A program made the position numbers and the translations under genes. The notes below the pieces were generated by a model. That model was given only the letters and a program-made list of their open reading frames with translations. It made no database searches and was not told the DNA's origin. Below are positions 1-64,000 of a stretch of DNA of 64,000 nt, one piece after another (the first letter of the stretch is position 1; each line of letters opens with the position of its first letter). Origin of the DNA: a virus; IMG/VR virus record IMGVR_UViG_3300036886_000243, positions 27,509 through 91,508 of that record. One strand, 5' to 3'.

Positions 1-39
1 ATTACTTTTACAGTACCACTTATAACGTGCTAACCGACA

Positions 40-46
40 AAGATAA
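40..46 (+). promoter_or_regulatory. AAGATAA putative late promoter, inside hairpin 34-57 that overlaps the RBS
   Basis: Recurrent intergenic motif; CCGAC(34-38) can pair with GTCGG(53-57), the start of the G-rich RBS before ATG 66. Confidence 0.5.
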
Positions 47-65
47 TTCCAAGTCGGGGGATTAT

Positions 66-377
66 ATGAATCAAAATGACGTAGCCACGTTTACAAATGC
101 CATTACTCAAAAACTATATCAGATCTTAGTTGATCAAGCCAAGCAAATGAGTTTCGACGAAGTGCAGTCCAATATACTTGCCAATCAAATTGTTCCGCCT
201 TGGAAAGAGCGTATTCAAGCCAAGTTGGCCTCATCTACCGTAGCAAAGGCAACAATTGCCATGATTGAAATTAAACCCAGATCTGTGTACTATAAAGTAC
301 CACCTCAGACTCAAAAATTCAACAAACTTAGTGAACTGGCAAAGCTTTGTCTTGAGGCATGTTTTGCTAAATTATGA
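66..377 (+). CDS. hypothetical protein, weak member of C-terminal helix family (KLCLEACF)
   Basis: ORF track 27..377; ATG at 66 follows GGGGGA RBS. Confidence 0.65.
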   Translation: MNQNDVATFTNAITQKLYQILVDQAKQMSFDEVQSNILANQIVPPWKERIQAKLASSTVAKATIAMIEIKPRSVYYKVPPQTQKFNKLSELAKLCLEACFAKL

Positions 378-544
378 AAACCCCAATTGATGTGAAATGT
401 CTTTGCGGACGCACAGTTAAAACAATGCAAGAAACTTTACCTATGTTAGTTGAGGTTGATGAAGATAAAGATTTGATCTTTATGATTTGTGGTCATGGCG
501 TCGTCCTTTTTGATAAGAAGTCTTTAGAGAAAAGACGTAATTAA
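374..544 (+). CDS. small Cys/His protein (56 aa)
   Basis: Not in track; MKTPIDVKCLCG...ICGHG; ATGA and TAATG overlaps with both neighbours. Confidence 0.65.
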   Translation: MKTPIDVKCLCGRTVKTMQETLPMLVEVDEDKDLIFMICGHGVVLFDKKSLEKRRN

Positions 545-804
545 TGACTTACCCGACAATGAATGAATTGCATTCAGTTGTAAAAAAGCAAATAACTAAG
601 AATTTACTTAAAGACAGAATTTGTGATAATTGCAGACATCGTGGGAAAGGCGCAGACAGACCATGTCCGCATAATGAAACAATCACTTGCTGTCAATGGG
701 AAAAAGATGAACGCGTTTTATTCCAAGGTGGCGAAAGTGATTGGACGTGGGCTGACGGCACAGAATCGAGATGGAAGTGGTATACTGTTGACTCCGAAAG
801 ATAA
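544..804 (+). CDS. TKxLLK-CxxC paralog family, putative Zn-binding
   Basis: KQITKNLLKDRICDNC...CP...TCCQW. Confidence 0.7.
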   Translation: MTYPTMNELHSVVKKQITKNLLKDRICDNCRHRGKGADRPCPHNETITCCQWEKDERVLFQGGESDWTWADGTESRWKWYTVDSER

Positions 805-1042
805 AACAAAAAATCTTCTCAAAGACAGGACTTGTGATAATTGTGGCGCTGCATATCGTCCTTGTCATTCGATTGACAGAACCTGTAAAGATTGGGTGGA
901 ATCGAGTGCAGCTTGGACAGTAGAGTTTAAAGAAGCTATTGACCAAGAGGTCATAAAAAATCTTCAGCAGTGGATGAAATTAGCAACACCAGAACAAGAG
1001 CTATGGATACCCTCCGATATAATTGAAATCACACATGACTAA
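788..1042 (+). CDS. TKxLLK-CxxC paralog family, putative Zn-binding
   Basis: KDKTKNLLKDRTCDNC...C...TCKDW; probable TTG start 788 within track ORF 623..1042. Confidence 0.65.
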   Translation: MTPKDKTKNLLKDRTCDNCGAAYRPCHSIDRTCKDWVESSAAWTVEFKEAIDQEVIKNLQQWMKLATPEQELWIPSDIIEITHD

Positions 1043-1274
1043 AGAGATCACGAAAAGCCTTCTTAAAAATGAGACATGCGACACTTGCATATTTAAATTT
1101 AAAAAGAATTGTTCGTGTCCCGAGCTAACTTGTAGTGGGTATTTCAAGGCAATTGAGATGAGCTGGGAACAACTAAATGGGACTAAGCATCATGGTATTA
1201 TTGTAGACATTGAGGATGATGCATTCTACATTTATTGCGACATCCACAATAAGGAGTGTTGTTGCTCATTATGA
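1035..1274 (+). CDS. TKxLLK-CxxC paralog family, putative Zn-binding
   Basis: MTKEITKSLLKNETCDTC...C...TCSGY. Confidence 0.7.
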   Translation: MTKEITKSLLKNETCDTCIFKFKKNCSCPELTCSGYFKAIEMSWEQLNGTKHHGIIVDIEDDAFYIYCDIHNKECCCSL

Positions 1275-1891
1275 AAGTTAAAGATCTAATAAAAGAACTA
1301 CAAGAAGCTGATCCCACTGGCGAATGTTATGTTCGCTGTGATGCTGGGGCTCCTTTCTTTGTCGAACGTAAAGAGGGATATTGGGATGGACCATACCACT
1401 ATATAGAAGATGGCAAATATCACATCTCTTCTACTCATGACAAAGTTGACATCCAATCTATGGACTATGAATCTTGGATATGGGATCACGACGGTGATTA
1501 CTCTAGCATTGAAGTAGATACTTCAGTCTATTGCGCATCGGCCGAACGAAAGAAAGAGTGGCTAGAAAAGTTTGAGAAGATTTCTAAAGAGTGCAAGAAG
1601 TTCAAAGAACAATGTCTCAAGGAAATGACTTTTGATGTTCTTAAGCGACTCAACGATGATTGGCACATTTATCAAGATACCGATAAACCAGTCGGTCACT
1701 ATAATGCAATGTATTATGAAAAGTATACTCCACTGCCAGGAAATCAAACAGAATTTGCGAGGGATAGACTTTGTCAAGGTGAAACTGAAGTTCTCTTAGA
1801 ATCTGGTCTATTTTGTATTAATCCAGCAAATATTCATGAGTGGGTTTTAGCGTCTCCAAATCATCAGAAGGGATACAAGAAAAATGGCTAA
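1271..1891 (+). CDS. hypothetical protein
   Basis: Typical phage N-terminus MKVKDLIKELQEADP; ATGA overlap. Confidence 0.75.
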   Translation: MKVKDLIKELQEADPTGECYVRCDAGAPFFVERKEGYWDGPYHYIEDGKYHISSTHDKVDIQSMDYESWIWDHDGDYSSIEVDTSVYCASAERKKEWLEKFEKISKECKKFKEQCLKEMTFDVLKRLNDDWHIYQDTDKPVGHYNAMYYEKYTPLPGNQTEFARDRLCQGETEVLLESGLFCINPANIHEWVLASPNHQKGYKKNG

Positions 1892-2090
1892 GCCACGTTT
1901 CGATAAAGACAAAGATCCTGCCCGCGCTCAGCAACGTTGGCATGAGCTGTGGAAAGAATGGTCGCCATATATGAATAGAGAAAGTTTTAATCTCGAAGAA
2001 AAAGAGGCCTTTATAGTTCAAAAATATTTCGAACGTAAATGGGCTGAAAAACATGTTCACCAAGAAACAACTGACAATTCTACTACTTAA
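1884..2090 (+). CDS. hypothetical protein
   Basis: ORF in coupled operon. Confidence 0.6.
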   Translation: MAKPRFDKDKDPARAQQRWHELWKEWSPYMNRESFNLEEKEAFIVQKYFERKWAEKHVHQETTDNSTT

Positions 2091-2334
2091 AGGTGCAATT
2101 TGTAGTGATTGTATAAAATCGATGAATAGTGAATACTTGATTGATAATTCCTTTTGTATTCATAAACATCCAATGACGGTAGACAGCTTTGGATTAATTC
2201 GATTTGCGTTTGCTGATGGCAATTATTGTATAGACGAATTGGTAAGAGATAAAAAATTAGATTATAGACATACTGACCACTCAGAGATTAATAGAATATT
2301 TGAAAAATATTTTCCTGAATTGAAACACTTATAG
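2053..2334 (+). CDS. divergent TKxLLK-CxxC family protein
   Basis: MFTKKQLTILLLKGAICSDC. Confidence 0.6.
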   Translation: MFTKKQLTILLLKGAICSDCIKSMNSEYLIDNSFCIHKHPMTVDSFGLIRFAFADGNYCIDELVRDKKLDYRHTDHSEINRIFEKYFPELKHL

Positions 2335-2342
2335 GAGCTAAG

Positions 2343-2534
2343 ATGGAAAATAAATATGGCATTCTCCCTTACGCTTTTGAAGAAATGAACTCTGAAGTAT
2401 TTGCAGCTGCTGAAAAAGAGTGGGGCATAGTAATAATCAAGAGAAGAGATTTTACAAAACTTTCTATTTTACAAAAAGAATTAGTTTACGTCGAAGCCGA
2501 TAAGATTATACAGGCGTCAGAGTATTTACAGTAA
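2343..2534 (+). CDS. hypothetical protein
   Basis: AGGAG RBS upstream. Confidence 0.6.
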   Translation: MENKYGILPYAFEEMNSEVFAAAEKEWGIVIIKRRDFTKLSILQKELVYVEADKIIQASEYLQ

Positions 2535-2853
2535 TTCCCGCCAAATCAGGACTGTCTGTTAAATAAGCAGTCACGTAATAAGTAAAGCCACCGCTCGGCA
2601 TTTGAACTGCCCAACTACCATTTGAGCCTGAAGTGGTAGTAGCTGTTAGTATATTTGTGTCAGTTCTAAATACATTAACTGTAGCATTAGAAACTACCAT
2701 ACCAGTTATAGTATAAGTAAAACCCGCTAACGTCCAAGTATGAGAGGCATTATCTCCAGAGTGGATTGGGCCCTGGACAGGAACAAATCGTTGAGGCCGA
2801 AAAGGGCCCTGCCCAGGCCAAGAGTGGGTTCTAAATACGCGGGTCAATACCAT
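2506..2853 (-). CDS. prealbumin/carboxypeptidase-regulatory-like beta-sandwich, probable virion protein
   Basis: NATVNVFRTDTNILTATTTSGSNGSW pattern; TAATG coupling with upstream minus-strand gene. Confidence 0.7.
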   Translation of the reverse strand: MVLTRVFRTHSWPGQGPFRPQRFVPVQGPIHSGDNASHTWTLAGFTYTITGMVVSNATVNVFRTDTNILTATTTSGSNGSWAVQMPSGGFTYYVTAYLTDSPDLAGITVNTLTPV

Positions 2854-3416
2854 TAGTTAGATGCCTCTAATACATAATCTAATAGAGTAATAGCGTTACC
2901 AGCGTTGTTTACGCTGAATTGGGCAAATAAGTTAGCCTGCTGAGTAGTAGTAGCGTCCCATCCTGCGCTAACTGCTGGAGCAGAAGTTGGGAACACAATA
3001 GAGCCAGAACCACCTGTTCCTGGGACTAGTGAGCCTACATAGCTCTCTGATTGGAATGTTCCAAAGAATATGTTATTGGTACTTGTTCCTGAACCTAACG
3101 CCCTTACAGTACCAGTCATCTCCAATTGCCAAGAGACGTTAGTTTTAGCTACAGCATTCATTTGTAAAGCACCGCTAGTGCAAACTACTACTGCACCAAA
3201 TTGAAAGTTAAAAGTTATTGTGCCAGGCGTAGTAACTATATTGCTCATTTGGCCATATGCCTTGAGATGCCACTTCTGTCCTATAAAAGAGAAAAAGTTT
3301 GCAGGAAAAGTGAATAGAGCCGAAGTCGGCAATATAGTAGTATTTGCAGTTGAGGCTGAAAGTGTTGTTCCAGCGGTCTGAGCTGTAGTTACAGCTTGCA
3401 TCCAAGATTGATTCAT
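2853..3416 (-). CDS. Thr/Ala/Gly-rich beta protein, probable virion protein
   Basis: AGGAG RBS and AAGATAA motif on minus strand upstream. Confidence 0.8.
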   Translation of the reverse strand: MNQSWMQAVTTAQTAGTTLSASTANTTILPTSALFTFPANFFSFIGQKWHLKAYGQMSNIVTTPGTITFNFQFGAVVVCTSGALQMNAVAKTNVSWQLEMTGTVRALGSGTSTNNIFFGTFQSESYVGSLVPGTGGSGSIVFPTSAPAVSAGWDATTTQQANLFAQFSVNNAGNAITLLDYVLEASN

Positions 3417-3435
3417 AGTTTAATTCTCCTTGGAG

Positions 3436-3442
3436 TTATCTT
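3436..3442 (-). promoter_or_regulatory. AAGATAA putative late promoter (minus strand)
   Basis: Reverse complement reads AAAGATAActccaAGGAGaattaaactATG ahead of the only minus-strand operon. Confidence 0.65.
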
Positions 3443-3492
3443 TCGATGCAATGTAGTAAATTTCTCAGCTCTTTTTCTCAAGTTAATAATAA

Positions 3493-6024
3493 ATGCCTAC
3501 GACTACTACTTGGATCTACACTACACAAACTAATACTGGATGGACTAATGGCCCGAGAGCAGTAGATAATACTGGTGGAACTTTTGCAACTATTAGTATC
3601 GGCCCTCCTAACGGACTGCATACTACTACTCCTATAACTACTAGCGCTGGCAATTTTACAACAGCTCAACTACCTACGCCGACAGTTATACAATTGGGAA
3701 TTCAAGGATTAACGGCTAACACAGCCAACTGTCAACCCAGAGTAATACCACTTTTCAACGGCGTTACAGCTGGTGCAACTTATACTGTAACTTGGGCATT
3801 GGCAGAAACTACTGTTTTTGTAGATGTGACCAATGATGCTGCTGGCCCCGGTTCTGGTAACTGGACTTGGGCAGATGTTGACGCTCTTGAGTCGCGGGTT
3901 ATAGGAAACCGAGTAGCCGGTACTACAACTCTATCGTTAGACCAATTTTTTATTCAAGTTACTTACAACGATCCACCAGATCCTACAGGTGGAGGAACTT
4001 TTTCTGGTTCAGGCATTACTTCATATACACCTAACTATAAGTATACAGCCGATGAAGGTTTTGGTAGCAGTAATGTAACTCTACATAATGTTTCAAATTA
4101 CGTTAGTGGAAGTATAATAGTTTATCTTTATTCAACAGCGGACGTCAATCTTATAGCTTTTGGATCTGCACTTACGCAACAATTTTCTATAAATGCTGAA
4201 GTTTCTGGTGGAGCTGTACTTTCAGGAGCTGTTACTAACAATGTAGTTGATATAGTAGCTACTGTTCAAAGTGGCACAGCTCATCTATCGGGTACAGCTA
4301 CAACACAAGTCAATGTTATATATACAGCCTCAGGCACAGCCCACTTAAGTGGAGCTGTAACAGCTACATTAAATTTCTCTTACACAGCCTCAGGTACAGC
4401 CCATCTAAGTGGAACTGTTACTACTCAAGTCAATGTTATATATACAGCCTCAGGTACAGCCCACTTAAGTGGAACTGTTACTACTCAAGTCAATGTTATA
4501 TATACAGCTTCAGGTACAGCTGTATTAAGCGGTTCAGCTAATTATTCTCACGGCGCTGATTTTAGTTATACTGGTACGGGAACTGCTGTATTATCAGGTC
4601 ATATTACAGCTACATTAAACTTCTCCTACACAGCCTCAGGCACGGCTCACTTAAGTGGAACTGTTACTACTCAAGTCAATGTTATATATACGGCCTCAGG
4701 TACAGCTCATCTTTCAGGAACAGTTACAGCTACATTAAACTTCTCTTACACAGCTTCAGGCACAGCTCATCTTTCAGGAACAGTTACAGCTACATTAAAT
4801 TTTTCCTATACGGCCTCAGGCACAGCTCATCTTTCGGGAACTGTTATTAATAATGTAGTCGATATAGTAGCTACTGTTCAAAGTGGAACAGCTATATTAT
4901 CAGGAACAGTCACAGCCACACCGGACTTCTCTTATGCAGCATCTGGTACAGCTACACTATCAGGAGCTGCCGACCATACAATAGTATTCAGTTATACAGC
5001 TAGCGGTACAGCCCATCTATCAGGAGCTGCTATAACATCTTTTACTCCGACTGCTGTATATGTCGCATCAGGAACAGCTATATTTTCTGGTAGCGCCAAC
5101 CATACAATAGTGTTTTCTTATACAGCCACGGGAACAGTTATATTAAGTGGGACAGTTACAACACAAGTCAATGTTATATATATAGCGTCAGGCACGGCCC
5201 ATCTATCAGGGGCAGCTATAACATCTGCAGAGCCAGCTTTCACATATACCGCTTCGGGTACTGCAATATTATCGGGAGCAGCTAATTTTAGTTTCCCTGG
5301 TCAATTCCATTATATTGCATCAGGAACTGCAAATCTATCAGGAACTGCAATTACCCAGGTTAACGTTATATATATCGCCTCAGGTACGGCCCGTTTATCA
5401 GGTGCTGTAACTACACAGGTTATTGTTATATATATTGCTTCGGGTACAGCCATATTATCTGGAACTGCAATGGAACAGGAAAGTTTTTCTTATACAGCTT
5501 CAGGTACAACAATACTCTTAGGAACTGTAACAGCTACATTAAACTTTAGATACACAGCTTCAGGTACTGCCCATCTATCGGGCCATGTCACAGCGGAGTT
5601 AAATTTCTCTTACACAGCTTCAGGCACGGCCCATCTATCTGGGGCTGCTATAACTAGTAACTTAAGAAACTACTTCTATACTGGCTCTGGAACTGTAGTC
5701 TTATCAGGGTCAGTCAATTTTAGTTTCCCTGGTCAATTCCATTATATTGCTTCGGGCGATATATTCATGTCAGGTACAGTTGAAGCCAAATTGGAATTTT
5801 CTTACACAGCTGCAGGTACGGCAATATTAAGTGGTACAACTATACGAGTAGTCAATATAATTTACACAGTTGTACCATCTACTATGAATTTGTTTGGGGC
5901 TGCAATTACTAGCGGTACCAAGTTTATAGTTTATACTAACCCAATTGTAGGCTCCATGTTGGCCTTTGCTCCACCTGCAAAAGTTGCTGTTAGAGCTTTT
6001 TTCACGATAGTCCCTAACAGTTAA
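3493..6024 (+). CDS. long beta-repeat fibre-like structural protein
   Basis: 843 aa; roughly 29 copies of a ~20-aa unit YTASGTAHLSGxVTxxxNxx. Confidence 0.85.
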   Translation: MPTTTTWIYTTQTNTGWTNGPRAVDNTGGTFATISIGPPNGLHTTTPITTSAGNFTTAQLPTPTVIQLGIQGLTANTANCQPRVIPLFNGVTAGATYTVTWALAETTVFVDVTNDAAGPGSGNWTWADVDALESRVIGNRVAGTTTLSLDQFFIQVTYNDPPDPTGGGTFSGSGITSYTPNYKYTADEGFGSSNVTLHNVSNYVSGSIIVYLYSTADVNLIAFGSALTQQFSINAEVSGGAVLSGAVTNNVVDIVATVQSGTAHLSGTATTQVNVIYTASGTAHLSGAVTATLNFSYTASGTAHLSGTVTTQVNVIYTASGTAHLSGTVTTQVNVIYTASGTAVLSGSANYSHGADFSYTGTGTAVLSGHITATLNFSYTASGTAHLSGTVTTQVNVIYTASGTAHLSGTVTATLNFSYTASGTAHLSGTVTATLNFSYTASGTAHLSGTVINNVVDIVATVQSGTAILSGTVTATPDFSYAASGTATLSGAADHTIVFSYTASGTAHLSGAAITSFTPTAVYVASGTAIFSGSANHTIVFSYTATGTVILSGTVTTQVNVIYIASGTAHLSGAAITSAEPAFTYTASGTAILSGAANFSFPGQFHYIASGTANLSGTAITQVNVIYIASGTARLSGAVTTQVIVIYIASGTAILSGTAMEQESFSYTASGTTILLGTVTATLNFRYTASGTAHLSGHVTAELNFSYTASGTAHLSGAAITSNLRNYFYTGSGTVVLSGSVNFSFPGQFHYIASGDIFMSGTVEAKLEFSYTAAGTAILSGTTIRVVNIIYTVVPSTMNLFGAAITSGTKFIVYTNPIVGSMLAFAPPAKVAVRAFFTIVPNS
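4195..5930 (+). repeat. ~60-nt coding tandem repeat array (mosaic of repeat types)
   Basis: e.g. ggaactgttactactcaagtcaatgttatatatac at ~4411, ~4471, ~4657; tttagtttccctggtcaattccattatattgc at ~5287 and ~5719. Confidence 0.9.
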
Positions 6025-6034
6025 TAGGAACGAT

Positions 6035-6478
6035 ATGAATTACATTTATATAGCGTCTGGAATATTAAAATTTGATACTGGGGCTAATTGGCAATTTAAT
6101 GGTATTGAAACAATAAGAGCATATACTGTATCCAGCGATAGTACTAAATTTTCGGGCGAAGCTATAACTATTAAGTTCACAGCTAGCTATATTTATTTAG
6201 GCACAGGAACTGCTCATGTTTCTGGTACAGCTTCCAATATAGATATAGGTTATATCTATATTGTAATACCTGCTGCTGGAACTAGACTTGGCGGAGCTGC
6301 TATCTATTCTTTTAAAAACTTTCAAGCAAATTTTAATTATTTCGCATTTGGAAAAATCGTTCTATGGAATACTGGTGTAGATGTAGAACAAATTAGATAT
6401 TTTGGAAATGTGTATACTCGATTCGGACCGATCATATCTCCGTTAGTGAATAACAATCAGCCTTTTACTATTAATTAG
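6035..6478 (+). CDS. short protein with degenerate copies of the same ~20-aa repeat
   Basis: YIYLGTGTAHVSGTA, YIYIASG. Confidence 0.75.
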   Translation: MNYIYIASGILKFDTGANWQFNGIETIRAYTVSSDSTKFSGEAITIKFTASYIYLGTGTAHVSGTASNIDIGYIYIVIPAAGTRLGGAAIYSFKNFQANFNYFAFGKIVLWNTGVDVEQIRYFGNVYTRFGPIISPLVNNNQPFTIN

Positions 6479-6480
6479 CA

Positions 6481-6487
6481 AAGATAA
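6481..6487 (+). promoter_or_regulatory. AAGATAA putative late promoter, leaderless geometry
   Basis: 4 nt before ATG 6492, no SD. Confidence 0.6.
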
Positions 6488-6491
6488 TAGT

Positions 6492-8072
6492 ATGGCTAGA
6501 GTATATATTGGTCAAACTGCTCTACAAATAAGGCTTAATTTAAATCAGAACATTACTGACGCCTACAAAAGAATTTTGATAAAGTATAAAAAACCAAATG
6601 GCGTTAGAGGTTTTTGGGAAGCCGATGTTTTAGATCCCAGTATTGGCTTGATTGCTTTCAATATGGATCCAAATAAAGATGGATTTACGGACATAGGCTA
6701 TTGGATGGTTTGGGCCCACATTTATTTTAAAGACGGTTCAGAGATAGCAGGCGAAAGAGTTCAAATAGGCGTTTATCAACAAGGTAAAACTTATGTAGCT
6801 TTTCCGTATGGCCAATTTTCTAGCGTTGGAGAGGATACAATAATGGCACAAGAAGCTTTTGAAATTATATACAACAATTCAGAATCAGCTTTAGCAGCAA
6901 CAAACGTTCAAGACGCGATAGACGAAGTTAAGTCTGATGTAGATCACGTAACTATACCTGACGCTGCCCAAATATCTTATAACAATTCTAGCTCTCACTT
7001 ACCAGCTATTGATGTACAATCGGCAATAGATTTAATAGACCAAACTATTGATAGAAGTTTAGCTCTAGTATCTAGTACTGACGGAACTATTTACATTGAT
7101 CCCAATAGAACGGATAATTATGTACCAACTGGTAATGTTCTGACACCTTTCAAAAGCATTGCAGCAGCTTTAATAAATATACCTTCTGGATCTTCTATAT
7201 CGCTTGCTCCTTTTACTTATTTTGAAAATGTTGCATTACCCGATGGTGTAAGTATGTTTGGAACAGAGCCAACTTTTACTATCATAAGCGGCGATATATC
7301 TACTGGAAACTATTTTACATTATTATCTAACTTTACACAGCGAGGCAGACTAACTACTTTTGGAACAGCAGTAGTCTCGAGCGTAGTAGTTAATGGAAAC
7401 GTAGTAGTCAATGGGGATTTTGATAGTTCTGATTTTTCGATATTCCCCACTAATGGGGTGCCATTAACTGTTAACACTGGTAATTGTAGTTTACACTTCG
7501 TAAGAACTACTGCTATAGATAATTCCTCTTCTATAATCCAACATGGTGGCGTCATACAATTTTCCTTTTGCCAAGCAAATAACAACAGTCCTGTTAACGC
7601 TACTATATTTTCCGATGGTGGTATAATAAGAACAATTTCAACTACTGCAATAAATATTGGTGGCGGACCATCATTAAATATAGATAATGACGGTAGTTTA
7701 ATATCGCCAAATGAGTTAACAGCTGTAGATTTTGTCGGCCGCATAGAAGCCGGTGATGCCTATACAATAGTAGAGCTTATTCACTTTGCTGTGCCAACTA
7801 CAATAAGTGGTACTAATATAATATTAAGACCAGCATCATTTATAGCATATGATACTAGTAATACACATCTGCCTTTACCAAACATAGATCCTGGGGCTCC
7901 AGCTTTTAATACCACTGTTCAAACAGCAATAGATTTTATATGGAGTTCTTGTAAAAGTGGTATAACAAATCCAGTTTATACGCCAATTAAAGCCCCAGAA
8001 CTATATGTAAATACAGCTACAAATACTTTGTGGATATGGACAGGTACATGGCACTTTGTCACACTAACTTAA
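6492..8072 (+). CDS. tail/baseplate protein: BppU-like Ig domain fused to beta-helix fibre domain
   Basis: KYKKPNG..GFWEA.V.D...G.W.V N-domain; NVQDAIDE repeats; GxxxxPFKSIxAA beta-helix start; fused paralog of 8074+8433. Confidence 0.75.
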   Translation: MARVYIGQTALQIRLNLNQNITDAYKRILIKYKKPNGVRGFWEADVLDPSIGLIAFNMDPNKDGFTDIGYWMVWAHIYFKDGSEIAGERVQIGVYQQGKTYVAFPYGQFSSVGEDTIMAQEAFEIIYNNSESALAATNVQDAIDEVKSDVDHVTIPDAAQISYNNSSSHLPAIDVQSAIDLIDQTIDRSLALVSSTDGTIYIDPNRTDNYVPTGNVLTPFKSIAAALINIPSGSSISLAPFTYFENVALPDGVSMFGTEPTFTIISGDISTGNYFTLLSNFTQRGRLTTFGTAVVSSVVVNGNVVVNGDFDSSDFSIFPTNGVPLTVNTGNCSLHFVRTTAIDNSSSIIQHGGVIQFSFCQANNNSPVNATIFSDGGIIRTISTTAINIGGGPSLNIDNDGSLISPNELTAVDFVGRIEAGDAYTIVELIHFAVPTTISGTNIILRPASFIAYDTSNTHLPLPNIDPGAPAFNTTVQTAIDFIWSSCKSGITNPVYTPIKAPELYVNTATNTLWIWTGTWHFVTLT

Positions 8073-8073
8073 T

Positions 8074-8433
8074 ATGGCAAAAATATATGTAGGTCAGACG
8101 GCTTTACAAATAAGGTTAAATCTCAATCAAGACATTTCTAATGTTTATAATCGTGTCCTGATAAGATTTAAAAAACCTAATGGCATTATGGGATTTTGGC
8201 CAGCTGAAGTATTAGATCCAATCTGTGGAATAGTAGCTTACACAATTCCACCCGGAGGTATGGATTTAACTGACTCTGGACTTTGGATGGTTTGGCCCTA
8301 TGTTTATTTTAAAGATGGATCAATTACAGTTGGCGACCCGACACAATTAGAGGTATTTGAAGAAGGAGAAAGTTATATAGCTTATCCTTATGGTCAAGTT
8401 TCAAGCATAGGAGAAGGTGAGGTTCAACAATAA
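8074..8433 (+). CDS. BppU-like Ig domain protein
   Basis: Paralog of residues 1-117 of 6492..8072 (MAKIYVGQTALQIRLNLNQ). Confidence 0.8.
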   Translation: MAKIYVGQTALQIRLNLNQDISNVYNRVLIRFKKPNGIMGFWPAEVLDPICGIVAYTIPPGGMDLTDSGLWMVWPYVYFKDGSITVGDPTQLEVFEEGESYIAYPYGQVSSIGEGEVQQ

Positions 8434-9668
8434 TGGCAACATTTACACCCCAAGAAGCTTTTGAAATAGCTTACAATAATAGCGTATCACACTTAATATC
8501 TACTAACGTTCAAGATGCTGTTGACGAACTTAAATCAGACATAAACGGTATAACTCCAGCTGATGCATCTCATGTTCCATATAGTAATGCCGTCTCTCAT
8601 TTACCAGTCACTAACGTTCAGCAAGCAATAGACACACTCCATAGTAATGATGCATTTCAAACAGCGTTACTAGCTAACACTAATGGTGTATTATATGTAA
8701 ATCCAGCAAGAACTGACCCATATCAACCAACTGGTAATATCAACATGCCTTTCAAAAGCATATCTGCTGCTATCAATGCATCATCGTCTGGCTATCTTTT
8801 ATTTTTAGCACCCTTCACTTATTACGAAAATGTATTTTTGCCAGATGGAGTAAGTATAACTGGAACAGAGACTACATTTACAGTAATAACTGGTGATGTT
8901 AGAACTGGTAACTATGTAAGCGCTGTGTCTAATTTAACCGTAAACGGTAGTCTAACTACATTTGGCGATAGCGATCTTGATTCGGTGACAGTAAATGGAA
9001 ATGTTATAGTCAATGGGCGACTGGATACAGAAGAATTAGTAGTAACAGCAGCTATTGGCGCCCCTCTAACTATAAACGCCTCAGCGGGTACTGAAGAAGT
9101 TAATTTACATTTTGCCGTTTTCAATACGGGCGATGCTTCTTCATGTATAATTCAACACGGCGGTTTATTAAGAACTTCATTTGCTTTCTTTAAAAATAAT
9201 AGTCTTACTGCCCCATGTCTCTTGTCCGATAATGGATCTTTTAGAATAATAAGTTCTAATTTCCTCAACGTTGGTGGTGGACTTTCCATAAGTGGCAATA
9301 ATGGATCTACGATAAGTAGCCCTAACGTTTTAGCAGATCAAGTTATACAGGGTAATGCAGTTTTAGGAGATGCTTTTACTTATTTGGAAGCTATACACTT
9401 TGTAGGAGCTTCAACTATAACTGGCTCTCAGATAGTAACAAGACCAGCTACTTTGATAAGTTATAACGTTGCTAACACTGGTATTCCTTTAGTGTATCCT
9501 AATCAAACAGTTCAAGCAGCTATTGATTATACTTATTCTAGTTCGAAGAGCGGCATTACAGATCCAACATACACGCCTGTTAGAGCTCCAGAATACTTCT
9601 TTAATACTGTCAATCATAAGCTTTGGATTTGGGATGGTACAGGTTGGCATTACACAACATTGACATAA
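8433..9668 (+). CDS. beta-helix tail fibre/spike-like protein
   Basis: Paralog of residues 118-526 of 6492..8072. Confidence 0.8.
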   Translation: MATFTPQEAFEIAYNNSVSHLISTNVQDAVDELKSDINGITPADASHVPYSNAVSHLPVTNVQQAIDTLHSNDAFQTALLANTNGVLYVNPARTDPYQPTGNINMPFKSISAAINASSSGYLLFLAPFTYYENVFLPDGVSITGTETTFTVITGDVRTGNYVSAVSNLTVNGSLTTFGDSDLDSVTVNGNVIVNGRLDTEELVVTAAIGAPLTINASAGTEEVNLHFAVFNTGDASSCIIQHGGLLRTSFAFFKNNSLTAPCLLSDNGSFRIISSNFLNVGGGLSISGNNGSTISSPNVLADQVIQGNAVLGDAFTYLEAIHFVGASTITGSQIVTRPATLISYNVANTGIPLVYPNQTVQAAIDYTYSSSKSGITDPTYTPVRAPEYFFNTVNHKLWIWDGTGWHYTTLT

Positions 9669-9673
9669 GATAA
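9667..9673 (+). promoter_or_regulatory. AAGATAA putative late promoter
   Basis: Gene boundary, followed by GGAGG RBS and ATG 9697. Confidence 0.6.
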
Positions 9674-9696
9674 CTATACATTTGGAGGATTTTTAA

Positions 9697-10353
9697 ATGG
9701 CAGAAACTTTAGTTTTTTCTTCTCAGGGTCTTACAGAAGCTTTGCAAGCTGCAGTAGGTACTAGGAATGCATTGACGTATACACTGACAGATATAAGCTT
9801 TATAGCTTTAGACAACTCTATTAATACGGCAGGTGGTAACTTTGTAACAGCTGGTTTTGCAGTAGGACAAATAATAAATGTCACAGGCAGTGTATCTAAC
9901 AACATAATTGGCGGTCTAGTAGAAAGTGTCACAACTCTTAAAATCATAGTAGCTATTGTTACTTTAACTGATGAAAGCGACGCAAACAGTATTTCACTTC
10001 ATACAACTACACCAGCTACGACTTGGATTGCCCATTTAGCGAGCGTAGGTCCAGTAACGCCTGGATTTACTGATACTGTGTCAAGCTATACAGAATCCAC
10101 GGAAACGGGCTATGCCCCAGTTACATTAGCATACACAAACTATGTTTGGACTGTACTTAATCCTAACGCAATTGGTACTTATGCCAACTTCTCTTATACT
10201 TTTACAGTAGCATTTGCAACAGTTACACACGTATTCATTACAGACAACACTGGATTGATCCTAATTGGCGGTTCTAAGTTAACCACACCAAACGTATCAG
10301 GAACTGCTGGTGGAACGATAAATATCGACAGTTTAGCTTTTGCAATTAGTTAA
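9697..10353 (+). CDS. probable virion/tail protein with inserted DISF..DNSI..AGF domain
   Basis: TP..TDT...YTE...GYA..TL motif typical of phage structural proteins; insert shared with 48364..49758. Confidence 0.75.
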   Translation: MAETLVFSSQGLTEALQAAVGTRNALTYTLTDISFIALDNSINTAGGNFVTAGFAVGQIINVTGSVSNNIIGGLVESVTTLKIIVAIVTLTDESDANSISLHTTTPATTWIAHLASVGPVTPGFTDTVSSYTESTETGYAPVTLAYTNYVWTVLNPNAIGTYANFSYTFTVAFATVTHVFITDNTGLILIGGSKLTTPNVSGTAGGTINIDSLAFAIS

Positions 10354-10366
10354 TAGAAGAGGCTAA

Positions 10367-12307
10367 ATGGCCCTAAATACTTTCACAGGTGTAGGTAACT
10401 GGGAGAACGCGTCTAACTGGAGCTTGGGTGTACCAGCTGCCGGGCAATCAATTAAGATAAGCGGTAGTTGTACTATAAATGAATTTGAAACACTAGGCTA
10501 TACAGACCTAACTGTAGATACAGGTGCTTTATTATTATCCTCTAACACAGGTACTACTCTTTTAGAAGTTAATGGCTCTGTAGTTTTAAATGGACAAATT
10601 GGCAAGATAAACGACCAACAACTCCAGTTAGTAATTGCAAATACTTCCAGTGCTACATTAAGTAGCACAAACAACATTCTCAATAACATTTCTCTAACAG
10701 CCGCCGGAACGACATTAAACTTGGCCAGTAATATTGTTGTTGCTAGCTTGGTGTTGATGAATGGGATTTTAGACGTTACTCCCGCTAATTATCAAATTAC
10801 TACATCATATTTTGAAATATATCCAGGTACTTCCTTTAACCCCCAAAATGGTACAATAGTATTTGTAGGCAACGCTAGTCTAATAGTTAGTACTTCTTCA
10901 AATTTATCGTTTTGGAATTTGACCGTAGCTCCGCTGAGTAATCTAACAATATATGGTGATGATACGCCGCTAATAGGCAATACGCTAAATCACGCTGAAG
11001 AAATTATTTATAAAAGTGTTTTCGCAAGTTGGGCCAATCAGATTTGGTATCAGAATTTCAATCGCGCTCATTTAACTCTTACTTCAAATTTTTTAGATAG
11101 AAGAACATATGACAATACTTTTACAACGCAATTAATTATAGATAGCTCTTTCATTAACAGCAACATACAAATAGATGGCAACAACATATTTAGCCGATCT
11201 GACCACGCTTTAACAGGCTCGTTTGCCAATACATTTACAACAGATAGTACCGACACGTTTAATAGAACAAACCTGATAATAACTGAGTCTTATTTAGATT
11301 TAGTAGACAAGAGAACATATACAAATACTTTCAATACGACTAGCCTTAATATTGCAACTTCTTACAACGAGAGCGGTACAACTGATAATACAAATAATTT
11401 CGACGCAGCTAATCTTAGTATAGCTGCATCATTTACAGACAGCAACACGACCAACAGCGTAGATGTTATCAATGGTAATAGTTTCATAGCTGTATCATTT
11501 ACAGACAGCAACACGACCAGCAGCATGGACGTTATTAACGCGTCTTTAGTGGCTAGTGCGTCTTTTGTCAATTCTTATACAGTCGTTTATACCAACATAT
11601 TTAATACAGCGCAAGGTGTATTAACTGGATCTTATTTGGATCGAAGAACATACACTAATAGTTTTGATACCGCATTACTTTCCCTAGCTGGATCTTTTGT
11701 CAATAGCAACATAACAAGGAGCAACAATAATTTCTTGGCTAGTTCAAACTTAGTAGCGATTGATTCGTTTGCTGTAGTCAACATAACAAGTTCAGCCGAC
11801 ATATTTAACAGAGCTAATTTGATTGTGACTGACTCTTTTACAAATAACAACTCTAGAACATACACTAATACTTTCAATCATACTAATTTAGTTGTAGCGT
11901 CTAACACTTTCCATATTGATGAGCCTGTGAGAAACTATACTAATACCTTCAATCCTGCCACTTTAACAATTACAGGAACTCTTTTAGACATTTATCATAG
12001 AGTTAGTGTATATGTTTTCATAAGTGGTAGTTTCACAGATAGCAACGCAACTAACAACATAGACGCATTCAATACAACTGATTTAGTAATTGGTAGTTCT
12101 TTCGTAAAAGTATATACTTCTAATCCGACGTCTTCAACTAATACTAATACCTTTAACGCAGTGGATCTAACAATGACTGGTGTATTCACAAATGGCACCA
12201 AGATAAACTGGACTGATACTTTTGACCCATCCAATACTGTAGTTAGTAGTTCGTTTGTTAACAGCTACTCAACAGATTGGTTAGACGACTTTGACAGCTT
12301 ATCATGA
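10367..12307 (+). CDS. Thr/Asn/Ser-rich beta-repeat structural protein
   Basis: N-terminal GNWENASNWSLGVP cap; ~21-aa repeats (RTYTNTFN..L....SF). Confidence 0.8.
   Translation: MALNTFTGVGNWENASNWSLGVPAAGQSIKISGSCTINEFETLGYTDLTVDTGALLLSSNTGTTLLEVNGSVVLNGQIGKINDQQLQLVIANTSSATLSSTNNILNNISLTAAGTTLNLASNIVVASLVLMNGILDVTPANYQITTSYFEIYPGTSFNPQNGTIVFVGNASLIVSTSSNLSFWNLTVAPLSNLTIYGDDTPLIGNTLNHAEEIIYKSVFASWANQIWYQNFNRAHLTLTSNFLDRRTYDNTFTTQLIIDSSFINSNIQIDGNNIFSRSDHALTGSFANTFTTDSTDTFNRTNLIITESYLDLVDKRTYTNTFNTTSLNIATSYNESGTTDNTNNFDAANLSIAASFTDSNTTNSVDVINGNSFIAVSFTDSNTTSSMDVINASLVASASFVNSYTVVYTNIFNTAQGVLTGSYLDRRTYTNSFDTALLSLAGSFVNSNITRSNNNFLASSNLVAIDSFAVVNITSSADIFNRANLIVTDSFTNNNSRTYTNTFNHTNLVVASNTFHIDEPVRNYTNTFNPATLTITGTLLDIYHRVSVYVFISGSFTDSNATNNIDAFNTTDLVIGSSFVKVYTSNPTSSTNTNTFNAVDLTMTGVFTNGTKINWTDTFDPSNTVVSSSFVNSYSTDWLDDFDSLS
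11050..12290 (+). repeat. degenerate ~63-nt coding repeat array
   Basis: catttacagacagcaacacgacca at ~11430 and ~11496; repeated RTYTN and SF(T/V)(D/N)SN. Confidence 0.75.
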
Positions 12308-12660
12308 AATTAAGTAGAGTTCTTAAAGAAGCATTAGAACAAGAAATTCGAAAAGGCCATATTGCATTAGCGCCCTTTCCATATTCAGACAGAGATGAAT
12401 CTAAAGTTCGACCCTGTTTAGTGTTAGCCAAGAAAGGTGATGATATTCTGTGTGCTTATATGAGCAGTAAGCTGGAGCGCGAAGGTGTTCTAATAAAGTC
12501 GGTAGATTTGAGCTGGAGTGAATTGAAAGATCCAACTGCATTGATTCGACCAGACAAACTTGCTACTATAGACGTAAAACGAATAGAAAAAATAGTAGGC
12601 CACCTAATAGAGCCTAAACGAAAAGAAGTGGTCAACCGCATAAACAATCTAATACAATGA
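12304..12660 (+). CDS. mazF: MazF/PemK-family endoribonuclease with extra N-terminal MKLSRVLKEALEQE peptide; no adjacent antitoxin
   Basis: GHIALAPFPYSD...KVRPCLVL...MSS...IRPDKLATID signature. Confidence 0.85.
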   Translation: MKLSRVLKEALEQEIRKGHIALAPFPYSDRDESKVRPCLVLAKKGDDILCAYMSSKLEREGVLIKSVDLSWSELKDPTALIRPDKLATIDVKRIEKIVGHLIEPKRKEVVNRINNLIQ

Positions 12661-12998
12661 AAGAGCCTGAAAAAATACTTGGTGGACTTTATTTGAGTAC
12701 GTGGTTTAACACGGAAGGGCTCTTCGTCTGTGTGAAAATAAATCAATACAAAGGAATAGCTAGTGTTAGCTTTCAATACACGAAAACAAAAAAACCTGAT
12801 TCTGTGGGCGGCTTCAAGCCAATCTGGCCACAAAGTTTAACAGACCATTTTAAAGCTATGAAATGGGCTCCGTCTTACCTTCCATCCGTTGGTATAGAGT
12901 GGGTCGATGTAGAGTTGGCCACTCCATCAAGCGCTAAAGATATCATAAACAAAATTGATAAGAGAAATTTTATCATAGACCTTTTCAAATATGAATGA
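12657..12998 (+). CDS. C-terminal helix family protein (KRNFIIDLF)
   Basis: ATGA-coupled to mazF. Confidence 0.7.
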   Translation: MKEPEKILGGLYLSTWFNTEGLFVCVKINQYKGIASVSFQYTKTKKPDSVGGFKPIWPQSLTDHFKAMKWAPSYLPSVGIEWVDVELATPSSAKDIINKIDKRNFIIDLFKYE

Positions 12999-13008
12999 AA
13001 TAATAGGC

Positions 13009-13042
13009 AAGCCCACTAATCTTTAGATTGAGGATAGTTCAC
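13009..13042 (+). mobile_element. orphan IS200/IS605-family right-end remnant
   Basis: AAGCCCACTAATCTTTAGATTGAGGATAGTTCAC matches the AAGCCC..CTTTAG..GGGTAGTTCAC end pattern seen after tnpB genes; no tnpA/tnpB nearby. Confidence 0.6.
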
Positions 13043-13050
13043 TACTAGCC

Positions 13051-13068
13051 TCGACAGTTCTATATACT
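13051..13068 (+). promoter_or_regulatory. TCGACA-N6-TATACT promoter motif
   Basis: 7 nt before ATG 13076, no SD. Confidence 0.6.
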
Positions 13069-13075
13069 ATATTAA

Positions 13076-13573
13076 ATGGGCGATTCAAAACGCTTTGATT
13101 TATTTGCAGAGTATATTGCTCGCAACTTTCCTGTTTCAAAATATAAGCGTGTAGCTGATATTGCTGGTGGCCAAGGTTACCTACAGCAAGCTCTCCGTAA
13201 GTTAAGCTATGATGTCACTACGTTTGATAAGCGCCATAAACATGTTAAGAGCAACAAGATTCAATACAAGTTCAAGTATTTCGACTCTAGTATAAAGGAC
13301 GACTATGATCTCTTAGTGGGAATGCATCCAGACGAAGCGACTGACATTATCATAGCTGAAGCTATTAAAAGGAACATTCCCTTTGTAGTTGTCCCTTGCT
13401 GCATTAAACCAACTGTCACGACATTCAAAGGTCAACAGGACTACAAAGCATGGGTCAATCATCTCAAGTTTTTTGCTATGCGACAAGGATATCACGTAGA
13501 GGAATACCAACTGAAAATGGCCGGAAAAAATATTCTTCTAAAAGGTTCGCCTAAATCTGCTTCACGGCGCTGA
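13076..13573 (+). CDS. class I SAM-dependent methyltransferase-like protein
   Basis: VADIAGGQGYL motif I; VGMHPDEATD and PFVVVPCC motifs. Confidence 0.7.
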   Translation: MGDSKRFDLFAEYIARNFPVSKYKRVADIAGGQGYLQQALRKLSYDVTTFDKRHKHVKSNKIQYKFKYFDSSIKDDYDLLVGMHPDEATDIIIAEAIKRNIPFVVVPCCIKPTVTTFKGQQDYKAWVNHLKFFAMRQGYHVEEYQLKMAGKNILLKGSPKSASRR

Positions 13574-13579
13574 GAAGTT

Positions 13580-13597
13580 TCGAACGCGGCATATATT
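13580..13597 (+). promoter_or_regulatory. TCGAAC-N6-TATATT variant promoter motif
   Basis: Same geometry as the TCGACA motif; upstream of AGGAGG RBS. Confidence 0.45.
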
Positions 13598-13636
13598 AAG
13601 GCAAAGAGATTCACCATCAACCAATAGGAGGTAAAG

Positions 13637-14068
13637 ATGGACGACACCAAGAAGAAGACGACTCCGGCTCCGGTTGCAGAGCAGACCGATTCAACTCCGG
13701 CTGCGGCCTCCGCCGCCCCTGTAGTCGCCGCCCCCAAGAAGGCATCCCCCGCAAAGAAGCCAGTCGGCACCAAGCCCACCCAGGGCACGAAGGGCACCAA
13801 GCCCACGAAGTCGACCGGTGACAAGCCGAAGGCCCCGAAGGCTCCCAAGGCCCCCGTGGCCCCGAAGACTCCCCGGGTGAAGAAGTCCGCCGAGGACAAG
13901 AGACTCGCTCGCCGGGCCAGGGCCAAGAACCGACGGGTCAAGGCGAAGGCTGCCAAGCTCCACATTTCCGAAGCCGAAGTCCTGAAGCGCATGGCCGAAC
14001 GGAAGACCAATGCCGCGGCACGGAAGGCCGAGAAGGCCACCAAGATGGCCGCCAAGAAATCGGCCTAG
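13637..14068 (+). CDS. Lys/Ala/Pro-rich histone H1-like basic protein
   Basis: PKAPKAPKAP, AKKP repeats; strong AGGAGG RBS; high-GC codon usage. Confidence 0.7.
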   Translation: MDDTKKKTTPAPVAEQTDSTPAAASAAPVVAAPKKASPAKKPVGTKPTQGTKGTKPTKSTGDKPKAPKAPKAPVAPKTPRVKKSAEDKRLARRARAKNRRVKAKAAKLHISEAEVLKRMAERKTNAAARKAEKATKMAAKKSA

Positions 14069-14084
14069 CTCCATCATCCTGATC

Positions 14085-14118
14085 ACTGAGGCTGCCTGGG
14101 TATTTCGGCAGCCTCAGT
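14085..14118 (+). other. perfect 12-bp GC-rich hairpin, no U-tract
   Basis: ACTGAGGCTGCC / GGCAGCCTCAGT. Confidence 0.7.
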
Positions 14119-14136
14119 CGCGTGTAAAGGGAAATA

Positions 14137-14316
14137 ATGGCTACCAAGGAAGAAGTCTTGGCAATGCTCAAGTGGAAACCAAATCCTGAGTACGTTTGCT
14201 TAGACTGTGGTAATACTTCTGATTTTCAAGCAATTCAGGCTGACTACGATCTTCAGCTAGAATGTCTAACTTGTGGGAGTAAGAGAGTAACGGAAAAACA
14301 ACAGCTTCGACAGTGA
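14137..14316 (+). CDS. zinc-ribbon protein (59 aa)
   Basis: Not in track; YVCLDCGN...LECLTCGS. Confidence 0.7.
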   Translation: MATKEEVLAMLKWKPNPEYVCLDCGNTSDFQAIQADYDLQLECLTCGSKRVTEKQQLRQ

Positions 14317-14324
14317 TATATTAT
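14307..14324 (+). promoter_or_regulatory. TCGACA-N6-TATTAT promoter motif
   Basis: Upstream of AGGAGG RBS and ATG 14347. Confidence 0.65.
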
Positions 14325-14346
14325 AAAGCATCAGGAGGAACCTGCA

Positions 14347-14922
14347 ATGGCTTTCGGTAGAAGAAGTCGGATAACTGGGGATGAGGCGGTAGTCGCCCAG
14401 TCCACCAGCAGCAAGCTTGGCGAGGAAATGCAGTGGTTCTATGATCAGGTCAGGACCTTCCGAGGCAAGGTGACCGATGAAGCTATTGCAAAGGTTGAGG
14501 CGGAAATCGAGGAAAGGCACATTTGCCACCTGGTCGATATCTGTACTCTCTTCGGCTGGGCAAAGGGAACTCACACAGAGCTTCGCAATAAACTGTCTCA
14601 CCTGTCCTATGTAATACTCATGAACAATAACGGCCAGGCAGATACAGCAACTATCCTCTTCTCCGCTATGAAGAGGGGTCTCAAGGATGACTACAAAGAC
14701 CCAGTTGACTTGGTCCTATCCAAGAAAGAGAGCCGGAAGGCCAGGAAGCTCAGGAAGTCCCTCGAGAAAAACGACATTGACCTTGCCAAGAAACTCAGAC
14801 TGCCCAAGACTGACGACGCCAAGGCGGCTTCTAGGAAGAAGAGGCAGGAAATTCGGAAGGCTGCTAAGGCTGCTGGACTTTCTACAGCCGACTACAAAGC
14901 GAAGATAGAGAAGGCAAGCTAA
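14347..14922 (+). CDS. hypothetical protein with basic C-terminus
   Basis: Strong RBS, GC-rich codons. Confidence 0.8.
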   Translation: MAFGRRSRITGDEAVVAQSTSSKLGEEMQWFYDQVRTFRGKVTDEAIAKVEAEIEERHICHLVDICTLFGWAKGTHTELRNKLSHLSYVILMNNNGQADTATILFSAMKRGLKDDYKDPVDLVLSKKESRKARKLRKSLEKNDIDLAKKLRLPKTDDAKAASRKKRQEIRKAAKAAGLSTADYKAKIEKAS

Positions 14923-14924
14923 AA

Positions 14925-15161
14925 ATGATCTGGTTCATTCTAACCATATTTCTCACCTGGTGGCTGATCGGATTCACCGGAATTGCTTTTTGGTGGATGG
15001 GAGAATTCGGCGACCTCGAAGGATATGTCAACATGTCAATCGCGTTCGGATTGATAACTGGCATATTCTCTTGGCTCATTGGTATTTTCATTCACGAGCC
15101 GTGGAACTGGTATCATCCGTGGAGGTATGATCACCGTAAGCCGTTCTGGATAAATGACTGA
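14925..15161 (+). CDS. small 2-TM membrane protein
   Basis: Two hydrophobic segments. Confidence 0.65.
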   Translation: MIWFILTIFLTWWLIGFTGIAFWWMGEFGDLEGYVNMSIAFGLITGIFSWLIGIFIHEPWNWYHPWRYDHRKPFWIND

Positions 15162-15229
15162 ATACATTTACGGTGAAGCTCTGCCTACTTCAAGCCAAAG
15201 CTAGACTTCTACGAAAAAGGAATGAGTCA

Positions 15230-15940
15230 ATGATCGAACGAACCATTGAATATATCCAAGACGACGAGAAGGCAACACTTCATATCATCGAGCGGCTCGC
15301 CGAATACTACGACGACGACAAAAAACATCTGAAAGAAATCAGTCTCATAGTAGACAATCAATTCAGTGGCGATCATAGAGGCTATTGGCCAAACGGCTCT
15401 ATCAAGTTCCGGCATCATTACACTCACGGCGTCTTTCATGGGGCCTACTATGAATACGACGAGAACGGCAAAATCATTACACGACTTTTCTATTGTAATG
15501 GCGAACTGTCTAATTCGCCGAATGCAAACAAGCCTATCACAATCAAAACTATCAACCAGTATGGCCTTCAGGAAATGTTGGAATGGCTCAAGCACGCCAA
15601 GAAGCCATTCGACTATTTGCCTGGAGGTTTCAAGGTTCACACCAACTCCAATCGGCTAAAGCTTTTCCGCCAAACTCAAACATGCGTAGCCTGTGGAATC
15701 AGAGGTGATCACTTCCAACTCAATTGGACAAAGAACGACGTCATTCCTCACTTGAATATGTACGCTACCAAAAACGGAGCCTCTATTCTGATGACAAGAG
15801 ATCATATCGAACCGAAGTCATTAGGTGGCGGTAACGGTTTGGCTAACTCTCAAGTCATGTGCTGCCATTGTAATAGTAAGAAGGGGAACAAAAGAGATCA
15901 CGAGCTAGCTCAGGGTTTTTGGAAAGTAAAAGCAAGTTAA
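15230..15940 (+). CDS. MORN-variant repeat fused to HNH endonuclease
   Basis: GYWPNGSIK...HGAYYEYDENGK; CVACG...TRDHIEPKSLGGGN...CCHCNSKKG. Confidence 0.75.
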   Translation: MIERTIEYIQDDEKATLHIIERLAEYYDDDKKHLKEISLIVDNQFSGDHRGYWPNGSIKFRHHYTHGVFHGAYYEYDENGKIITRLFYCNGELSNSPNANKPITIKTINQYGLQEMLEWLKHAKKPFDYLPGGFKVHTNSNRLKLFRQTQTCVACGIRGDHFQLNWTKNDVIPHLNMYATKNGASILMTRDHIEPKSLGGGNGLANSQVMCCHCNSKKGNKRDHELAQGFWKVKAS

Positions 15941-15978
15941 TAATAAATGAGACATAAAAAAATGTCAAGGAGAATTTC

Positions 15979-16968
15979 ATGAGTTTGGGTTTTACAATTG
16001 CAATTGTTCTTTGGTTTCTTGCCTTTGGTTTTATAGGCTATCTAATCGGTAATTCAAAAAAGCAACCGATCCTTGGTCTTGTGTTGGGTTTTCTTTTGGG
16101 GCCGATTGGGATTGCTATCATTCTGCTTCTTAAATCAAAAGCGGCGCCTACTACAAGCGGAGGCAAGGCTACGCTTGAATTTACTCATAACGTTTCACCA
16201 ACAAGTATCAAGACAGCAGCAAGAACGCTAGCAGCACCAGCGAAAGTAGCTGCCGAATCTGTTGCTGTAATAGATCCGAATAGCGGAATGAATATTGTCA
16301 ATAATGATTTTCAAGCTGCGTATGATGCTCTGGATCAATATATGACAACAAATCAAACGGCCACTGTCGAATATCTTACGCCCTCAGAGTTTACAATCAA
16401 GACCTATGGAATAGACTTCTATGGCTCAGCTGGTAATAGCATTTTATTTGGAAATACTGATCAATCAATTGATTTTATTGATGCCCCAACATCTATTACA
16501 TCAGATATAAAATCCGACACTTATATTTGCTTTGAATTTGATTTAACCCAAGGAGGAGAAATTAAATTTGGTGGAAGTAACATTGTCACTACTTTTAAAG
16601 ACCTCCTTTCAAATTTCATAAATAGCGATTTGTTTGCTGTTATTGGTTACACTTCATGGCCGACAGATGATCCATATCTTGTACCAGATAATATCACAAC
16701 TTTCGCTTGGGCAAGCGATACGACACCACTTAGCTATCATAGACCAAGCGATCCGAATGGACATCTACCATTACTTCTTGGTAACAACAATAGTTTCCCA
16801 CTTCCAATTGATGCTGTAGCAAACAACTATACACTGACACTTAATTGGGATCTCGCCAATATCATTGCGCACTATAACATTAACGCAAAGGATTATTATA
16901 TTTTGAACAAAGATTTCATGGATAGGATGACTGTCACAGTTTTAGCAACTGCGATAGCGGCACAATGA
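15979..16968 (+). CDS. membrane-anchored (2-TM N-terminus) exported-type protein
   Basis: GYLIGNSK...LGFLLGPIGIAIILLL then beta-rich body; AAGGAG RBS. Confidence 0.75.
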   Translation: MSLGFTIAIVLWFLAFGFIGYLIGNSKKQPILGLVLGFLLGPIGIAIILLLKSKAAPTTSGGKATLEFTHNVSPTSIKTAARTLAAPAKVAAESVAVIDPNSGMNIVNNDFQAAYDALDQYMTTNQTATVEYLTPSEFTIKTYGIDFYGSAGNSILFGNTDQSIDFIDAPTSITSDIKSDTYICFEFDLTQGGEIKFGGSNIVTTFKDLLSNFINSDLFAVIGYTSWPTDDPYLVPDNITTFAWASDTTPLSYHRPSDPNGHLPLLLGNNNSFPLPIDAVANNYTLTLNWDLANIIAHYNINAKDYYILNKDFMDRMTVTVLATAIAAQ

Positions 16969-17336
16969 GTAAAAAAGAACCAAAAGACCCAGTGAAATGG
17001 AATGGCTTCAATTACATGGAGCTGAAAGATTATGTGGGGCCGGAAGTCCGGCTCCATCCTTTTCTTTACGGAGATAAAATAGATCTTGACAAAGTAGTCA
17101 TTGAAGGTTTCATCGTCGAGCTTCACAACATAATTACAAAGACTGTTACACAGGATAATGGAGAGGCTATCTCTCCACCAACTGAATTGGAACTTAAAAA
17201 AGTCACAGTCTCGAAAAAGAAGGGTGTGAACCGAAGAGTAGAAATTGAATTTGCTCTTCCCGTTCAATCATACAAGCAGCATACGGTAGAAGAAGAGGCT
17301 TTAGATGACGACGACGGCGACCCATGCTCGATATAA
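16965..17336 (+). CDS. hypothetical protein
   Basis: ATGA-coupled ORF. Confidence 0.65.
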   Translation: MSKKEPKDPVKWNGFNYMELKDYVGPEVRLHPFLYGDKIDLDKVVIEGFIVELHNIITKTVTQDNGEAISPPTELELKKVTVSKKKGVNRRVEIEFALPVQSYKQHTVEEEALDDDDGDPCSI

Positions 17337-18162
17337 TCTTTACAGGCAATTGCACATCTCAAGAAAGAAGGGTGTTCGTCTAGGTCAAGAAGCACTAGAC
17401 ATTTGTACCAATGGGTACTACATGGCACCTTCTGGCAACGAAGTTGATTTCACTTCCTTGCTTCTTCACGCTATGGAAGCGACATTATCCTATCCGGAAG
17501 ACCTAGAACTCTTACCGCCAAAGAATAACGGATTCACTACTACCTATGAAGTCCGCAACGAAACTACTCTCGCTGCAACCCGTAGATTAAACACTAAAGG
17601 CTTTCATCCAGTCGCTTTGAATATGGCATCAGCACACCGACCAGGAGGCGGCTTCCTTTCTGGAGCCGCCGCCCAAGAAGAATACTTGTGTCGGTCTTCC
17701 GCTCTTTATCCATGTCTTCTGGATAACCCAATGTATTCTTTGCCACGCGATCCATTCGCTACTGATTATACAATTTATTCTCCCGACGTTCCTATATTTA
17801 GGAACGATGAGGGAAGGCTGTTGGAAGCAGTAGAGCTTTATTCTGTCCTCACATGTGCTGCGGTCCACGCAAGAGTCATTGGCAGAGACATGCCAGAAAG
17901 AGTTTCTGAAATCAAGCCCGTTATGGAAAAGCGTATCAAAAGACTTCTCAACATCGCAGCTATCCAAAACCATAACTCTCTAGTTCTCGGAGCTTGGGGA
18001 TGTGGCGTTTTTGAAAATAGCGGAGAGCTGATTGCTTCTCTTTTCAAGAAAGCTCTCAGGCACGAATTTAAGGGCGTCTTCAGTAAGGTAGTCTTTGCTA
18101 TTGCTGATTGGTCTATAGAACAGAAATTCATCGAGCCATTTATCAAAGCTTTTGCAAAATGA
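17305..18162 (+). CDS. TIGR02452/DUF2263 microbial-type poly(ADP-ribose) glycohydrolase (macrodomain)
   Basis: LNMASAHRPGGGFLSGAAAQEEYLCRSS and LVLGAWGCGVFEN motifs. Confidence 0.9.
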   Translation: MTTTATHARYNLYRQLHISRKKGVRLGQEALDICTNGYYMAPSGNEVDFTSLLLHAMEATLSYPEDLELLPPKNNGFTTTYEVRNETTLAATRRLNTKGFHPVALNMASAHRPGGGFLSGAAAQEEYLCRSSALYPCLLDNPMYSLPRDPFATDYTIYSPDVPIFRNDEGRLLEAVELYSVLTCAAVHARVIGRDMPERVSEIKPVMEKRIKRLLNIAAIQNHNSLVLGAWGCGVFENSGELIASLFKKALRHEFKGVFSKVVFAIADWSIEQKFIEPFIKAFAK

Positions 18163-18626
18163 AAAAGCCTCTATTCCTTTTGCTATTTTTTAGTGTCGCC
18201 CAACTTTTCGCTGATCCCATTATCGGCTCTCGGCAACTGACAATCGATGTTGCTTATGCATACGTCCTAACTCACATGACTTATGTCAGCGACACTGAAT
18301 TGTATAAGGTGCACGAGGGAAGCTATGCTCCCTCACAAGAAGAGGTAGTCGCTCACAACTTCAAAGGTGACTGTAAAGCCTATGCCGTTTTATTTGCATA
18401 TATTGTCCATCGTATGTTGCCAGATGCAAAGATCGAATTCGTAGCTGTATATCAAAAGCATCACACTATGGGACACATGGAAGTTGATGTAGATGGAACG
18501 CGATATTTCTGCGCCAAAGGCTACGCCATTGAAGTTCACAAGTGGAGCTATGATGAATATATGAACATAGTCCACTCAACGCATGATTTAGAAGTACCTG
18601 AATCAGATCTAATTAAAATACAATAA
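18159..18626 (+). CDS. secreted transglutaminase-like Cys protease
   Basis: Signal peptide MKKPLFLLLFFSVAQLFA; GDCKAYA and GHM catalytic-type motifs. Confidence 0.65.
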   Translation: MKKPLFLLLFFSVAQLFADPIIGSRQLTIDVAYAYVLTHMTYVSDTELYKVHEGSYAPSQEEVVAHNFKGDCKAYAVLFAYIVHRMLPDAKIEFVAVYQKHHTMGHMEVDVDGTRYFCAKGYAIEVHKWSYDEYMNIVHSTHDLEVPESDLIKIQ

Positions 18627-18629
18627 GCA

Positions 18630-18647
18630 TCGACAGTGATTTATTAT
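18630..18647 (+). promoter_or_regulatory. TCGACA-N6-TATTAT promoter motif
   Basis: Intergenic; GGAGG RBS, ATG 18665. Confidence 0.65.
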
Positions 18648-18664
18648 GTTCTTGTGGAGGACAC

Positions 18665-19066
18665 ATGAACCTTGAGATTCTTTCTGAAGACGTGAAAGAG
18701 TTTTGTCGAAGGGCTTCATCCAAGCAGGAGCTGGGAATGTCTTTCATCCAAGCAAACACAGAAGTCCTCAACGAGGTGCTCCCGAACTATGAAGCCTTTT
18801 GGCAGTTGGTCATCTTGGCCGTCATCTGCCGTCGCGGCGATTTTAGCGGCGACATTTTCATGGATTACTTCCTAGACCACACTGACCAGAAAATCCACAA
18901 ATTTGTATGGCAAGAGTTGGCTATCAATCGTCAGAATGGACTTGGTATTGGCAAGATGCACTTGAGCCACAAAGAGTGGAATGAAGAAGTCAAAGAGCTC
19001 ATGGACATCATGGCCCAGAAAGACAAACGGACCGCTACCACTTGGCCCCTGACTTCAGAGGCATAA
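18665..19066 (+). CDS. hypothetical protein
   Basis: GGAGG RBS. Confidence 0.75.
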   Translation: MNLEILSEDVKEFCRRASSKQELGMSFIQANTEVLNEVLPNYEAFWQLVILAVICRRGDFSGDIFMDYFLDHTDQKIHKFVWQELAINRQNGLGIGKMHLSHKEWNEEVKELMDIMAQKDKRTATTWPLTSEA

Positions 19067-19084
19067 AATTCCCAGGGAAAAGTT

Positions 19085-19102
19085 TCGACAGAATGGTATT
19101 AT
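19085..19102 (+). promoter_or_regulatory. TCGACA-N6-TATTAT promoter motif
   Basis: Intergenic; AGGAGG RBS, ATG 19126. Confidence 0.65.
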
Positions 19103-19125
19103 ATTCTATCAGGAGGAAGAAGGAA

Positions 19126-19725
19126 ATGGCGAAGAACTTCATGGATCAGGCAAAGGCAGCGGCTTCTACGGCAAAACCGGCCGCGAAGAAATCTTCAGTT
19201 CCGGTCATCACCGACGCCCCGGCCGATGTCACGGCGGCAGTCAAGGCCTATGTCAAGGCAGTGGATTCCAAGAAGGAAGCCGAAGCCGAAATGGCCAACC
19301 AGTTCACGGTGGTCGATGAATTCGTCACCAAGGTCCAGGACGAGAAGGCTTTCAAGGGTTCCTTCTCCAAGTCCTACAAGGTTCAGCTTGACACCGGAGA
19401 CACGGTTCTCTACTCCAGCCAGAATCGCTTCAAGATCAACCCTGAGGCCGAAGAGGACATCAAGGCTCTCCTCGGAGACAACTTCGGGGCTATGGTCCAG
19501 GAGAAGCTCACGGTCACGGTCAAGGAAGAGGTTTTCGAGGACGAGGCTCTGATGAAGGAGCTCGGCGAACTCCTCGGGGACAACTTCTCCAAGTTCTTCA
19601 ACTCGAAGATGGAGCTCAAGGTCAAAGACAACTTCGACGAGAAGATCTTCGCAGTGGCCAAGACCGCCAAGAAGCTGGCCGAGGTCAGGACCTTCATCGA
19701 ACCCTGGAAGCACACCCTCAAGTAG
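19126..19725 (+). CDS. probably highly expressed early hypothetical protein
   Basis: Strongly biased GC3 codons; strong RBS; followed by terminator. Confidence 0.8.
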   Translation: MAKNFMDQAKAAASTAKPAAKKSSVPVITDAPADVTAAVKAYVKAVDSKKEAEAEMANQFTVVDEFVTKVQDEKAFKGSFSKSYKVQLDTGDTVLYSSQNRFKINPEAEEDIKALLGDNFGAMVQEKLTVTVKEEVFEDEALMKELGELLGDNFSKFFNSKMELKVKDNFDEKIFAVAKTAKKLAEVRTFIEPWKHTLK

Positions 19726-19753
19726 GGCATACTTCCTACCAGGACAATCCAAG

Positions 19754-19780
19754 ATGGCCGGTTATCCGGCCATTTCTTTT
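19754..19780 (+). terminator. intrinsic terminator
   Basis: ATGGCCGG-ttat-CCGGCCAT then TTCTTTT. Confidence 0.8.
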
Positions 19781-19796
19781 GCGTAAAGGATCACAT

Positions 19797-20105
19797 ATGA
19801 CTGAAGAAAACATTGGTATCGTAAGAGAGTTGAGGACGCACCAGGAGTGCACTCGACAGGATGCTAAGGTTGTGATCAAGATCTTGAAGGATAAGAACGT
19901 TACTGTCATGGATAAATTAGCCATGCTATTCGCGTTTTCTACCAACGATAGATTTCTTGAGACTTTCCTTGATCGGAAACCAGAAGTCGACTATTGGATT
20001 ATAAAAAATCTGAAAGATCTAAACGAAGGTAACGAAAACTACGAAGAAGATAGGTCATTACTATACAAAGCAATTGCCAATGAATGGCTGAAGGAGACGA
20101 CATGA
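19797..20105 (+). CDS. hypothetical protein
   Basis: AAGGA RBS. Confidence 0.65.
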   Translation: MTEENIGIVRELRTHQECTRQDAKVVIKILKDKNVTVMDKLAMLFAFSTNDRFLETFLDRKPEVDYWIIKNLKDLNEGNENYEEDRSLLYKAIANEWLKETT

Positions 20106-20284
20106 AATGTGCTTGTGGTTTCAAAGGCAAGTTCGTTCCACTTGGGAATGTCAACTCAGCTAATTTGGGAATGTACTACATTCTCAAGCCTAAAATGGAA
20201 TCCAAGTATGAAGGCCTGGTAGAGCTTTACGTCTGCCCCAAATGCAAGACCGTTAAAGCTCTAACTGACAAGGAGGCTAAATGA
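20102..20284 (+). CDS. small zinc-ribbon protein
   Basis: KCACG...YVCPKCKT. Confidence 0.7.
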   Translation: MKCACGFKGKFVPLGNVNSANLGMYYILKPKMESKYEGLVELYVCPKCKTVKALTDKEAK

Positions 20285-20463
20285 TTCTCTACCACGACAT
20301 TCCTGTACAGATCACAGATTCTTTCGTCAATAAGCTCAACGGCGAAATCTGTGTTAAGATTTCTACTGCTAATGAAAATCGTTGGTCAAACGGTTGGGTC
20401 CGAGGCAGCGATCTTACTTTTGTCGAGGGCGAAACTCTTGAATCTACTTTAAGGAGACTTTAA
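20281..20463 (+). CDS. hypothetical protein
   Basis: AGGAGG RBS, coupled. Confidence 0.65.
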   Translation: MILYHDIPVQITDSFVNKLNGEICVKISTANENRWSNGWVRGSDLTFVEGETLESTLRRL

Positions 20464-20903
20464 TGACAGCAAAAGAAATCGTAGACTTCGTCGTAGGTTG
20501 GCTTGAAGCTGGCCAAGCAAAGCGAACTCAGACGTTTTCTGAGGTAGCTCTCACCGGACAGTTCGGCACAGAAAGCCATTACAACCAGGATGATGTCGAG
20601 AATCTCTATCAGCGCCTTGTGAAGCTGGACGAAATGGATGCAGTTTTGGTTATCAAGTGCATCTTAGAAAAGCTGAACTTCGCCGATCCTTCTATCCTCG
20701 ACTCTGTCATGTCTTCGCACAACAGTCACTTTGATAAGACAGTCATCAAGATACTGAGCCAATACCAGCCGCTTTCACCGCCTACTCCTGTTTTGCTTGG
20801 GCGAATCCGGCGGTCCAAAAAGAATCCGCCAGTTGATAACCCTATGCGCAGCATCTTCGATCAACGGTGGGCAGAGGTTCAAGCCGCTTCGACAGTATCT
20901 TAG
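20463..20903 (+). CDS. hypothetical protein
   Basis: AAGGAG RBS, coupled. Confidence 0.7.
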   Translation: MTAKEIVDFVVGWLEAGQAKRTQTFSEVALTGQFGTESHYNQDDVENLYQRLVKLDEMDAVLVIKCILEKLNFADPSILDSVMSSHNSHFDKTVIKILSQYQPLSPPTPVLLGRIRRSKKNPPVDNPMRSIFDQRWAEVQAASTVS

Positions 20904-20906
20904 AAT
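20889..20906 (+). promoter_or_regulatory. TCGACA-N6-TAGAAT promoter motif
   Basis: 6 nt before ATG 20913, no SD (leaderless geometry). Confidence 0.6.
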
Positions 20907-20912
20907 GATCGT

Positions 20913-21521
20913 ATGGAGATCACTACCTTTTCTTACTTCTATCCCGAAAAGCCGACCCTGATTTCAAAGGATCAGGATCTTTTCAAAAACATCATCAAGT
21001 CGGGTCAATATGTAGCGGAGCGGAAGTATAACGGAATGAGACTTCAACTCCACTATCTCAACGGAAAGTTTCAGTGCTGGAATCGCCATCATGAAGATCT
21101 GAGCCAGACGATCAAGTTCTGCCCCGAAGGTGCTTTGGCGGGAGCTCTGGCTGCTCTTCCTCTCAAAGGCTATTGTCTTTTTGATGGAGAGCTCCGCCAG
21201 AACAAGACCAAGGGTATCAAACAGAAGATGATGCTTTTCGATGTCTTCATCTGGCAAAACGAAATGCTTCTTGGAGTTCCCTTCGCTGAGAGGCGGCAGA
21301 TCCTGGCCGACTTGATTCAGGTCGATGGCGACCCGCTCGGTATTCCCTTCCAGTTCGAGGGCGACTTCGAAAAGGTTTTCAACCAGGTCGTCGTGGACGA
21401 AGAGATCGAGGGCTTGGTCATGAAGAAGAAACAAGGCCAGTTCAAAATCAGCCGGAAGAACCCAGTTGACTCCACCTGGATGTATAAGGTTCGGAAGGCT
21501 AACAACAAATATCGATTTTAG
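20913..21521 (+). CDS. minimal ATP-dependent polynucleotide ligase (adenylation domain only)
   Basis: Motifs I ERKYNGMR, III FDGEL, IIIa LFDV, IV EGLVMK, V WMYKVR; no OB domain. Confidence 0.85.
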   Translation: MEITTFSYFYPEKPTLISKDQDLFKNIIKSGQYVAERKYNGMRLQLHYLNGKFQCWNRHHEDLSQTIKFCPEGALAGALAALPLKGYCLFDGELRQNKTKGIKQKMMLFDVFIWQNEMLLGVPFAERRQILADLIQVDGDPLGIPFQFEGDFEKVFNQVVVDEEIEGLVMKKKQGQFKISRKNPVDSTWMYKVRKANNKYRF

Positions 21522-21528
21522 GAGCAAC

Positions 21529-21897
21529 ATGGACAAGGTAGTTTTGCATAACAAAGCAGTTAGCTTCTTTCTCCGCTCGTATTGGAGATATCAGAAGATT
21601 TCTGACTTTGTTGTAGAAAAAGACGGTGAGAAGTTCACCGTAATAACAAATTTCCCAAAAAACAAAAACACTGGCAATATCTCTTTTAATCCAAATAGGA
21701 TTGAGCAGATGTTGAGAGATGATTGCATAGGAGCAATCATTGTCCATTGCTTTGGATCAGACAACTTTGAGGTCTTTGGCATTACAACTATCAATGATCT
21801 TGCTAAAGGTATTGCTAAAACGTGGCAGCCAAACAAGTACGGTTACAATGATTACAAGCTGGCTGCTATTCGCCACCTTAACATTCAGGCGGCTTAA
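21529..21897 (+). CDS. hypothetical protein
   Basis: AGGAG RBS. Confidence 0.65.
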   Translation: MDKVVLHNKAVSFFLRSYWRYQKISDFVVEKDGEKFTVITNFPKNKNTGNISFNPNRIEQMLRDDCIGAIIVHCFGSDNFEVFGITTINDLAKGIAKTWQPNKYGYNDYKLAAIRHLNIQAA

Positions 21898-21907
21898 GGA
21901 GAATTAC

Positions 21908-22213
21908 ATGGCAAAGAAGAAAACAACGAAGAGACCCAAGAGCTATTACCAGAAGGTAGTAGACAAGATCCGGAAAGATCTTTTGTCCAACGTGAAAGGT
22001 ATGCAGTCAGAATCAACTTCCGACGAAGAGCACGCCAGCTACGACGAAACCATCAGCAAAATCAAAGCAGCAAAGACAATCGGCGCTCTTTCAAACGTTG
22101 CCCAAGAAATGGCTTGGGACTACGAGTCCTTCATTGGCCTCTTGCTCGACTCTCTCGGTGGGAAAGAGCCGGTTGATTCGGCAATGTTTGACGCTTTCGG
22201 TTGGGACACATGA
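21908..22213 (+). CDS. hypothetical protein
   Basis: AAGGAG RBS. Confidence 0.7.
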   Translation: MAKKKTTKRPKSYYQKVVDKIRKDLLSNVKGMQSESTSDEEHASYDETISKIKAAKTIGALSNVAQEMAWDYESFIGLLLDSLGGKEPVDSAMFDAFGWDT

Positions 22214-22506
22214 ACAGCCAAGAGCGCATCAATGAGCTCCAGCAGGAGATCGAAAAAGAGCGTTACAAAATCGATCACTGCTGCCACATCTTCGGCGAGC
22301 CTTTCAGCAACCCTGAAAAATTCATGGAAGGCTACGGTTCGAAACTCATGCATCAAGGCTCTGATTGCTGGACAGAGTTCGAGGGCTACAAAGAGGCCTT
22401 CAAGCCACGTTGGACAAGAACCTGCAACAAGTGTGGTCATCAGGAACATACCTATAAACGGAAGCCGGTCATATCTGATTATGTGCCAGACTTCGGAAAG
22501 GAATAA
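22210..22506 (+). CDS. hypothetical Cys/His protein
   Basis: CCH...WTRTCNKCG. Confidence 0.7.
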   Translation: MNSQERINELQQEIEKERYKIDHCCHIFGEPFSNPEKFMEGYGSKLMHQGSDCWTEFEGYKEAFKPRWTRTCNKCGHQEHTYKRKPVISDYVPDFGKE

Positions 22507-22645
22507 TTCATGTTCGTAGGAGCCGGAATAGTTCTAGCGTGTTTCGCCGCTTCGGGAGCTTTTCATGTCACCTGGTGGGCGGTGATTATTTGGATTTTGG
22601 GTAGCGCACAGCTCCTCAAGTGGATGCTCTAGAAAGGAGAATCAC

Positions 22646-22939
22646 ATGAAGGTCAACTTGGACATTCGAGACGACAAAGAGCTTCGTGACATGGTCAAGG
22701 ACATGATCCGCGGTCAGGTCAAGAGCGTTATGCGGACCGACATCGACGAGATCATGAAGGAAGTGGTCGGCGACAAGACGGCCAAGCTATCCGACGTCAT
22801 GGCTAAAGAGATCACCAAGGTCGTTCGGGACTTCTTCCAGAGCGGCTATACTCGCGGCCCTGGTTATGCCATGATCGAGAAAGAGATCAAGGAACAGGTC
22901 GCTCTCACTCTCAAGAAGGTCATCCAGGAAGCCCGCTAA
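22646..22939 (+). CDS. hypothetical helical protein
   Basis: AAGGAG RBS; GC3-rich codons. Confidence 0.75.
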   Translation: MKVNLDIRDDKELRDMVKDMIRGQVKSVMRTDIDEIMKEVVGDKTAKLSDVMAKEITKVVRDFFQSGYTRGPGYAMIEKEIKEQVALTLKKVIQEAR

Positions 22940-23205
22940 TGCAGGATCGGTCAAACGACATAGAAGTTAGCGGCGTCAAGATCAAAGACGAATGCCTGCT
23001 CATGGTGCAAAAAGCCATGAGCGGGTTTCCGTCCATCCGTTTCCTCTACAATCCTATCAAGTATTTTCGAACTCCTTACTATGAGATTGCCTATGGCGGC
23101 AAGAGCAATGATGTACGAGCATTTGAAGTTGCCATCCAGGACTTCTACTGGAACCCACCTGAGCCACCCAAAAGAACCTTCTTCCAAAAGCTTTTCAACA
23201 TTTAA
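22939..23205 (+). CDS. hypothetical protein
   Basis: TAATG coupling. Confidence 0.65.
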   Translation: MQDRSNDIEVSGVKIKDECLLMVQKAMSGFPSIRFLYNPIKYFRTPYYEIAYGGKSNDVRAFEVAIQDFYWNPPEPPKRTFFQKLFNI

Positions 23206-23206
23206 C

Positions 23207-23213
23207 AAGATAA
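23207..23213 (+). promoter_or_regulatory. AAGATAA putative late promoter, leaderless geometry
   Basis: 4 nt before ATG 23218. Confidence 0.6.
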
Positions 23214-23217
23214 CTTC

Positions 23218-23547
23218 ATGTTGCTCTATGAAGATTTTGTATATAGAAAACCTGCATCTAGATATTTTGGAAAATGGCGTCTAAGTAGTTCTGGGCGATG
23301 GGGTCATTATGACTTATTCATAAAGGCCATCAAAGAGAATACTAATTCAGTCCACTTTTTAGTTTGGAGTCCAGGAGAACCAGAGTCGACTAATCCAAGT
23401 TTTAAAAAACCTTATCTGAGCGATGAATTTCACCAATGGACTGCTAATTATGGCGGCGAACTCATACCGCAACCAAGCATTAAAGTTTTAAGAAACCTTA
23501 TCAAATCCTTATTCGTCGAACATACTTATAGATTCATAAAGGACTAA
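23218..23547 (+). CDS. C-terminal helix family protein (RNLIKSLF)
   Basis: Motif near C-terminus. Confidence 0.7.
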   Translation: MLLYEDFVYRKPASRYFGKWRLSSSGRWGHYDLFIKAIKENTNSVHFLVWSPGEPESTNPSFKKPYLSDEFHQWTANYGGELIPQPSIKVLRNLIKSLFVEHTYRFIKD

Positions 23548-23549
23548 TT

Positions 23550-24020
23550 ATGAACGATGAAGTATTCGCAGCCAGACAGTTTGTGCTTGTCACGTTGAGG
23601 GAACGACATACAGGAACTCCATCTACAACTTTATCCGAACTAGGCGAGAAAGCCAATAAGCGCGGAAAGTCTTTCTCTTACGATACCATCAAACAAGCCG
23701 CATGCGAGTTAGTAGCTGATCATAAAGCCAAGTTCATTTACCCCGTGTCAGATGCCAAAGTTTCTGAGAGAATTGAGGCCACTCCTATGGATCATGTAGA
23801 AGAAGGTCAATCAGGAATCGCTTGGATGTCTGAATATTGGTCTGAGCTACAAGAAAAATATGGCGGCATGTGGGTAGCTATCAAAGACTTTGAAGTAAAA
23901 TTTGCCGCTAAAAATCCGAAGCAACTCAAAAAACTTCTTGATGCCCATCCCGGACTTTGTCCTCTCTTGCAACAAATTAGTAAACCCAACACTGAAAGGA
24001 AGTGGTTTGCAGTTTTCTAG
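23550..24020 (+). CDS. wHTH-like N-domain plus DUF5678-like C-domain
   Basis: W...YWSELQEKYGGMWVAI. Confidence 0.6.
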   Translation: MNDEVFAARQFVLVTLRERHTGTPSTTLSELGEKANKRGKSFSYDTIKQAACELVADHKAKFIYPVSDAKVSERIEATPMDHVEEGQSGIAWMSEYWSELQEKYGGMWVAIKDFEVKFAAKNPKQLKKLLDAHPGLCPLLQQISKPNTERKWFAVF

Positions 24021-24023
24021 CTC

Positions 24024-24030
24024 AAGATAA
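24024..24030 (+). promoter_or_regulatory. AAGATAA putative late promoter
   Basis: Intergenic; GGAGG RBS, ATG 24049. Confidence 0.6.
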
Positions 24031-24048
24031 ATTCTGGGAGGGATTCAT

Positions 24049-24573
24049 ATGATCCCAGATATGCATCGTGAAACACTAATGGCCATCCGGCAATTAGTGC
24101 AACAGCACATTATAGATGGAAATTCAATTTTAGTGGTACGACCTATAGATACTTATCAATACAACCAATGGCTTAACAGCGTTCTTTTTGATCTTAACTC
24201 TTGGTTGAAAGATGTCCCTTGGGGTCTCAAAGTTTTCAATTACTACACAGCCCACGTACCACCCAATCCCTCTACGAATCCAAACCTAATGACGCCGACG
24301 CCTCCGCCAAGATGGTCGTTTATTCACTTTGATCGTTTTGAAGAAGGTGATGCAGAATGGCCAGATGTTTATGATAATGACGGACAGTATTTTAACTTCC
24401 CATGCCGATTCTTTCCTCGTCCAGTTCCGCCTCCACCAACTCCACCTTTAGAGCCGCTGACTACAGAAGAGAGTGCAGTCCAATTATTAAAGACACAGAT
24501 TGTAGCCTTACAAGCAATTTACGCTCGACTCAACGCAGAGACAATACCTACTGGGTCTATTGTATTCCCATAA
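24049..24573 (+). CDS. Pro-rich hypothetical protein
   Basis: RBS; ORF. Confidence 0.7.
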   Translation: MIPDMHRETLMAIRQLVQQHIIDGNSILVVRPIDTYQYNQWLNSVLFDLNSWLKDVPWGLKVFNYYTAHVPPNPSTNPNLMTPTPPPRWSFIHFDRFEEGDAEWPDVYDNDGQYFNFPCRFFPRPVPPPPTPPLEPLTTEESAVQLLKTQIVALQAIYARLNAETIPTGSIVFP

Positions 24574-24833
24574 TGAAAGCTGGCGATATTACTTACAGAA
24601 AAGATAAAGAAGTACCTGGTGAATTTTGGCACATAGCCACTGACAGCTTTAACATTCTACGTTTTACATCTTTAGAACCAAACAGATTCTTATATTCTAT
24701 GCCAAGCGGATCTTATCCATCAGCTCGTTTTATTGCTGGTCGCTTTGTCAAAAATCCAGATCTACACAGAAAGAGAATAATAAAAGCTATCTTCAAAGCA
24801 AAAGTGTTTCAAGAGCATTCAGCTATGAGGTAA
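24573..24833 (+). CDS. C-terminal helix family protein (KRIIKAIF), MKAGD SH3/KOW-like start
   Basis: TAATG-coupled; true start inside track ORF 24402. Confidence 0.7.
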   Translation: MKAGDITYRKDKEVPGEFWHIATDSFNILRFTSLEPNRFLYSMPSGSYPSARFIAGRFVKNPDLHRKRIIKAIFKAKVFQEHSAMR

Positions 24834-24851
24834 ACAGCATATTTCTATTGT

Positions 24852-25202
24852 ATGATCAAGTCACTAAAAAACGCTTGGTTTGGCTTAAGGTATACTTGGG
24901 CTACTCAAAGAAACCTCCGTGTCCAACTCATTATACTTTTCTTAGTAATAATTGCAGGATTTATATTTAGCATCACACCTATCGAGTGGATTTTTGTAAT
25001 GTCAGCTGGTTTTATGGTGATTGGTGCCGAAGTAGCAAACACTAGCGTGGAAAGACTAGTCGACCTTATAGAACCCAAAAGAAATATCAATTGTAAGCTT
25101 GTCAAAGACATTACTGCAGGACTCGTAATGATCGTTTGCGTTTACGCAGCAATAGTAGGAGGCATAGTCTTTATTCCAAAGCTGGTTGCTTTATTACTAT
25201 GA
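24852..25202 (+). CDS. dgkA: diacylglycerol/undecaprenol kinase family (DgkA/UdpK)
   Basis: 3 TM; GL...W..QRNLR, EVANTSVERLVD, KLVKDITAG. Confidence 0.85.
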   Translation: MIKSLKNAWFGLRYTWATQRNLRVQLIILFLVIIAGFIFSITPIEWIFVMSAGFMVIGAEVANTSVERLVDLIEPKRNINCKLVKDITAGLVMIVCVYAAIVGGIVFIPKLVALLL

Positions 25203-25236
25203 GCATAGTTATTATTCACATTGAAAAGGTTGTCTC

Positions 25237-25734
25237 ATGGCAAGAAAAGAAACATTCCGAGAGGAGTGTAATCTTCTAATAGAAGAAGTTCGTTTGTTAA
25301 CGAATCTTTACAAAAATAAATATCTAAAAGACTGGAGTAAAAAATTAGCTGGTAAAGTTCTCTCTGATAGATTATGGAGATTCAAATCATCAGCCTATTG
25401 CGGTCTTATATCATTGAGCGCTTCGAAGTGGCCCGCTAAGGATAGGGTATTGGATCATGCTCTTGGGCGACTCAATAGCAGTCTTCAAATTGTGAAGATG
25501 ATTGAAGCCAATGACGACACAAGAAATATCATAGCTTTTATGCGTAGAGCCGTTTCTACTATTCGTGTAACAAAAGACGAAAATATGTTATTGAAGAAGT
25601 CTCAGAGGCATGGGCTCATGACTCTCAAAAATTATGAATCTGTTTGTGGTAAATTGTATTGGTTAGAAAAGAGCGCTCGTAAACATAAAATTCGTTTAGC
25701 CACAGCAAGAGAAAAAAGAAAATTATTTGGTTAA
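25237..25734 (+). CDS. hypothetical basic protein
   Basis: ORF with RBS. Confidence 0.65.
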   Translation: MARKETFREECNLLIEEVRLLTNLYKNKYLKDWSKKLAGKVLSDRLWRFKSSAYCGLISLSASKWPAKDRVLDHALGRLNSSLQIVKMIEANDDTRNIIAFMRRAVSTIRVTKDENMLLKKSQRHGLMTLKNYESVCGKLYWLEKSARKHKIRLATAREKRKLFG

Positions 25735-25743
25735 GCATAGTTC

Positions 25744-25750
25744 AAGATAA
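25744..25750 (+). promoter_or_regulatory. AAGATAA putative late promoter, leaderless geometry
   Basis: 4 nt before ATG 25755. Confidence 0.6.
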
Positions 25751-25754
25751 TATC

Positions 25755-26147
25755 ATGAAAGTATTTGTTTTAGAAGATGACGAGAATAGACTATCAGTGT
25801 TCCACAGAGAAATTCCAAGAATTTTTCCAAATTGTGAATATTATTTTTCAATAAGCGCTTCAGGCGCTAAGGCTATTTTGGCTCAACATAAAGTGTTTGA
25901 CTTGATTTGTCTTGATCACGACTTAGGCGGTCAAATCTTCGTAAATTCTTCAATGGAGAATACAGGATATCAGGTAGCTAAGTTCATACGGCAAAACGGC
26001 ATAAAAAGCCGATTTCTTATTTGCCATAGTTTAAATCCTGTAGGAACAGAGAATATTGTAAACGTTTTCCCAGGATGCTTCCGTGTACCATTTCCAACTT
26101 TAATGTCTTACTTACGCTTGTTAGCACAGGAGCTTAAAAATGAATAA
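25755..26147 (+). CDS. stand-alone cyclic-phosphate-processing receiver (REC-like) domain
   Basis: VLEDD...LDHDLG...TGYQVA...HSLNPVG. Confidence 0.8.
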   Translation: MKVFVLEDDENRLSVFHREIPRIFPNCEYYFSISASGAKAILAQHKVFDLICLDHDLGGQIFVNSSMENTGYQVAKFIRQNGIKSRFLICHSLNPVGTENIVNVFPGCFRVPFPTLMSYLRLLAQELKNE

Positions 26148-26391
26148 AAGCATAGAATACTATATGACTCTCAACTACGAAGTCAAGACTGAAAAGATAC
26201 CAACCGAAGAAGGTGGCGGATGGACTGCTTGGATTCCTTTGTTAGGTGAATATTTTTGCGTAGGTGATGGCGATACCGAGGAAGAGGCAATAAAGGATTT
26301 AATGAAGTGGAGGGCTGAGTGCTTCAAGATTCTCATTCAACAGGGAATACATATTCCTGAACCAGGGGGCAAAAATCTTGAAGATAATTAG
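26140..26391 (+). CDS. hicB: orphan HicB-like antitoxin
   Basis: EEGGGWTAWIPLL...GDGDTEEEAIKDL...IPEP; no hicA adjacent. Confidence 0.8.
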   Translation: MNKSIEYYMTLNYEVKTEKIPTEEGGGWTAWIPLLGEYFCVGDGDTEEEAIKDLMKWRAECFKILIQQGIHIPEPGGKNLEDN

Positions 26392-27094
26392 CGCGCATGA
26401 CACTAAGATCGCTCAATTAGATTGCTCGTGTTGCAGCGACAATGAACATATAATAATTACTAAAACTAAAAACTGGGACCCCATCTGGGATCCGGAAGAT
26501 TATTGTTTTACATTCGAATTTATAGACAAAGATGAATACAAATCTCTTTGGCAAAGAATTAAAAGGGCTGTCTGGTATTTAAAAACTAAAGAAGGTAATC
26601 AACAGAACAGTGTCATGGTAGAGATCAGGGAGTTGAAGGAATTCTATAAATTACTCTATGAAGAGTCAAAAACATTCTTGGACCCTTCTCAATATCTTTT
26701 GATAAACGAACCAGTACCACCAAAAATTCGCAAAGAGTATGGAAACTGGAAGCCAAACGATATGCCGCCGAAAATGTATGATGCTTACCTTTTTGAAACT
26801 GTAGATTTTGCTTTTGGTTTTTTTGGCGACGAAAGAGAAGGCTTATCGGCTGATCAAATGGACATTGATACTTTCATTTTTGATTTCAAGAAAGAAAAGT
26901 ATTCATGGGAACGCCAACAAATTTGGGGTTGGTTACGTTGGGGTTATAAGAGCGGCATTGAACACCATGAAATTTGCATCAATAAGTATCAACTGATCAA
27001 CTTATTAGCTGCAATGAGTTGGTGCATTAAAAGTCACAGAGAAGATGCTAAGGATAAATACGGTCCAAAATATATCCAGCTGGAGATACTATGA
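26378..27094 (+). CDS. hypothetical protein
   Basis: CSCC..EH; coupled ORF. Confidence 0.7.
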   Translation: MKIISAHDTKIAQLDCSCCSDNEHIIITKTKNWDPIWDPEDYCFTFEFIDKDEYKSLWQRIKRAVWYLKTKEGNQQNSVMVEIRELKEFYKLLYEESKTFLDPSQYLLINEPVPPKIRKEYGNWKPNDMPPKMYDAYLFETVDFAFGFFGDEREGLSADQMDIDTFIFDFKKEKYSWERQQIWGWLRWGYKSGIEHHEICINKYQLINLLAAMSWCIKSHREDAKDKYGPKYIQLEIL

Positions 27095-27375
27095 CGTTTG
27101 TAGAAAAATGTGTCAACGGATTGGTTAAGCTCGAGGAAGTTGACGACTATGTTGAAGAGTGGCATAGAAATTCTGAGCATCACCACGAGTCTTTAAGAGA
27201 GTTCTTAGGAATGACCCAGAAAGAATTTGGTCGTTGGCTCAGAGAAGCAGAAGCTTTGCGTGAAATAATAAAAGAACATAAAATTCGAGAGGAGCCGTAC
27301 TTAACGACGGAGCGAGGAAGAACAAGAGTAGACGGAATAACTCCCCTCGATAAAATTGGGGACAACCCCGACTAA
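27091..27375 (+). CDS. hypothetical protein
   Basis: DDYVEEWH...SLREFLGMT.KEF..W conserved-looking motif. Confidence 0.7.
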   Translation: MTFVEKCVNGLVKLEEVDDYVEEWHRNSEHHHESLREFLGMTQKEFGRWLREAEALREIIKEHKIREEPYLTTERGRTRVDGITPLDKIGDNPD

Positions 27376-27421
27376 ACGGAACTCATATAAATGATAATCT
27401 ACAGGAGGAAATATAGAAATT

Positions 27422-29226
27422 ATGGCACGAGTAATTGGAATTGATCTTGGAACCTCAAACTCAGCAGCAGCTGTTATGGAGGGTGATCGCCCGGTAATAA
27501 TCCCCTCAGCCGAAGGAGCCGGAGTTTCTTCAGGTAAGGCATTTCCATCATTTGTGGCCTTCACCAAAGAAGGAGATCGTTTAGTTGGTGAGCCCGCTAA
27601 AAGGCAGGCCGCCATTAACCCAGATGGTACTATTTACGCTGCAAAGCGAAAGATGGGAAGTGATCATAAGTTTAAAGTTTTTGGTAAAGATTATAGCCCT
27701 CAGCAAATCTCGGCGAAAGTGTTGAGGAAGTAGTCATTACATGCCCAGCTTACTTTGACGACAATCAACGTACAGCTACTAAAGACGCAGGCGAAATAGC
27801 CGGCCTGAAAGTTCTCCGTATTATTAATGAGCCCACTGCAGCGTGCCTTGCTTACGGTCTAGAAAAAGCAGGCAAAGAGCTTAAGATCCTCGTCTTTGAT
27901 TTTGGTGGTGGAACTCTTGACGTCACCATTATGGAGATGTGGAAAGAAGGCGGCTTCAAGGTCATTTCCACTAGCGGCGACACCCAACTAGGTGGTACCG
28001 ATATGGACAACGTTTTTGTAGATTACGTTGAAAAAGAATTCATGCGACAGACTGGTATCGATCTCAAAAAAGATACCATGGCTACACAACGAGTAAGAGA
28101 AGCAGTAGAGAAAGCCAAGGTAGAACTTTCTAGTACTCTCACTACCGACATTAGTCTACCTTTCATTACAGCCGACAATACTGGCCCTAAGCACCTTACA
28201 ATGAACATAAACAGAGCAAAGCTTGATGAACTCATTGAGCCCATTGTGCAACGCTGTAGGGCACCGCTAATGACTGCTTTACGTGATGCAAGGGCCGCCT
28301 TCCAAAAAGATGGTGCTCAATTCAGCGAAAATGGTGCCGAGATTGACAAAATTATCATGGTAGGTGGTCCCACTCGTATGCCAATCGTTCAGAAGTTTGT
28401 CGAGGACTTCTTCGGCAAGAAAATTGAACGCGGCGTAGACCCAATGGAATGTGTAGCACTAGGCGCAGCTGTTCAGGCTGCCATTATCAAAGGCGACGTC
28501 AAGGATATTCTACTTCTCGATGTTACCCCACTTTCACTTGGTATTGAAACACTGGGCGCCGTAAACACTAAGCTCATTGATCGCAATACTACAATTCCCA
28601 CACGAAAGAGCCAGATATTTTCTACTGCAGCTGAAAATCAAACAGAAGTTACTGTTCGAGTGCTTCAAGGCGAGCGTCAAATGGCTAACGACAACGTAGA
28701 GCTTGGTCGATTCAATCTGGTAGGTATCCCAGCAGCTCCGCGAGGCGTCCCTCAAATTGAAGTAGCCTTTGACATAGATGCTAACGGTATTGTAAGCGTT
28801 ACAGCTAAAGATCTTGGTACCAACAAGCAACAGTCTATCAAGATCACTGCACCAAAAAAGCTCTCCAAGGAAGAAATTGAGAAGATGGTTCGGCAAGCTG
28901 AACAATTTGCCTCAGATGATGCTAAGCGCAAAGAAGAAGTAGAGTCTACTAATCAAGCTGATGCCCTTGCCTACTCAGTAGAAAAATCACTTAAAGATTT
29001 CGGCGACAAAATAAGTCAGACTGAACGAGCCGACATTGAATCTAAGCTTAATGACTTAAAGACGGCTATCAAAGACAAGAATCTTGATAGGATCAAAAAG
29101 GCCTCAGAAGATTTGACTACAGCAGCGCATAAATTAGCTGAAGTAGTTTATCAGCAAAAACCTGGACAGCAACCAAAAAATAAGAAAGAGGGTGACGACG
29201 TTATAGACGCCGAGTTCCATGAATGA
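27422..29226 (+). pseudogene. dnaK: Hsp70 chaperone DnaK, frameshifted by an internal deletion at 27709-27714
   Basis: [47 protein letters not shown]; reading frame switches from PQQISA to [11 protein letters not shown] at the hexamer CTCGGC. Confidence 0.9.
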
Positions 29227-29669
29227 AATTGATGATAGTGGGTGAAAGTCCTAGTAAAACGCGGCCAGATGGAATGCAAGAGGTAGCGTTCTCTGGCCGC
29301 ACTTCCCATATTCTTTGGGATGAACTTGCAAAGTATGGTATCACTCGTGAGAACTGCTATGTCACAAATATCATCACAGATCATATTGAGTGGAAAAATA
29401 TAACTGATGAAATTGCCAAATGCAATCATGACCGACTTGAAAAAGAAATACAAGAACAGAAACCACACGTTATCTTAGCAGTTGGGGCTAAAGCACGCGA
29501 GTGGTTTGGTAGAGGAAAATCATATGATGGTTTCCTACTCCATAGCAAGCTTTACAATTGTTGGATAACAGCTTGCGTCCATCCAGCGGCCGTAGCCAGG
29601 AACCCACAACTGAAAAATGAATTCATAGATTGTATCTACGTTTTATCGGAGGTTCTAAACTTAGTATGA
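29223..29669 (+). CDS. uracil-DNA glycosylase superfamily protein (family 4-like)
   Basis: [28 protein letters not shown]. Confidence 0.85.
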
Positions 29670-29670
29670 C

Positions 29671-29677
29671 AAGATAA
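29671..29677 (+). promoter_or_regulatory. AAGATAA putative late promoter
   Basis: Intergenic before ATG 29697. Confidence 0.6.
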
Positions 29678-29696
29678 TTAGTGAAGGTATCTAACT

Positions 29697-29960
29697 ATGA
29701 ACTTACAAGAATTCATGCTTGAATTAGCAGGCAGCAAAGGTGATACTATAAAACTTGATGAATTATTAACATCAAAGGTAGAAGGCATCCAAGTAGTTGA
29801 AGATATGGATGATGGAATTAGGCTCTTAGTTGAAGAGCCAAAAAACATAACAACTATAAAAGAAAGAATAGTAGAAGTCTTAGATAAAGCTGGTTATGAT
29901 GAATACAAAATTACTATAGAAAAGGATGGGCCAGTTAGGCATATTTTTATAGAAGTATAG
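29697..29960 (+). CDS. putative internal head protein (MNLQEFMLE)
   Basis: N-terminus resembles T4 capsid targeting sequence. Confidence 0.6.
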   Translation: MNLQEFMLELAGSKGDTIKLDELLTSKVEGIQVVEDMDDGIRLLVEEPKNITTIKERIVEVLDKAGYDEYKITIEKDGPVRHIFIEV

Positions 29961-29974
29961 AGGTCCAAAATAAT

Positions 29975-30433
29975 ATGAAGTTGAGTAAGCTATTAAGTAA
30001 TGTCTTAGACGGACAAAAATTAGTCGACAATCTACCCGATAAAAATGAAGAAGCAAAACCTCCAGTACAAGAAGAGGAGATAATAACAAAGAAATCCAAG
30101 ACAATAGAAACACCATCTGAACTTGAGCCTAAAGTAAAAGCTAAATCAACTAAAGTGAAGAAAACACCTGCTCCTGTTGCTGCACCAGTACCAGAACTTC
30201 CTACGCCAATTACGCCTGAAGCTAAACAGAAACATGATGAAGAAATTGCTGCAAAGATTAAAGCTCAGATTAAGAAGTCAACTAAGCCGGTAGAGCCGCC
30301 TGCCAGAACTATGAGCGTACCCGATTTTGCAAAGATAAGAGAGTTGACAAAGCAAGCTAAAAAGCCCGCTCCTCCTGTACAAGAAACTGCTGTTGAAAAA
30401 ACACCAATTAAAACAGACACTCCAAAAACTTAA
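29975..30433 (+). CDS. Lys/Pro-rich low-complexity protein (MKLSKLLSNVLD)
   Basis: GAGG RBS. Confidence 0.7.
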   Translation: MKLSKLLSNVLDGQKLVDNLPDKNEEAKPPVQEEEIITKKSKTIETPSELEPKVKAKSTKVKKTPAPVAAPVPELPTPITPEAKQKHDEEIAAKIKAQIKKSTKPVEPPARTMSVPDFAKIRELTKQAKKPAPPVQETAVEKTPIKTDTPKT

Positions 30434-30941
30434 TATAGCTTTATATGACAAACAAGAGGAAAGGGTTCTTGAAAATGGCATATTTGAATTAACTGAGTTC
30501 ATTGAAGACAATATAACCGAAGAAGAGCTAATAAAACAGTTTGAGTTAATAAGATTCAAAAATCTCATCCAAGATTTTGAAACCAAAGATCCGAAAGAAT
30601 TTTATCGCCAACACAAAAGAACATTAGAGACAGACAAAGCCAAACAGATTGTTTTTTGTAAAGAGTTTGTGATTAATGATTTCACAGCCTTTAAAAAAAG
30701 CTTAGTAGAGGTGTATCCTGATGCTTTTTATGATGAGAGTCTAAGACACTTAATTTTAGAAGAACAGGATAACAGATGCCGCTTATGTCACAAGGATATT
30801 TCTTGGAGTGAGCCGCATTTACACCACGTGAATTACAACAAGCAAGACTGTGAAAGAAAGAATCTAGTTTTCTTATGCCCGCGGTGTCATAGTAAAACGA
30901 ACCGTAACAGAGAATACTGGATGAGTGTGTTAATATCTTAA
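30393..30941 (+). CDS. HNH endonuclease
   Basis: CRLC...LHHVNYNK....NLVFLCPRCH. Confidence 0.8.
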   Translation: MKKHQLKQTLQKLNIALYDKQEERVLENGIFELTEFIEDNITEEELIKQFELIRFKNLIQDFETKDPKEFYRQHKRTLETDKAKQIVFCKEFVINDFTAFKKSLVEVYPDAFYDESLRHLILEEQDNRCRLCHKDISWSEPHLHHVNYNKQDCERKNLVFLCPRCHSKTNRNREYWMSVLIS

Positions 30942-30956
30942 AATGTTGGAGTCAAT

Positions 30957-31910
30957 ATGTCTCTCGTTTGTATTTTGGATAAGACAACTAAAAATGAAAA
31001 GAGTGTTGAGTTAATAAAATCTAACGATATAGTCATTTTCATTTGTGATATTTGTTTTCGCAAATCCCAACGACAATATAGAAAAACTAAATATGGCTTG
31101 AAGCCTACTTGTCAAGAGTGTCTGACTAAACAAAAGTGGTTAAACAACTACAGTGTAGATAATCCATTCAAATATGGACCCATAATAGAGCGAGTTAAAA
31201 AAGCCGATAGATCTGAAAAAGTCCAACAAAAGAAGAGACTAACCTGTTTAAAGAAATATGGTGTAGACAATGTAAATAAGCTCAGCTCGACAAGAAGCAA
31301 AATAGATCGAACTAATTTAAAGAAATACGGCTCGAAGTTTCCTACACAGACGGATGCAATAAAAAATAGAACAAAACAAACTTGCTTAAAAAAGTATGGT
31401 GTTGAAAGCCATAACCAAGTTGAGTCAGTAAAAGTCACCAAACAAAAGGTTTGTTTAGAAAAATATGGCGTAGATAACGTAAGTCAAATTAGTGCAGTAA
31501 AAAATAAGAAATACCTAACTCATAAAAAGAATAATAGTTTCAATATATCTAAACCAGAAAGAGTCGCTGAATCAGCTTTGAGAGCTATATGTTCAGATTT
31601 GATTTGCCAACACAAGGAAGATAGATATCCATTTTCTTGTGATTTTTATTCTCCGACCAAAGATTTATTTATAGAATGTAATTTTCATTGGGCACACGGT
31701 AAAAAACCATTTGATTCCAACGATATGATCGACCTAGCAAAGTTAGGATATTGGCAAGAAAAATCTAAGAATTCTAAGTTCTATAAGCACGCTATAAAAA
31801 CTTGGACAGTAAGTGATCTAGAAAAAAGAAATATCGCTGCTAAGAATAATCTCAACTATTTGGTATTTTGGTCTTTGAAAGATTTATTAAAGTACTGCGA
31901 GGTAAAATGA
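30957..31910 (+). CDS. putative homing endonuclease: CLKKYGV repeats plus PD-(D/E)xK/Vsr-like nuclease
   Basis: Four or five (C/N)LKKYG repeats; SKPE...CDFY...FIECN..WAHG. Confidence 0.75.
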   Translation: MSLVCILDKTTKNEKSVELIKSNDIVIFICDICFRKSQRQYRKTKYGLKPTCQECLTKQKWLNNYSVDNPFKYGPIIERVKKADRSEKVQQKKRLTCLKKYGVDNVNKLSSTRSKIDRTNLKKYGSKFPTQTDAIKNRTKQTCLKKYGVESHNQVESVKVTKQKVCLEKYGVDNVSQISAVKNKKYLTHKKNNSFNISKPERVAESALRAICSDLICQHKEDRYPFSCDFYSPTKDLFIECNFHWAHGKKPFDSNDMIDLAKLGYWQEKSKNSKFYKHAIKTWTVSDLEKRNIAAKNNLNYLVFWSLKDLLKYCEVK

Positions 31911-32782
31911 ATAAACATGTTGTTTCTACAAATGAAAATATAAATTGGCCCAGAGGGTTTACAATTTTAGATAATCGGATCCATGATGAGCTTCAAAGAT
32001 ATCTTAGGCCGTCTTCGTTTTGTATCTGGTGCCAATATCTTAGGTTTTGGGGTAGTGATAAAAAGAAAGCTTATCCAAGTTTATCCTATTTAAGTAATGT
32101 GACTGGTCTCGCTGAAAGAACAATCCGTAGTTGTAATACGGAACTTGTCGATAAGAAATTCCTAAAAAAGAAATCGGGTAGTTCTAACTCTTCAAATATT
32201 TACTACTATGTTCCTATTGATAAGATTCTTAAATACTACAAAGATGGGACTGAACCAGAAGCTGATAAAGAGAGCGTAAGTGAAACACAAGATATCAATG
32301 ACCTCTTGAAAGATGTAGCCAAAGGTAATCAAATATCAGCAGCATTATTCATAAAAGATTTTGAAGATGGTCATGGTGGACAATACAACCTTAACGACAA
32401 GGATATAGAGGCTCTTAACCAAAATTCAACTCAGCTAAGTCCTAAGCTTATAGACATTTTCTTCAAGACTAAGAACCCTTATATCGCAAACTCCGATCAC
32501 ACCATGTATTTCTTTTTCCGTCCGAAGACACAACAAGTATTAAAAGCTGAGTTTTTTAAGAGCGACATAGGACGCTGGACTAATCAAGCTGAAAGAGCAT
32601 GGGCTGGTATAATGCCAGTCCTAAGTAATCCACAGACACCTGAGCTCAAGACTACAATTCTCAATGATCTAAATACTTTCATTAAAACTTACGTAAAATT
32701 CAATCGCGGCAATTCAAGTAGAGATGCCTTTGTTTACAAATACTTAGAGCAAAAGATTGAGGCCTTCTTGAAAGATAAATAG
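31907..32782 (+). CDS. winged-HTH replication-initiator-like protein
   Basis: AYPSLSYLSNVTGLAERTIRSCNTELVDKKFL...SNIY. Confidence 0.7.
   Translation: MNKHVVSTNENINWPRGFTILDNRIHDELQRYLRPSSFCIWCQYLRFWGSDKKKAYPSLSYLSNVTGLAERTIRSCNTELVDKKFLKKKSGSSNSSNIYYYVPIDKILKYYKDGTEPEADKESVSETQDINDLLKDVAKGNQISAALFIKDFEDGHGGQYNLNDKDIEALNQNSTQLSPKLIDIFFKTKNPYIANSDHTMYFFFRPKTQQVLKAEFFKSDIGRWTNQAERAWAGIMPVLSNPQTPELKTTILNDLNTFIKTYVKFNRGNSSRDAFVYKYLEQKIEAFLKDK
32772..32778 (+). promoter_or_regulatory. AAGATAA putative late promoter
   Basis: 7 nt before ATG 32786; overlaps end of upstream gene. Confidence 0.4.
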
Positions 32783-32785
32783 ACT

Positions 32786-33019
32786 ATGATCTTATATCGT
32801 TCTTCTAAAGGAGCTGTGCCTGGGGCATGGTTTATACCTATTTCTCGGCAAGGTAATTGGTACTCTTGGCTATCAATCACTAAGCGCGACGAACTCTTCC
32901 TAGAAGAAATTAAAATTAACGGTTCTCATATATCAGGCGGCAACTCAGCAACTAAAGGTGACTTGAGACGTCTCGTCAGATATCTTTTTTATTTGGATTT
33001 GAAGTATGAAGCAACTTAA
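32786..33019 (+). CDS. C-terminal helix family protein (RRLVRYLF)
   Basis: Motif near C-terminus. Confidence 0.65.
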   Translation: MILYRSSKGAVPGAWFIPISRQGNWYSWLSITKRDELFLEEIKINGSHISGGNSATKGDLRRLVRYLFYLDLKYEAT

Positions 33020-33293
33020 AGTTGGTGATAAAGTTTGGTGGGCGTGGTTTAAATATGGAGATAATGTCTTTGGCCGCGTTGAGATATTCGACTTCGCTAA
33101 AGATGTATCACCGACTCACTACATATTGAAACCAATCAAAATCTATTTTGACGAAGCTTTTTCTGCTGAGAATGGCGTTCCTTTAAAGGGCGTCGCTATA
33201 GAACGTAAGCACTTATTCACTGATGAAGAGTTCAATCACCTCAAAGCAAAACCTCATCTCATTATATCTATTTTTCATTACAGATGGGATTAA
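33006..33293 (+). CDS. C-terminal helix family protein (KPHLIISIF), LKVGDKV SH3/KOW-like start
   Basis: Motif near C-terminus. Confidence 0.7.
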   Translation: MKQLKVGDKVWWAWFKYGDNVFGRVEIFDFAKDVSPTHYILKPIKIYFDEAFSAENGVPLKGVAIERKHLFTDEEFNHLKAKPHLIISIFHYRWD

Positions 33294-33296
33294 CAC

Positions 33297-33420
33297 AAGA
33301 TAACTACAAAAGAGCCGCAAGGCATCAACGACGCTTGCGGCTTATAACAGATTAAGGAAAGAGCCTAAAAAGACCCTTTAGAAAGAAATATGCGAATGGC
33401 TCTTAATTTAGGGGTATATT
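33297..33420 (+). promoter_or_regulatory. AAGATAA promoter followed by a ~115-nt structured leader
   Basis: Stem AGCCGCAAG(33313-21)/CTTGCGGCT(33334-42); AAGAGCC/GGCTCTT; CCTAAA/TTTAGG overlapping the RBS. Confidence 0.55.
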
Positions 33421-33723
33421 ATGGACGATATGGAGAATCCAGATAGCGGCAAAAGTAACAACAGTAAGGAAAACATTGCATGGTACGAAGCTGCTAGCAA
33501 AGGTAGGTTGCCCAGGGGAATAGACTTGATAAAGGAATATTCCAATGGCGGATGGGAAATTGTTATGGACGGCGAAATCAAGGAGATGAAGCCTTGTGAA
33601 ATAATAGATGAACTATTGAATAGGTTCTGTAAAACGATACCACACGAACCAGGAGTGGGTGAATCTTTGGAAACCCTTAACGATTTTCTGACTGAAGAAG
33701 TAAAGTCTTATAAGAAGAGGTAA
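33421..33723 (+). CDS. hypothetical acidic protein
   Basis: AGGGGT RBS. Confidence 0.7.
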   Translation: MDDMENPDSGKSNNSKENIAWYEAASKGRLPRGIDLIKEYSNGGWEIVMDGEIKEMKPCEIIDELLNRFCKTIPHEPGVGESLETLNDFLTEEVKSYKKR

Positions 33724-33726
33724 ATT

Positions 33727-33891
33727 ATGTTGGACGAAAAGAAACGCGAACCCTATCTCCAAGCAGGAGAGGGCGACGACGAAATGGCTGACACTACTTT
33801 CAAGAAGAAGAAGAACTGGCAAAAGTTCTGGAAAACATCGAAGAAAGAGTTAAGCGGTGGACGTAAGAACAAGAAAAAAACTAACCGTTAA
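33727..33891 (+). CDS. small basic protein (54 aa, MLDEKK)
   Basis: Not in track; GAGGT RBS. Confidence 0.55.
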   Translation: MLDEKKREPYLQAGEGDDEMADTTFKKKKNWQKFWKTSKKELSGGRKNKKKTNR

Positions 33892-34225
33892 ATACGTATT
33901 CATATTCCCCCAGCAGACTATACTGCCAGACCTATTTAAGAAAGGTGTTGAAGATATGCAAGACGTAGAGTATGGAGTAGAGTGGCCTGAAAGTTGGAAT
34001 GTAAAAGTAGAAAATATGGGCCGTGGCTATACTGGTCCCACTAACTACAAATTGCGATTAGTCGATAAAAACGAAGATCCTGGACCAGACGAAGAAGACC
34101 CATATGGCACAGCCACAAAATATACGTTTTTGATATGGTGCAATGAATCTAAATTGAAAGACGTAATTGATTTTCTGAAATACTTAGGTATGGGCCATAG
34201 CAACAATTTTTACAAGAGCATATAA
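33857..34225 (+). CDS. hypothetical protein
   Basis: ORF track. Confidence 0.65.
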   Translation: MDVRTRKKLTVKYVFIFPQQTILPDLFKKGVEDMQDVEYGVEWPESWNVKVENMGRGYTGPTNYKLRLVDKNEDPGPDEEDPYGTATKYTFLIWCNESKLKDVIDFLKYLGMGHSNNFYKSI

Positions 34226-34611
34226 TGAAGAAGAAAGCATTAAGAGTCAACATTTTAAAAGATCTTGGACTAGGTAGGATGAACAGAGTTTACAAAAAGA
34301 AAATATTCATTACTATCTTCAAGGATCTTAAAAGTGGTAAAGGCATGCTAGAACAATTTAATAAAACTGGTTTACTTGTTGCCTATAGCCTTAGAAGCAA
34401 AGTGCTTTTAGAAAAGATAAATACTTGGCTCAGATCTAAAGACAAATATATAGACATCGTAGATAAAACTATTTATGTAGAATTCTTGGATGATGAAATA
34501 GAGATAAGTGGTAATTGGGATAATGAAAATTATGGACATAGTAATTTTTCAGTCTTTGCCGATTTATCTGGTAATTTAATTAACTTTGATATTGATGAAA
34601 GCACACATTAA
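34225..34611 (+). CDS. hypothetical protein
   Basis: TAATG-coupled. Confidence 0.65.
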   Translation: MKKKALRVNILKDLGLGRMNRVYKKKIFITIFKDLKSGKGMLEQFNKTGLLVAYSLRSKVLLEKINTWLRSKDKYIDIVDKTIYVEFLDDEIEISGNWDNENYGHSNFSVFADLSGNLINFDIDESTH

Positions 34612-34674
34612 AATGAAGAGAGAAGAAAAACTCATACTCGACCCAAAATCAAAATTAACTAATGGGCTAACGGG

Positions 34675-35823
34675 ATGAAGGAACTATTGAGTAATATACT
34701 TGATGAGGCTTTTGACGTTAAATCTAATTTGGGTCAGCTATTAGAAATCAAAGGTTCAAGCCTAGAAAAATTAGCCAAAACAGACGTCTTGCGAGTAATG
34801 ACTGATTTTCCAGTTGATATGGTTCGTATTTTATTTAACGCTTTAGAAGATGCTGATATAAAAATAAAGCCTTCAACTATAGAAGATTATGTTGGTAAAT
34901 TTGGTGAAAGCACTAAAGTTCCTTCATATAGTAAAAACCCATGGTTCGATACTAACAATAGAAATGAGTTTGAATTCGGAGATGAAAATTCTCTTGATAC
35001 TCGTGGTAAGCCAATTCGCATTAACATAGAGATAAAAATACAAGGGACTATAGCTCACTTTGGAATAGATGCCCATTTTCTTAGACGTATTAGTGTAGAC
35101 GAATCTAAACCAATAAGGCTAGCTAATTTATCTGCAAGTGATTTCGCCAAAGAGATTGCCAAGAAAACTAAAAGTTTAATGACTAAATTAGACCCAGATT
35201 GGGAAATTAGCATAAAGAGCGCAGAGCAAGCTATGAAGGATTTAGCTAAAGACAAACCTCCAATAGTTAATAAGTTGAAACCAATGGGTCAAGTTTATTT
35301 ACTATGGGTTGCTGGTGAAAAAGATAAAGAATCAAAAAATATAGATTTGGTTACTTTCTATCCAAGCTTTGCAAAATTTGGGATAGGTTGGCCAGATCAA
35401 AATCCAGATTGGGATGATATCAATAAAAACTGGGGCAGCTTTAGCAGCGATAGAAATAAATTCAGAAATTTTTCTTACAGCTTTCAAACTGAATTATTAC
35501 TTGAAGCAATACCCATAATTTTTAAACGGTTAAGAGAAAATAACTTGACAATTATGAGCGCGCATTTAGATTCAGAAAGTATGGGTATTTTAGTTGCAGC
35601 CGTTGACAGGAATGCTAAATTTCCAGCTAGATATCGAGTTGCAGAAGGCGAGCAAATAAAAAAGCCAACTTATGCTGACATAGAAGAAAGCAAAAGAAAA
35701 TTTATAATGGATCAAGCTCAAACTTTAAATGACAAAGCTATAAAAATGACTGTAGACGAATTTAGACATACAATAATTCAAAATGCTTTAGACCCGACAG
35801 TAAAGAAAGAACCTAAAAAGTAA
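34675..35823 (+). CDS. putative internal head protein (MKELLSNILDE)
   Basis: Capsid-targeting-like N-terminus ending in LDE. Confidence 0.7.
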   Translation: MKELLSNILDEAFDVKSNLGQLLEIKGSSLEKLAKTDVLRVMTDFPVDMVRILFNALEDADIKIKPSTIEDYVGKFGESTKVPSYSKNPWFDTNNRNEFEFGDENSLDTRGKPIRINIEIKIQGTIAHFGIDAHFLRRISVDESKPIRLANLSASDFAKEIAKKTKSLMTKLDPDWEISIKSAEQAMKDLAKDKPPIVNKLKPMGQVYLLWVAGEKDKESKNIDLVTFYPSFAKFGIGWPDQNPDWDDINKNWGSFSSDRNKFRNFSYSFQTELLLEAIPIIFKRLRENNLTIMSAHLDSESMGILVAAVDRNAKFPARYRVAEGEQIKKPTYADIEESKRKFIMDQAQTLNDKAIKMTVDEFRHTIIQNALDPTVKKEPKK

Positions 35824-36050
35824 TGACGACTAAATATAATGAAAGTGGCAATTTAGAGTCTTCACAGCGCTACATAATGTTGCATATTTTTGAGCCTGAT
35901 ATTTATGGTTTCGATGTCTCTTGGAAAGAAGGTTCAACGCATTACAAAATACAGGGCTGGCAGATTGGTGGCGAAGCGCATGGCCGTTTAAGTAAAGGTG
36001 AAATGGGAAGTGATTTTAAATTTTGGGGTGAAGTAATTAAGAGTTGGTGA
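35823..36050 (+). CDS. hypothetical protein
   Basis: TAATG-coupled. Confidence 0.6.
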   Translation: MTTKYNESGNLESSQRYIMLHIFEPDIYGFDVSWKEGSTHYKIQGWQIGGEAHGRLSKGEMGSDFKFWGEVIKSW

Positions 36051-36051
36051 A

Positions 36052-36435
36052 ATGGCAATACTAAAGAAATATCAACTGAGTGGTCCAGAAATTAAACACT
36101 ATTTATTAAGAAAGGCGTGGGTAATTGATGACGAGTGGATACAACCAGAATTGATGGACCTTCTTAAAGAAGAGGCAGCTAAGCTAGGCATATATGATAT
36201 GGATGAGAGTCCTCTCGGTGGATGGGAATACGAACCACATGGCGAAAAAATTCCAGCTTGGTTTGTTGGTTTCCACGGAACTGATAGTAAAATTGCTCAA
36301 CAGCAAAAAGAAATATTAGTTAAGGATAAAAACTCAAAACTTGATCCTGATGAATTCGGGATGGCTTTCATATATTTCTATTTTAATTTGAAGAACGGTC
36401 GTCTATACAAAGTAGAATCTGAGTCCGTTCAATAA
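36052..36435 (+). CDS. hypothetical protein
   Basis: ORF track. Confidence 0.7.
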   Translation: MAILKKYQLSGPEIKHYLLRKAWVIDDEWIQPELMDLLKEEAAKLGIYDMDESPLGGWEYEPHGEKIPAWFVGFHGTDSKIAQQQKEILVKDKNSKLDPDEFGMAFIYFYFNLKNGRLYKVESESVQ

Positions 36436-36462
36436 TTTTTAACAAGACATAGGATTGGTTTT

Positions 36463-37401
36463 ATGAAAAAAGTAGCACTTGTTTATAGCGCCGTGCCTGA
36501 GAGCGCTCCTATAGACGAACAAGACACATTAATTCAAGCAAACTTTATAAGACCAGCTATCTCTAAGTTGGGCTTTGAAGTAACAGACATTCCCATCACA
36601 GATTTAAGAATTGCTGAAAAGCAATTCAAAGAAGTTAAGCCAGATGTAGTTTTCAATCTAGCTGAGAGTATAAACGGTAAAGGGAAGCTCGTTCATTTGA
36701 TTCCTAATATGTTAGATACTTTAAGAATCCCTTACACTGGATCTTCTGCTAAAGCTTTATTCATAACTTCTAACAAAGTCCTCGCTAAGAAAATACTGAT
36801 GGCTAACAACCTCCCAACAGCTCCGCTCCTTAATGGACGTTTTGATCCGCCGTATATAGTTAAAGCTATTTGGGAACATGCATCTATAGGCATGACAGAT
36901 TCATCAGTAGTTTATACCGAAGAAGCTCTTAAGACAGAATTTCAAAAGAGACGCGCAGAAGAGCTCTTTGTAGAAAAATTTATTGATGGTAGAGAGATGA
37001 ACATAACTATGTTGAGTCAAGGTAAAGACATTCTGATATTACCAACACGTGAAATGGTGTTTAAAAAGTTCCCCGATGATAAGCCGCGTATAGTAGGTTA
37101 TGACGCTAAGTGGTTGACTGAATCTTTTGAGTATGTTAACACCTCGCTAAAATTTAGATTCCGAAATGCTGAAGCCGAGTTGATTGAAAACCTCATAGAC
37201 ATCAGCAAAAAGTGTTGGGACATTTTCGAGCTGAAAGGTTATGTACGAGTTGATTTTAGAATAGATAAAGACAACAAACCTCACGTTTTAGAAATTAATG
37301 CTAATCCTTGTTTAGCACCTGATGCTGGTTATATGATAGCTGCTAAAAGAATAGGACTCACAATACAAGATATCGTTCAATGTATAATAGAAGCTGCATA
37401 A
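36463..37401 (+). CDS. ATP-grasp D-Ala-D-Ala ligase-like protein
   Basis: VVFNLAE, IPYTGS, VKAIWEHASIG, EKFIDGRE, RVDFR, EINANP. Confidence 0.9.
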   Translation: MKKVALVYSAVPESAPIDEQDTLIQANFIRPAISKLGFEVTDIPITDLRIAEKQFKEVKPDVVFNLAESINGKGKLVHLIPNMLDTLRIPYTGSSAKALFITSNKVLAKKILMANNLPTAPLLNGRFDPPYIVKAIWEHASIGMTDSSVVYTEEALKTEFQKRRAEELFVEKFIDGREMNITMLSQGKDILILPTREMVFKKFPDDKPRIVGYDAKWLTESFEYVNTSLKFRFRNAEAELIENLIDISKKCWDIFELKGYVRVDFRIDKDNKPHVLEINANPCLAPDAGYMIAAKRIGLTIQDIVQCIIEAA

Positions 37402-37410
37402 TTTTCTTAT

Positions 37411-38046
37411 ATGGACACGCATGCAACTTATTCTAAGATTAAGCGCGAAATAGATACACGGTTAGCTGAGTTTGCTCAATCAGCTAATAACGGTCAATCA
37501 ATCTTAACCGAAGCAGTCTTCTGTCTATGTACTCCGCAATCAGATGCACACAAATGCTGGAATGCCGCCATAGAAGTAATGCGACTTTTTCGGTCGAACT
37601 ATTTACCCTTAGATGTAGCGGAAAAAACTCTCAGGGAATATGGTGTCAGATTTCACAAAACAAAAGCCATGAGAATACATAAGCTCTTCTTCGATGACGA
37701 TAGTCTGGCAAAACTTTCACCGACTATTCTTGTGAGCATGTGTACGATCGTGGGCATCGCTAAGACTAGAGACTACTTGGCAGAGAGCATAAATGGCTGG
37801 GGTCTAAAAGAAGCTTCTCACTTCTTACGTAATATTGGGTTCAGCGATGACGTTTGTATTCTTGACAGACATATACTACGTAATCTACTTCGTCTTAAAA
37901 TAATCAACGAAATACCTAAGCTTAGTAAAAAGAAATATCACGAGATAGAACAGAAGATGATTAAATACGCTCACAAGATTAAAGTACCCGTAGCTGCTCT
38001 GGACTTAGTTTTTTGGTATAATGCAAAAGAGGAGATCTTTAAATGA
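37411..38046 (+). CDS. ogg: N-glycosylase/AP lyase (8-oxoguanine DNA glycosylase, Ogg2-type)
   Basis: FCLCTPQS, GVRFH..KA, GLKEASHFLRNIG, ILDRHIL, LDLVFW. Confidence 0.9.
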   Translation: MDTHATYSKIKREIDTRLAEFAQSANNGQSILTEAVFCLCTPQSDAHKCWNAAIEVMRLFRSNYLPLDVAEKTLREYGVRFHKTKAMRIHKLFFDDDSLAKLSPTILVSMCTIVGIAKTRDYLAESINGWGLKEASHFLRNIGFSDDVCILDRHILRNLLRLKIINEIPKLSKKKYHEIEQKMIKYAHKIKVPVAALDLVFWYNAKEEIFK

Positions 38047-38061
38047 AGCTTAGAATAGGCC

Positions 38062-38571
38062 ATGACGAAAAACATGGTTATTGGGTTGAGCAAAAGTGGT
38101 GCTAACAATCCCATGTTTGGTAAGCCTTCGCCAAACGGCTCAGGTAATGGTTGGTCAGGCTGGTATAAAGGTTGGTTTTTTAGAAGTCTGAGAGAGTTAT
38201 CATTTATGATAAACTTTATAGAAAAAAACGGTATGAAATGGGTGAGCGCTGAGTCCAAAAAATATGCCATTCAATATCAAGATTATAAACACAATAAGAG
38301 AAATTATTTTGCTGATTTTATGTTAAACGATGTTGAGTTAATTGAAGTAAAACCTTATAAGTTACTAAAATCAAAGATTATACAAATAAAATCAGAAGCT
38401 GCTAAAATTTGGTGTGCTGAGCGTAATTTCTCATACAGAATAATGACTGATAAGGATTTCGAAGTTCTAACTGATAAAGAAGTTAATTTTTTAATAGAAA
38501 GCGGTAAAATAAAGTTTACAGATAGGTATATGGAGAAATATAATGCAAGACTTGCAAAAATTCAAAAATAA
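38062..38571 (+). CDS. NUMOD3 plus TnsA-like PD-(D/E)xK endonuclease (free-standing HEG-like)
   Basis: GANNPMFGK; FRSLRE...YFADF...IEVKP. Confidence 0.75.
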   Translation: MTKNMVIGLSKSGANNPMFGKPSPNGSGNGWSGWYKGWFFRSLRELSFMINFIEKNGMKWVSAESKKYAIQYQDYKHNKRNYFADFMLNDVELIEVKPYKLLKSKIIQIKSEAAKIWCAERNFSYRIMTDKDFEVLTDKEVNFLIESGKIKFTDRYMEKYNARLAKIQK

Positions 38572-39190
38572 ATTAATAGTTTTAGAGGGCCAAGACAATA
38601 CTTCAAAAACGACAGTTGCTCAGCTTCTAGTTAATAGGCTTAACGACAACAGTATACCAAGCATTTTCACATTCCAGCCCGGTGATTCTAATTATGGAAT
38701 ACTAGCACCGATCATGAGATCACTTTGTAAAGATAAGAGGTGGTGTTTACATCCTCTATCAAACATGTACGCTTTTTACCTTGATCGTGTAGAGCAAATG
38801 GATAAAGTAATAATACCAGCCCTTAATGAAGGTAAGACTGTAGTATCAGACCGGTGGTGGTACTCTACTTGGGCATATCAATACTCTGGTAAGCAGATCA
38901 CAGAAACTTATAAAATGCCACAATCAGTAGCCGATTGGTTTAGCGTTAGCTCAGAGCTAGACCATACACCCGATATTGTGTATTATTTTCCTGAGAAGAT
39001 CAAGAAACCAATGGGCGAACGGAAAAGCGACAGTGGTAAGAACGATCTATTTGAAACAGCTGGCTCATCCTTTGAAGATCGTGTTCATGAAGCCTATGAG
39101 CAATTAGCCCAAAAACTAAACTTCAAACGTGTGTATCCGGCGGCTACTCCAGAAGCAACTTTAGAGAACCTAATCAATATAGGTTTTTAA
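38543..39190 (+). CDS. tmk: thymidylate (dTMP) kinase
   Basis: IVLEGQDNTSKTT P-loop; VVSDRWWYS. Confidence 0.85.
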   Translation: MQDLQKFKNKLIVLEGQDNTSKTTVAQLLVNRLNDNSIPSIFTFQPGDSNYGILAPIMRSLCKDKRWCLHPLSNMYAFYLDRVEQMDKVIIPALNEGKTVVSDRWWYSTWAYQYSGKQITETYKMPQSVADWFSVSSELDHTPDIVYYFPEKIKKPMGERKSDSGKNDLFETAGSSFEDRVHEAYEQLAQKLNFKRVYPAATPEATLENLINIGF

Positions 39191-39196
39191 CCGCTC

Positions 39197-39203
39197 AAGA
39201 TAA
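39197..39203 (+). promoter_or_regulatory. AAGATAA putative late promoter, leaderless geometry
   Basis: 4 nt before ATG 39208. Confidence 0.6.
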
Positions 39204-39207
39204 TTCC

Positions 39208-39600
39208 ATGAAGCTCTTTGAAGCACTGGAACATAAGAAAATAGCATATAAAGGCTCACGGCCAAATTATAAAATCCATGATGGACACCCTAATGTTTTA
39301 ATCATAGACCCTGATTATTCGTATGATGGCCACGGTAAATCTATTCTTGGAATGAATCTAAACTATTTAGACCAACTAACCGAGAAACAAAAGAAACAGC
39401 TAATAGCCAAAGTCAACAAAATAGATGCTACAGTTATTAATATGGGTGCTATAAAAACATGGTTACGCACGTTATTTAACCGTGGTGACTATGACGGCTT
39501 AACTGTAGACAAGAAAATAGAACGCTATAGGAAAATGGTCAAGAATTTCCCAGAGTTAAAGAAAGTTATTAGGCGTTACAAATACTCGGCAATTGTATGA
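39208..39600 (+). CDS. T4 gp2-like DNA end protector-like protein with MKLFEALE N-terminus
   Basis: D..P.VL...ILGMNLNYL...IRRYK resembles gp2 family motifs. Confidence 0.55.
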   Translation: MKLFEALEHKKIAYKGSRPNYKIHDGHPNVLIIDPDYSYDGHGKSILGMNLNYLDQLTEKQKKQLIAKVNKIDATVINMGAIKTWLRTLFNRGDYDGLTVDKKIERYRKMVKNFPELKKVIRRYKYSAIV

Positions 39601-39834
39601 GAGTCAATAAAAACGACATTTTGTACTTTGACAGCAACAGTTATGAAAAATGGATGCTTGGTGATTTAAGTGTATGGCATCATTATCGATAAAATATCAT
39701 ATAACGTAATTCCAAGATTAATTGATAACCCAACTCCTGGAGATATAGCTAGTGTAGTGAACAAGTACAAGCTAATCAAATTAATTAACGACAGGGATGA
39801 CCTAAAGAGAAATTTTGTGAAGAGTATCTTATGA
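39597..39834 (+). pseudogene. frameshifted member of C-terminal helix family (KRNFVKSIL)
   Basis: ATG 39597 frame reads MRVNKNDILYF...GDL; +1 frame from 39670 reads VYGIIIDK...KRNFVKSIL*; ATGA overlaps at both ends. Confidence 0.55.
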
Positions 39835-40052
39835 TCACGTTTGCACAATCAGAATCGCATGATTATAAGAGATGGACAATTAATGAATCGATAGTCATTT
39901 TATATCTTACTTTTGAGGGCGAAAAAAGATTAGAGATACTTCAACGGAGTAGCTTCGCCGACTTGAGGGACTTACCCATTTATTACCAAAAAGATTTTAG
40001 AGATCTTATTTCGAGTATATTCAAAGCCGAGGCAATAGTTAAAAAGATATGA
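39831..40052 (+). CDS. C-terminal helix family protein (RDLISSIF)
   Basis: Motif; ATGA-coupled. Confidence 0.65.
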   Translation: MITFAQSESHDYKRWTINESIVILYLTFEGEKRLEILQRSSFADLRDLPIYYQKDFRDLISSIFKAEAIVKKI

Positions 40053-40297
40053 TGTGGCGACAGTACAAAGATTTATCTCTCTATTATCTTATAGTTAAAC
40101 CTCAATGGGCTTTCATAGTGGATATGCCACAAGTCCATATTAGTTTTGATGGTTGGAGTGAAGGTGGCTGGGAAGATCTCCTCACTAAAACTGAACCGAT
40201 CAAGAAAATAGATCCACCTCAAAGTTGGACTCTTAGCGACTTAGGTAAATTTGTGATAATGTCAATCTTCGGGGAAAAGGAATTCATACATGAATGA
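40049..40297 (+). CDS. C-terminal helix family protein (KFVIMSIF)
   Basis: Motif; ATGA-coupled. Confidence 0.65.
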   Translation: MMWRQYKDLSLYYLIVKPQWAFIVDMPQVHISFDGWSEGGWEDLLTKTEPIKKIDPPQSWTLSDLGKFVIMSIFGEKEFIHE

Positions 40298-41306
40298 AGG
40301 ATTAGATTTTATAAAGGGTAGCGGCATCAAAGTAAAAGACGATGCAAAAGCGAAAGAAGAATTGAATAGTTGGTACGGCGTCGATGAATCTATTCTCGAT
40401 GTAGAGAAGAAAGAACTAAACCCTGAAATATGGAAGGATAAGAAACTCAAAAAAGATATCGTTGAACAGCTGATGACCATAATTAGAAAGATCTTGAAGG
40501 ATAGTAACATAGAAGAAGATAGGTTAACAGCAGCTTTTCTTGAAGGTTCAAACTTAACATACTACTACACCAAATATTCTGACATAGACGCCCACATGTA
40601 TATTGACGACATTAAAGACGAAGAGAAGGAAATCATAGACTCAAAGATTTACGACTTCAATAAAGAGACTGTTTTCGTAAAGGGTACAAAAAACAATATC
40701 GAACTTTATCTAATGGATGCGACTCAGAAGAAGAGAACTAATGGCCCACGCTATGACTTGATAGAAGACGAATGGGTAAAACCTCCAAACCGAATTAAGA
40801 TGCCTGCCGAAATGTATAAAGCTGCAGTTGAGATATCTATGACGTTTGCTAGAGATCTAGATTTAGCATTCGGCGAAATAAAACGAGATATCATAGAGTA
40901 TATGGTTCTAACTAAAGAACTCGAAGACGTTCTCAACATCGACATAAAAGAACTCGAAGATACTAGAAAAATGAAAGTAGAAGGACTCAAGGCTGATCTT
41001 GAGGCTTTAATCATAAAAGAAGAAAACATAAAAGCTATGAGACGTAAGGCCTTTATGGAAGACTACATTCCTAAGGATGAAACATTATACCACATTCCAA
41101 TAGGCGAAGGTGATAGATCTTACACACTACTCAACATGATATTTAAGATCCTACAAAGATTCGGTTACGTAGATTCTTTAAAAAAACTAAAGTACGACGT
41201 CTATAACAAGGCTATCGAGAACAAAGACTTTGACGGTAATATAGACTTTTACATTAAACGTATTATAGAAGTATTGAAGATTTTTAACAAATTAGATGAA
41301 ACTTGA
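40290..41306 (+). CDS. Pol-beta-superfamily nucleotidyltransferase
   Basis: EGSNLTYYYTKYSDIDAH, third acidic strand IELY, YDL..DEWVK.P. Confidence 0.8.
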   Translation: MNEGLDFIKGSGIKVKDDAKAKEELNSWYGVDESILDVEKKELNPEIWKDKKLKKDIVEQLMTIIRKILKDSNIEEDRLTAAFLEGSNLTYYYTKYSDIDAHMYIDDIKDEEKEIIDSKIYDFNKETVFVKGTKNNIELYLMDATQKKRTNGPRYDLIEDEWVKPPNRIKMPAEMYKAAVEISMTFARDLDLAFGEIKRDIIEYMVLTKELEDVLNIDIKELEDTRKMKVEGLKADLEALIIKEENIKAMRRKAFMEDYIPKDETLYHIPIGEGDRSYTLLNMIFKILQRFGYVDSLKKLKYDVYNKAIENKDFDGNIDFYIKRIIEVLKIFNKLDET

Positions 41307-41565
41307 ACCTCCATATAAACAATACGAGGGAATGTGGCTAAGCGGCACAAGTAATTCCCCGTTCTATTTTGTGGCTAAATTTCTTCATAGCGAAATACCA
41401 AAGGGCTATACTATGCCCGTAATAGAATTTTTAGTTGTATCAAAAGGAGATGGAGCCAGTCATTTGAGCTGGTTTCCTGAACCATCAGAGATATACAAAT
41501 TTGAAAGTGAAGAAAAACATCGTGCCGTTATAAGAAACGTATTCGAAAAGAAGAACGAAAACTAA
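41296..41565 (+). CDS. C-terminal helix family protein (RAVIRNVF)
   Basis: Motif. Confidence 0.7.
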   Translation: MKLEPPYKQYEGMWLSGTSNSPFYFVAKFLHSEIPKGYTMPVIEFLVVSKGDGASHLSWFPEPSEIYKFESEEKHRAVIRNVFEKKNEN

Positions 41566-41804
41566 TGTACTTCCAACTCAAAAACTTCATTTTTAATGTG
41601 ACTGCTAGCAGTCAGCGATACCCGCGCCGATGTATCGGCATAAACGTTGTTAAACGTAAAGATGAAGCGTGGTTGTACCTTAAGGCGATATGGGGCCAAG
41701 GAAATTTTATAGAACATGCCATACCTAAAACAACTTTAGACGAATGGGAATCTTGGGTACCAAGAGTAGTCGTAAAGAGTTTATTTAAATACAAGACAAG
41801 CTAA
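41565..41804 (+). CDS. C-terminal helix family protein (RVVVKSLF)
   Basis: Motif; TAATG-coupled. Confidence 0.7.
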   Translation: MYFQLKNFIFNVTASSQRYPRRCIGINVVKRKDEAWLYLKAIWGQGNFIEHAIPKTTLDEWESWVPRVVVKSLFKYKTS

Positions 41805-41809
41805 CTAAT

Positions 41810-42223
41810 ATGAACCTATACAAACTAATGAAGACTAATCTTTTCGAACAAGACGAGTTCGAAAAGGCAGAACTTACTACATATAACGAAGATGACATTA
41901 AGGATGCTCTTTCTGCTGAAAGGCCAGAAATTGAACTCAAAAGAGTTTTCGGGATGAGTTTCTGGCCCAAGGTTGAAAGGTATCTACAAAATGAGCTCAA
42001 AGTCGTCAAGCTAGACAAAGAAGATAAGAATGTAATAGGCGGCGAACTTAAAGCTAGGTTGAGCATCTTCTTAGAAAGAGATACACCTCGATTTGAAGAA
42101 AACCTAAAAGCTATGACTAGAGGTATAGTAAATTCTTATAAAAAATGGAGTGAAATGCAAAATAAGAGCATGGATCTACCAGATGATAATGTAATGAAAG
42201 GGGGCCAATATGGCAGAGAATAA
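41810..42223 (+). CDS. putative internal head protein (MNLYKLMKTNLFE)
   Basis: AAGCTAA variant motif 5 nt upstream; LFE. Confidence 0.65.
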   Translation: MNLYKLMKTNLFEQDEFEKAELTTYNEDDIKDALSAERPEIELKRVFGMSFWPKVERYLQNELKVVKLDKEDKNVIGGELKARLSIFLERDTPRFEENLKAMTRGIVNSYKKWSEMQNKSMDLPDDNVMKGGQYGRE

Positions 42224-42359
42224 AGACAAAGATTTGGATCAAATGGCAAAGCAATTTGAAAAAGTCACGGGTATGAAAGTAATTCAGTCGCCTATCCCAC
42301 CAGATGGGAAAACCACATACGCCAAAGATGATCCGCAATACAAAGGAAAGCAATAACAC

Positions 42360-43229
42360 ATGGATGTAGCCGCTATCATAACGCTATTATCAGCACTTAT
42401 TGGTGCTATTGGGTTATGGAATATAGTTCTGATAGCCATCATAATACTCACAGTATTTAATGCGCCTACTATTATAAATCAAATACTAAGAACACGAGAA
42501 CGTAGGTTAGACAAAAAGACAAAAAGCATGACAACGGAAGAAAATATTCTAACAATCCTATTGGATAGACTAGAAAAATTACAAAATACAGCTGAATCTA
42601 ATAATGACGCAATAATAACTAACAAAGTCAAATTAGATGAGCAACACGAAATAACTAAACTACACTTAGATGAACAGCACGAGGAAAGTGTAGCAATGGG
42701 TGTCGTGCTGAGTAAAATTTTAAATGCCATAGCATCTATAGATAGTGCAATGCGCCACGTTATTAGTGGCAGAGATGCGGTAGCGTTAGTAAGTATAAAA
42801 TTAGGCGTAGTTGAAAACCTTAAAAACAACATCTTGAGGCAAATAGCATGGACCATTGAATCTAACCCTGGACGACGAAATGGACAACTAAAGGCCGATT
42901 TAAGAAATGACCTAGATAATATATGGGTTGATTTTAAAAACGAATTCAAAGAATTTAAGATGCCTGTAGATATAAAAGAATTGATGAACTCTTTCGATAA
43001 TGATCTGTGGTCTGAGAGTGGCATGTTTACTTTAATAATAGATCTTGCAACTTCAGAACTCACTGGTGATAGGCGAAATGAGGCTATCTCTAGATTAATT
43101 GATTTAGAGACTAGAAAAATTCAGGCCAAAATAAGTACTTATTTAGAACAACTAGATAAGGATTGGAGTGGACAATATGGAATCTACAATTGGAAAGACG
43201 GCGACCAAAATGAGCGAAAGTATGACTAA
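42360..43229 (+). CDS. N-terminally membrane-anchored coiled-coil protein (holin-like?)
   Basis: Hydrophobic residues 1-35. Confidence 0.65.
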   Translation: MDVAAIITLLSALIGAIGLWNIVLIAIIILTVFNAPTIINQILRTRERRLDKKTKSMTTEENILTILLDRLEKLQNTAESNNDAIITNKVKLDEQHEITKLHLDEQHEESVAMGVVLSKILNAIASIDSAMRHVISGRDAVALVSIKLGVVENLKNNILRQIAWTIESNPGRRNGQLKADLRNDLDNIWVDFKNEFKEFKMPVDIKELMNSFDNDLWSESGMFTLIIDLATSELTGDRRNEAISRLIDLETRKIQAKISTYLEQLDKDWSGQYGIYNWKDGDQNERKYD

Positions 43230-43377
43230 TGAAAAAATGGATCATTCTAGCCTAATTAGAAAGCTTGATCTTTTAGGTAAATTCGCTGATGATTTGGCTC
43301 GCCGAATTAAATCAGAAAAAACTAAACAATTTCGCATAGATAGTTAATAATATATCCCAATTTAAAAAGGAGCTCAT

Positions 43378-43812
43378 ATGAAAGTTGAACTTACAATAGC
43401 GGAAAGAATACTGCTTAGTCGAGTAATCAATATCGTAATCGATCACGCAACTCTAAAGGAACATATTTTACTTGAGCAGATATATGATCTTCTGAAATTA
43501 GAAGATGTTAAGTATCCTCAGGTAACAGATTTTATAAAGCCTGAAGAGGTTGAGCTATTTAATACATACAATGGCAAAAAGATTGATGAAATTGAAAATG
43601 AAGAGCATAGAAAAGTAATCAGCGAAGCAATGCAAAGACAGAGGATCGAGGAAGCAAGGATATGGTCAAATAGGGATGAAAATCTCTACGCGACTGTTAT
43701 CTCGCAAGATCAGCTTGATTTAATCAAGAGATTCTTCGAGCAGGATAAGAGAGAGTATGACCGCAACACGCACTTAGCTATTGTTTCCTTGCACAAGAAG
43801 CTATTTAATTAA
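43378..43812 (+). CDS. hypothetical protein
   Basis: AAGGAG RBS. Confidence 0.75.
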   Translation: MKVELTIAERILLSRVINIVIDHATLKEHILLEQIYDLLKLEDVKYPQVTDFIKPEEVELFNTYNGKKIDEIENEEHRKVISEAMQRQRIEEARIWSNRDENLYATVISQDQLDLIKRFFEQDKREYDRNTHLAIVSLHKKLFN

Positions 43813-43913
43813 AAAGTAACAAATCCTATTTTTGAAGGTGGTGGTTTATCTTTGAGGTTGATAAATTTAAATTCTTGAGGGAGTTAGGTCAATCTCTCTT
43901 TCACAACTTACCT

Positions 43914-43946
43914 AGCTGAAAGCTTCTATTAGCTTTCAGCTTTTTT
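43914..43946 (+). terminator. intrinsic terminator
   Basis: AGCTGAAAGCT-tctatt-AGCTTTCAGCT then T-run. Confidence 0.85.
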
Positions 43947-43958
43947 GTGTGTGACAAC

Positions 43959-43965
43959 AAGATAA
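43959..43965 (+). promoter_or_regulatory. AAGATAA putative late promoter
   Basis: Directly after terminator; GAGGT RBS, ATG 43981. Confidence 0.65.
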
Positions 43966-43980
43966 TTCTGAGGTGTATTT

Positions 43981-44310
43981 ATGAGACTATCGACCGAAGG
44001 TAAAATTCCAGAAGCAGAGTACACAAAGACTAATTCGATCTATTCTTCAATGCGTCTTGTATTTATTAAAGTAGTAAAATTTTGGATTGTGCTTTCCACT
44101 ATTATAGTTATATCAATTGTAGGTTGTGCGATAGCAAGCGTATTCACACCAAAACCCATAGAATTACCTGTGACTGCTTTACTCGGCGTAATTGGGACTA
44201 TCGGCGTAGTTGCATTTGGCGGTAAGGCAGCTCAATCATTTTCTGAACCCGATGCGCTTGAAATAGATACCATGAAAGTTGATGGAACAAAAAAAGAGGG
44301 AAGTAGTTAA
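43981..44310 (+). CDS. 2-TM holin-like membrane protein
   Basis: SSMRL...two TM...GGKAAQSFSE. Confidence 0.6.
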   Translation: MRLSTEGKIPEAEYTKTNSIYSSMRLVFIKVVKFWIVLSTIIVISIVGCAIASVFTPKPIELPVTALLGVIGTIGVVAFGGKAAQSFSEPDALEIDTMKVDGTKKEGSS

Positions 44311-44624
44311 TGGCCCAAGAAGAACTTTGCAATCCGCTTACACAGAAAGATCTATTAGACAATGATATAGTCTACCCAGCTGAATTACCTAAAGTAGCTG
44401 ATGATATTCCCGCAAACGTATCTATTGGCGACGTAAAGGTTGATGGACCAATAGCTCCAGACGTAGTGATACTTGATCCCAAGTTGAGAAACATTTTACC
44501 AGATAAGGTTCCACTTAATACTAAATCACGAGCGCCATTACCTTCAGCGCCAGTAATAGGTAAGAGACATTTGAGTATTGTAGACTTCGGACCTCATCCT
44601 AATAAGGTCAACAATTACATATAA
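44310..44624 (+). CDS. Pro-rich hypothetical protein
   Basis: TAATG-coupled. Confidence 0.65.
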   Translation: MAQEELCNPLTQKDLLDNDIVYPAELPKVADDIPANVSIGDVKVDGPIAPDVVILDPKLRNILPDKVPLNTKSRAPLPSAPVIGKRHLSIVDFGPHPNKVNNYI

Positions 44625-44635
44625 AGAGGTTTTAG

Positions 44636-45151
44636 ATGAAAAAGTTAAATAAAGTTCTTGAAAATATATTGATGGAACAGCCTGAAGGAATTATACCCAG
44701 CATTCCAGAACTTGGTACTGGTTATGATATAGCAGTAGATTCTGAAACGAACATGCGCAAAGATGTATTAAGTCCAGCATACACGTATCATCCTAATATG
44801 GATTCTGATACTGAACCCGCCGATAAAATATTAATTCAGATCATAGATTATTTTATGAGAGGTGAATTCAGCAAAGCTAATATGCTTATTAAGAGTTGCC
44901 GAGATTTGAGAAACGGCACGTTCTTCTCTTGGTATCAAATGAATCAATTAATAGACTGGGTCAGAAATGTACACAAGTACACTAATATGGGTAGCCCCAA
45001 CGACTTAAGCAGAAACTATTATCAATATCAATGTGATAAAGACAAAGAGATATTGGGTGTTTCAGATTTAACTAAAGTACCAGTCGGAGAGGTTATGGTT
45101 GATAAATTTGTAAAAGATGTAGAAAACGTTTTGAGAAGGAATACAGATTAA
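44636..45151 (+). CDS. putative internal head protein (MKKLNKVLENILME)
   Basis: Capsid-targeting-like N-terminus. Confidence 0.7.
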   Translation: MKKLNKVLENILMEQPEGIIPSIPELGTGYDIAVDSETNMRKDVLSPAYTYHPNMDSDTEPADKILIQIIDYFMRGEFSKANMLIKSCRDLRNGTFFSWYQMNQLIDWVRNVHKYTNMGSPNDLSRNYYQYQCDKDKEILGVSDLTKVPVGEVMVDKFVKDVENVLRRNTD

Positions 45152-45173
45152 TAATATTTCATAGGGAGATAAT

Positions 45174-45692
45174 ATGAAGGAATATATTTTAAGTGATGCG
45201 TCAAGAGAGGAGTTTGAACCAGAAGAAAAAGTACAGGCACCTGAACCTTTTCATCTAATAATATCACATGAGCTTTATGCTGCTATTCGCAACAATCAGG
45301 GTTTAGCCCATGCGAATAATAATCTCATCGACAAAGATTTTGCCCAAGAGTTTGAACAATTTAAAAACTCATTCAAGACTTTTTTAGATTTGCTTAACAA
45401 GAAAGACAATTCAGCATTTTCAGTTTTGTCTAACATAATGAATATGTGGGGGTATGGCCGACGATATTGTGGACAATGTGGTAAACCAATAATAGGTAAA
45501 TCAGGTCACATTGAAAACAGATTAGTATGTAATAGTTGCAATGAATCCTATCGAATTACAAACGAACTTTACAAACGAGATACCAGTCCATACCGTGCTG
45601 CAAAAAAGAAATTTGACTATAATAAAACCCAGCCGGCAAAAACTACTAATAAGTCCGAAAACGCCGCACCGACAGCGAAGAACAACGCATAG
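45174..45692 (+). CDS. Zn-finger-containing hypothetical protein
   Basis: YCGQCG...VCNSC. Confidence 0.7.
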   Translation: MKEYILSDASREEFEPEEKVQAPEPFHLIISHELYAAIRNNQGLAHANNNLIDKDFAQEFEQFKNSFKTFLDLLNKKDNSAFSVLSNIMNMWGYGRRYCGQCGKPIIGKSGHIENRLVCNSCNESYRITNELYKRDTSPYRAAKKKFDYNKTQPAKTTNKSENAAPTAKNNA

Positions 45693-45730
45693 ATATAGAT
45701 GTCTCTGTTAATTATTAATAATGTGGAGGT

Positions 45731-46408
45731 TTGCCAGTGGACAGTAAACAAAGACTCGACGAGCTTATAACTCAAACTCTTTATGAACAAGATCCTGAAG
45801 AAGAGGAAGATGATACTGACACGTCTGACAAGGACGCTAAAAATAAAGAAAAAGATAAAGATGTAGATAAGAAAGAATTAAGTAGTGTGGATAAGAAAGA
45901 CTTAGATGACGAAGAAGGTAATGAGACTGATGACGATGAAGAAATAGTAGCTGCTATAAAATTTGACGATAATAAAGAAGAAGGTGGCCAGATAAGGTTA
46001 TTGAACGCCGAAAAACTTAGCTCAATGACTTCTATTGAAAATATTCTAAAGTTATTCAAAATAGACCCAGAAAACGTACCACAAGGATTTAAAGACAAAA
46101 TGGAAATCACAATCAATTCTCCGTTGAGTGATTTCAAAGACGATGAATATAAAATACTACTGATGGACAAGATCGGACAAATATCAATTAAGCGCCCAGA
46201 CTTTAAAACAACAATCACTAAAAAATCAAAAGGCAATCTAGGACAAGAAGTACAAAACCAAATAGGTGGCGGTGAAGAAGTTCCAGGGGCGGAAGGCGCA
46301 GAAGAAAAACCGGCTGAAGAAGTAGATCTTAGTTATCTACCTGAGCTGGACACAGAATTCGCTAGAGCTGTAAAGGCTGAATTCTTTGATAGAATCCTCC
46401 AGCGATAA
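45731..46408 (+). CDS. acidic putative internal head protein (LDELITQTLYE)
   Basis: GGAGG RBS, TTG start. Confidence 0.7.
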   Translation: MPVDSKQRLDELITQTLYEQDPEEEEDDTDTSDKDAKNKEKDKDVDKKELSSVDKKDLDDEEGNETDDDEEIVAAIKFDDNKEEGGQIRLLNAEKLSSMTSIENILKLFKIDPENVPQGFKDKMEITINSPLSDFKDDEYKILLMDKIGQISIKRPDFKTTITKKSKGNLGQEVQNQIGGGEEVPGAEGAEEKPAEEVDLSYLPELDTEFARAVKAEFFDRILQR

Positions 46409-47189
46409 TGAAATAACGCCTGTCCCTAAGAACTATTACTTCATAGAATCACAGATTTCACCACTTATATTAGACTGGCAAAAATTTTACAGAAAACAAA
46501 AAGACGTTGAAGAATATATCAAAAATGAGAAAAGTACAGACCCAGAAGTTGGGTATTACGAACTAACCATCAAACAAAGAGGCGACTTGCAATTCGAGTT
46601 GCAAGAATCGATTAGATTAGCCAAGCCGTTGTTAGAAACAATAATGACGGAGACTTACAAAATAATAAAAGGCGTCATCTTTAGAGCTGAGTTTCATAAG
46701 AGAGAAAAGTATAATATATGTTTTCAAATAGCTGTTGAGGCCTGCATTAAAGCCTTACCAAGATTTGATCCAGCACAAGGTACTGCATTTAATTACCTAT
46801 CGCTAACTGCAAAAAAATCAATCATATACTATCTCATAAAAAGGGCAAAGAAAAAGCATTTGTCGTTGGACTACGAGTATCTAGACGATGACAATTTGAA
46901 GCTAGAAAACATATTGAAACAAGATGAAAAGTCTATCCGCAATTTAGAAATAGAAAACTTGAGCGATTCAATATTCAATTTAATAGAAGAGAAAAGCGAA
47001 TTTAGAGGCTTAGCTGGCGTCAATAAGGAATTACGAAATTTCTTATTTTATACTCGTGGTAAATATGAAAAGAAAGAATTCTTTAAATGGTGTAGGTCGC
47101 AGGGCTATTCTTCTAACTTACTAAGGAAGTTTATTAAATTCTTGAAGGAGAACAAGGGCGAACTTTACAAAGAAGTTGGTGTGTATTGA
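46386..47189 (+). CDS. sigma-70 region-2 protein, T4 gp55-like late sigma factor
   Basis: AVEACIKALPRFDPAQGTAFNYLSLTAKKSIIYYL. Confidence 0.75.
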   Translation: MIESSSDNEITPVPKNYYFIESQISPLILDWQKFYRKQKDVEEYIKNEKSTDPEVGYYELTIKQRGDLQFELQESIRLAKPLLETIMTETYKIIKGVIFRAEFHKREKYNICFQIAVEACIKALPRFDPAQGTAFNYLSLTAKKSIIYYLIKRAKKKHLSLDYEYLDDDNLKLENILKQDEKSIRNLEIENLSDSIFNLIEEKSEFRGLAGVNKELRNFLFYTRGKYEKKEFFKWCRSQGYSSNLLRKFIKFLKENKGELYKEVGVY

Positions 47190-47190
47190 T

Positions 47191-47197
47191 AAGATAA
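47191..47197 (+). promoter_or_regulatory. AAGATAA putative late promoter
   Basis: Intergenic; GAGGG RBS. Confidence 0.6.
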
Positions 47198-47215
47198 TCA
47201 AAAGAGGGATTTGTA

Positions 47216-48034
47216 ATGAAACTAGACGAGGCAATGGAATTAGACGAAGTAAAAGGCAAAGGTGGATTCGATTATCGCTTTTGGTACTGGGCTAAAAAAG
47301 GTACATCTTCGTATGGCTTAGGTTATGCTAGACAATCAGTAGATGTAGATTTGACAAGAGCCAGTCATGATGCAGAAGAAGCTATAAAAAATATTGCTCA
47401 AGCATCAGATGCTTTAGATAAACTTAGCCCAGAAGAACAAAAGAAACAACATCCCATAGTAGAGAAGAAGCACCTTGAGAATGTGAAAAGGTTAAAAACA
47501 ATGGTAGACCAATTCGGTTCACCAATTGTAATCCATTGGCTAAGTAGTATTCCCACTGAAAAGGCGGGTGATGAACTAAGAGAACCCACTGGCGAACGAC
47601 CTACAATAGCGACAGTACCGTTAAGACGCAAAGATGATGTCACAGATTATTCAGGCCAAGATCTGAATTTTGCCTTACTTTATAGACAATCCAATACTAA
47701 AAAAGTTATTGAAATGAACGTTAAGTGGAACGCTATCAAAATAAATGATGCCGCTGGAGATACACAGAATACCCTAATTGCTAAATTTGCCAAAGAAGTA
47801 ATTACAAAACACGGTAAAACACGCGAGGCTACATATGGTCGTGCCACGGCTATACCCGACATAATGAAAACATTACATTTTAAGGATGAAGCCTCCGGTA
47901 CAGAAATTAAACCCTTTAGTACAGCAGATTACAAATTTATTGAAGGTGTAGGTTCAGAAATTGGTAAATTACGCGATGTAATCAAAGGTAAGTTCCCACA
48001 AATATTAAAGAGAGTCCGAGCGATATTTACATAA
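47216..48034 (+). CDS. putative internal head protein (MKLDEAMELDE)
   Basis: Capsid-targeting-like N-terminus. Confidence 0.7.
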   Translation: MKLDEAMELDEVKGKGGFDYRFWYWAKKGTSSYGLGYARQSVDVDLTRASHDAEEAIKNIAQASDALDKLSPEEQKKQHPIVEKKHLENVKRLKTMVDQFGSPIVIHWLSSIPTEKAGDELREPTGERPTIATVPLRRKDDVTDYSGQDLNFALLYRQSNTKKVIEMNVKWNAIKINDAAGDTQNTLIAKFAKEVITKHGKTREATYGRATAIPDIMKTLHFKDEASGTEIKPFSTADYKFIEGVGSEIGKLRDVIKGKFPQILKRVRAIFT

Positions 48035-48054
48035 AATTTTTCAAAGGAGTTAAT

Positions 48055-48348
48055 ATGGTTAACGAAATTAAGGCAGATTTTGAGTATGCTGCTAAGGTGG
48101 GTCATAATAAATTAGGCAACGAAGAAAAAAGAGAACGTTTAAATAGCTTCCCAGCTCAAAATGATAAATTGAGTTTACATGATAAGGCCTTACAAGAAAG
48201 AGTATTGGCCAGGGTAAAGCTACCTAATGTCGTTTGGGATAACTTGATAAAGGATTTAAAGAATAAAGAAACCAAAGCGACAATTTGTAGCACGTACCGT
48301 ATAAAACCGGCAGATCTAAAACAGATACGTAGGTGGCTCGGTTATTAA
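48055..48348 (+). CDS. small HTH-like protein
   Basis: TKATICSTYRIKPADLKQIRR. Confidence 0.6.
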   Translation: MVNEIKADFEYAAKVGHNKLGNEEKRERLNSFPAQNDKLSLHDKALQERVLARVKLPNVVWDNLIKDLKNKETKATICSTYRIKPADLKQIRRWLGY

Positions 48349-48363
48349 AAAGAGGTTTAAGAA

Positions 48364-49758
48364 ATGAATACTACAGAAACAGTTACTCTGACTACAGACT
48401 CTAACTATATACCTGTAAAATATCGCATTGTTGAAATGGTTCCAGCTGCTACAGCTGCCACAACTTATTGTACTCTTCAGGTTGTAGATTATGGTTGGGA
48501 CACAGAGGCGCACTGGAGAAATTATATAGGACATGCCATAACGTCGCAGAATCCTAGACCTACTGCCCCCAATGCATCAGTAAATTATTATCCTGGTGGC
48601 TATATTTATGGATTTGGGGGTGGAACTACAGCCGGCATACAAGGTACACTTGGAGTTCTTTCTGTAGCGCCATTAAGCACCGTAATAGAATATCCAATCA
48701 TAATTCATAAATACTTCGTGAATTATAATGACAATTTTTCAACTACCGGTACAGCCCCATATGATTCTAGTTTTTATGCTGGTGGCGATACTGTCACAGT
48801 CAAAGGAAACCTTGGTACAGGTGGGGCGGCGTATTCACGTACAGATATTAGCTTTGTTGGACTAGAAACTCTAACGCGGGCAGATATAAGTTTTTCAGCA
48901 ACTGACAATTCTATTAATACAGTTGGTGGTAGTTTCACAGCAGCTGGATTTGCAAACGGCCAAACAGGATTAACAGTTTCAGGCAGTTTATATAATAACT
49001 TCAATGCTTTTGCTGGCGCATCAATAGTTACAACTACAGCGACTAAACTTATAATCACTGGATACACAATAACAACTGAAGCGGCCACCGCCCAAGTTAC
49101 AGTTACTTCAGGCAATCAAATTGTTACAGCAGCTGGTAACTTCTTGACTGCCGGATTCGGTCCGGGTCAAACAGGATTAAAAATTACAGGTAGTGGATCT
49201 AACAATATTACTTCTGGCACAATAGTAACAGCTACTACACTAGTTCTGACATTAGATCCTAGCACTGTACTTGTAGATGAAATTGCTGGAGCCACTGATG
49301 TACTCAGTACTCCTCTAGTTGCACCAGGTTATACATTTGGTGGATGGAGTACTTCTACTGATTGGAAGAGAGGTACGTTAGGTGCCGAACCTACGGGCGG
49401 CAAGATTTATGCTCCTTCGGCTACATTTGCTATGCCACCCCAAGATTTAATTTTGTGGGCTGTTTGGAACCCAATATATACTTTGACCGTATTGGCATCT
49501 GCTAGCACATGGGGAAGTGTAACGCCAAATACACCAACTGTAGTTACATTCAACTCACCACAAGCTATTACAGCTACAGCAAACGTTGGATATCAATTTG
49601 TAAACTGGACAGTAGTTCGAACACCGGCTATGACTAACGATACACAATTTTCAACAGGTGTTATATTTGCAAATCAAACATCAGCAACTACAACAGTCAC
49701 ATTAACTGATTACGCATTAACTAATGTGACTATACAGGCAAACTTTACTAAGACTTAA
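48364..49758 (+). CDS. Ig-like virion decoration protein: InlB B-repeat with nested inserted domains plus bacterial repeat domain
   Basis: VNYNDN.STTGTAP.D...Y..GDTVTV.GN.G / GYTFGGWST...LWAVW halves split by insert; TATANVGYQFVNW...VTIQANF. Confidence 0.75.
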   Translation: MNTTETVTLTTDSNYIPVKYRIVEMVPAATAATTYCTLQVVDYGWDTEAHWRNYIGHAITSQNPRPTAPNASVNYYPGGYIYGFGGGTTAGIQGTLGVLSVAPLSTVIEYPIIIHKYFVNYNDNFSTTGTAPYDSSFYAGGDTVTVKGNLGTGGAAYSRTDISFVGLETLTRADISFSATDNSINTVGGSFTAAGFANGQTGLTVSGSLYNNFNAFAGASIVTTTATKLIITGYTITTEAATAQVTVTSGNQIVTAAGNFLTAGFGPGQTGLKITGSGSNNITSGTIVTATTLVLTLDPSTVLVDEIAGATDVLSTPLVAPGYTFGGWSTSTDWKRGTLGAEPTGGKIYAPSATFAMPPQDLILWAVWNPIYTLTVLASASTWGSVTPNTPTVVTFNSPQAITATANVGYQFVNWTVVRTPAMTNDTQFSTGVIFANQTSATTTVTLTDYALTNVTIQANFTKT

Positions 49759-49760
49759 AT

Positions 49761-50054
49761 ATGATAAATCTGAAGAAATTAGTAAGAGGGCAGATTTTAA
49801 AATCTGAGCAAGATGCTTTAAAAGGATATTATATAATCAAGGATTTACCTATAGTATTAGATCTTATTTGGGCTAGAAAAACTAATACTTTGTTTTTTGC
49901 AGATATGTCTATAAAGGAAACTGAAAAGGAATTTAAACAGGAAACTTATATAGCTGAAGACCAAGTATTAGCCCGAAAAGAAATAATTAGATTGGTATAT
50001 ACCGCTATGTCAGTTAAGCCGAGCGATATCGCAGAAGTATTTAAGAGTATATAA
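49761..50054 (+). CDS. C-terminal helix family protein (KEIIRLVY), LVRGQI start
   Basis: Motif somewhat further from C-terminus. Confidence 0.6.
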   Translation: MINLKKLVRGQILKSEQDALKGYYIIKDLPIVLDLIWARKTNTLFFADMSIKETEKEFKQETYIAEDQVLARKEIIRLVYTAMSVKPSDIAEVFKSI

Positions 50055-50057
50055 GAA

Positions 50058-50447
50058 ATGAGTGAAAATAACGAATTACAAGTTACCAAAAACGAAATAG
50101 CTAAATTAGACGAAACAGCTAAGCAGATAATAACTCAAAGTCAGGATGACCGTTTAAAGGCCGACGATTTATATAGCTACTATCAGGGTCTAATAGCTAA
50201 TGGGGATACAAAAGGTGAAACACGAATTGCTTTAGCCAAGTCGTTAGAGCTTAGAGAAATGAGTGTAGGCAACTTAATAGAAGTATTGAAGTTGAAAACA
50301 CGTCTAATGGAAAAGCAACTCTTATATGAAATAAAACGCCAGGACAATAGTAACATGAGTATAGGCAAACGTAATAGCGGATATGATACGACGAATATTA
50401 TAATGGACATAGACCATGAGGTAAACGCAGATGAGCAAAATACGTAG
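50058..50447 (+). CDS. putative terminase small subunit (gp16-like)
   Basis: Helical-hairpin pattern; size and position upstream of terminase large subunit. Confidence 0.4.
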   Translation: MSENNELQVTKNEIAKLDETAKQIITQSQDDRLKADDLYSYYQGLIANGDTKGETRIALAKSLELREMSVGNLIEVLKLKTRLMEKQLLYEIKRQDNSNMSIGKRNSGYDTTNIIMDIDHEVNADEQNT

Positions 50448-50877
50448 AGATGACGACAGTAGAAATTTTCTACGAAGTATGAAAGAAGAATGGAATCCAG
50501 ACAGAAGTCTGCCTTCCCAAAGTTACTCTTTTATTACTCCAGAACTTCCAAAAGATTTCATGGACGAATGTATGGAGATAGTAGAAAAACTAGATAAACG
50601 TCAAACTAAAACTGACGTAGTAAATTGGAAAGAGCGAGCTGAGATGGATGCTGTCACGAAAAGAAGTGGTAAATATTTAACGGTAGATGAAGATGAAACA
50701 TACACTGATGTAATGCCAACCAAAGAAGAAAGAGAAGCTAGAAAATCTAGTAAGAAGCCATCAGCAATTAACGAAGAAACAAGAAGACCAGCAGCACCCA
50801 AAGTTCAGGTGTCTAAACAAGAGCAAAATCTAATGGATTATTTAGGTGGCGTCATGGACCTCCTGGGAGACAAGTAA
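50431..50877 (+). CDS. hypothetical protein
   Basis: GAGG RBS. Confidence 0.7.
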   Translation: MSKIRRDDDSRNFLRSMKEEWNPDRSLPSQSYSFITPELPKDFMDECMEIVEKLDKRQTKTDVVNWKERAEMDAVTKRSGKYLTVDEDETYTDVMPTKEEREARKSSKKPSAINEETRRPAAPKVQVSKQEQNLMDYLGGVMDLLGDK

Positions 50878-51119
50878 TGAGCGTTAGAGGTAAAAACTTT
50901 TACAGTCAATTTGAAGATGAAATGGAAGCCATTGAGGGTATGTTTGTTAATACTGATGAAGATATTAGTAATCCTGCCACTGCTGATTTAGTAGCTAACT
51001 TTGAAAGACAAAAAGCTGTTTTAATGGCCAAGAAGACTAAGCTCACACAAGAGTTAGATGCTACTGATAAAGAAATACAAAAGATAGACGCACAGATTGG
51101 TTTGAAAAAGAGCACATGA
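50877..51119 (+). CDS. small coiled-coil protein
   Basis: TAATG-coupled. Confidence 0.65.
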   Translation: MSVRGKNFYSQFEDEMEAIEGMFVNTDEDISNPATADLVANFERQKAVLMAKKTKLTQELDATDKEIQKIDAQIGLKKST

Positions 51120-51541
51120 GCATGAGTAAATGGGATGAAGACGAATTTGACGATGAAGAGGAGCATTATAGAAAGAAGCGTGAACGTGTAGATAAAGAAC
51201 ATATAGAAAGAGAAAAAGAAAGAGAGCGAACTCTCAAAAGTCTCCATAAAGGCCAAGTGCTACAACACTCTGGTAGTTGGAACGTCACAAGCCCAGGCCA
51301 TCCCGCGCTAGACAGTTTTGTTGTATTTTTAATCATACGTTCTTTAGACGAAGATAATATATATGGCGCAATCATAGCCAAAGCATCAACTGGTAAAAAG
51401 TTCTTATACCCAGATGTGAAAGTTGGACGTGATGAAGATATCGAACTTAATTTTGCTAATGTGGGTGGCTCAATCTTTTGGCCCAAAGATATGAAAGACA
51501 CAAAAGATTTTCATAAAGTTGTAAGAACGGTATTTGAATAA
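51116..51541 (+). CDS. C-terminal helix family protein (HKVVRTVFE) with charged N-terminal extension
   Basis: LHKGQV start of SH3-like part. Confidence 0.7.
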   Translation: MSMSKWDEDEFDDEEEHYRKKRERVDKEHIEREKERERTLKSLHKGQVLQHSGSWNVTSPGHPALDSFVVFLIIRSLDEDNIYGAIIAKASTGKKFLYPDVKVGRDEDIELNFANVGGSIFWPKDMKDTKDFHKVVRTVFE

Positions 51542-51813
51542 TGAACCTTGAAGTTGGAAAACTTTACTATAATGACTTTAAAGAGTGTATAGTAAAAGTT
51601 ACTAGTAAAATTGAGAAGCCCGATGAAACTGGCGTAGATAAGCCATCCTCATATACGGCTACAGTTTTAATTGGCAATTTGACATTTGGCGAGCGCAATT
51701 TATTTTTTGCTGCTGATTCTAAGTTTGATAATCATTTAGAAGAAATCATAACACTGCTTGAGACTCGAAAAAAGAAAGTAATAAGATCTATTTGGAATAC
51801 TATTCATGGCTGA
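51541..51813 (+). CDS. C-terminal helix family protein (KKVIRSIW), LEVGKLY start
   Basis: Motif. Confidence 0.7.
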   Translation: MNLEVGKLYYNDFKECIVKVTSKIEKPDETGVDKPSSYTATVLIGNLTFGERNLFFAADSKFDNHLEEIITLLETRKKKVIRSIWNTIHG

Positions 51814-53698
51814 AGATAATAAGAAGCACGTCCTTCGACGACTACAAGAAAAAATAATCGAATTCAATTTGCCCATAACTGTCGATAAAATACCTTTATC
51901 TGGCGAGTATGTCAAAGTAAAATATAACGATGATACTGTAGATACCGTAGACTGGAAAGCAGAGTTTTATCTTTGTAAAAATTTCTTTGAATACTTTGCT
52001 GATCAATATGGTTATATTTTAGACCCTAAAAACAAAAGAGTCTTTGCTTTTAAATCACACAAGTTCCAAAGGGAATTGATAATTCCCACGATATTAAACA
52101 ATCTACACGTAATATTTAGAAAGTGCCGACAACAAGGCTTGAGTGTCATTTGTGGTATCTACGCTATATGGAAAGTAAATTTCAATATGGCCCAGGACGT
52201 AATGATAATTTCACGAACTGGTAAAGATGCACGAGACTTCAAAGCAAAGGCTATGGTAACCTACGATAGATTACCAGAGTTTTTGAAAACGAAAGCTACT
52301 CGCGATGGACAGAACATGTCCACACTAAAACTACTCAACCAATCTAAAATGGAAGTTAGAACAGCTGCCCAGGATTCAGGACGTGGTGTTACTGCTTCTT
52401 TATTGATACTTGATGAGTGTGCTTTCATGCAATACGCTGATGACATCTGGGGTTCAGCTTATCCTTCATTGTCTAACACTGGCGGTCAATGCTTTATAAT
52501 TTCCACTGCAAACGGAGTAGGAAACTTTTATCATCAAAAGTGGTTACAAGCTGAAAATGGCGAAAGTGATTTTGCAGCAGTATATGTACCATGGTGGAAG
52601 TACCCTGGTCGAGATAACGATTGGTCTGAATATATTAACGATCATCAACAAGACTACATAGAAAATGAATTAGGTACTATTTCTGTAGAACAATTAAAGA
52701 AAGACTTAGCCGAAGAAAAAGAAAATGTACCAGATGCTTATTGGAAAAGATTAGCAGATCTTTATGTCCAGAAAAAAGAAGAAGAAGCGTTAAACTATAA
52801 CGGCACAGGTAAAAAACCTTGGCTCAAGATTCAAAGAGATGAACTAGGACCCAGAAAATTTAATCAGGAAATTTTATCTAGATTCTTAGGATCAGGTAAT
52901 ACAGTAATAAGCATAGAAGCTCTTGAAAGAATAAACGAGCAGATAAGGGAACCAGTATTCACAGACAGCTTAGACGGACGTGAAACCATTAAAGGTTTGA
53001 ATGTTTTTCAGTCACCAGTAAATGATATAACTTATACAATGACCGTCGACGTTGCATCCGGATCTGGTAGCGACTATAGCACTTTTCAAATTTTTAGAGA
53101 TGATAGCTTAGAACAGGTAGTCGAATACAAACAGCAAATAGATAATAAATCATTTTCTGCAATAATAAAGAAAGTTGGTAAGCGTTACAATTTAGCCTAT
53201 GTAATAGTAGAAACTAACCAAGGTATGTCTGTCTTTAATGAATTATATCTAGATGTAAATGATCCTTATCAGAATATGCTATATGAGTTTAAGAATAGAT
53301 CTTATCGAGGTTTACATACTGGTCCAGCCAATAAGAAACTAATGCTTGATGAATTCATGATGAACATAGAAAACAACCATATTAAGATTTATGGTAAACG
53401 CACTTTAGAAGAAATGCAGGTTTACATTTGGCACAATAATAAGCCACAAGCTAGTACTGGTTATAACGATGACTTAGTATTGCCCATAATGTTCTTAGCC
53501 TATTTATTGAAGTACGGGGAACAAAGAATGACTACGCTTGGTTTTGCAACCGCTACACAAACAGTAGGCGTTCCTCAAGAGACCATGGCGGACGAACGCG
53601 TAGAAGAGATGAAATATTTCAAAGAAGAAGAGGCAAAGAGGGCAGTTAAAGATCTCTATGGCCTTGATTGGGAGACGTATAATTGGGTAAGCAAATAA
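51806..53698 (+). CDS. terL: terminase large subunit (T4 gp17-like)
   Basis: RKCRQQGLS Walker A, LLILDECAF Walker B, IISTANG, TVDVASGSGSDYS nuclease, GYNDDLV. Confidence 0.95.
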   Translation: MAEDNKKHVLRRLQEKIIEFNLPITVDKIPLSGEYVKVKYNDDTVDTVDWKAEFYLCKNFFEYFADQYGYILDPKNKRVFAFKSHKFQRELIIPTILNNLHVIFRKCRQQGLSVICGIYAIWKVNFNMAQDVMIISRTGKDARDFKAKAMVTYDRLPEFLKTKATRDGQNMSTLKLLNQSKMEVRTAAQDSGRGVTASLLILDECAFMQYADDIWGSAYPSLSNTGGQCFIISTANGVGNFYHQKWLQAENGESDFAAVYVPWWKYPGRDNDWSEYINDHQQDYIENELGTISVEQLKKDLAEEKENVPDAYWKRLADLYVQKKEEEALNYNGTGKKPWLKIQRDELGPRKFNQEILSRFLGSGNTVISIEALERINEQIREPVFTDSLDGRETIKGLNVFQSPVNDITYTMTVDVASGSGSDYSTFQIFRDDSLEQVVEYKQQIDNKSFSAIIKKVGKRYNLAYVIVETNQGMSVFNELYLDVNDPYQNMLYEFKNRSYRGLHTGPANKKLMLDEFMMNIENNHIKIYGKRTLEEMQVYIWHNNKPQASTGYNDDLVLPIMFLAYLLKYGEQRMTTLGFATATQTVGVPQETMADERVEEMKYFKEEEAKRAVKDLYGLDWETYNWVSK

Positions 53699-53895
53699 CA
53701 ATACCATCGGGCATTCCCAATCCCAACTACAACAACAAATTGGTTAAAGCTAATTTTCTATTACTACATGATCTGCTTAAAAACAAAGCATGGTTGGTCT
53801 TTCAGCAAGTAGTAAAAGAGGGTTACAAAAACGGATGGATCCGTGAAATTACTCCCGATCTATTTAAAGCTATTTTTAGTGGCGCTTATAAATGA
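53683..53895 (+). CDS. C-terminal helix family protein (PDLFKAIF)
   Basis: Motif. Confidence 0.6.
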   Translation: MGKQITIPSGIPNPNYNNKLVKANFLLLHDLLKNKAWLVFQQVVKEGYKNGWIREITPDLFKAIFSGAYK

Positions 53896-54137
53896 AAATC
53901 AATGTCAAAAACATTATAAGCGATTGGGAATACGAGATTCATAAGTGGAAGGGATTTGATATATCGCACAGTCCAAGACCGAAATGGGAATATAGTCTTA
54001 GTCGAGATGGTTATGAAGTTTTTGAATTTAGTCGGGGTGGGTATTTAACATTAGAAAGTATAGTCGAAAATCTTGAAAAAGCCTTAGATGAAGAGAAGAA
54101 CAAAATAGCAATGATCCGAGCTTGCTTCGAGAACTAA
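53892..54137 (+). CDS. C-terminal helix family protein (IAMIRACFE)
   Basis: Motif; ATGA-coupled. Confidence 0.65.
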   Translation: MKINVKNIISDWEYEIHKWKGFDISHSPRPKWEYSLSRDGYEVFEFSRGGYLTLESIVENLEKALDEEKNKIAMIRACFEN

Positions 54138-54148
54138 AGGTTTTAAAA

Positions 54149-54730
54149 ATGTCTAATTATTATTATGAACTACATAGAGAAGAAATATTGAAAAGCCGTA
54201 AAGTCTACTACGCAAAAAATAAGACAGCAAAATTAGAATATCAAAATGAATACATAAAACAACCGGACGTGATAATAAAACGTAAAGAATATATGAAGAA
54301 ACGTAGAAAAACGAAGTCCTATAAAGACAACCATTATATAAGCCATAAAAAATATAGACAGACTGATAGTTATAAAGTTCATCTTGAAGCTCGAAATAAA
54401 AAATACAGCCAAGACCCAAAATTTAGATTGAATCATAGTATGAGTGTTGCAATAGGTGATGCTCTGACCAAGAATAAAAATGGTAGACATTGGGAAGATT
54501 TAGTGGGCTACAAGATGCCTGAACTAAAACAGCATTTAGAAAATTTATGGTCATCAGGGATGTCTTGGAATAATTATGGTAAAAACGGTTGGGTCATAGA
54601 TCACATTATACCCAGAAAGTTATGGGAGTATAAATCATCTAACGACATTGAATTCAAGCAATGTTGGTGCTTAGCCAATTTACAGCCATTATGGGAAATA
54701 GACAACATAAAGAAAGGTGATGCCTGTTAA
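54149..54730 (+). CDS. HNH-type endonuclease
   Basis: GMSWNNYG..GWVIDHIIP...NLQPLW..DN..KG. Confidence 0.8.
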   Translation: MSNYYYELHREEILKSRKVYYAKNKTAKLEYQNEYIKQPDVIIKRKEYMKKRRKTKSYKDNHYISHKKYRQTDSYKVHLEARNKKYSQDPKFRLNHSMSVAIGDALTKNKNGRHWEDLVGYKMPELKQHLENLWSSGMSWNNYGKNGWVIDHIIPRKLWEYKSSNDIEFKQCWCLANLQPLWEIDNIKKGDAC

Positions 54731-54748
54731 TTTCGATATAAAAACAGT

Positions 54749-54755
54749 AAGATAA
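54749..54755 (+). promoter_or_regulatory. AAGATAA putative late promoter
   Basis: Intergenic, heads the operon leading to the portal. Confidence 0.6.
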
Positions 54756-54792
54756 CTTAAAGTTGAATACTGAACAGAATAGGAGAACGAAT

Positions 54793-55104
54793 ATGGGTAT
54801 GACGTTACACAACTTCTTCCAGGAGCTGAATTACGTGTTGGACGAGCAACACTCTGAGTATATACATAATCTTACTGAAGTAAATTTGAAGCTTCTGACT
54901 AAGAGAGTTTACGAAAACTCGGAACTGGTAAGAAACGAGATCAACCGCCAGGTAAAGCTAACCAAGTATGCTAACCTTCAAGAAGTTATGCAGAGCCTTG
55001 ATAAAGAAGAAGCAGCTAAGTTTGTTACTTGGATGGGTGAGAACATCTTTGGCGCTAACCAAATAATTATTGAAGAACTAGAAAAAATCCTAGTAAAAGG
55101 TTAA
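54793..55104 (+). CDS. putative prohead core/internal protein (LHNFFQELNYVLDE)
   Basis: AGGAG RBS; shared motif with next three genes. Confidence 0.7.
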   Translation: MGMTLHNFFQELNYVLDEQHSEYIHNLTEVNLKLLTKRVYENSELVRNEINRQVKLTKYANLQEVMQSLDKEEAAKFVTWMGENIFGANQIIIEELEKILVKG

Positions 55105-55320
55105 ATGACGGACCTAACTGGATTAGTGTCTAACTTAAGCAACGAACTTGGTGAAGCATCTGAAGAAAAACCGCCGGCAAAATTAGTTTTAACGGCTAAA
55201 AAAATAGTGACATCAGTTCTAAGCAATCCAGATTTTAGGATGACTACTAGCGATAAAAAGCTAGAGAAACTCGTTGAAAATTATATCAAAAAGCTAGAAG
55301 CTTATTTAAAAACTCTTTAG
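55105..55320 (+). CDS. putative internal head protein, paralog of 55576
   Basis: LTGLVSNLSNELGE...YIKKLEAYL. Confidence 0.7.
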   Translation: MTDLTGLVSNLSNELGEASEEKPPAKLVLTAKKIVTSVLSNPDFRMTTSDKKLEKLVENYIKKLEAYLKTL

Positions 55321-55335
55321 AGTGAGGGATCTATA

Positions 55336-55569
55336 ATGACAAAGAAATGCAAAGGCTGTGGCACTAAAATGTATAATGATGAAAAGTATTGCAAGAAATG
55401 TGCCAAGGGCAAATTAAAAGAACAGCTTGAATTGAATACTTTCTTGGCCACCTTAAACAAAGACTTAGAAGAAAATAAGGATTGCCTCGTGAAAGACGGC
55501 AAGAAGGGTATGGCAAAAGGTAAGAAAGTTAAGATGTTGGGCGGCAAGAAACCGATTGCCGGATATTAA
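55336..55569 (+). CDS. zinc-ribbon plus LNTFLATLNKDLEE motif protein
   Basis: KCKGCG...YCKKCA. Confidence 0.7.
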   Translation: MTKKCKGCGTKMYNDEKYCKKCAKGKLKEQLELNTFLATLNKDLEENKDCLVKDGKKGMAKGKKVKMLGGKKPIAGY

Positions 55570-55575
55570 AACTAA

Positions 55576-55812
55576 ATGGTAGATTTAGATAAGTTCGTAC
55601 TTGATTTAAATAACGAACTAAATGAAAAATTTGATTTGGCTACTACAAAAAAACCAGCAATGGTCAAAGTGGCCAAAATATTTTTAGATAACGTACTAAC
55701 CAGCACATTAGAAAATATACAAGGGCACCGATATCACCATATGGGCCAGGAAGAAGCTAAAGTAACTACTGACTATATTAAAAAATTGAAAACTTATCTA
55801 GGCGCTCTATAA
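55576..55812 (+). CDS. putative internal head protein, paralog of 55105
   Basis: LDKFVLDLNNELNE...YIKKLKTYL. Confidence 0.7.
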   Translation: MVDLDKFVLDLNNELNEKFDLATTKKPAMVKVAKIFLDNVLTSTLENIQGHRYHHMGQEEAKVTTDYIKKLKTYLGAL

Positions 55813-55819
55813 AGGATTT

Positions 55820-56155
55820 ATGAGTCGGACTACAGAGCTAATAGAATACAGAAAACAAAAGCACTGGAAACAATTAAAGAAACTATACTCTAATGTGGGT
55901 TGTGAGCTTTGTGGAGCTAAAAGAAAAAAAGGCCGCGCCTTCGTAATACATCATCAGCATTATAATTCTTTAAACAACGAACAGCGTGAGGATTTGCAAA
56001 TTCTTTGCCGCCGTTGCCACAACATGTGTCATGATATTATTAAGATGAAAGATGGATCTGATTTTGTGGCAGGTCTAAAAGACTATGTCAGAAAATATTT
56101 TATATACTGCGATACCAAGAAAAGTGTTAATATAATTAGCGAGGTGAAAATATAA
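55820..56155 (+). CDS. HNH endonuclease
   Basis: CELCG...IHHQHY....E..EDLQILCRRCH. Confidence 0.8.
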   Translation: MSRTTELIEYRKQKHWKQLKKLYSNVGCELCGAKRKKGRAFVIHHQHYNSLNNEQREDLQILCRRCHNMCHDIIKMKDGSDFVAGLKDYVRKYFIYCDTKKSVNIISEVKI

Positions 56156-56725
56156 ATGGTTGGTATAATCTATTTAGCAACTAATCAGGTTAATGGGAAA
56201 GTATACGTGGGGCAAACCATCAAAACGCTCACTTGGAGAAAGGGCAAACACTATAACAGATTATCTGACGATGACAATGCTCATTTTCATAACGCTTTGA
56301 GAAAATACAAAAGAACAGATTGGACTTGGGAAATTTTAGAAGAAGTTATTAGTGATACCAAAAAAGAAGCTAAAGAAATTTTGACTAAATACGAAAAATA
56401 TTATATAAAAGTATTAGATTCTAAAAATCGATTAATTGGCTATAACGGCACAGTGGGTGGCGACGGAGTCGTAGACCCTTCTGAAGACGTTAGATATAGT
56501 ATGGGAAAATCTTGGAGAGGTAAGCGATTACCCAACGATATGAAAAAACTCATGAGCGAATCGCACAAAGGAAAACCATGTCCTGAAAGTGCAAAAATAA
56601 AAATAGGTAACGCTTTACGAGGAAAATCAAATTGGTGGAAAGATCGGCCCAAATCAATTGAGCAAAAAGAAAAAATGAGACAATCAGCTCTTAAGCGTTA
56701 TACAACAGTTAAGGAGATAATATAA
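56156..56725 (+). CDS. GIY-YIG homing endonuclease with NUMOD3 motifs
   Basis: GIIYLATNQVNGKVYVGQT; GYN...GG; MSESHKGK. Confidence 0.9.
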   Translation: MVGIIYLATNQVNGKVYVGQTIKTLTWRKGKHYNRLSDDDNAHFHNALRKYKRTDWTWEILEEVISDTKKEAKEILTKYEKYYIKVLDSKNRLIGYNGTVGGDGVVDPSEDVRYSMGKSWRGKRLPNDMKKLMSESHKGKPCPESAKIKIGNALRGKSNWWKDRPKSIEQKEKMRQSALKRYTTVKEII

Positions 56726-56726
56726 A

Positions 56727-59102
56727 GTGGATCGAAACAGGGAGATACAAAAGAAAAGCGAAATTATCCAGTCCTATTTCAACAAACTTGGAATCTCCAA
56801 GATTCGAGATTTAGCAACTATTGATCCTAATAAAAATAACGATGCTTTTCAGGCCTTTGGATCTTATCGAACAAATGTCGAATCATTTACTTCAATAGAT
56901 CAAAGTAGAATGATGCGATATAGACAATATGAGCAGATGTGTATAACTCTAGATACTAAAATCGATTTATTAGATGGTAGATCAATTTCGCTTTCAGATT
57001 TAATAAAAGAATATGAGGCTGGTAAAGAAAACTGGACATATTCAATAGACACTAACAATGGTAACAAAGCAGTTTCAGGTAAGATTGAGTGGGCAGGAAT
57101 AACAAGAAAAAACGTTGAGTTGGTTGAAGTTTTTATAGACAATAAATCAATTCGTTGCACTCCTGATCATAAATTCATGTTAGATGATGGTACTTACAAA
57201 GAAGCCAAAGATTTACAACCCAACGAACTTCTAATGTCGAAAGACCAAAATCATAGAGTAATAAAAGTTGAAGAACTTAGCGTTACAGAAGATACTGGCT
57301 GTATTACAGTAGCTGAATATCACAACTTTAGTGTATTAGACTCTATATACATAAAAAATTGTTATGTTCCAGAACTAAACGGTGGTATAGAGCTTTATGC
57401 TGATGATAGCTCTTTATATAACGAACAAGACAAGACTATAAACATAGAATCAGATAATCAAGAAGTAGTAGACGCTTTAGACAATTTATTTTTTAAATCG
57501 CTAGATCTTAATTCAGTGTTATGGCACATCGTATATAACACTTGTAAATATGGTGATTCATTCTACGAAGTAATTCCTGACAACTTTAAGAACCCCAGAC
57601 GAATAAAATATTTAAGATTCATACCTCCTCAATTTGTTGGACGAAAAGAAAGAGACGGAAACTTACTAGAGTTCATAGTAAAAGTTCCAGAAGATGTGAC
57701 GGTGGGATCGACAAGTTTTACATCTACGCAATCTCAAGAAATAAGTCTTAAACCTTGGCAAATAGTTCACTTCAAGCTGGATGACAAAGAGTTTGAACCC
57801 TATGGTAAATCAGTATTGGAGCCTGGACGTTTAGCATTCAAACAAATGAAATTGATAGAAGACGCAATGCTAATTTATAGGATCTCAAGGGCGCCTGAGA
57901 GGAGGGTTTTTAACATACCAGTTGGTAATTTGCCATATAGAGAATCAATGGCAAGAGTAGCTGACTTCCAGCAGAGGTATAGGAAAACTCCTTGGATAGA
58001 CCCTCAAACTGGAGAAATAAGCTATAAAGAGAATCCCTTAAGTATTAACGATGACTTCTTCCTACCTAAGAGACCAGATGGCTCAGGAGTAACTATTGAA
58101 TATCTACCTGGTGGCCAACAATTAGGTGAGATTGACGACGTTCGGTATTTCAAAGAAAAAATCCTACGAACCATGAGAATTCCCATAGCTTATTTGACTG
58201 GGGAGCTAACAGGTGATGTAGCTAAGACTTCTTTGGCTGCAATGGACGTAAGATTTGCTAAAACTATTGAAAGAGTTCAAAAACAAATATTACGTGGTCT
58301 AGAAAAACTGGCCACTATTGAATTAGCTTTTAAGAGATTTAGCTTAGATGACCTACAATCATTTGTGCTTAAACTAACTCCTGCTTCGAAAATTTATGAA
58401 TTACAGAACTTGGAAATGATGACACAAAGAATTAATGTCATACAAGCTGCCATGAATTTGAAGGACGAAGCGGGTAATTTATACCTACCTACCGAGTGGA
58501 TGTACAAGAATATTAGTAAATTCACAGACCAAGAAATATCTGTTATCAAACTAATGCAACAATCTGAAGCTGCTCACAAGGCGGAGATCGCCGCAGCAGC
58601 GGCTCAAGCTACAGCAGGGGCAGAAGGCGGCGGAGCACCTGGCGGTGGTTTAACTACAGAAGTACCAGGTGGTGGATTAGGTGGCGGAGCACCTGGTGGT
58701 GGATTAGAGGCTGGAGCTTTACCAGGAGCTGAAGCAGGCGCTGTACCTCCTGGTGGAGAAATCGCTCCTGCTCCAGGGGCCGCAGGAGTCGGTGGACCGG
58801 CCCCCGAGAATACCCCCGCTCCTACAGGTGGAGGTGCTGAATTGGCAGTAGCTGGACAAATACTAAATATAGCGAGTGAACAGTTCTTACTTGAAAATGA
58901 GAATGATATTAAGAAACTGATAAAATATGTGAAAGAGCAGCAAGAAAATCAAAAGATAACTAAAGATAAATCTGTAACTAAAGTCAGAGGAAAAATGTAC
59001 GAAAACCATTTCAACCAACTCTTTATTGCTGGCGAACTCAAAGGATTGATTCGACGCAAAAATGGAGAGAACAATAACAAAAAGGAAATGTTAGAGGACT
59101 AG
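56727..59102 (+). CDS. portal protein (T4 gp20-like) with intein and Gly/Ala/Pro-rich tail
   Basis: PYGKSVLEP.R...KQ..LIEDAMLIYRISRAPERRVF; DDFFLP.R; LPGGQQLGEIDDV.YF. Confidence 0.95.
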   Translation: MDRNREIQKKSEIIQSYFNKLGISKIRDLATIDPNKNNDAFQAFGSYRTNVESFTSIDQSRMMRYRQYEQMCITLDTKIDLLDGRSISLSDLIKEYEAGKENWTYSIDTNNGNKAVSGKIEWAGITRKNVELVEVFIDNKSIRCTPDHKFMLDDGTYKEAKDLQPNELLMSKDQNHRVIKVEELSVTEDTGCITVAEYHNFSVLDSIYIKNCYVPELNGGIELYADDSSLYNEQDKTINIESDNQEVVDALDNLFFKSLDLNSVLWHIVYNTCKYGDSFYEVIPDNFKNPRRIKYLRFIPPQFVGRKERDGNLLEFIVKVPEDVTVGSTSFTSTQSQEISLKPWQIVHFKLDDKEFEPYGKSVLEPGRLAFKQMKLIEDAMLIYRISRAPERRVFNIPVGNLPYRESMARVADFQQRYRKTPWIDPQTGEISYKENPLSINDDFFLPKRPDGSGVTIEYLPGGQQLGEIDDVRYFKEKILRTMRIPIAYLTGELTGDVAKTSLAAMDVRFAKTIERVQKQILRGLEKLATIELAFKRFSLDDLQSFVLKLTPASKIYELQNLEMMTQRINVIQAAMNLKDEAGNLYLPTEWMYKNISKFTDQEISVIKLMQQSEAAHKAEIAAAAAQATAGAEGGGAPGGGLTTEVPGGGLGGGAPGGGLEAGALPGAEAGAVPPGGEIAPAPGAAGVGGPAPENTPAPTGGGAELAVAGQILNIASEQFLLENENDIKKLIKYVKEQQENQKITKDKSVTKVRGKMYENHFNQLFIAGELKGLIRRKNGENNNKKEMLED
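56940..57359 (+). mobile_element. mini-intein (140 aa, no endonuclease) in portal
   Basis: C1 CITLDTKI, block B RCTPDHKF, block F/G TGCITV..YHNF...YIKN, +1 Cys. Confidence 0.9.
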
Positions 59103-59115
59103 GAGGAAGGTCTCA

Positions 59116-60372
59116 ATGGAATTTACATACAGTGATATTCGAATGGCTATGGCAGGCAACAATGAGAACGTAGCTAAATTAATAAAACAAAAGATAGCTG
59201 AGTCAGAGAACGCTGCCGTCGCTCTCGTTTTTGATGATAAATTGATTGTGTTAGACGAAGAGAATGATAAGTTCTACTCTGTTGATTACGCAATCGAAAG
59301 CGTCAACAAGCACGAGAAAGCTCTACTCTTGAAGACCTGGGAGCCGATCAATTTCATAGCTGATAATGAGTCAAGACTCGATCAGTTAGCCGAAGAGTTC
59401 TTCGATCCCACGTCGCAAAAAGAGATAACAGTTGGCAAACTGGTGGAAGCTTTTAAAATGAAATTTGCCGATGAGCCCCTAAAGAGGCTCTTAAACAGAA
59501 CCTCCTGCGAAAAGAAAGTAATGCAGGAATCTGTAGAAAAGATAAAGGCTCTGAAGGAAATCAGAGATGTAAGAGAGTATTTTACTGACGACATTATAGA
59601 CATCATTGAAGACCCTAAGATTGGGTCACTATATATTAGAATCAGTGAGAATGCCCCCGTACAAAGCACCGTTTCTAAAATCGATTTCAAATCACCTATA
59701 TCCGTTTCACTATTTAGTGAATCATCTGGTAAGGTCGTTAATATGTCTGAGGCTAAGAAGATGAAGAAGAGATCGATGAATGTAAAACAGAAGGTCATGA
59801 ATTCAACTTGGACCTCTGAGTCATTCAAAGATGATTTCAAGAGCTTCCTAAACGAACTAGCAGAAGCCGATGACGCAAAGAAGGTCATGGATAATTTTAT
59901 AAAGCAACACGTTGAGATTACTATTCTAGAAGCTGACGAACTTGAGGATCTAATCCTAAAGACAGCCTTGATGATTGGTGAGAGTCAGAAAGCCGATTCA
60001 GTAGTTGAATTATTCAAAGAGTATTACACGTTGGATGAGTTCCAGGCTCTAAAAGATGAATTCATAACTAGAAATAATATCACAGCTGATGGAACAATGA
60101 CTACCGAAGAGCCAATTGATGAAGAAGAAGAGGAAGATAAATCAGCTAAAGAAACTGCTATTGACGAAGATTCAATAAACAAGATTCTAAAAGTCCTCAA
60201 CAAGATTAGTGAAAACTTAAAAGAGAAGACTTTGGAATTCAGATATACAAAGGGATTTATCTCCGCTCTAGAAGATGCTAAGGTCGGATCCATCTCAGAG
60301 GGTAAACTTAAAGAAATCCTAGACTTCTTGACTGCAATATACGAAGAGGCCAAATCCGAACAGGAGGACTAA
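59116..60372 (+). CDS. acidic helical prohead core protein (putative)
   Basis: Between portal and protease; AGGAGG RBS; many L/I-x-E sites. Confidence 0.65.
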   Translation: MEFTYSDIRMAMAGNNENVAKLIKQKIAESENAAVALVFDDKLIVLDEENDKFYSVDYAIESVNKHEKALLLKTWEPINFIADNESRLDQLAEEFFDPTSQKEITVGKLVEAFKMKFADEPLKRLLNRTSCEKKVMQESVEKIKALKEIRDVREYFTDDIIDIIEDPKIGSLYIRISENAPVQSTVSKIDFKSPISVSLFSESSGKVVNMSEAKKMKKRSMNVKQKVMNSTWTSESFKDDFKSFLNELAEADDAKKVMDNFIKQHVEITILEADELEDLILKTALMIGESQKADSVVELFKEYYTLDEFQALKDEFITRNNITADGTMTTEEPIDEEEEEDKSAKETAIDEDSINKILKVLNKISENLKEKTLEFRYTKGFISALEDAKVGSISEGKLKEILDFLTAIYEEAKSEQED

Positions 60373-60373
60373 T

Positions 60374-60853
60374 ATGTCATTTGACAAAACTAGGGCCAGA
60401 GCCACACTAGAAGAACTTCTAGATCTTGCTGGTGTACCTCAACCGGAACTCTTCGAAAATCGCGATCAGCAACAAGAAGAAATTGAAGCTGATTATATTG
60501 AAGAAGATTTAAGTGAGGCTGATGATGCTGAGCCAGGCGAAGAACCTGACGAAGACGAACCTGAAGCCGAAACTATGAAACCGCCTAAGGGTAAGAAAGA
60601 AGAAAGACCTGATGAAGAAGAACCCGAAGAGGGCGAAGAGGAACCCGACGATAAAGAAATTCATGATACTTGGAAAGTATCAATCAAAACGGGTGGACCT
60701 TTCAAGTTTGATATGTACGAAAATTATTTTTATATTTGGTATAGAAGCAAAAAGAGCGAACGAATAGATATACCACCTAAGTTCAAAGCTTTCCGCAAAG
60801 AAATGGCTAAACTCTTTAATAAAATTATGACGTACGTCGAGAAGGCAAGCTAA
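60374..60853 (+). CDS. acidic prohead core protein (putative)
   Basis: EELLDLAGV motif shared with scaffold C-terminus. Confidence 0.65.
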   Translation: MSFDKTRARATLEELLDLAGVPQPELFENRDQQQEEIEADYIEEDLSEADDAEPGEEPDEDEPEAETMKPPKGKKEERPDEEEPEEGEEEPDDKEIHDTWKVSIKTGGPFKFDMYENYFYIWYRSKKSERIDIPPKFKAFRKEMAKLFNKIMTYVEKAS

Positions 60854-60854
60854 A

Positions 60855-61493
60855 ATGGAAGAAAAAAATTTACTTACCGAATTTCAGGATTTCACTTACC
60901 AAGTAATCACTGAAGACAGAGAAGGCGGCGGACCTAAGAAAACTATGCTAAAAGGATTATTCCAACATGGTGATATTAGAAATGGTAATGGTCGAATGTA
61001 TCCGAGACCTATTCTCGAAAGAGAAATAAATAAAAATATAGAAAAAGTAAAGACTAGAAATATGTTAGGCGAATTGGACCATCCTACGGAAGGAAAGATT
61101 CACTTAGACAAAGTATCTCATGTCATTACTGAACTTAATATACAGACTGATGGCCGTGTAATGGGTTCACTAGAAGTATTTGATGGACCGGATGAAGTTG
61201 GTGGAACACCTAAGGGTAGAATTCTTGGTTCATTAATTAGGAGAAATATCAAACTTGGTATCTCTTCTAGAGGCTTTGGTACTACAAAAGAATCTGGTGA
61301 CGTTAACGAAGTACAGGACGATTTCAGACTTATAACGTTTGATATAGTCGCTGATCCTTCAACACCGGGTGCATATCCATCTGCAGTATATGAAGAAAAG
61401 AGTGTAGAGAGTTGGATGAGTGAACCACTACCACCACCTCCAACTAAGCCTTTTTCAGAAGTACTAAAAGAAAGTTTAGTTTTAGATAATTAG
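60855..61493 (+). CDS. prohead maturation protease (T4 gp21-like)
   Basis: NGNGRMYP, LGELDHP, VSH, GISSRGFG, FDIVADPSTPGA. Confidence 0.95.
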   Translation: MEEKNLLTEFQDFTYQVITEDREGGGPKKTMLKGLFQHGDIRNGNGRMYPRPILEREINKNIEKVKTRNMLGELDHPTEGKIHLDKVSHVITELNIQTDGRVMGSLEVFDGPDEVGGTPKGRILGSLIRRNIKLGISSRGFGTTKESGDVNEVQDDFRLITFDIVADPSTPGAYPSAVYEEKSVESWMSEPLPPPPTKPFSEVLKESLVLDN

Positions 61494-61507
61494 GAGGTTA
61501 GTTTTTC

Positions 61508-62452
61508 ATGAATATATTGAGTGAGATTGAGCTTAATGAAAGGCAAGTCAAGGCCTTTAATGAAGAACTCAACAGATGGAAGGAAAAGAAGACTACCCAG
61601 ATAGCTGAGGAAGTTAAGACACAACTCCAGGCTGAGTTCGATGTTAAGGCACGAGAGGCCGAAGAAGAGAAAGAGAATTTCAAAAGAGAACAAGAAGACT
61701 TAGTAGAAGAAATCAAAACCAAGATGCAGAAAGTTATGGTGAAGAGATTCACCTCTGCTCTCCAGAGCATGTACGAAGAACTTAAAGTTGAAGCTAGAAA
61801 AGATGTACTCGGTGACCCGAGGATTGTAGCCCTTGAAGAAATTAAGAACGTTGTATATCCATTAATGGATGAGACCGTTACCAAGGGATATGTAGATGAA
61901 CTTGCTAGAGCTCTACAGATGATCGAGTCTAAGGAAGATGAGGTTGATAGACTGAAGGCCAAGCTAAAGCTAAAGGAGATTACATCCGCACTATCTCCAG
62001 TAGTTGCCGAAGCTGTTGAAGCTTTCGTTGGTGATGCCGCTTCCGAAGAAGAAGTCGTAGAGAAATACTCCAGACTAAAGAGCCTTGTAAACGAGGCAAC
62101 TTATTCCGATATCGCCGAAGCCAAGAAGAAGGACAAGGACGACGAGGAAGAGGAAGAAGAGGAAGAAGAACCTTCCGAAGAAGAAGAGGACGACTCTGAG
62201 GAACACGAAGAGGGCGAGTCCGAAGAAGAGGAAGAGGAAGAACATAAGGGAAAGAAAGGAAAGAAGGGAAAGAAAGGAAAGAAAGACGACGAGGAAGAAG
62301 AGGAAGAGCCTGAGGAAGAAGAACCAGAAATGGAAGAGGAGGAGCTAGAAATCCGCCCATCCGTTCACTACGAGAAGAATGATTCTGACGAGACCAAGCA
62401 GAGATATGTAAATGAGCTTAATGAAATGCTAGATCTCGCTGGTATTAAGTAA
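61508..62452 (+). CDS. prohead scaffold protein (T4 gp22-like)
   Basis: Coiled-coil, poly-Glu tracts, KGKKGKKGKK, C-terminal EMLDLAGIK; position before MCP. Confidence 0.85.
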   Translation: MNILSEIELNERQVKAFNEELNRWKEKKTTQIAEEVKTQLQAEFDVKAREAEEEKENFKREQEDLVEEIKTKMQKVMVKRFTSALQSMYEELKVEARKDVLGDPRIVALEEIKNVVYPLMDETVTKGYVDELARALQMIESKEDEVDRLKAKLKLKEITSALSPVVAEAVEAFVGDAASEEEVVEKYSRLKSLVNEATYSDIAEAKKKDKDDEEEEEEEEEPSEEEEDDSEEHEEGESEEEEEEEHKGKKGKKGKKGKKDDEEEEEEPEEEEPEMEEEELEIRPSVHYEKNDSDETKQRYVNELNEMLDLAGIK

Positions 62453-62481
62453 AGCAATTAGAACACTTTTGGAGGTAAATA

Positions 62482-64000
62482 ATGCTTTTTGATTATAACA
62501 GATTAAGGAAAGAGCAGAAGGAGAAGATCCTCGGAAAATGGAAGCCGTTCCTCAAGGGAATAGAGGACGAATATCTACGAGAATCCACTGCTATGCTTCT
62601 GGAAAATGAAGCACAATATCTAATGGAAGACCCAGCTACACAGTCTACGGACGTAGTTGGTATCCAGAAGATCCTTCTACCCATAGTAAGAAGGGTATTC
62701 CCCAACTTAGTCGCAAATAACCTAGTTTCAGTACAGCCTCTGGCTGGACCTACTGGTGTTATATTCTGGCTAAAATATGAATTCGCTAGTTCGAAGTCTA
62801 CTACAATTGCTGGATCTGAGTATTCGGCATTCGGTACTAACCCCAATAACGTAGCTGAGGGTTACAACCCGTACTATTCTTCTGATAGCGTAGAAAGCTA
62901 CACAGTGTCACTAGTCGATGGTGCTGGTGCTGCTCACTCTCTAGTACAGTTCAATGGCGATCCAAACTGGCTAAACGGTATTCAAGGTTCTAACTGGACT
63001 AACGCTACCAACGCTCTATTGAGCAGAGTTATCGTAAGGTTCACCGTTAGCGTAACCGCTACTCCTACTACATTCTCTACCTACTTGGTAGCATTCAATG
63101 GTAGGGCCGGCCAGAATTATTGGCAGATTAAAGAAACTGATCGAGGTGGAGCCGGAGTTCCTCTAGATTCTGCATTCACTACTCTAGTTGAACCAACAAT
63201 TCCGTACACATTCCCAGTTCCTAATACACCAGGTGGACCATATGCATGGATTCCACAGAGCGGTGTACTACCACAGCTAACAGTAACTTATACTGACGCA
63301 ACGCAACTATTCTCAGTAGACCTATTTGGACAGAACACTGACTTTATCAACGCTACTTATACGTTCACCGGTCTACAGTCATTCTATGCCTACCTACAGG
63401 AAGGGTCAACCGAAATCCCCGATATGAAGATCGCAATTTCTCAGTACCCCGTAACTGTAAAGTCTAGGAAGCTAAAGGCTACCTGGACGAACGAAGCTGA
63501 GCAAGACTTGAAGGCATACCACGGCCTAAACGCCGATGCAGAATTAACTGCATTGGTTTCAAACGAGATGATCGCTGAAATTGACCGTGAAATTGTCAAC
63601 ACTTGCTTGGACATTGTTCCTATTTCCTCATTCCGATTCTTGGACTGGACCTCTGATGTTTCTAACAACACCACTGGTAACTACCTTGATAGGAACAGGA
63701 ACTTGGTTCAGGTCCTAGTAGAGCTCAGCAATGAAATATACCGAAAGAGCAAGATCGGACCAGGGAACTGGATCATCACATCTCCTAAGGTATCAGCTTA
63801 TCTAGAAGTCCTTGAGGGATTCATCGCTGCACCGGCAGCTACTCAGGGCGGCCTTGGAATCGTAAAGGCTGGAGACTATAGAGGCACATTCGCAGTTTAC
63901 AAGGATCCTCTATTCCCACCTAACAAGATTCTAATGGGTCACAAGAGCCCCAGCTCCCCATTCGGCGCTGGAGTAGTCTACGCGCCTTATGTCACGCAGG
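62482..64000 (+). CDS. major capsid protein (T4 gp23-like), truncated by window end
   Basis: Not in track; GGAGG RBS; LLENE, LPIVRRVFPNLVANNLVSVQPLAGPTG, KSRKLKATWTNEAEQDLKAYHGLNADAEL, VVYAPYV. Confidence 0.95.
   Translation, partial: MLFDYNRLRKEQKEKILGKWKPFLKGIEDEYLRESTAMLLENEAQYLMEDPATQSTDVVGIQKILLPIVRRVFPNLVANNLVSVQPLAGPTGVIFWLKYEFASSKSTTIAGSEYSAFGTNPNNVAEGYNPYYSSDSVESYTVSLVDGAGAAHSLVQFNGDPNWLNGIQGSNWTNATNALLSRVIVRFTVSVTATPTTFSTYLVAFNGRAGQNYWQIKETDRGGAGVPLDSAFTTLVEPTIPYTFPVPNTPGGPYAWIPQSGVLPQLTVTYTDATQLFSVDLFGQNTDFINATYTFTGLQSFYAYLQEGSTEIPDMKIAISQYPVTVKSRKLKATWTNEAEQDLKAYHGLNADAELTALVSNEMIAEIDREIVNTCLDIVPISSFRFLDWTSDVSNNTTGNYLDRNRNLVQVLVELSNEIYRKSKIGPGNWIITSPKVSAYLEVLEGFIAAPAATQGGLGIVKAGDYRGTFAVYKDPLFPPNKILMGHKSPSSPFGAGVVYAPYVTQ

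Follow-up and report, generated by a model that had tools for sequence, protein, structure and literature searches.

The internal proteins of T4 carry their capsid targeting sequence at the N-terminus, and cleavage at L/I-x-E by the prohead protease removes it. Large phages and large DNA viruses have multigene families of small accessory proteins, in which paralogues expand in tandem and diverge fast while one module stays constant, and these families, together with the SH3-like small beta barrels of the chromo-barrel, PWWP, Tudor and KOW types, are among the systems closest to the one described here. In the T4 proteins gp43, gp55 and gp33, the C-termini bind the sliding clamp through epitopes that are hydrophobic and acidic, are carried on variable flexible linkers, and let otherwise unrelated proteins bind one partner (PMC2988020). 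In MinD and FtsA, sequences at the C-terminus serve in membrane targeting (PMC4429545).

We here analyzed a window of 64,000 nucleotides from a contig (91.5 kb, estimated to be ~45% complete) of an uncultured T4-like phage, and found a shared basic amphipathic C-terminal helix in small proteins that is real and previously undescribed. The carriers of this helix make up ~1/7 of the phage genes, or about 13% of ORFs. As with the T4 clamp-binding epitopes, this is a short hydrophobic C-terminus shared within a T4-type phage by proteins that otherwise look unrelated; those epitopes are, however, acidic, whereas the present motif is hydrophobic and basic and found on ~18 small proteins. With a net charge of +1.4 over the last 20 residues and K or R at positions -2 and +2, the motif does not have the composition of a T4-type clamp-binding epitope. 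The T4 capsid targeting sequence is similarly a short helical address on small proteins of a T4-type phage, and the source phage has a gene for a gp21-type prohead protease (60855-61493). That sequence is N-terminal while the motif is C-terminal, and [LIVC]-F-E, resembling a gp21 cleavage site, follows the motif in only 5 of 18 carriers; the capsid-packaging signal suggested in an earlier sequence-only reading of this DNA found no support. The MinD and FtsA sequences share with the motif the form of a short basic amphipathic C-terminal helix laid out as h-h-[KR]-x-h-F (h, hydrophobic), but their helices are free and unstructured until bound to lipid, whereas the one confident model suggests that the present helix belongs to its domain. 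The accessory multigene families are alike in their many copies, tandem order, gain and loss, and in having a short constant module beside a variable body with no assigned function; they differ in that the proteins studied here have no Pfam or PHROG family, with paralogy directly shown for one pair, and in that the constant module is here only a ~12-residue terminal helix.

Enrichment and protein-level nature of the C-terminal helix

The sequence-only reading had listed 16 ORFs as ending in a common amphipathic helix, and all of these ORFs and their C-terminal strings could be reproduced from the sequence. Either 14 or 15 of the 16 ended according to the consensus [KR]-x-h-[IV]-[KR]-[SA]-h-F. 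ORF 66-377 was rejected as a member, its KLCLEACF context scoring -8.8 bits, and ORFs 40049, 51116 and 53892 were weak (4-6 bits), while four carriers were found beyond that list, namely the weak 22939-23205 and three located upstream of the window. The pattern h-h-x-x-h-F was present within the last 25 residues of 17 of the 133 plus-strand ORFs, compared with 3.05 ± 1.66 ORFs upon shuffling of whole proteins and 2.8 ± 1.6 (maximum 9) in 1000 shuffles within each C-terminal 25-mer. Scoring with a 9-column leave-one-out matrix at a threshold of 8 bits gave 13 gene tails, to be compared with 0.39 predicted by the frequency of such scores among 23,292 internal positions and 0.83 (maximum 4) in within-tail shuffles, and the proposed enrichment over shuffled C-termini was thereby borne out. 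Flavobacterium phage immuto, with 140 ORFs, served as control and had a single tail of at least 8 bits; the motif is specific to the lineage of this phage.

The codons of the motif showed synonymous variation between members, and the 3' ends of members shared no DNA words longer than those in controls, showing that the signal is one of protein rather than DNA and that the helix common to these small proteins is maintained at that level. Almost all members have the motif among their last 25 residues, with K or R at position -2 in 11 of 17 and at position +2 likewise in 11 of 17, and these basic positions together with a small residue at +3 were maintained across members with unrecognisable bodies. 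The helix at the C-terminus of members is amphipathic, its apolar face being flanked by basic residues, and members have a higher net charge over the last 20 residues than controls (+1.4 versus -0.4) and a higher hydrophobic moment (0.61 versus 0.48, p=0.0015). The motif was retained in orthologues of 56-89% identity. Among orthologues, conservation of the helix was not significantly better than that of the rest of the protein (75% versus 67%, p=0.10).

Carriers in the window and their genomic arrangement

All carriers in the window are encoded on the plus strand, and the scores given here are leave-one-out values unless otherwise indicated. The start of 12657-12998 (113 aa, ending ..KRNFIIDLFKYE, 11.7 bits) overlaps the stop of a MazF/PemK-like gene at 12304-12660, so named from its MazF Pfam match. 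The best motif match was seen in 23218-23547 (109 aa, ..LRNLIKSLFVEHTYRFIKD, 17.4 bits), the tail of which is nearly unchanged in three orthologues of 72-74% identity and which is adjoined by the weak extra candidate 22939-23205 (88 aa, ..NPPEPPKRTFFQKLFNI, 6.6 bits). The member at 24573-24833 (86 aa, N-terminus MKAGDITY, ending ..RKRIIKAIFKAKVFQEHSAMR, 14.5 bits) has a start overlapping the stop of 24049-24573. Next in order are 32786-33019 (77 aa, ..LRRLVRYLFYLDLKYEAT, 11.7 bits), with a Gly/Ser-rich stretch ahead of its helix, and 33006-33293 (95 aa, N-terminus MKQLKVGDKVWW, ending ..KPHLIISIFHYRWD, 12.3 bits), with the motif kept in orthologues of 81-89% identity. At 39597-39834 there is a probable frameshifted or split member, consisting of a 31-aa ORF (39597-39692) followed by a 54-aa GTG ORF (39670-39834) that three-frame translation places in another frame; its end, KRNFVKSIL, scored 12.7 bits although left out of matrix construction, which makes it a plausible frameshifted member. 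The adjacent 39831-40052 (73 aa, ..FRDLISSIFKAEAIVKKI, 15.5 bits) was the best non-self match of the profile of the 51541 group and stands in tandem with the weak member 40049-40297 (82 aa, ..GKFVIMSIFGEKEFIHE, 4.2 bits). Another tandem is formed by 41296-41565 (89 aa, ..HRAVIRNVFEKKNEN, 13.4 bits), with V-I-x-x-V-F kept in orthologues P0002 and P0003, and 41565-41804 (79 aa, ..PRVVVKSLFKYKTS, 8.6 bits).

In 49761-50054 (97 aa, N-terminus ..LVRGQILK) the string RKEIIRLVY is found 17 aa before the stop and scored 12.9 bits using the full matrix with its own sequence included, its L003 orthologue having RKEVVRLIY (13.4 bits). The weak member 51116-51541 (141 aa, ending ..FHKVVRTVFE, 5.7 bits; L003 orthologue YTRVIKTVF, 7.4 bits) has a charged 40-aa N-terminal extension, and 51541-51813 (90 aa, ..KKKVIRSIWNTIHG, 11.9 bits) is located directly upstream of the large terminase gene. 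Neither 53683-53895 (70 aa, TTG start, ..TPDLFKAIFSGAYK, 9.4 bits) nor the weak 53892-54137 (81 aa, ..KIAMIRACFEN, 5.7 bits) was found at the corresponding position in L002 and L003. Upstream of the window there are three carriers in tandem (G000 21530-21904, 21901-22137 and 22134-22415). We did not count 47216-48034 (272 aa), a possible larger carrier having LRDVIKGKF in its last 25 residues (9.6 bits; L003 orthologue LREVVKNKF, 10.9 bits) and no Pfam family match.

Members occur in tandem pairs and triplets, with eight adjacent pairs versus 2.4 expected (P=0.0003). Start and stop codons overlapped by 1-16 nt, in agreement with the translational coupling noted previously, and no members were found between 13.0 and 22.9 kb, as had also been stated for the early block of genes. 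In the related genome L002 there is a tandem pair at 871-1158 and 1148-1423, the latter 36% identical to 51541 (E 1e-12) with the motif kept; 51541 and this second copy are clearly homologous in sequence, and they are the sole pair with paralogy directly shown. Members have been gained and lost at the same slots between related genomes, with the slot after the terminase gene holding different members in relatives and L003 having an extra member at 2178-2501. Tandem copies whose number differs from one near relative to the next are what a paralogous family would show. Neither a conserved adjoining partner gene nor membrane-related genes were seen in the neighbourhoods of members.

Bodies and predicted structures of the carriers

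The 18 carriers were 70-141 aa long throughout, while 53 of the 133 ORFs on the plus strand are longer than 150 aa. Aromatic residues made up 13.8% of the carrier bodies versus 10.0% of control bodies (p=1.5e-4). No similarity between member bodies was found using pairwise BLAST, jackhmmer, Smith-Waterman z-scores or leave-one-out HMMs, in line with what had been claimed, and hhalign between bodies gave probabilities of at most 3%; no member matched any Pfam or PHROG family. Profiles of orthologues with the helix removed matched each other slightly better than they did controls (p=0.003-0.04), although the profile pairs are not independent, with a median hhalign P of 0.19 among themselves versus 0.47 against control profiles (p=0.003), and with 13.9% versus 4.9% of pairs below P 0.05 when profiles were compared with single sequences (p=0.03). 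The 23218 and 41296 groups aligned collinearly over 58-59 body columns. A structural class or a composition common to the members, instead of descent, could underlie this weak signal between profiles. The bodies often have a Pro-, Gly- or Ser-rich stretch ahead of the helix (e.g. 32786, 22939 and 40049). A CxxC..CxxC zinc ribbon is found at the N-terminus of the G000 21530-21904 member and 53683 appears, by eye, mostly helical, such that the carriers need not all share one fold.

The AlphaFold model of 51541 (pLDDT 82.8, pTM 0.70) had strands up to residue 68 followed by a helix at 74-89, a 16-residue element with pLDDT 72-81, and resembled an SH3/Tudor/chromo-barrel-like small beta barrel (VIA). 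Structural matches to chromo-barrel and PWWP domains covered residues 1-88 with the motif helix included, which is consistent with this helix belonging to its domain; its predicted burial follows from which known folds matched the model. For 41296 the model was of low confidence (pLDDT 48), with five strands followed by a helix at 72-88, and matched open-sheet-plus-helix folds (WGR, RWD and TriTu), not SH3 barrels. With regard to a common fold, the two models thus agree in the order of five strands and a C-terminal helix, with one of them confident and with differing structural matches.

Origin and possible role of the helix

The sequence-only reading was partly supported by these results. It had proposed a portable docking or addressing helix, carried by unrelated small domains and binding one common protein partner of phage or host, as in a modular effector library, and in favor of this are the bodies lacking detectable pairwise similarity, at least one carrier of differing architecture (the zinc ribbon), the conserved polar positions of the helix, the Pro-, Gly- or Ser-rich stretches often preceding it, and the positive tail charge. 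A random set of cargo domains, however, agrees poorly with carriers that are exclusively small, aromatic-rich, adjacent beyond chance and recently duplicated in tandem in L002, and is weakened also by the excess similarity, albeit weak, of the helix-less profiles. There was furthermore no DNA-level trace of transfer of a tag between genes, helix conservation among orthologues did not exceed that of the bodies, no conserved adjoining partner gene was seen, and the helix of the confident 51541 model falls inside matches to domains in which a helix of this kind is an integral part. We consider a docking helix doubtful, and find that a divergent paralog family, which that reading itself had named as the outcome speaking against a transferable tag, fits better, as far as a single confident structure can tell.

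Somewhat less probable still is a MinD/FtsA-type membrane-targeting helix, which would lie flat in the inner membrane and keep these small proteins at the cell envelope, with the lipid bilayer as the common partner. The consensus, written as [KR]-x-h-h-[KR]-x-h-F, is laid out like the C-terminal motif of E. coli MinD, K-G-F-L-K-R-L-F, which scored 6.2 bits with the member matrix. The higher hydrophobic moment, the positive tail charge and a helical-wheel geometry in which basic residues border the apolar face on one side would suit such a role. The same periodicity is nonetheless seen in any helix packed on a sheet, the 51541 model puts the helix inside the chromo-barrel-like matches, and membrane-related neighbours were not seen. 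An artefact of AT-rich codon use, of ribosome-binding sequences for overlapping downstream genes or of chance could be suspected from the residues after F, which are rich in E and K with purine-rich codons (GAG AAA AAG) directly before the next start codon, and from a general 1.6-fold enrichment of K in C-terminal tails. It is largely refuted by the within-25-mer shuffles (0.8 versus 13-18 observed), and the core motif precedes the next start by 10-50 nt, is encoded by varied synonymous codons, is kept in the orthologues and was not seen in the control phage of similar type; such an origin is thus highly improbable.

We therefore favor, at a probability of roughly 0.55, that the carriers are a lineage-restricted and fast-diverging multigene family more than a tag on unrelated proteins. 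New copies would arise by tandem duplication, as exemplified by the fresh duplicate in L002, whereupon rapid divergence would erase the recognisable identity of the aromatic-rich bodies of 55-100 aa, while every copy would retain the terminal basic amphipathic helix of 12-16 residues. Judging from the one confident model, the I/L/V/F face of this helix may pack on the beta domain, in the manner of the helix with which chromo-barrel and PWWP domains end, and translation would occur by coupling to neighbour genes, as indicated by the start/stop overlaps. Simple packing does not explain why positions -2 and +2 stay basic and position +3 stays small, which hints at an outside ligand, and the conserved basic edge of the helix may contact a ligand common to the members. 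The variable surfaces of the family members, in turn, probably bind targets that differ from member to member and belong to the host or the phage.

The C-terminal motif and its carriers

We reproduced from the sequence all of the open reading frames and C-terminal strings on which the sequence-only reading had based its proposal of a common terminal helix on dispersed small proteins. The pattern h-h-x-x-h-F (h, hydrophobic) was found within the last 25 residues of 17 of the 133 plus-strand ORFs, as compared with 3.05 ± 1.66 after whole-protein shuffling and 2.8 ± 1.6 in the composition-matched control proposed in that reading, where the C-terminal 25-mers were shuffled. The latter result ruled out an artefact of composition or of ribosome-binding sites for the core motif. 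With a leave-one-out nine-column matrix, 13 tails scored at least 8 bits, where 0.39 would be expected from the frequency among 23 292 internal positions and 0.83 from within-tail shuffles, and the control genome of Flavobacterium phage immuto gave a single such tail among 140 ORFs. The motif codons varied synonymously among members, and the 3′ ends of members had no DNA words in common that were longer than those of control genes; the signal is therefore at the protein level, and a DNA-level origin of the motif was ruled out.

The consensus has K or R at positions −3 and −2, L, V or F at 0, I at +1 (12 of 17), K or R at +2, S or A at +3, I, L or V at +4 and F at +5 (15 of 17), often followed by E or K. 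These last residues coincide with a purine-rich stretch 5′ of the next, overlapping start codon, and translation initiation, rather than the protein, may account for them. The top internal match to the matrix, KKKIFITIF (13.2 bits), lies near the N-terminus, at residues 24–32 of the 128-aa product of window 34225–34611; it could represent a hydrophobic anchor instead of the family helix.

In total about 18 of the 133 ORFs, or approximately one in seven, carry the motif. ORF 66–377, previously listed as a weak member, scored −8.8 bits and was excluded, while ORFs 40049, 51116–51541 and 53892–54137 were kept as weak at 4–6 bits. At 39597 a short ORF is followed by a 54-aa GTG ORF in another frame ending in KRNFVKSIL, and since this string scored 12.7 bits with a matrix built without it, a frameshifted member is plausible at this site. 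We added one weak carrier at 22939–23205 and, upstream of the window, a tandem triplet at contig positions 21530–22415, where tails (FEKKK, FEKKK) extend over the following start codons. The first protein of the triplet (21530–21904, 124 aa) has an N-terminal CxxC...CxxC zinc-ribbon-like segment, and at least one carrier therefore differs. Two further claims of the sequence-only reading held: most members overlap start or stop codons of their neighbours by 1–16 nt, in agreement with translational coupling, and no member was found between 13.0 and 22.9 kb.

Relatedness and predicted structure of the bodies

The members had been described as having bodies, meaning the protein minus its helix, without obvious common identity. 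In pairwise terms this stood, as BLAST, jackhmmer, Smith-Waterman z-scores and leave-one-out HMMs of helix-less bodies gave nothing above controls, and Pfam and PHROG searches with all members and three members from relatives gave no match under E 0.04. Several observations argue, however, against the carriers being an arbitrary choice of domains. Each is 70–141 aa in size, while 40% of the ORFs exceed 150 aa; their bodies contain 13.8% aromatic residues versus 10.0% in controls (p = 1.5e-4); and eight pairs of members are adjacent, where 2.4 would be expected among small genes (P = 0.0003). Furthermore, in a related viral contig (L002) with a terminase 87% identical to the present one, a second copy lies in tandem behind the orthologue of 51541 (51541–51813); it keeps the motif and shows 36% identity to 51541 (E 1e-12). 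Members 53683–53895 and 53892–54137 are missing from both L002 and a second related contig, L003; at that slot L002 has a different carrier (4458–4721, ending ..RNIIMWMW), and L003 has an additional carrier at 2178–2501. Members are gained and lost between these relatives.

We also compared small orthologue profiles of six members and eight control proteins using hhalign, with the helix cut off. The signals were weak and the pairs non-independent, with a median P of 0.19 for member–member and 0.47 for member–control pairs (p = 0.003), and, in comparisons of profiles with single sequences, with 13.9% versus 4.9% of pairs under P 0.05 (p = 0.03). The 23218 (23218–23547) and 41296 (41296–41565) groups aligned collinearly across 58–59 body columns, and the 49761 (49761–50054) and 51116 groups had a common N-terminal start, L-K-x-L-x-[RK]-G-Q-[IV]-L. 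This weak similarity of the bodies could stem from a common structural class.

The model of 51541, built from five sequences (pLDDT 82.8, pTM 0.70), has strands at residues 8–11, 16–27, 33–45, 52–57 and 66–68, and then a helix at 74–89 holding the motif, an arrangement common to many uncharacterised small phage proteins; Foldseek gave weak agreement. The model of 41296, built from three sequences and having a pLDDT of just 48, shows five strands and then a helix at 72–88, with the order of elements as in 51541, and it matched the open-sheet-plus-helix folds WGR, RWD and TriTu. Going by which folds were matched, the motif helix is predicted to be buried in the domain. Chou-Fasman prediction was discarded as too crude, calling the AlphaFold helix a strand. 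ESM Atlas gave no usable lead with 33006 (33006–33293) and 12657 (12657–12998), and searches of PDB sequences with profiles of the 23218 and 33006 groups gave chance-level matches only.

Genome setting and distribution

The source IMG/VR contig of 91.5 kb, of which the window covers bases 27509–91508 and which has an estimated completeness of ~45%, is from a distant T4-type phage, having a gp20-type portal with an intein domain inside, an S77 prohead protease and a large terminase for which the top cultured relative, that of phage immuto, is just 31% identical. Nearly all genes are on the plus strand and densely packed. The 791-aa portal (56727–59102) has the intein splicing domain PF14890 at residues 82–170, and a GIY-YIG/NUMOD3 homing-endonuclease-like gene (56156–56725) lies directly 5′ of it. 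The terminase ORF encodes 630 aa here (51806–53698) and 996–999 aa in L002 (1427–4417) and L003 (6249–9248); the extra 310–360 residues, located after approximately residue 107, suggest an intein or other inserted element that would be missing from the present genome.

A MazF/PemK-like toxin gene (12304–12660; PF02452, E 9e-10) closes a structural block, and its stop overlaps the start of 12657. The idea arising from this overlap, that 12657 would be the MazF antitoxin, was rejected, its tail being basic and nothing else being in favour. Immediately 5′ of the member cluster at 39.6–41.8 kb, several genes of metabolism and repair follow one another (36463–39190), coding for a D-Ala-D-Ala-ligase-like ATP-grasp protein, an Ogg-type 8-oxoguanine glycosylase, a TnsA-like endonuclease and a thymidylate kinase. 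The 317-aa product of 30957–31910 contains a DUF7487 domain (E 9e-17) and, under the curated cut-off, faintly resembles the T7 gp5.9 RecBCD-inhibitor family (E 4e-4).

The family is rare in public data. HMMER with 51541 found three small homologues among 1.8 billion representative proteins, and 41296, 23218 and 33006 had two to four each among 5.8 billion clusters; identical proteins are encoded by a ~310-kb contig. Against cultured phages, neither tblastn with 33006 and 23218 nor megablast with 7 kb gave a match. The terminase query found only the two short contigs L002 and L003, a metagenome search returned just the L002 sequence again, and no relatives were found with 41296, 40290 or 31868 as queries.

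Origin and role of the terminal helix

The best-supported account, to which we assign a probability of about 0.55, is that the carriers are a lineage-restricted multigene family, tandem-duplicating and very fast-diverging. Such a family would expand via tandem duplication, with copies diverging very fast until only the terminal helix can still be aligned, owing to its shortness, its lack of indels and its anchoring to the C-terminus. The portable docking helix on unrelated domains, as put forward in the sequence-only reading, seems unlikely. Orthologues at 56–89% identity keep the hydrophobic motif positions, with the 9-mer conserved at 75% versus 67% for the rest of the protein in six pooled orthologue sets, a difference that is not significant (p = 0.10); the motif thus stands out less than would be expected if a single partner recognised it as a docking epitope. 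At the same time, members with unrecognisable bodies repeatedly have a basic residue at −2 and at +2 and a small one at +3, for which packing alone is an insufficient explanation. In 23218–23547, a loop at residues ~21–35 is hypervariable in sequence and length among orthologues 72–74% identical, and the final 30 residues are nearly invariant.

The MinD motif resembles the present layout, h-h-[KR]-x-h-F flanked by basic residues, and the member tails are positively charged, with an elevated hydrophobic moment. Membrane targeting by a helix of the MinD/FtsA type, the role of which has been described (PMC4429545), is in our judgement a still less probable explanation than the portable docking helix. 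The closest known C-terminal peptides common to unrelated T4-type phage proteins are the clamp-binding epitopes of T4 gp43, gp55 and gp33, which are hydrophobic and acidic and located on flexible linkers (PMC2988020), whereas the present motif is basic, and identity with them was ruled out on charge. Nothing supported the suggestion of a capsid-packaging signal. Tentatively, the helix might be a lineage-specific, basic amphipathic C-terminal address on a fast-diversifying library of small beta-rich proteins with one destination, which would be either the inner membrane or one particular protein of the phage or the host, although we consider this doubtful.

About 13% of the genes of this contig belong to a set described by no database. 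If a fast-evolving family, the carriers would illustrate compactly how tandem duplication allows large phages to assemble libraries of small binding proteins, and would supply candidate factors for host takeover or counter-defence; if the helix is a common handle, it would amount to a simple address code amenable to laboratory tests. Either way, the short motif offers a practical means of detecting this set in related genomes, in which searches with whole proteins are unsuccessful.
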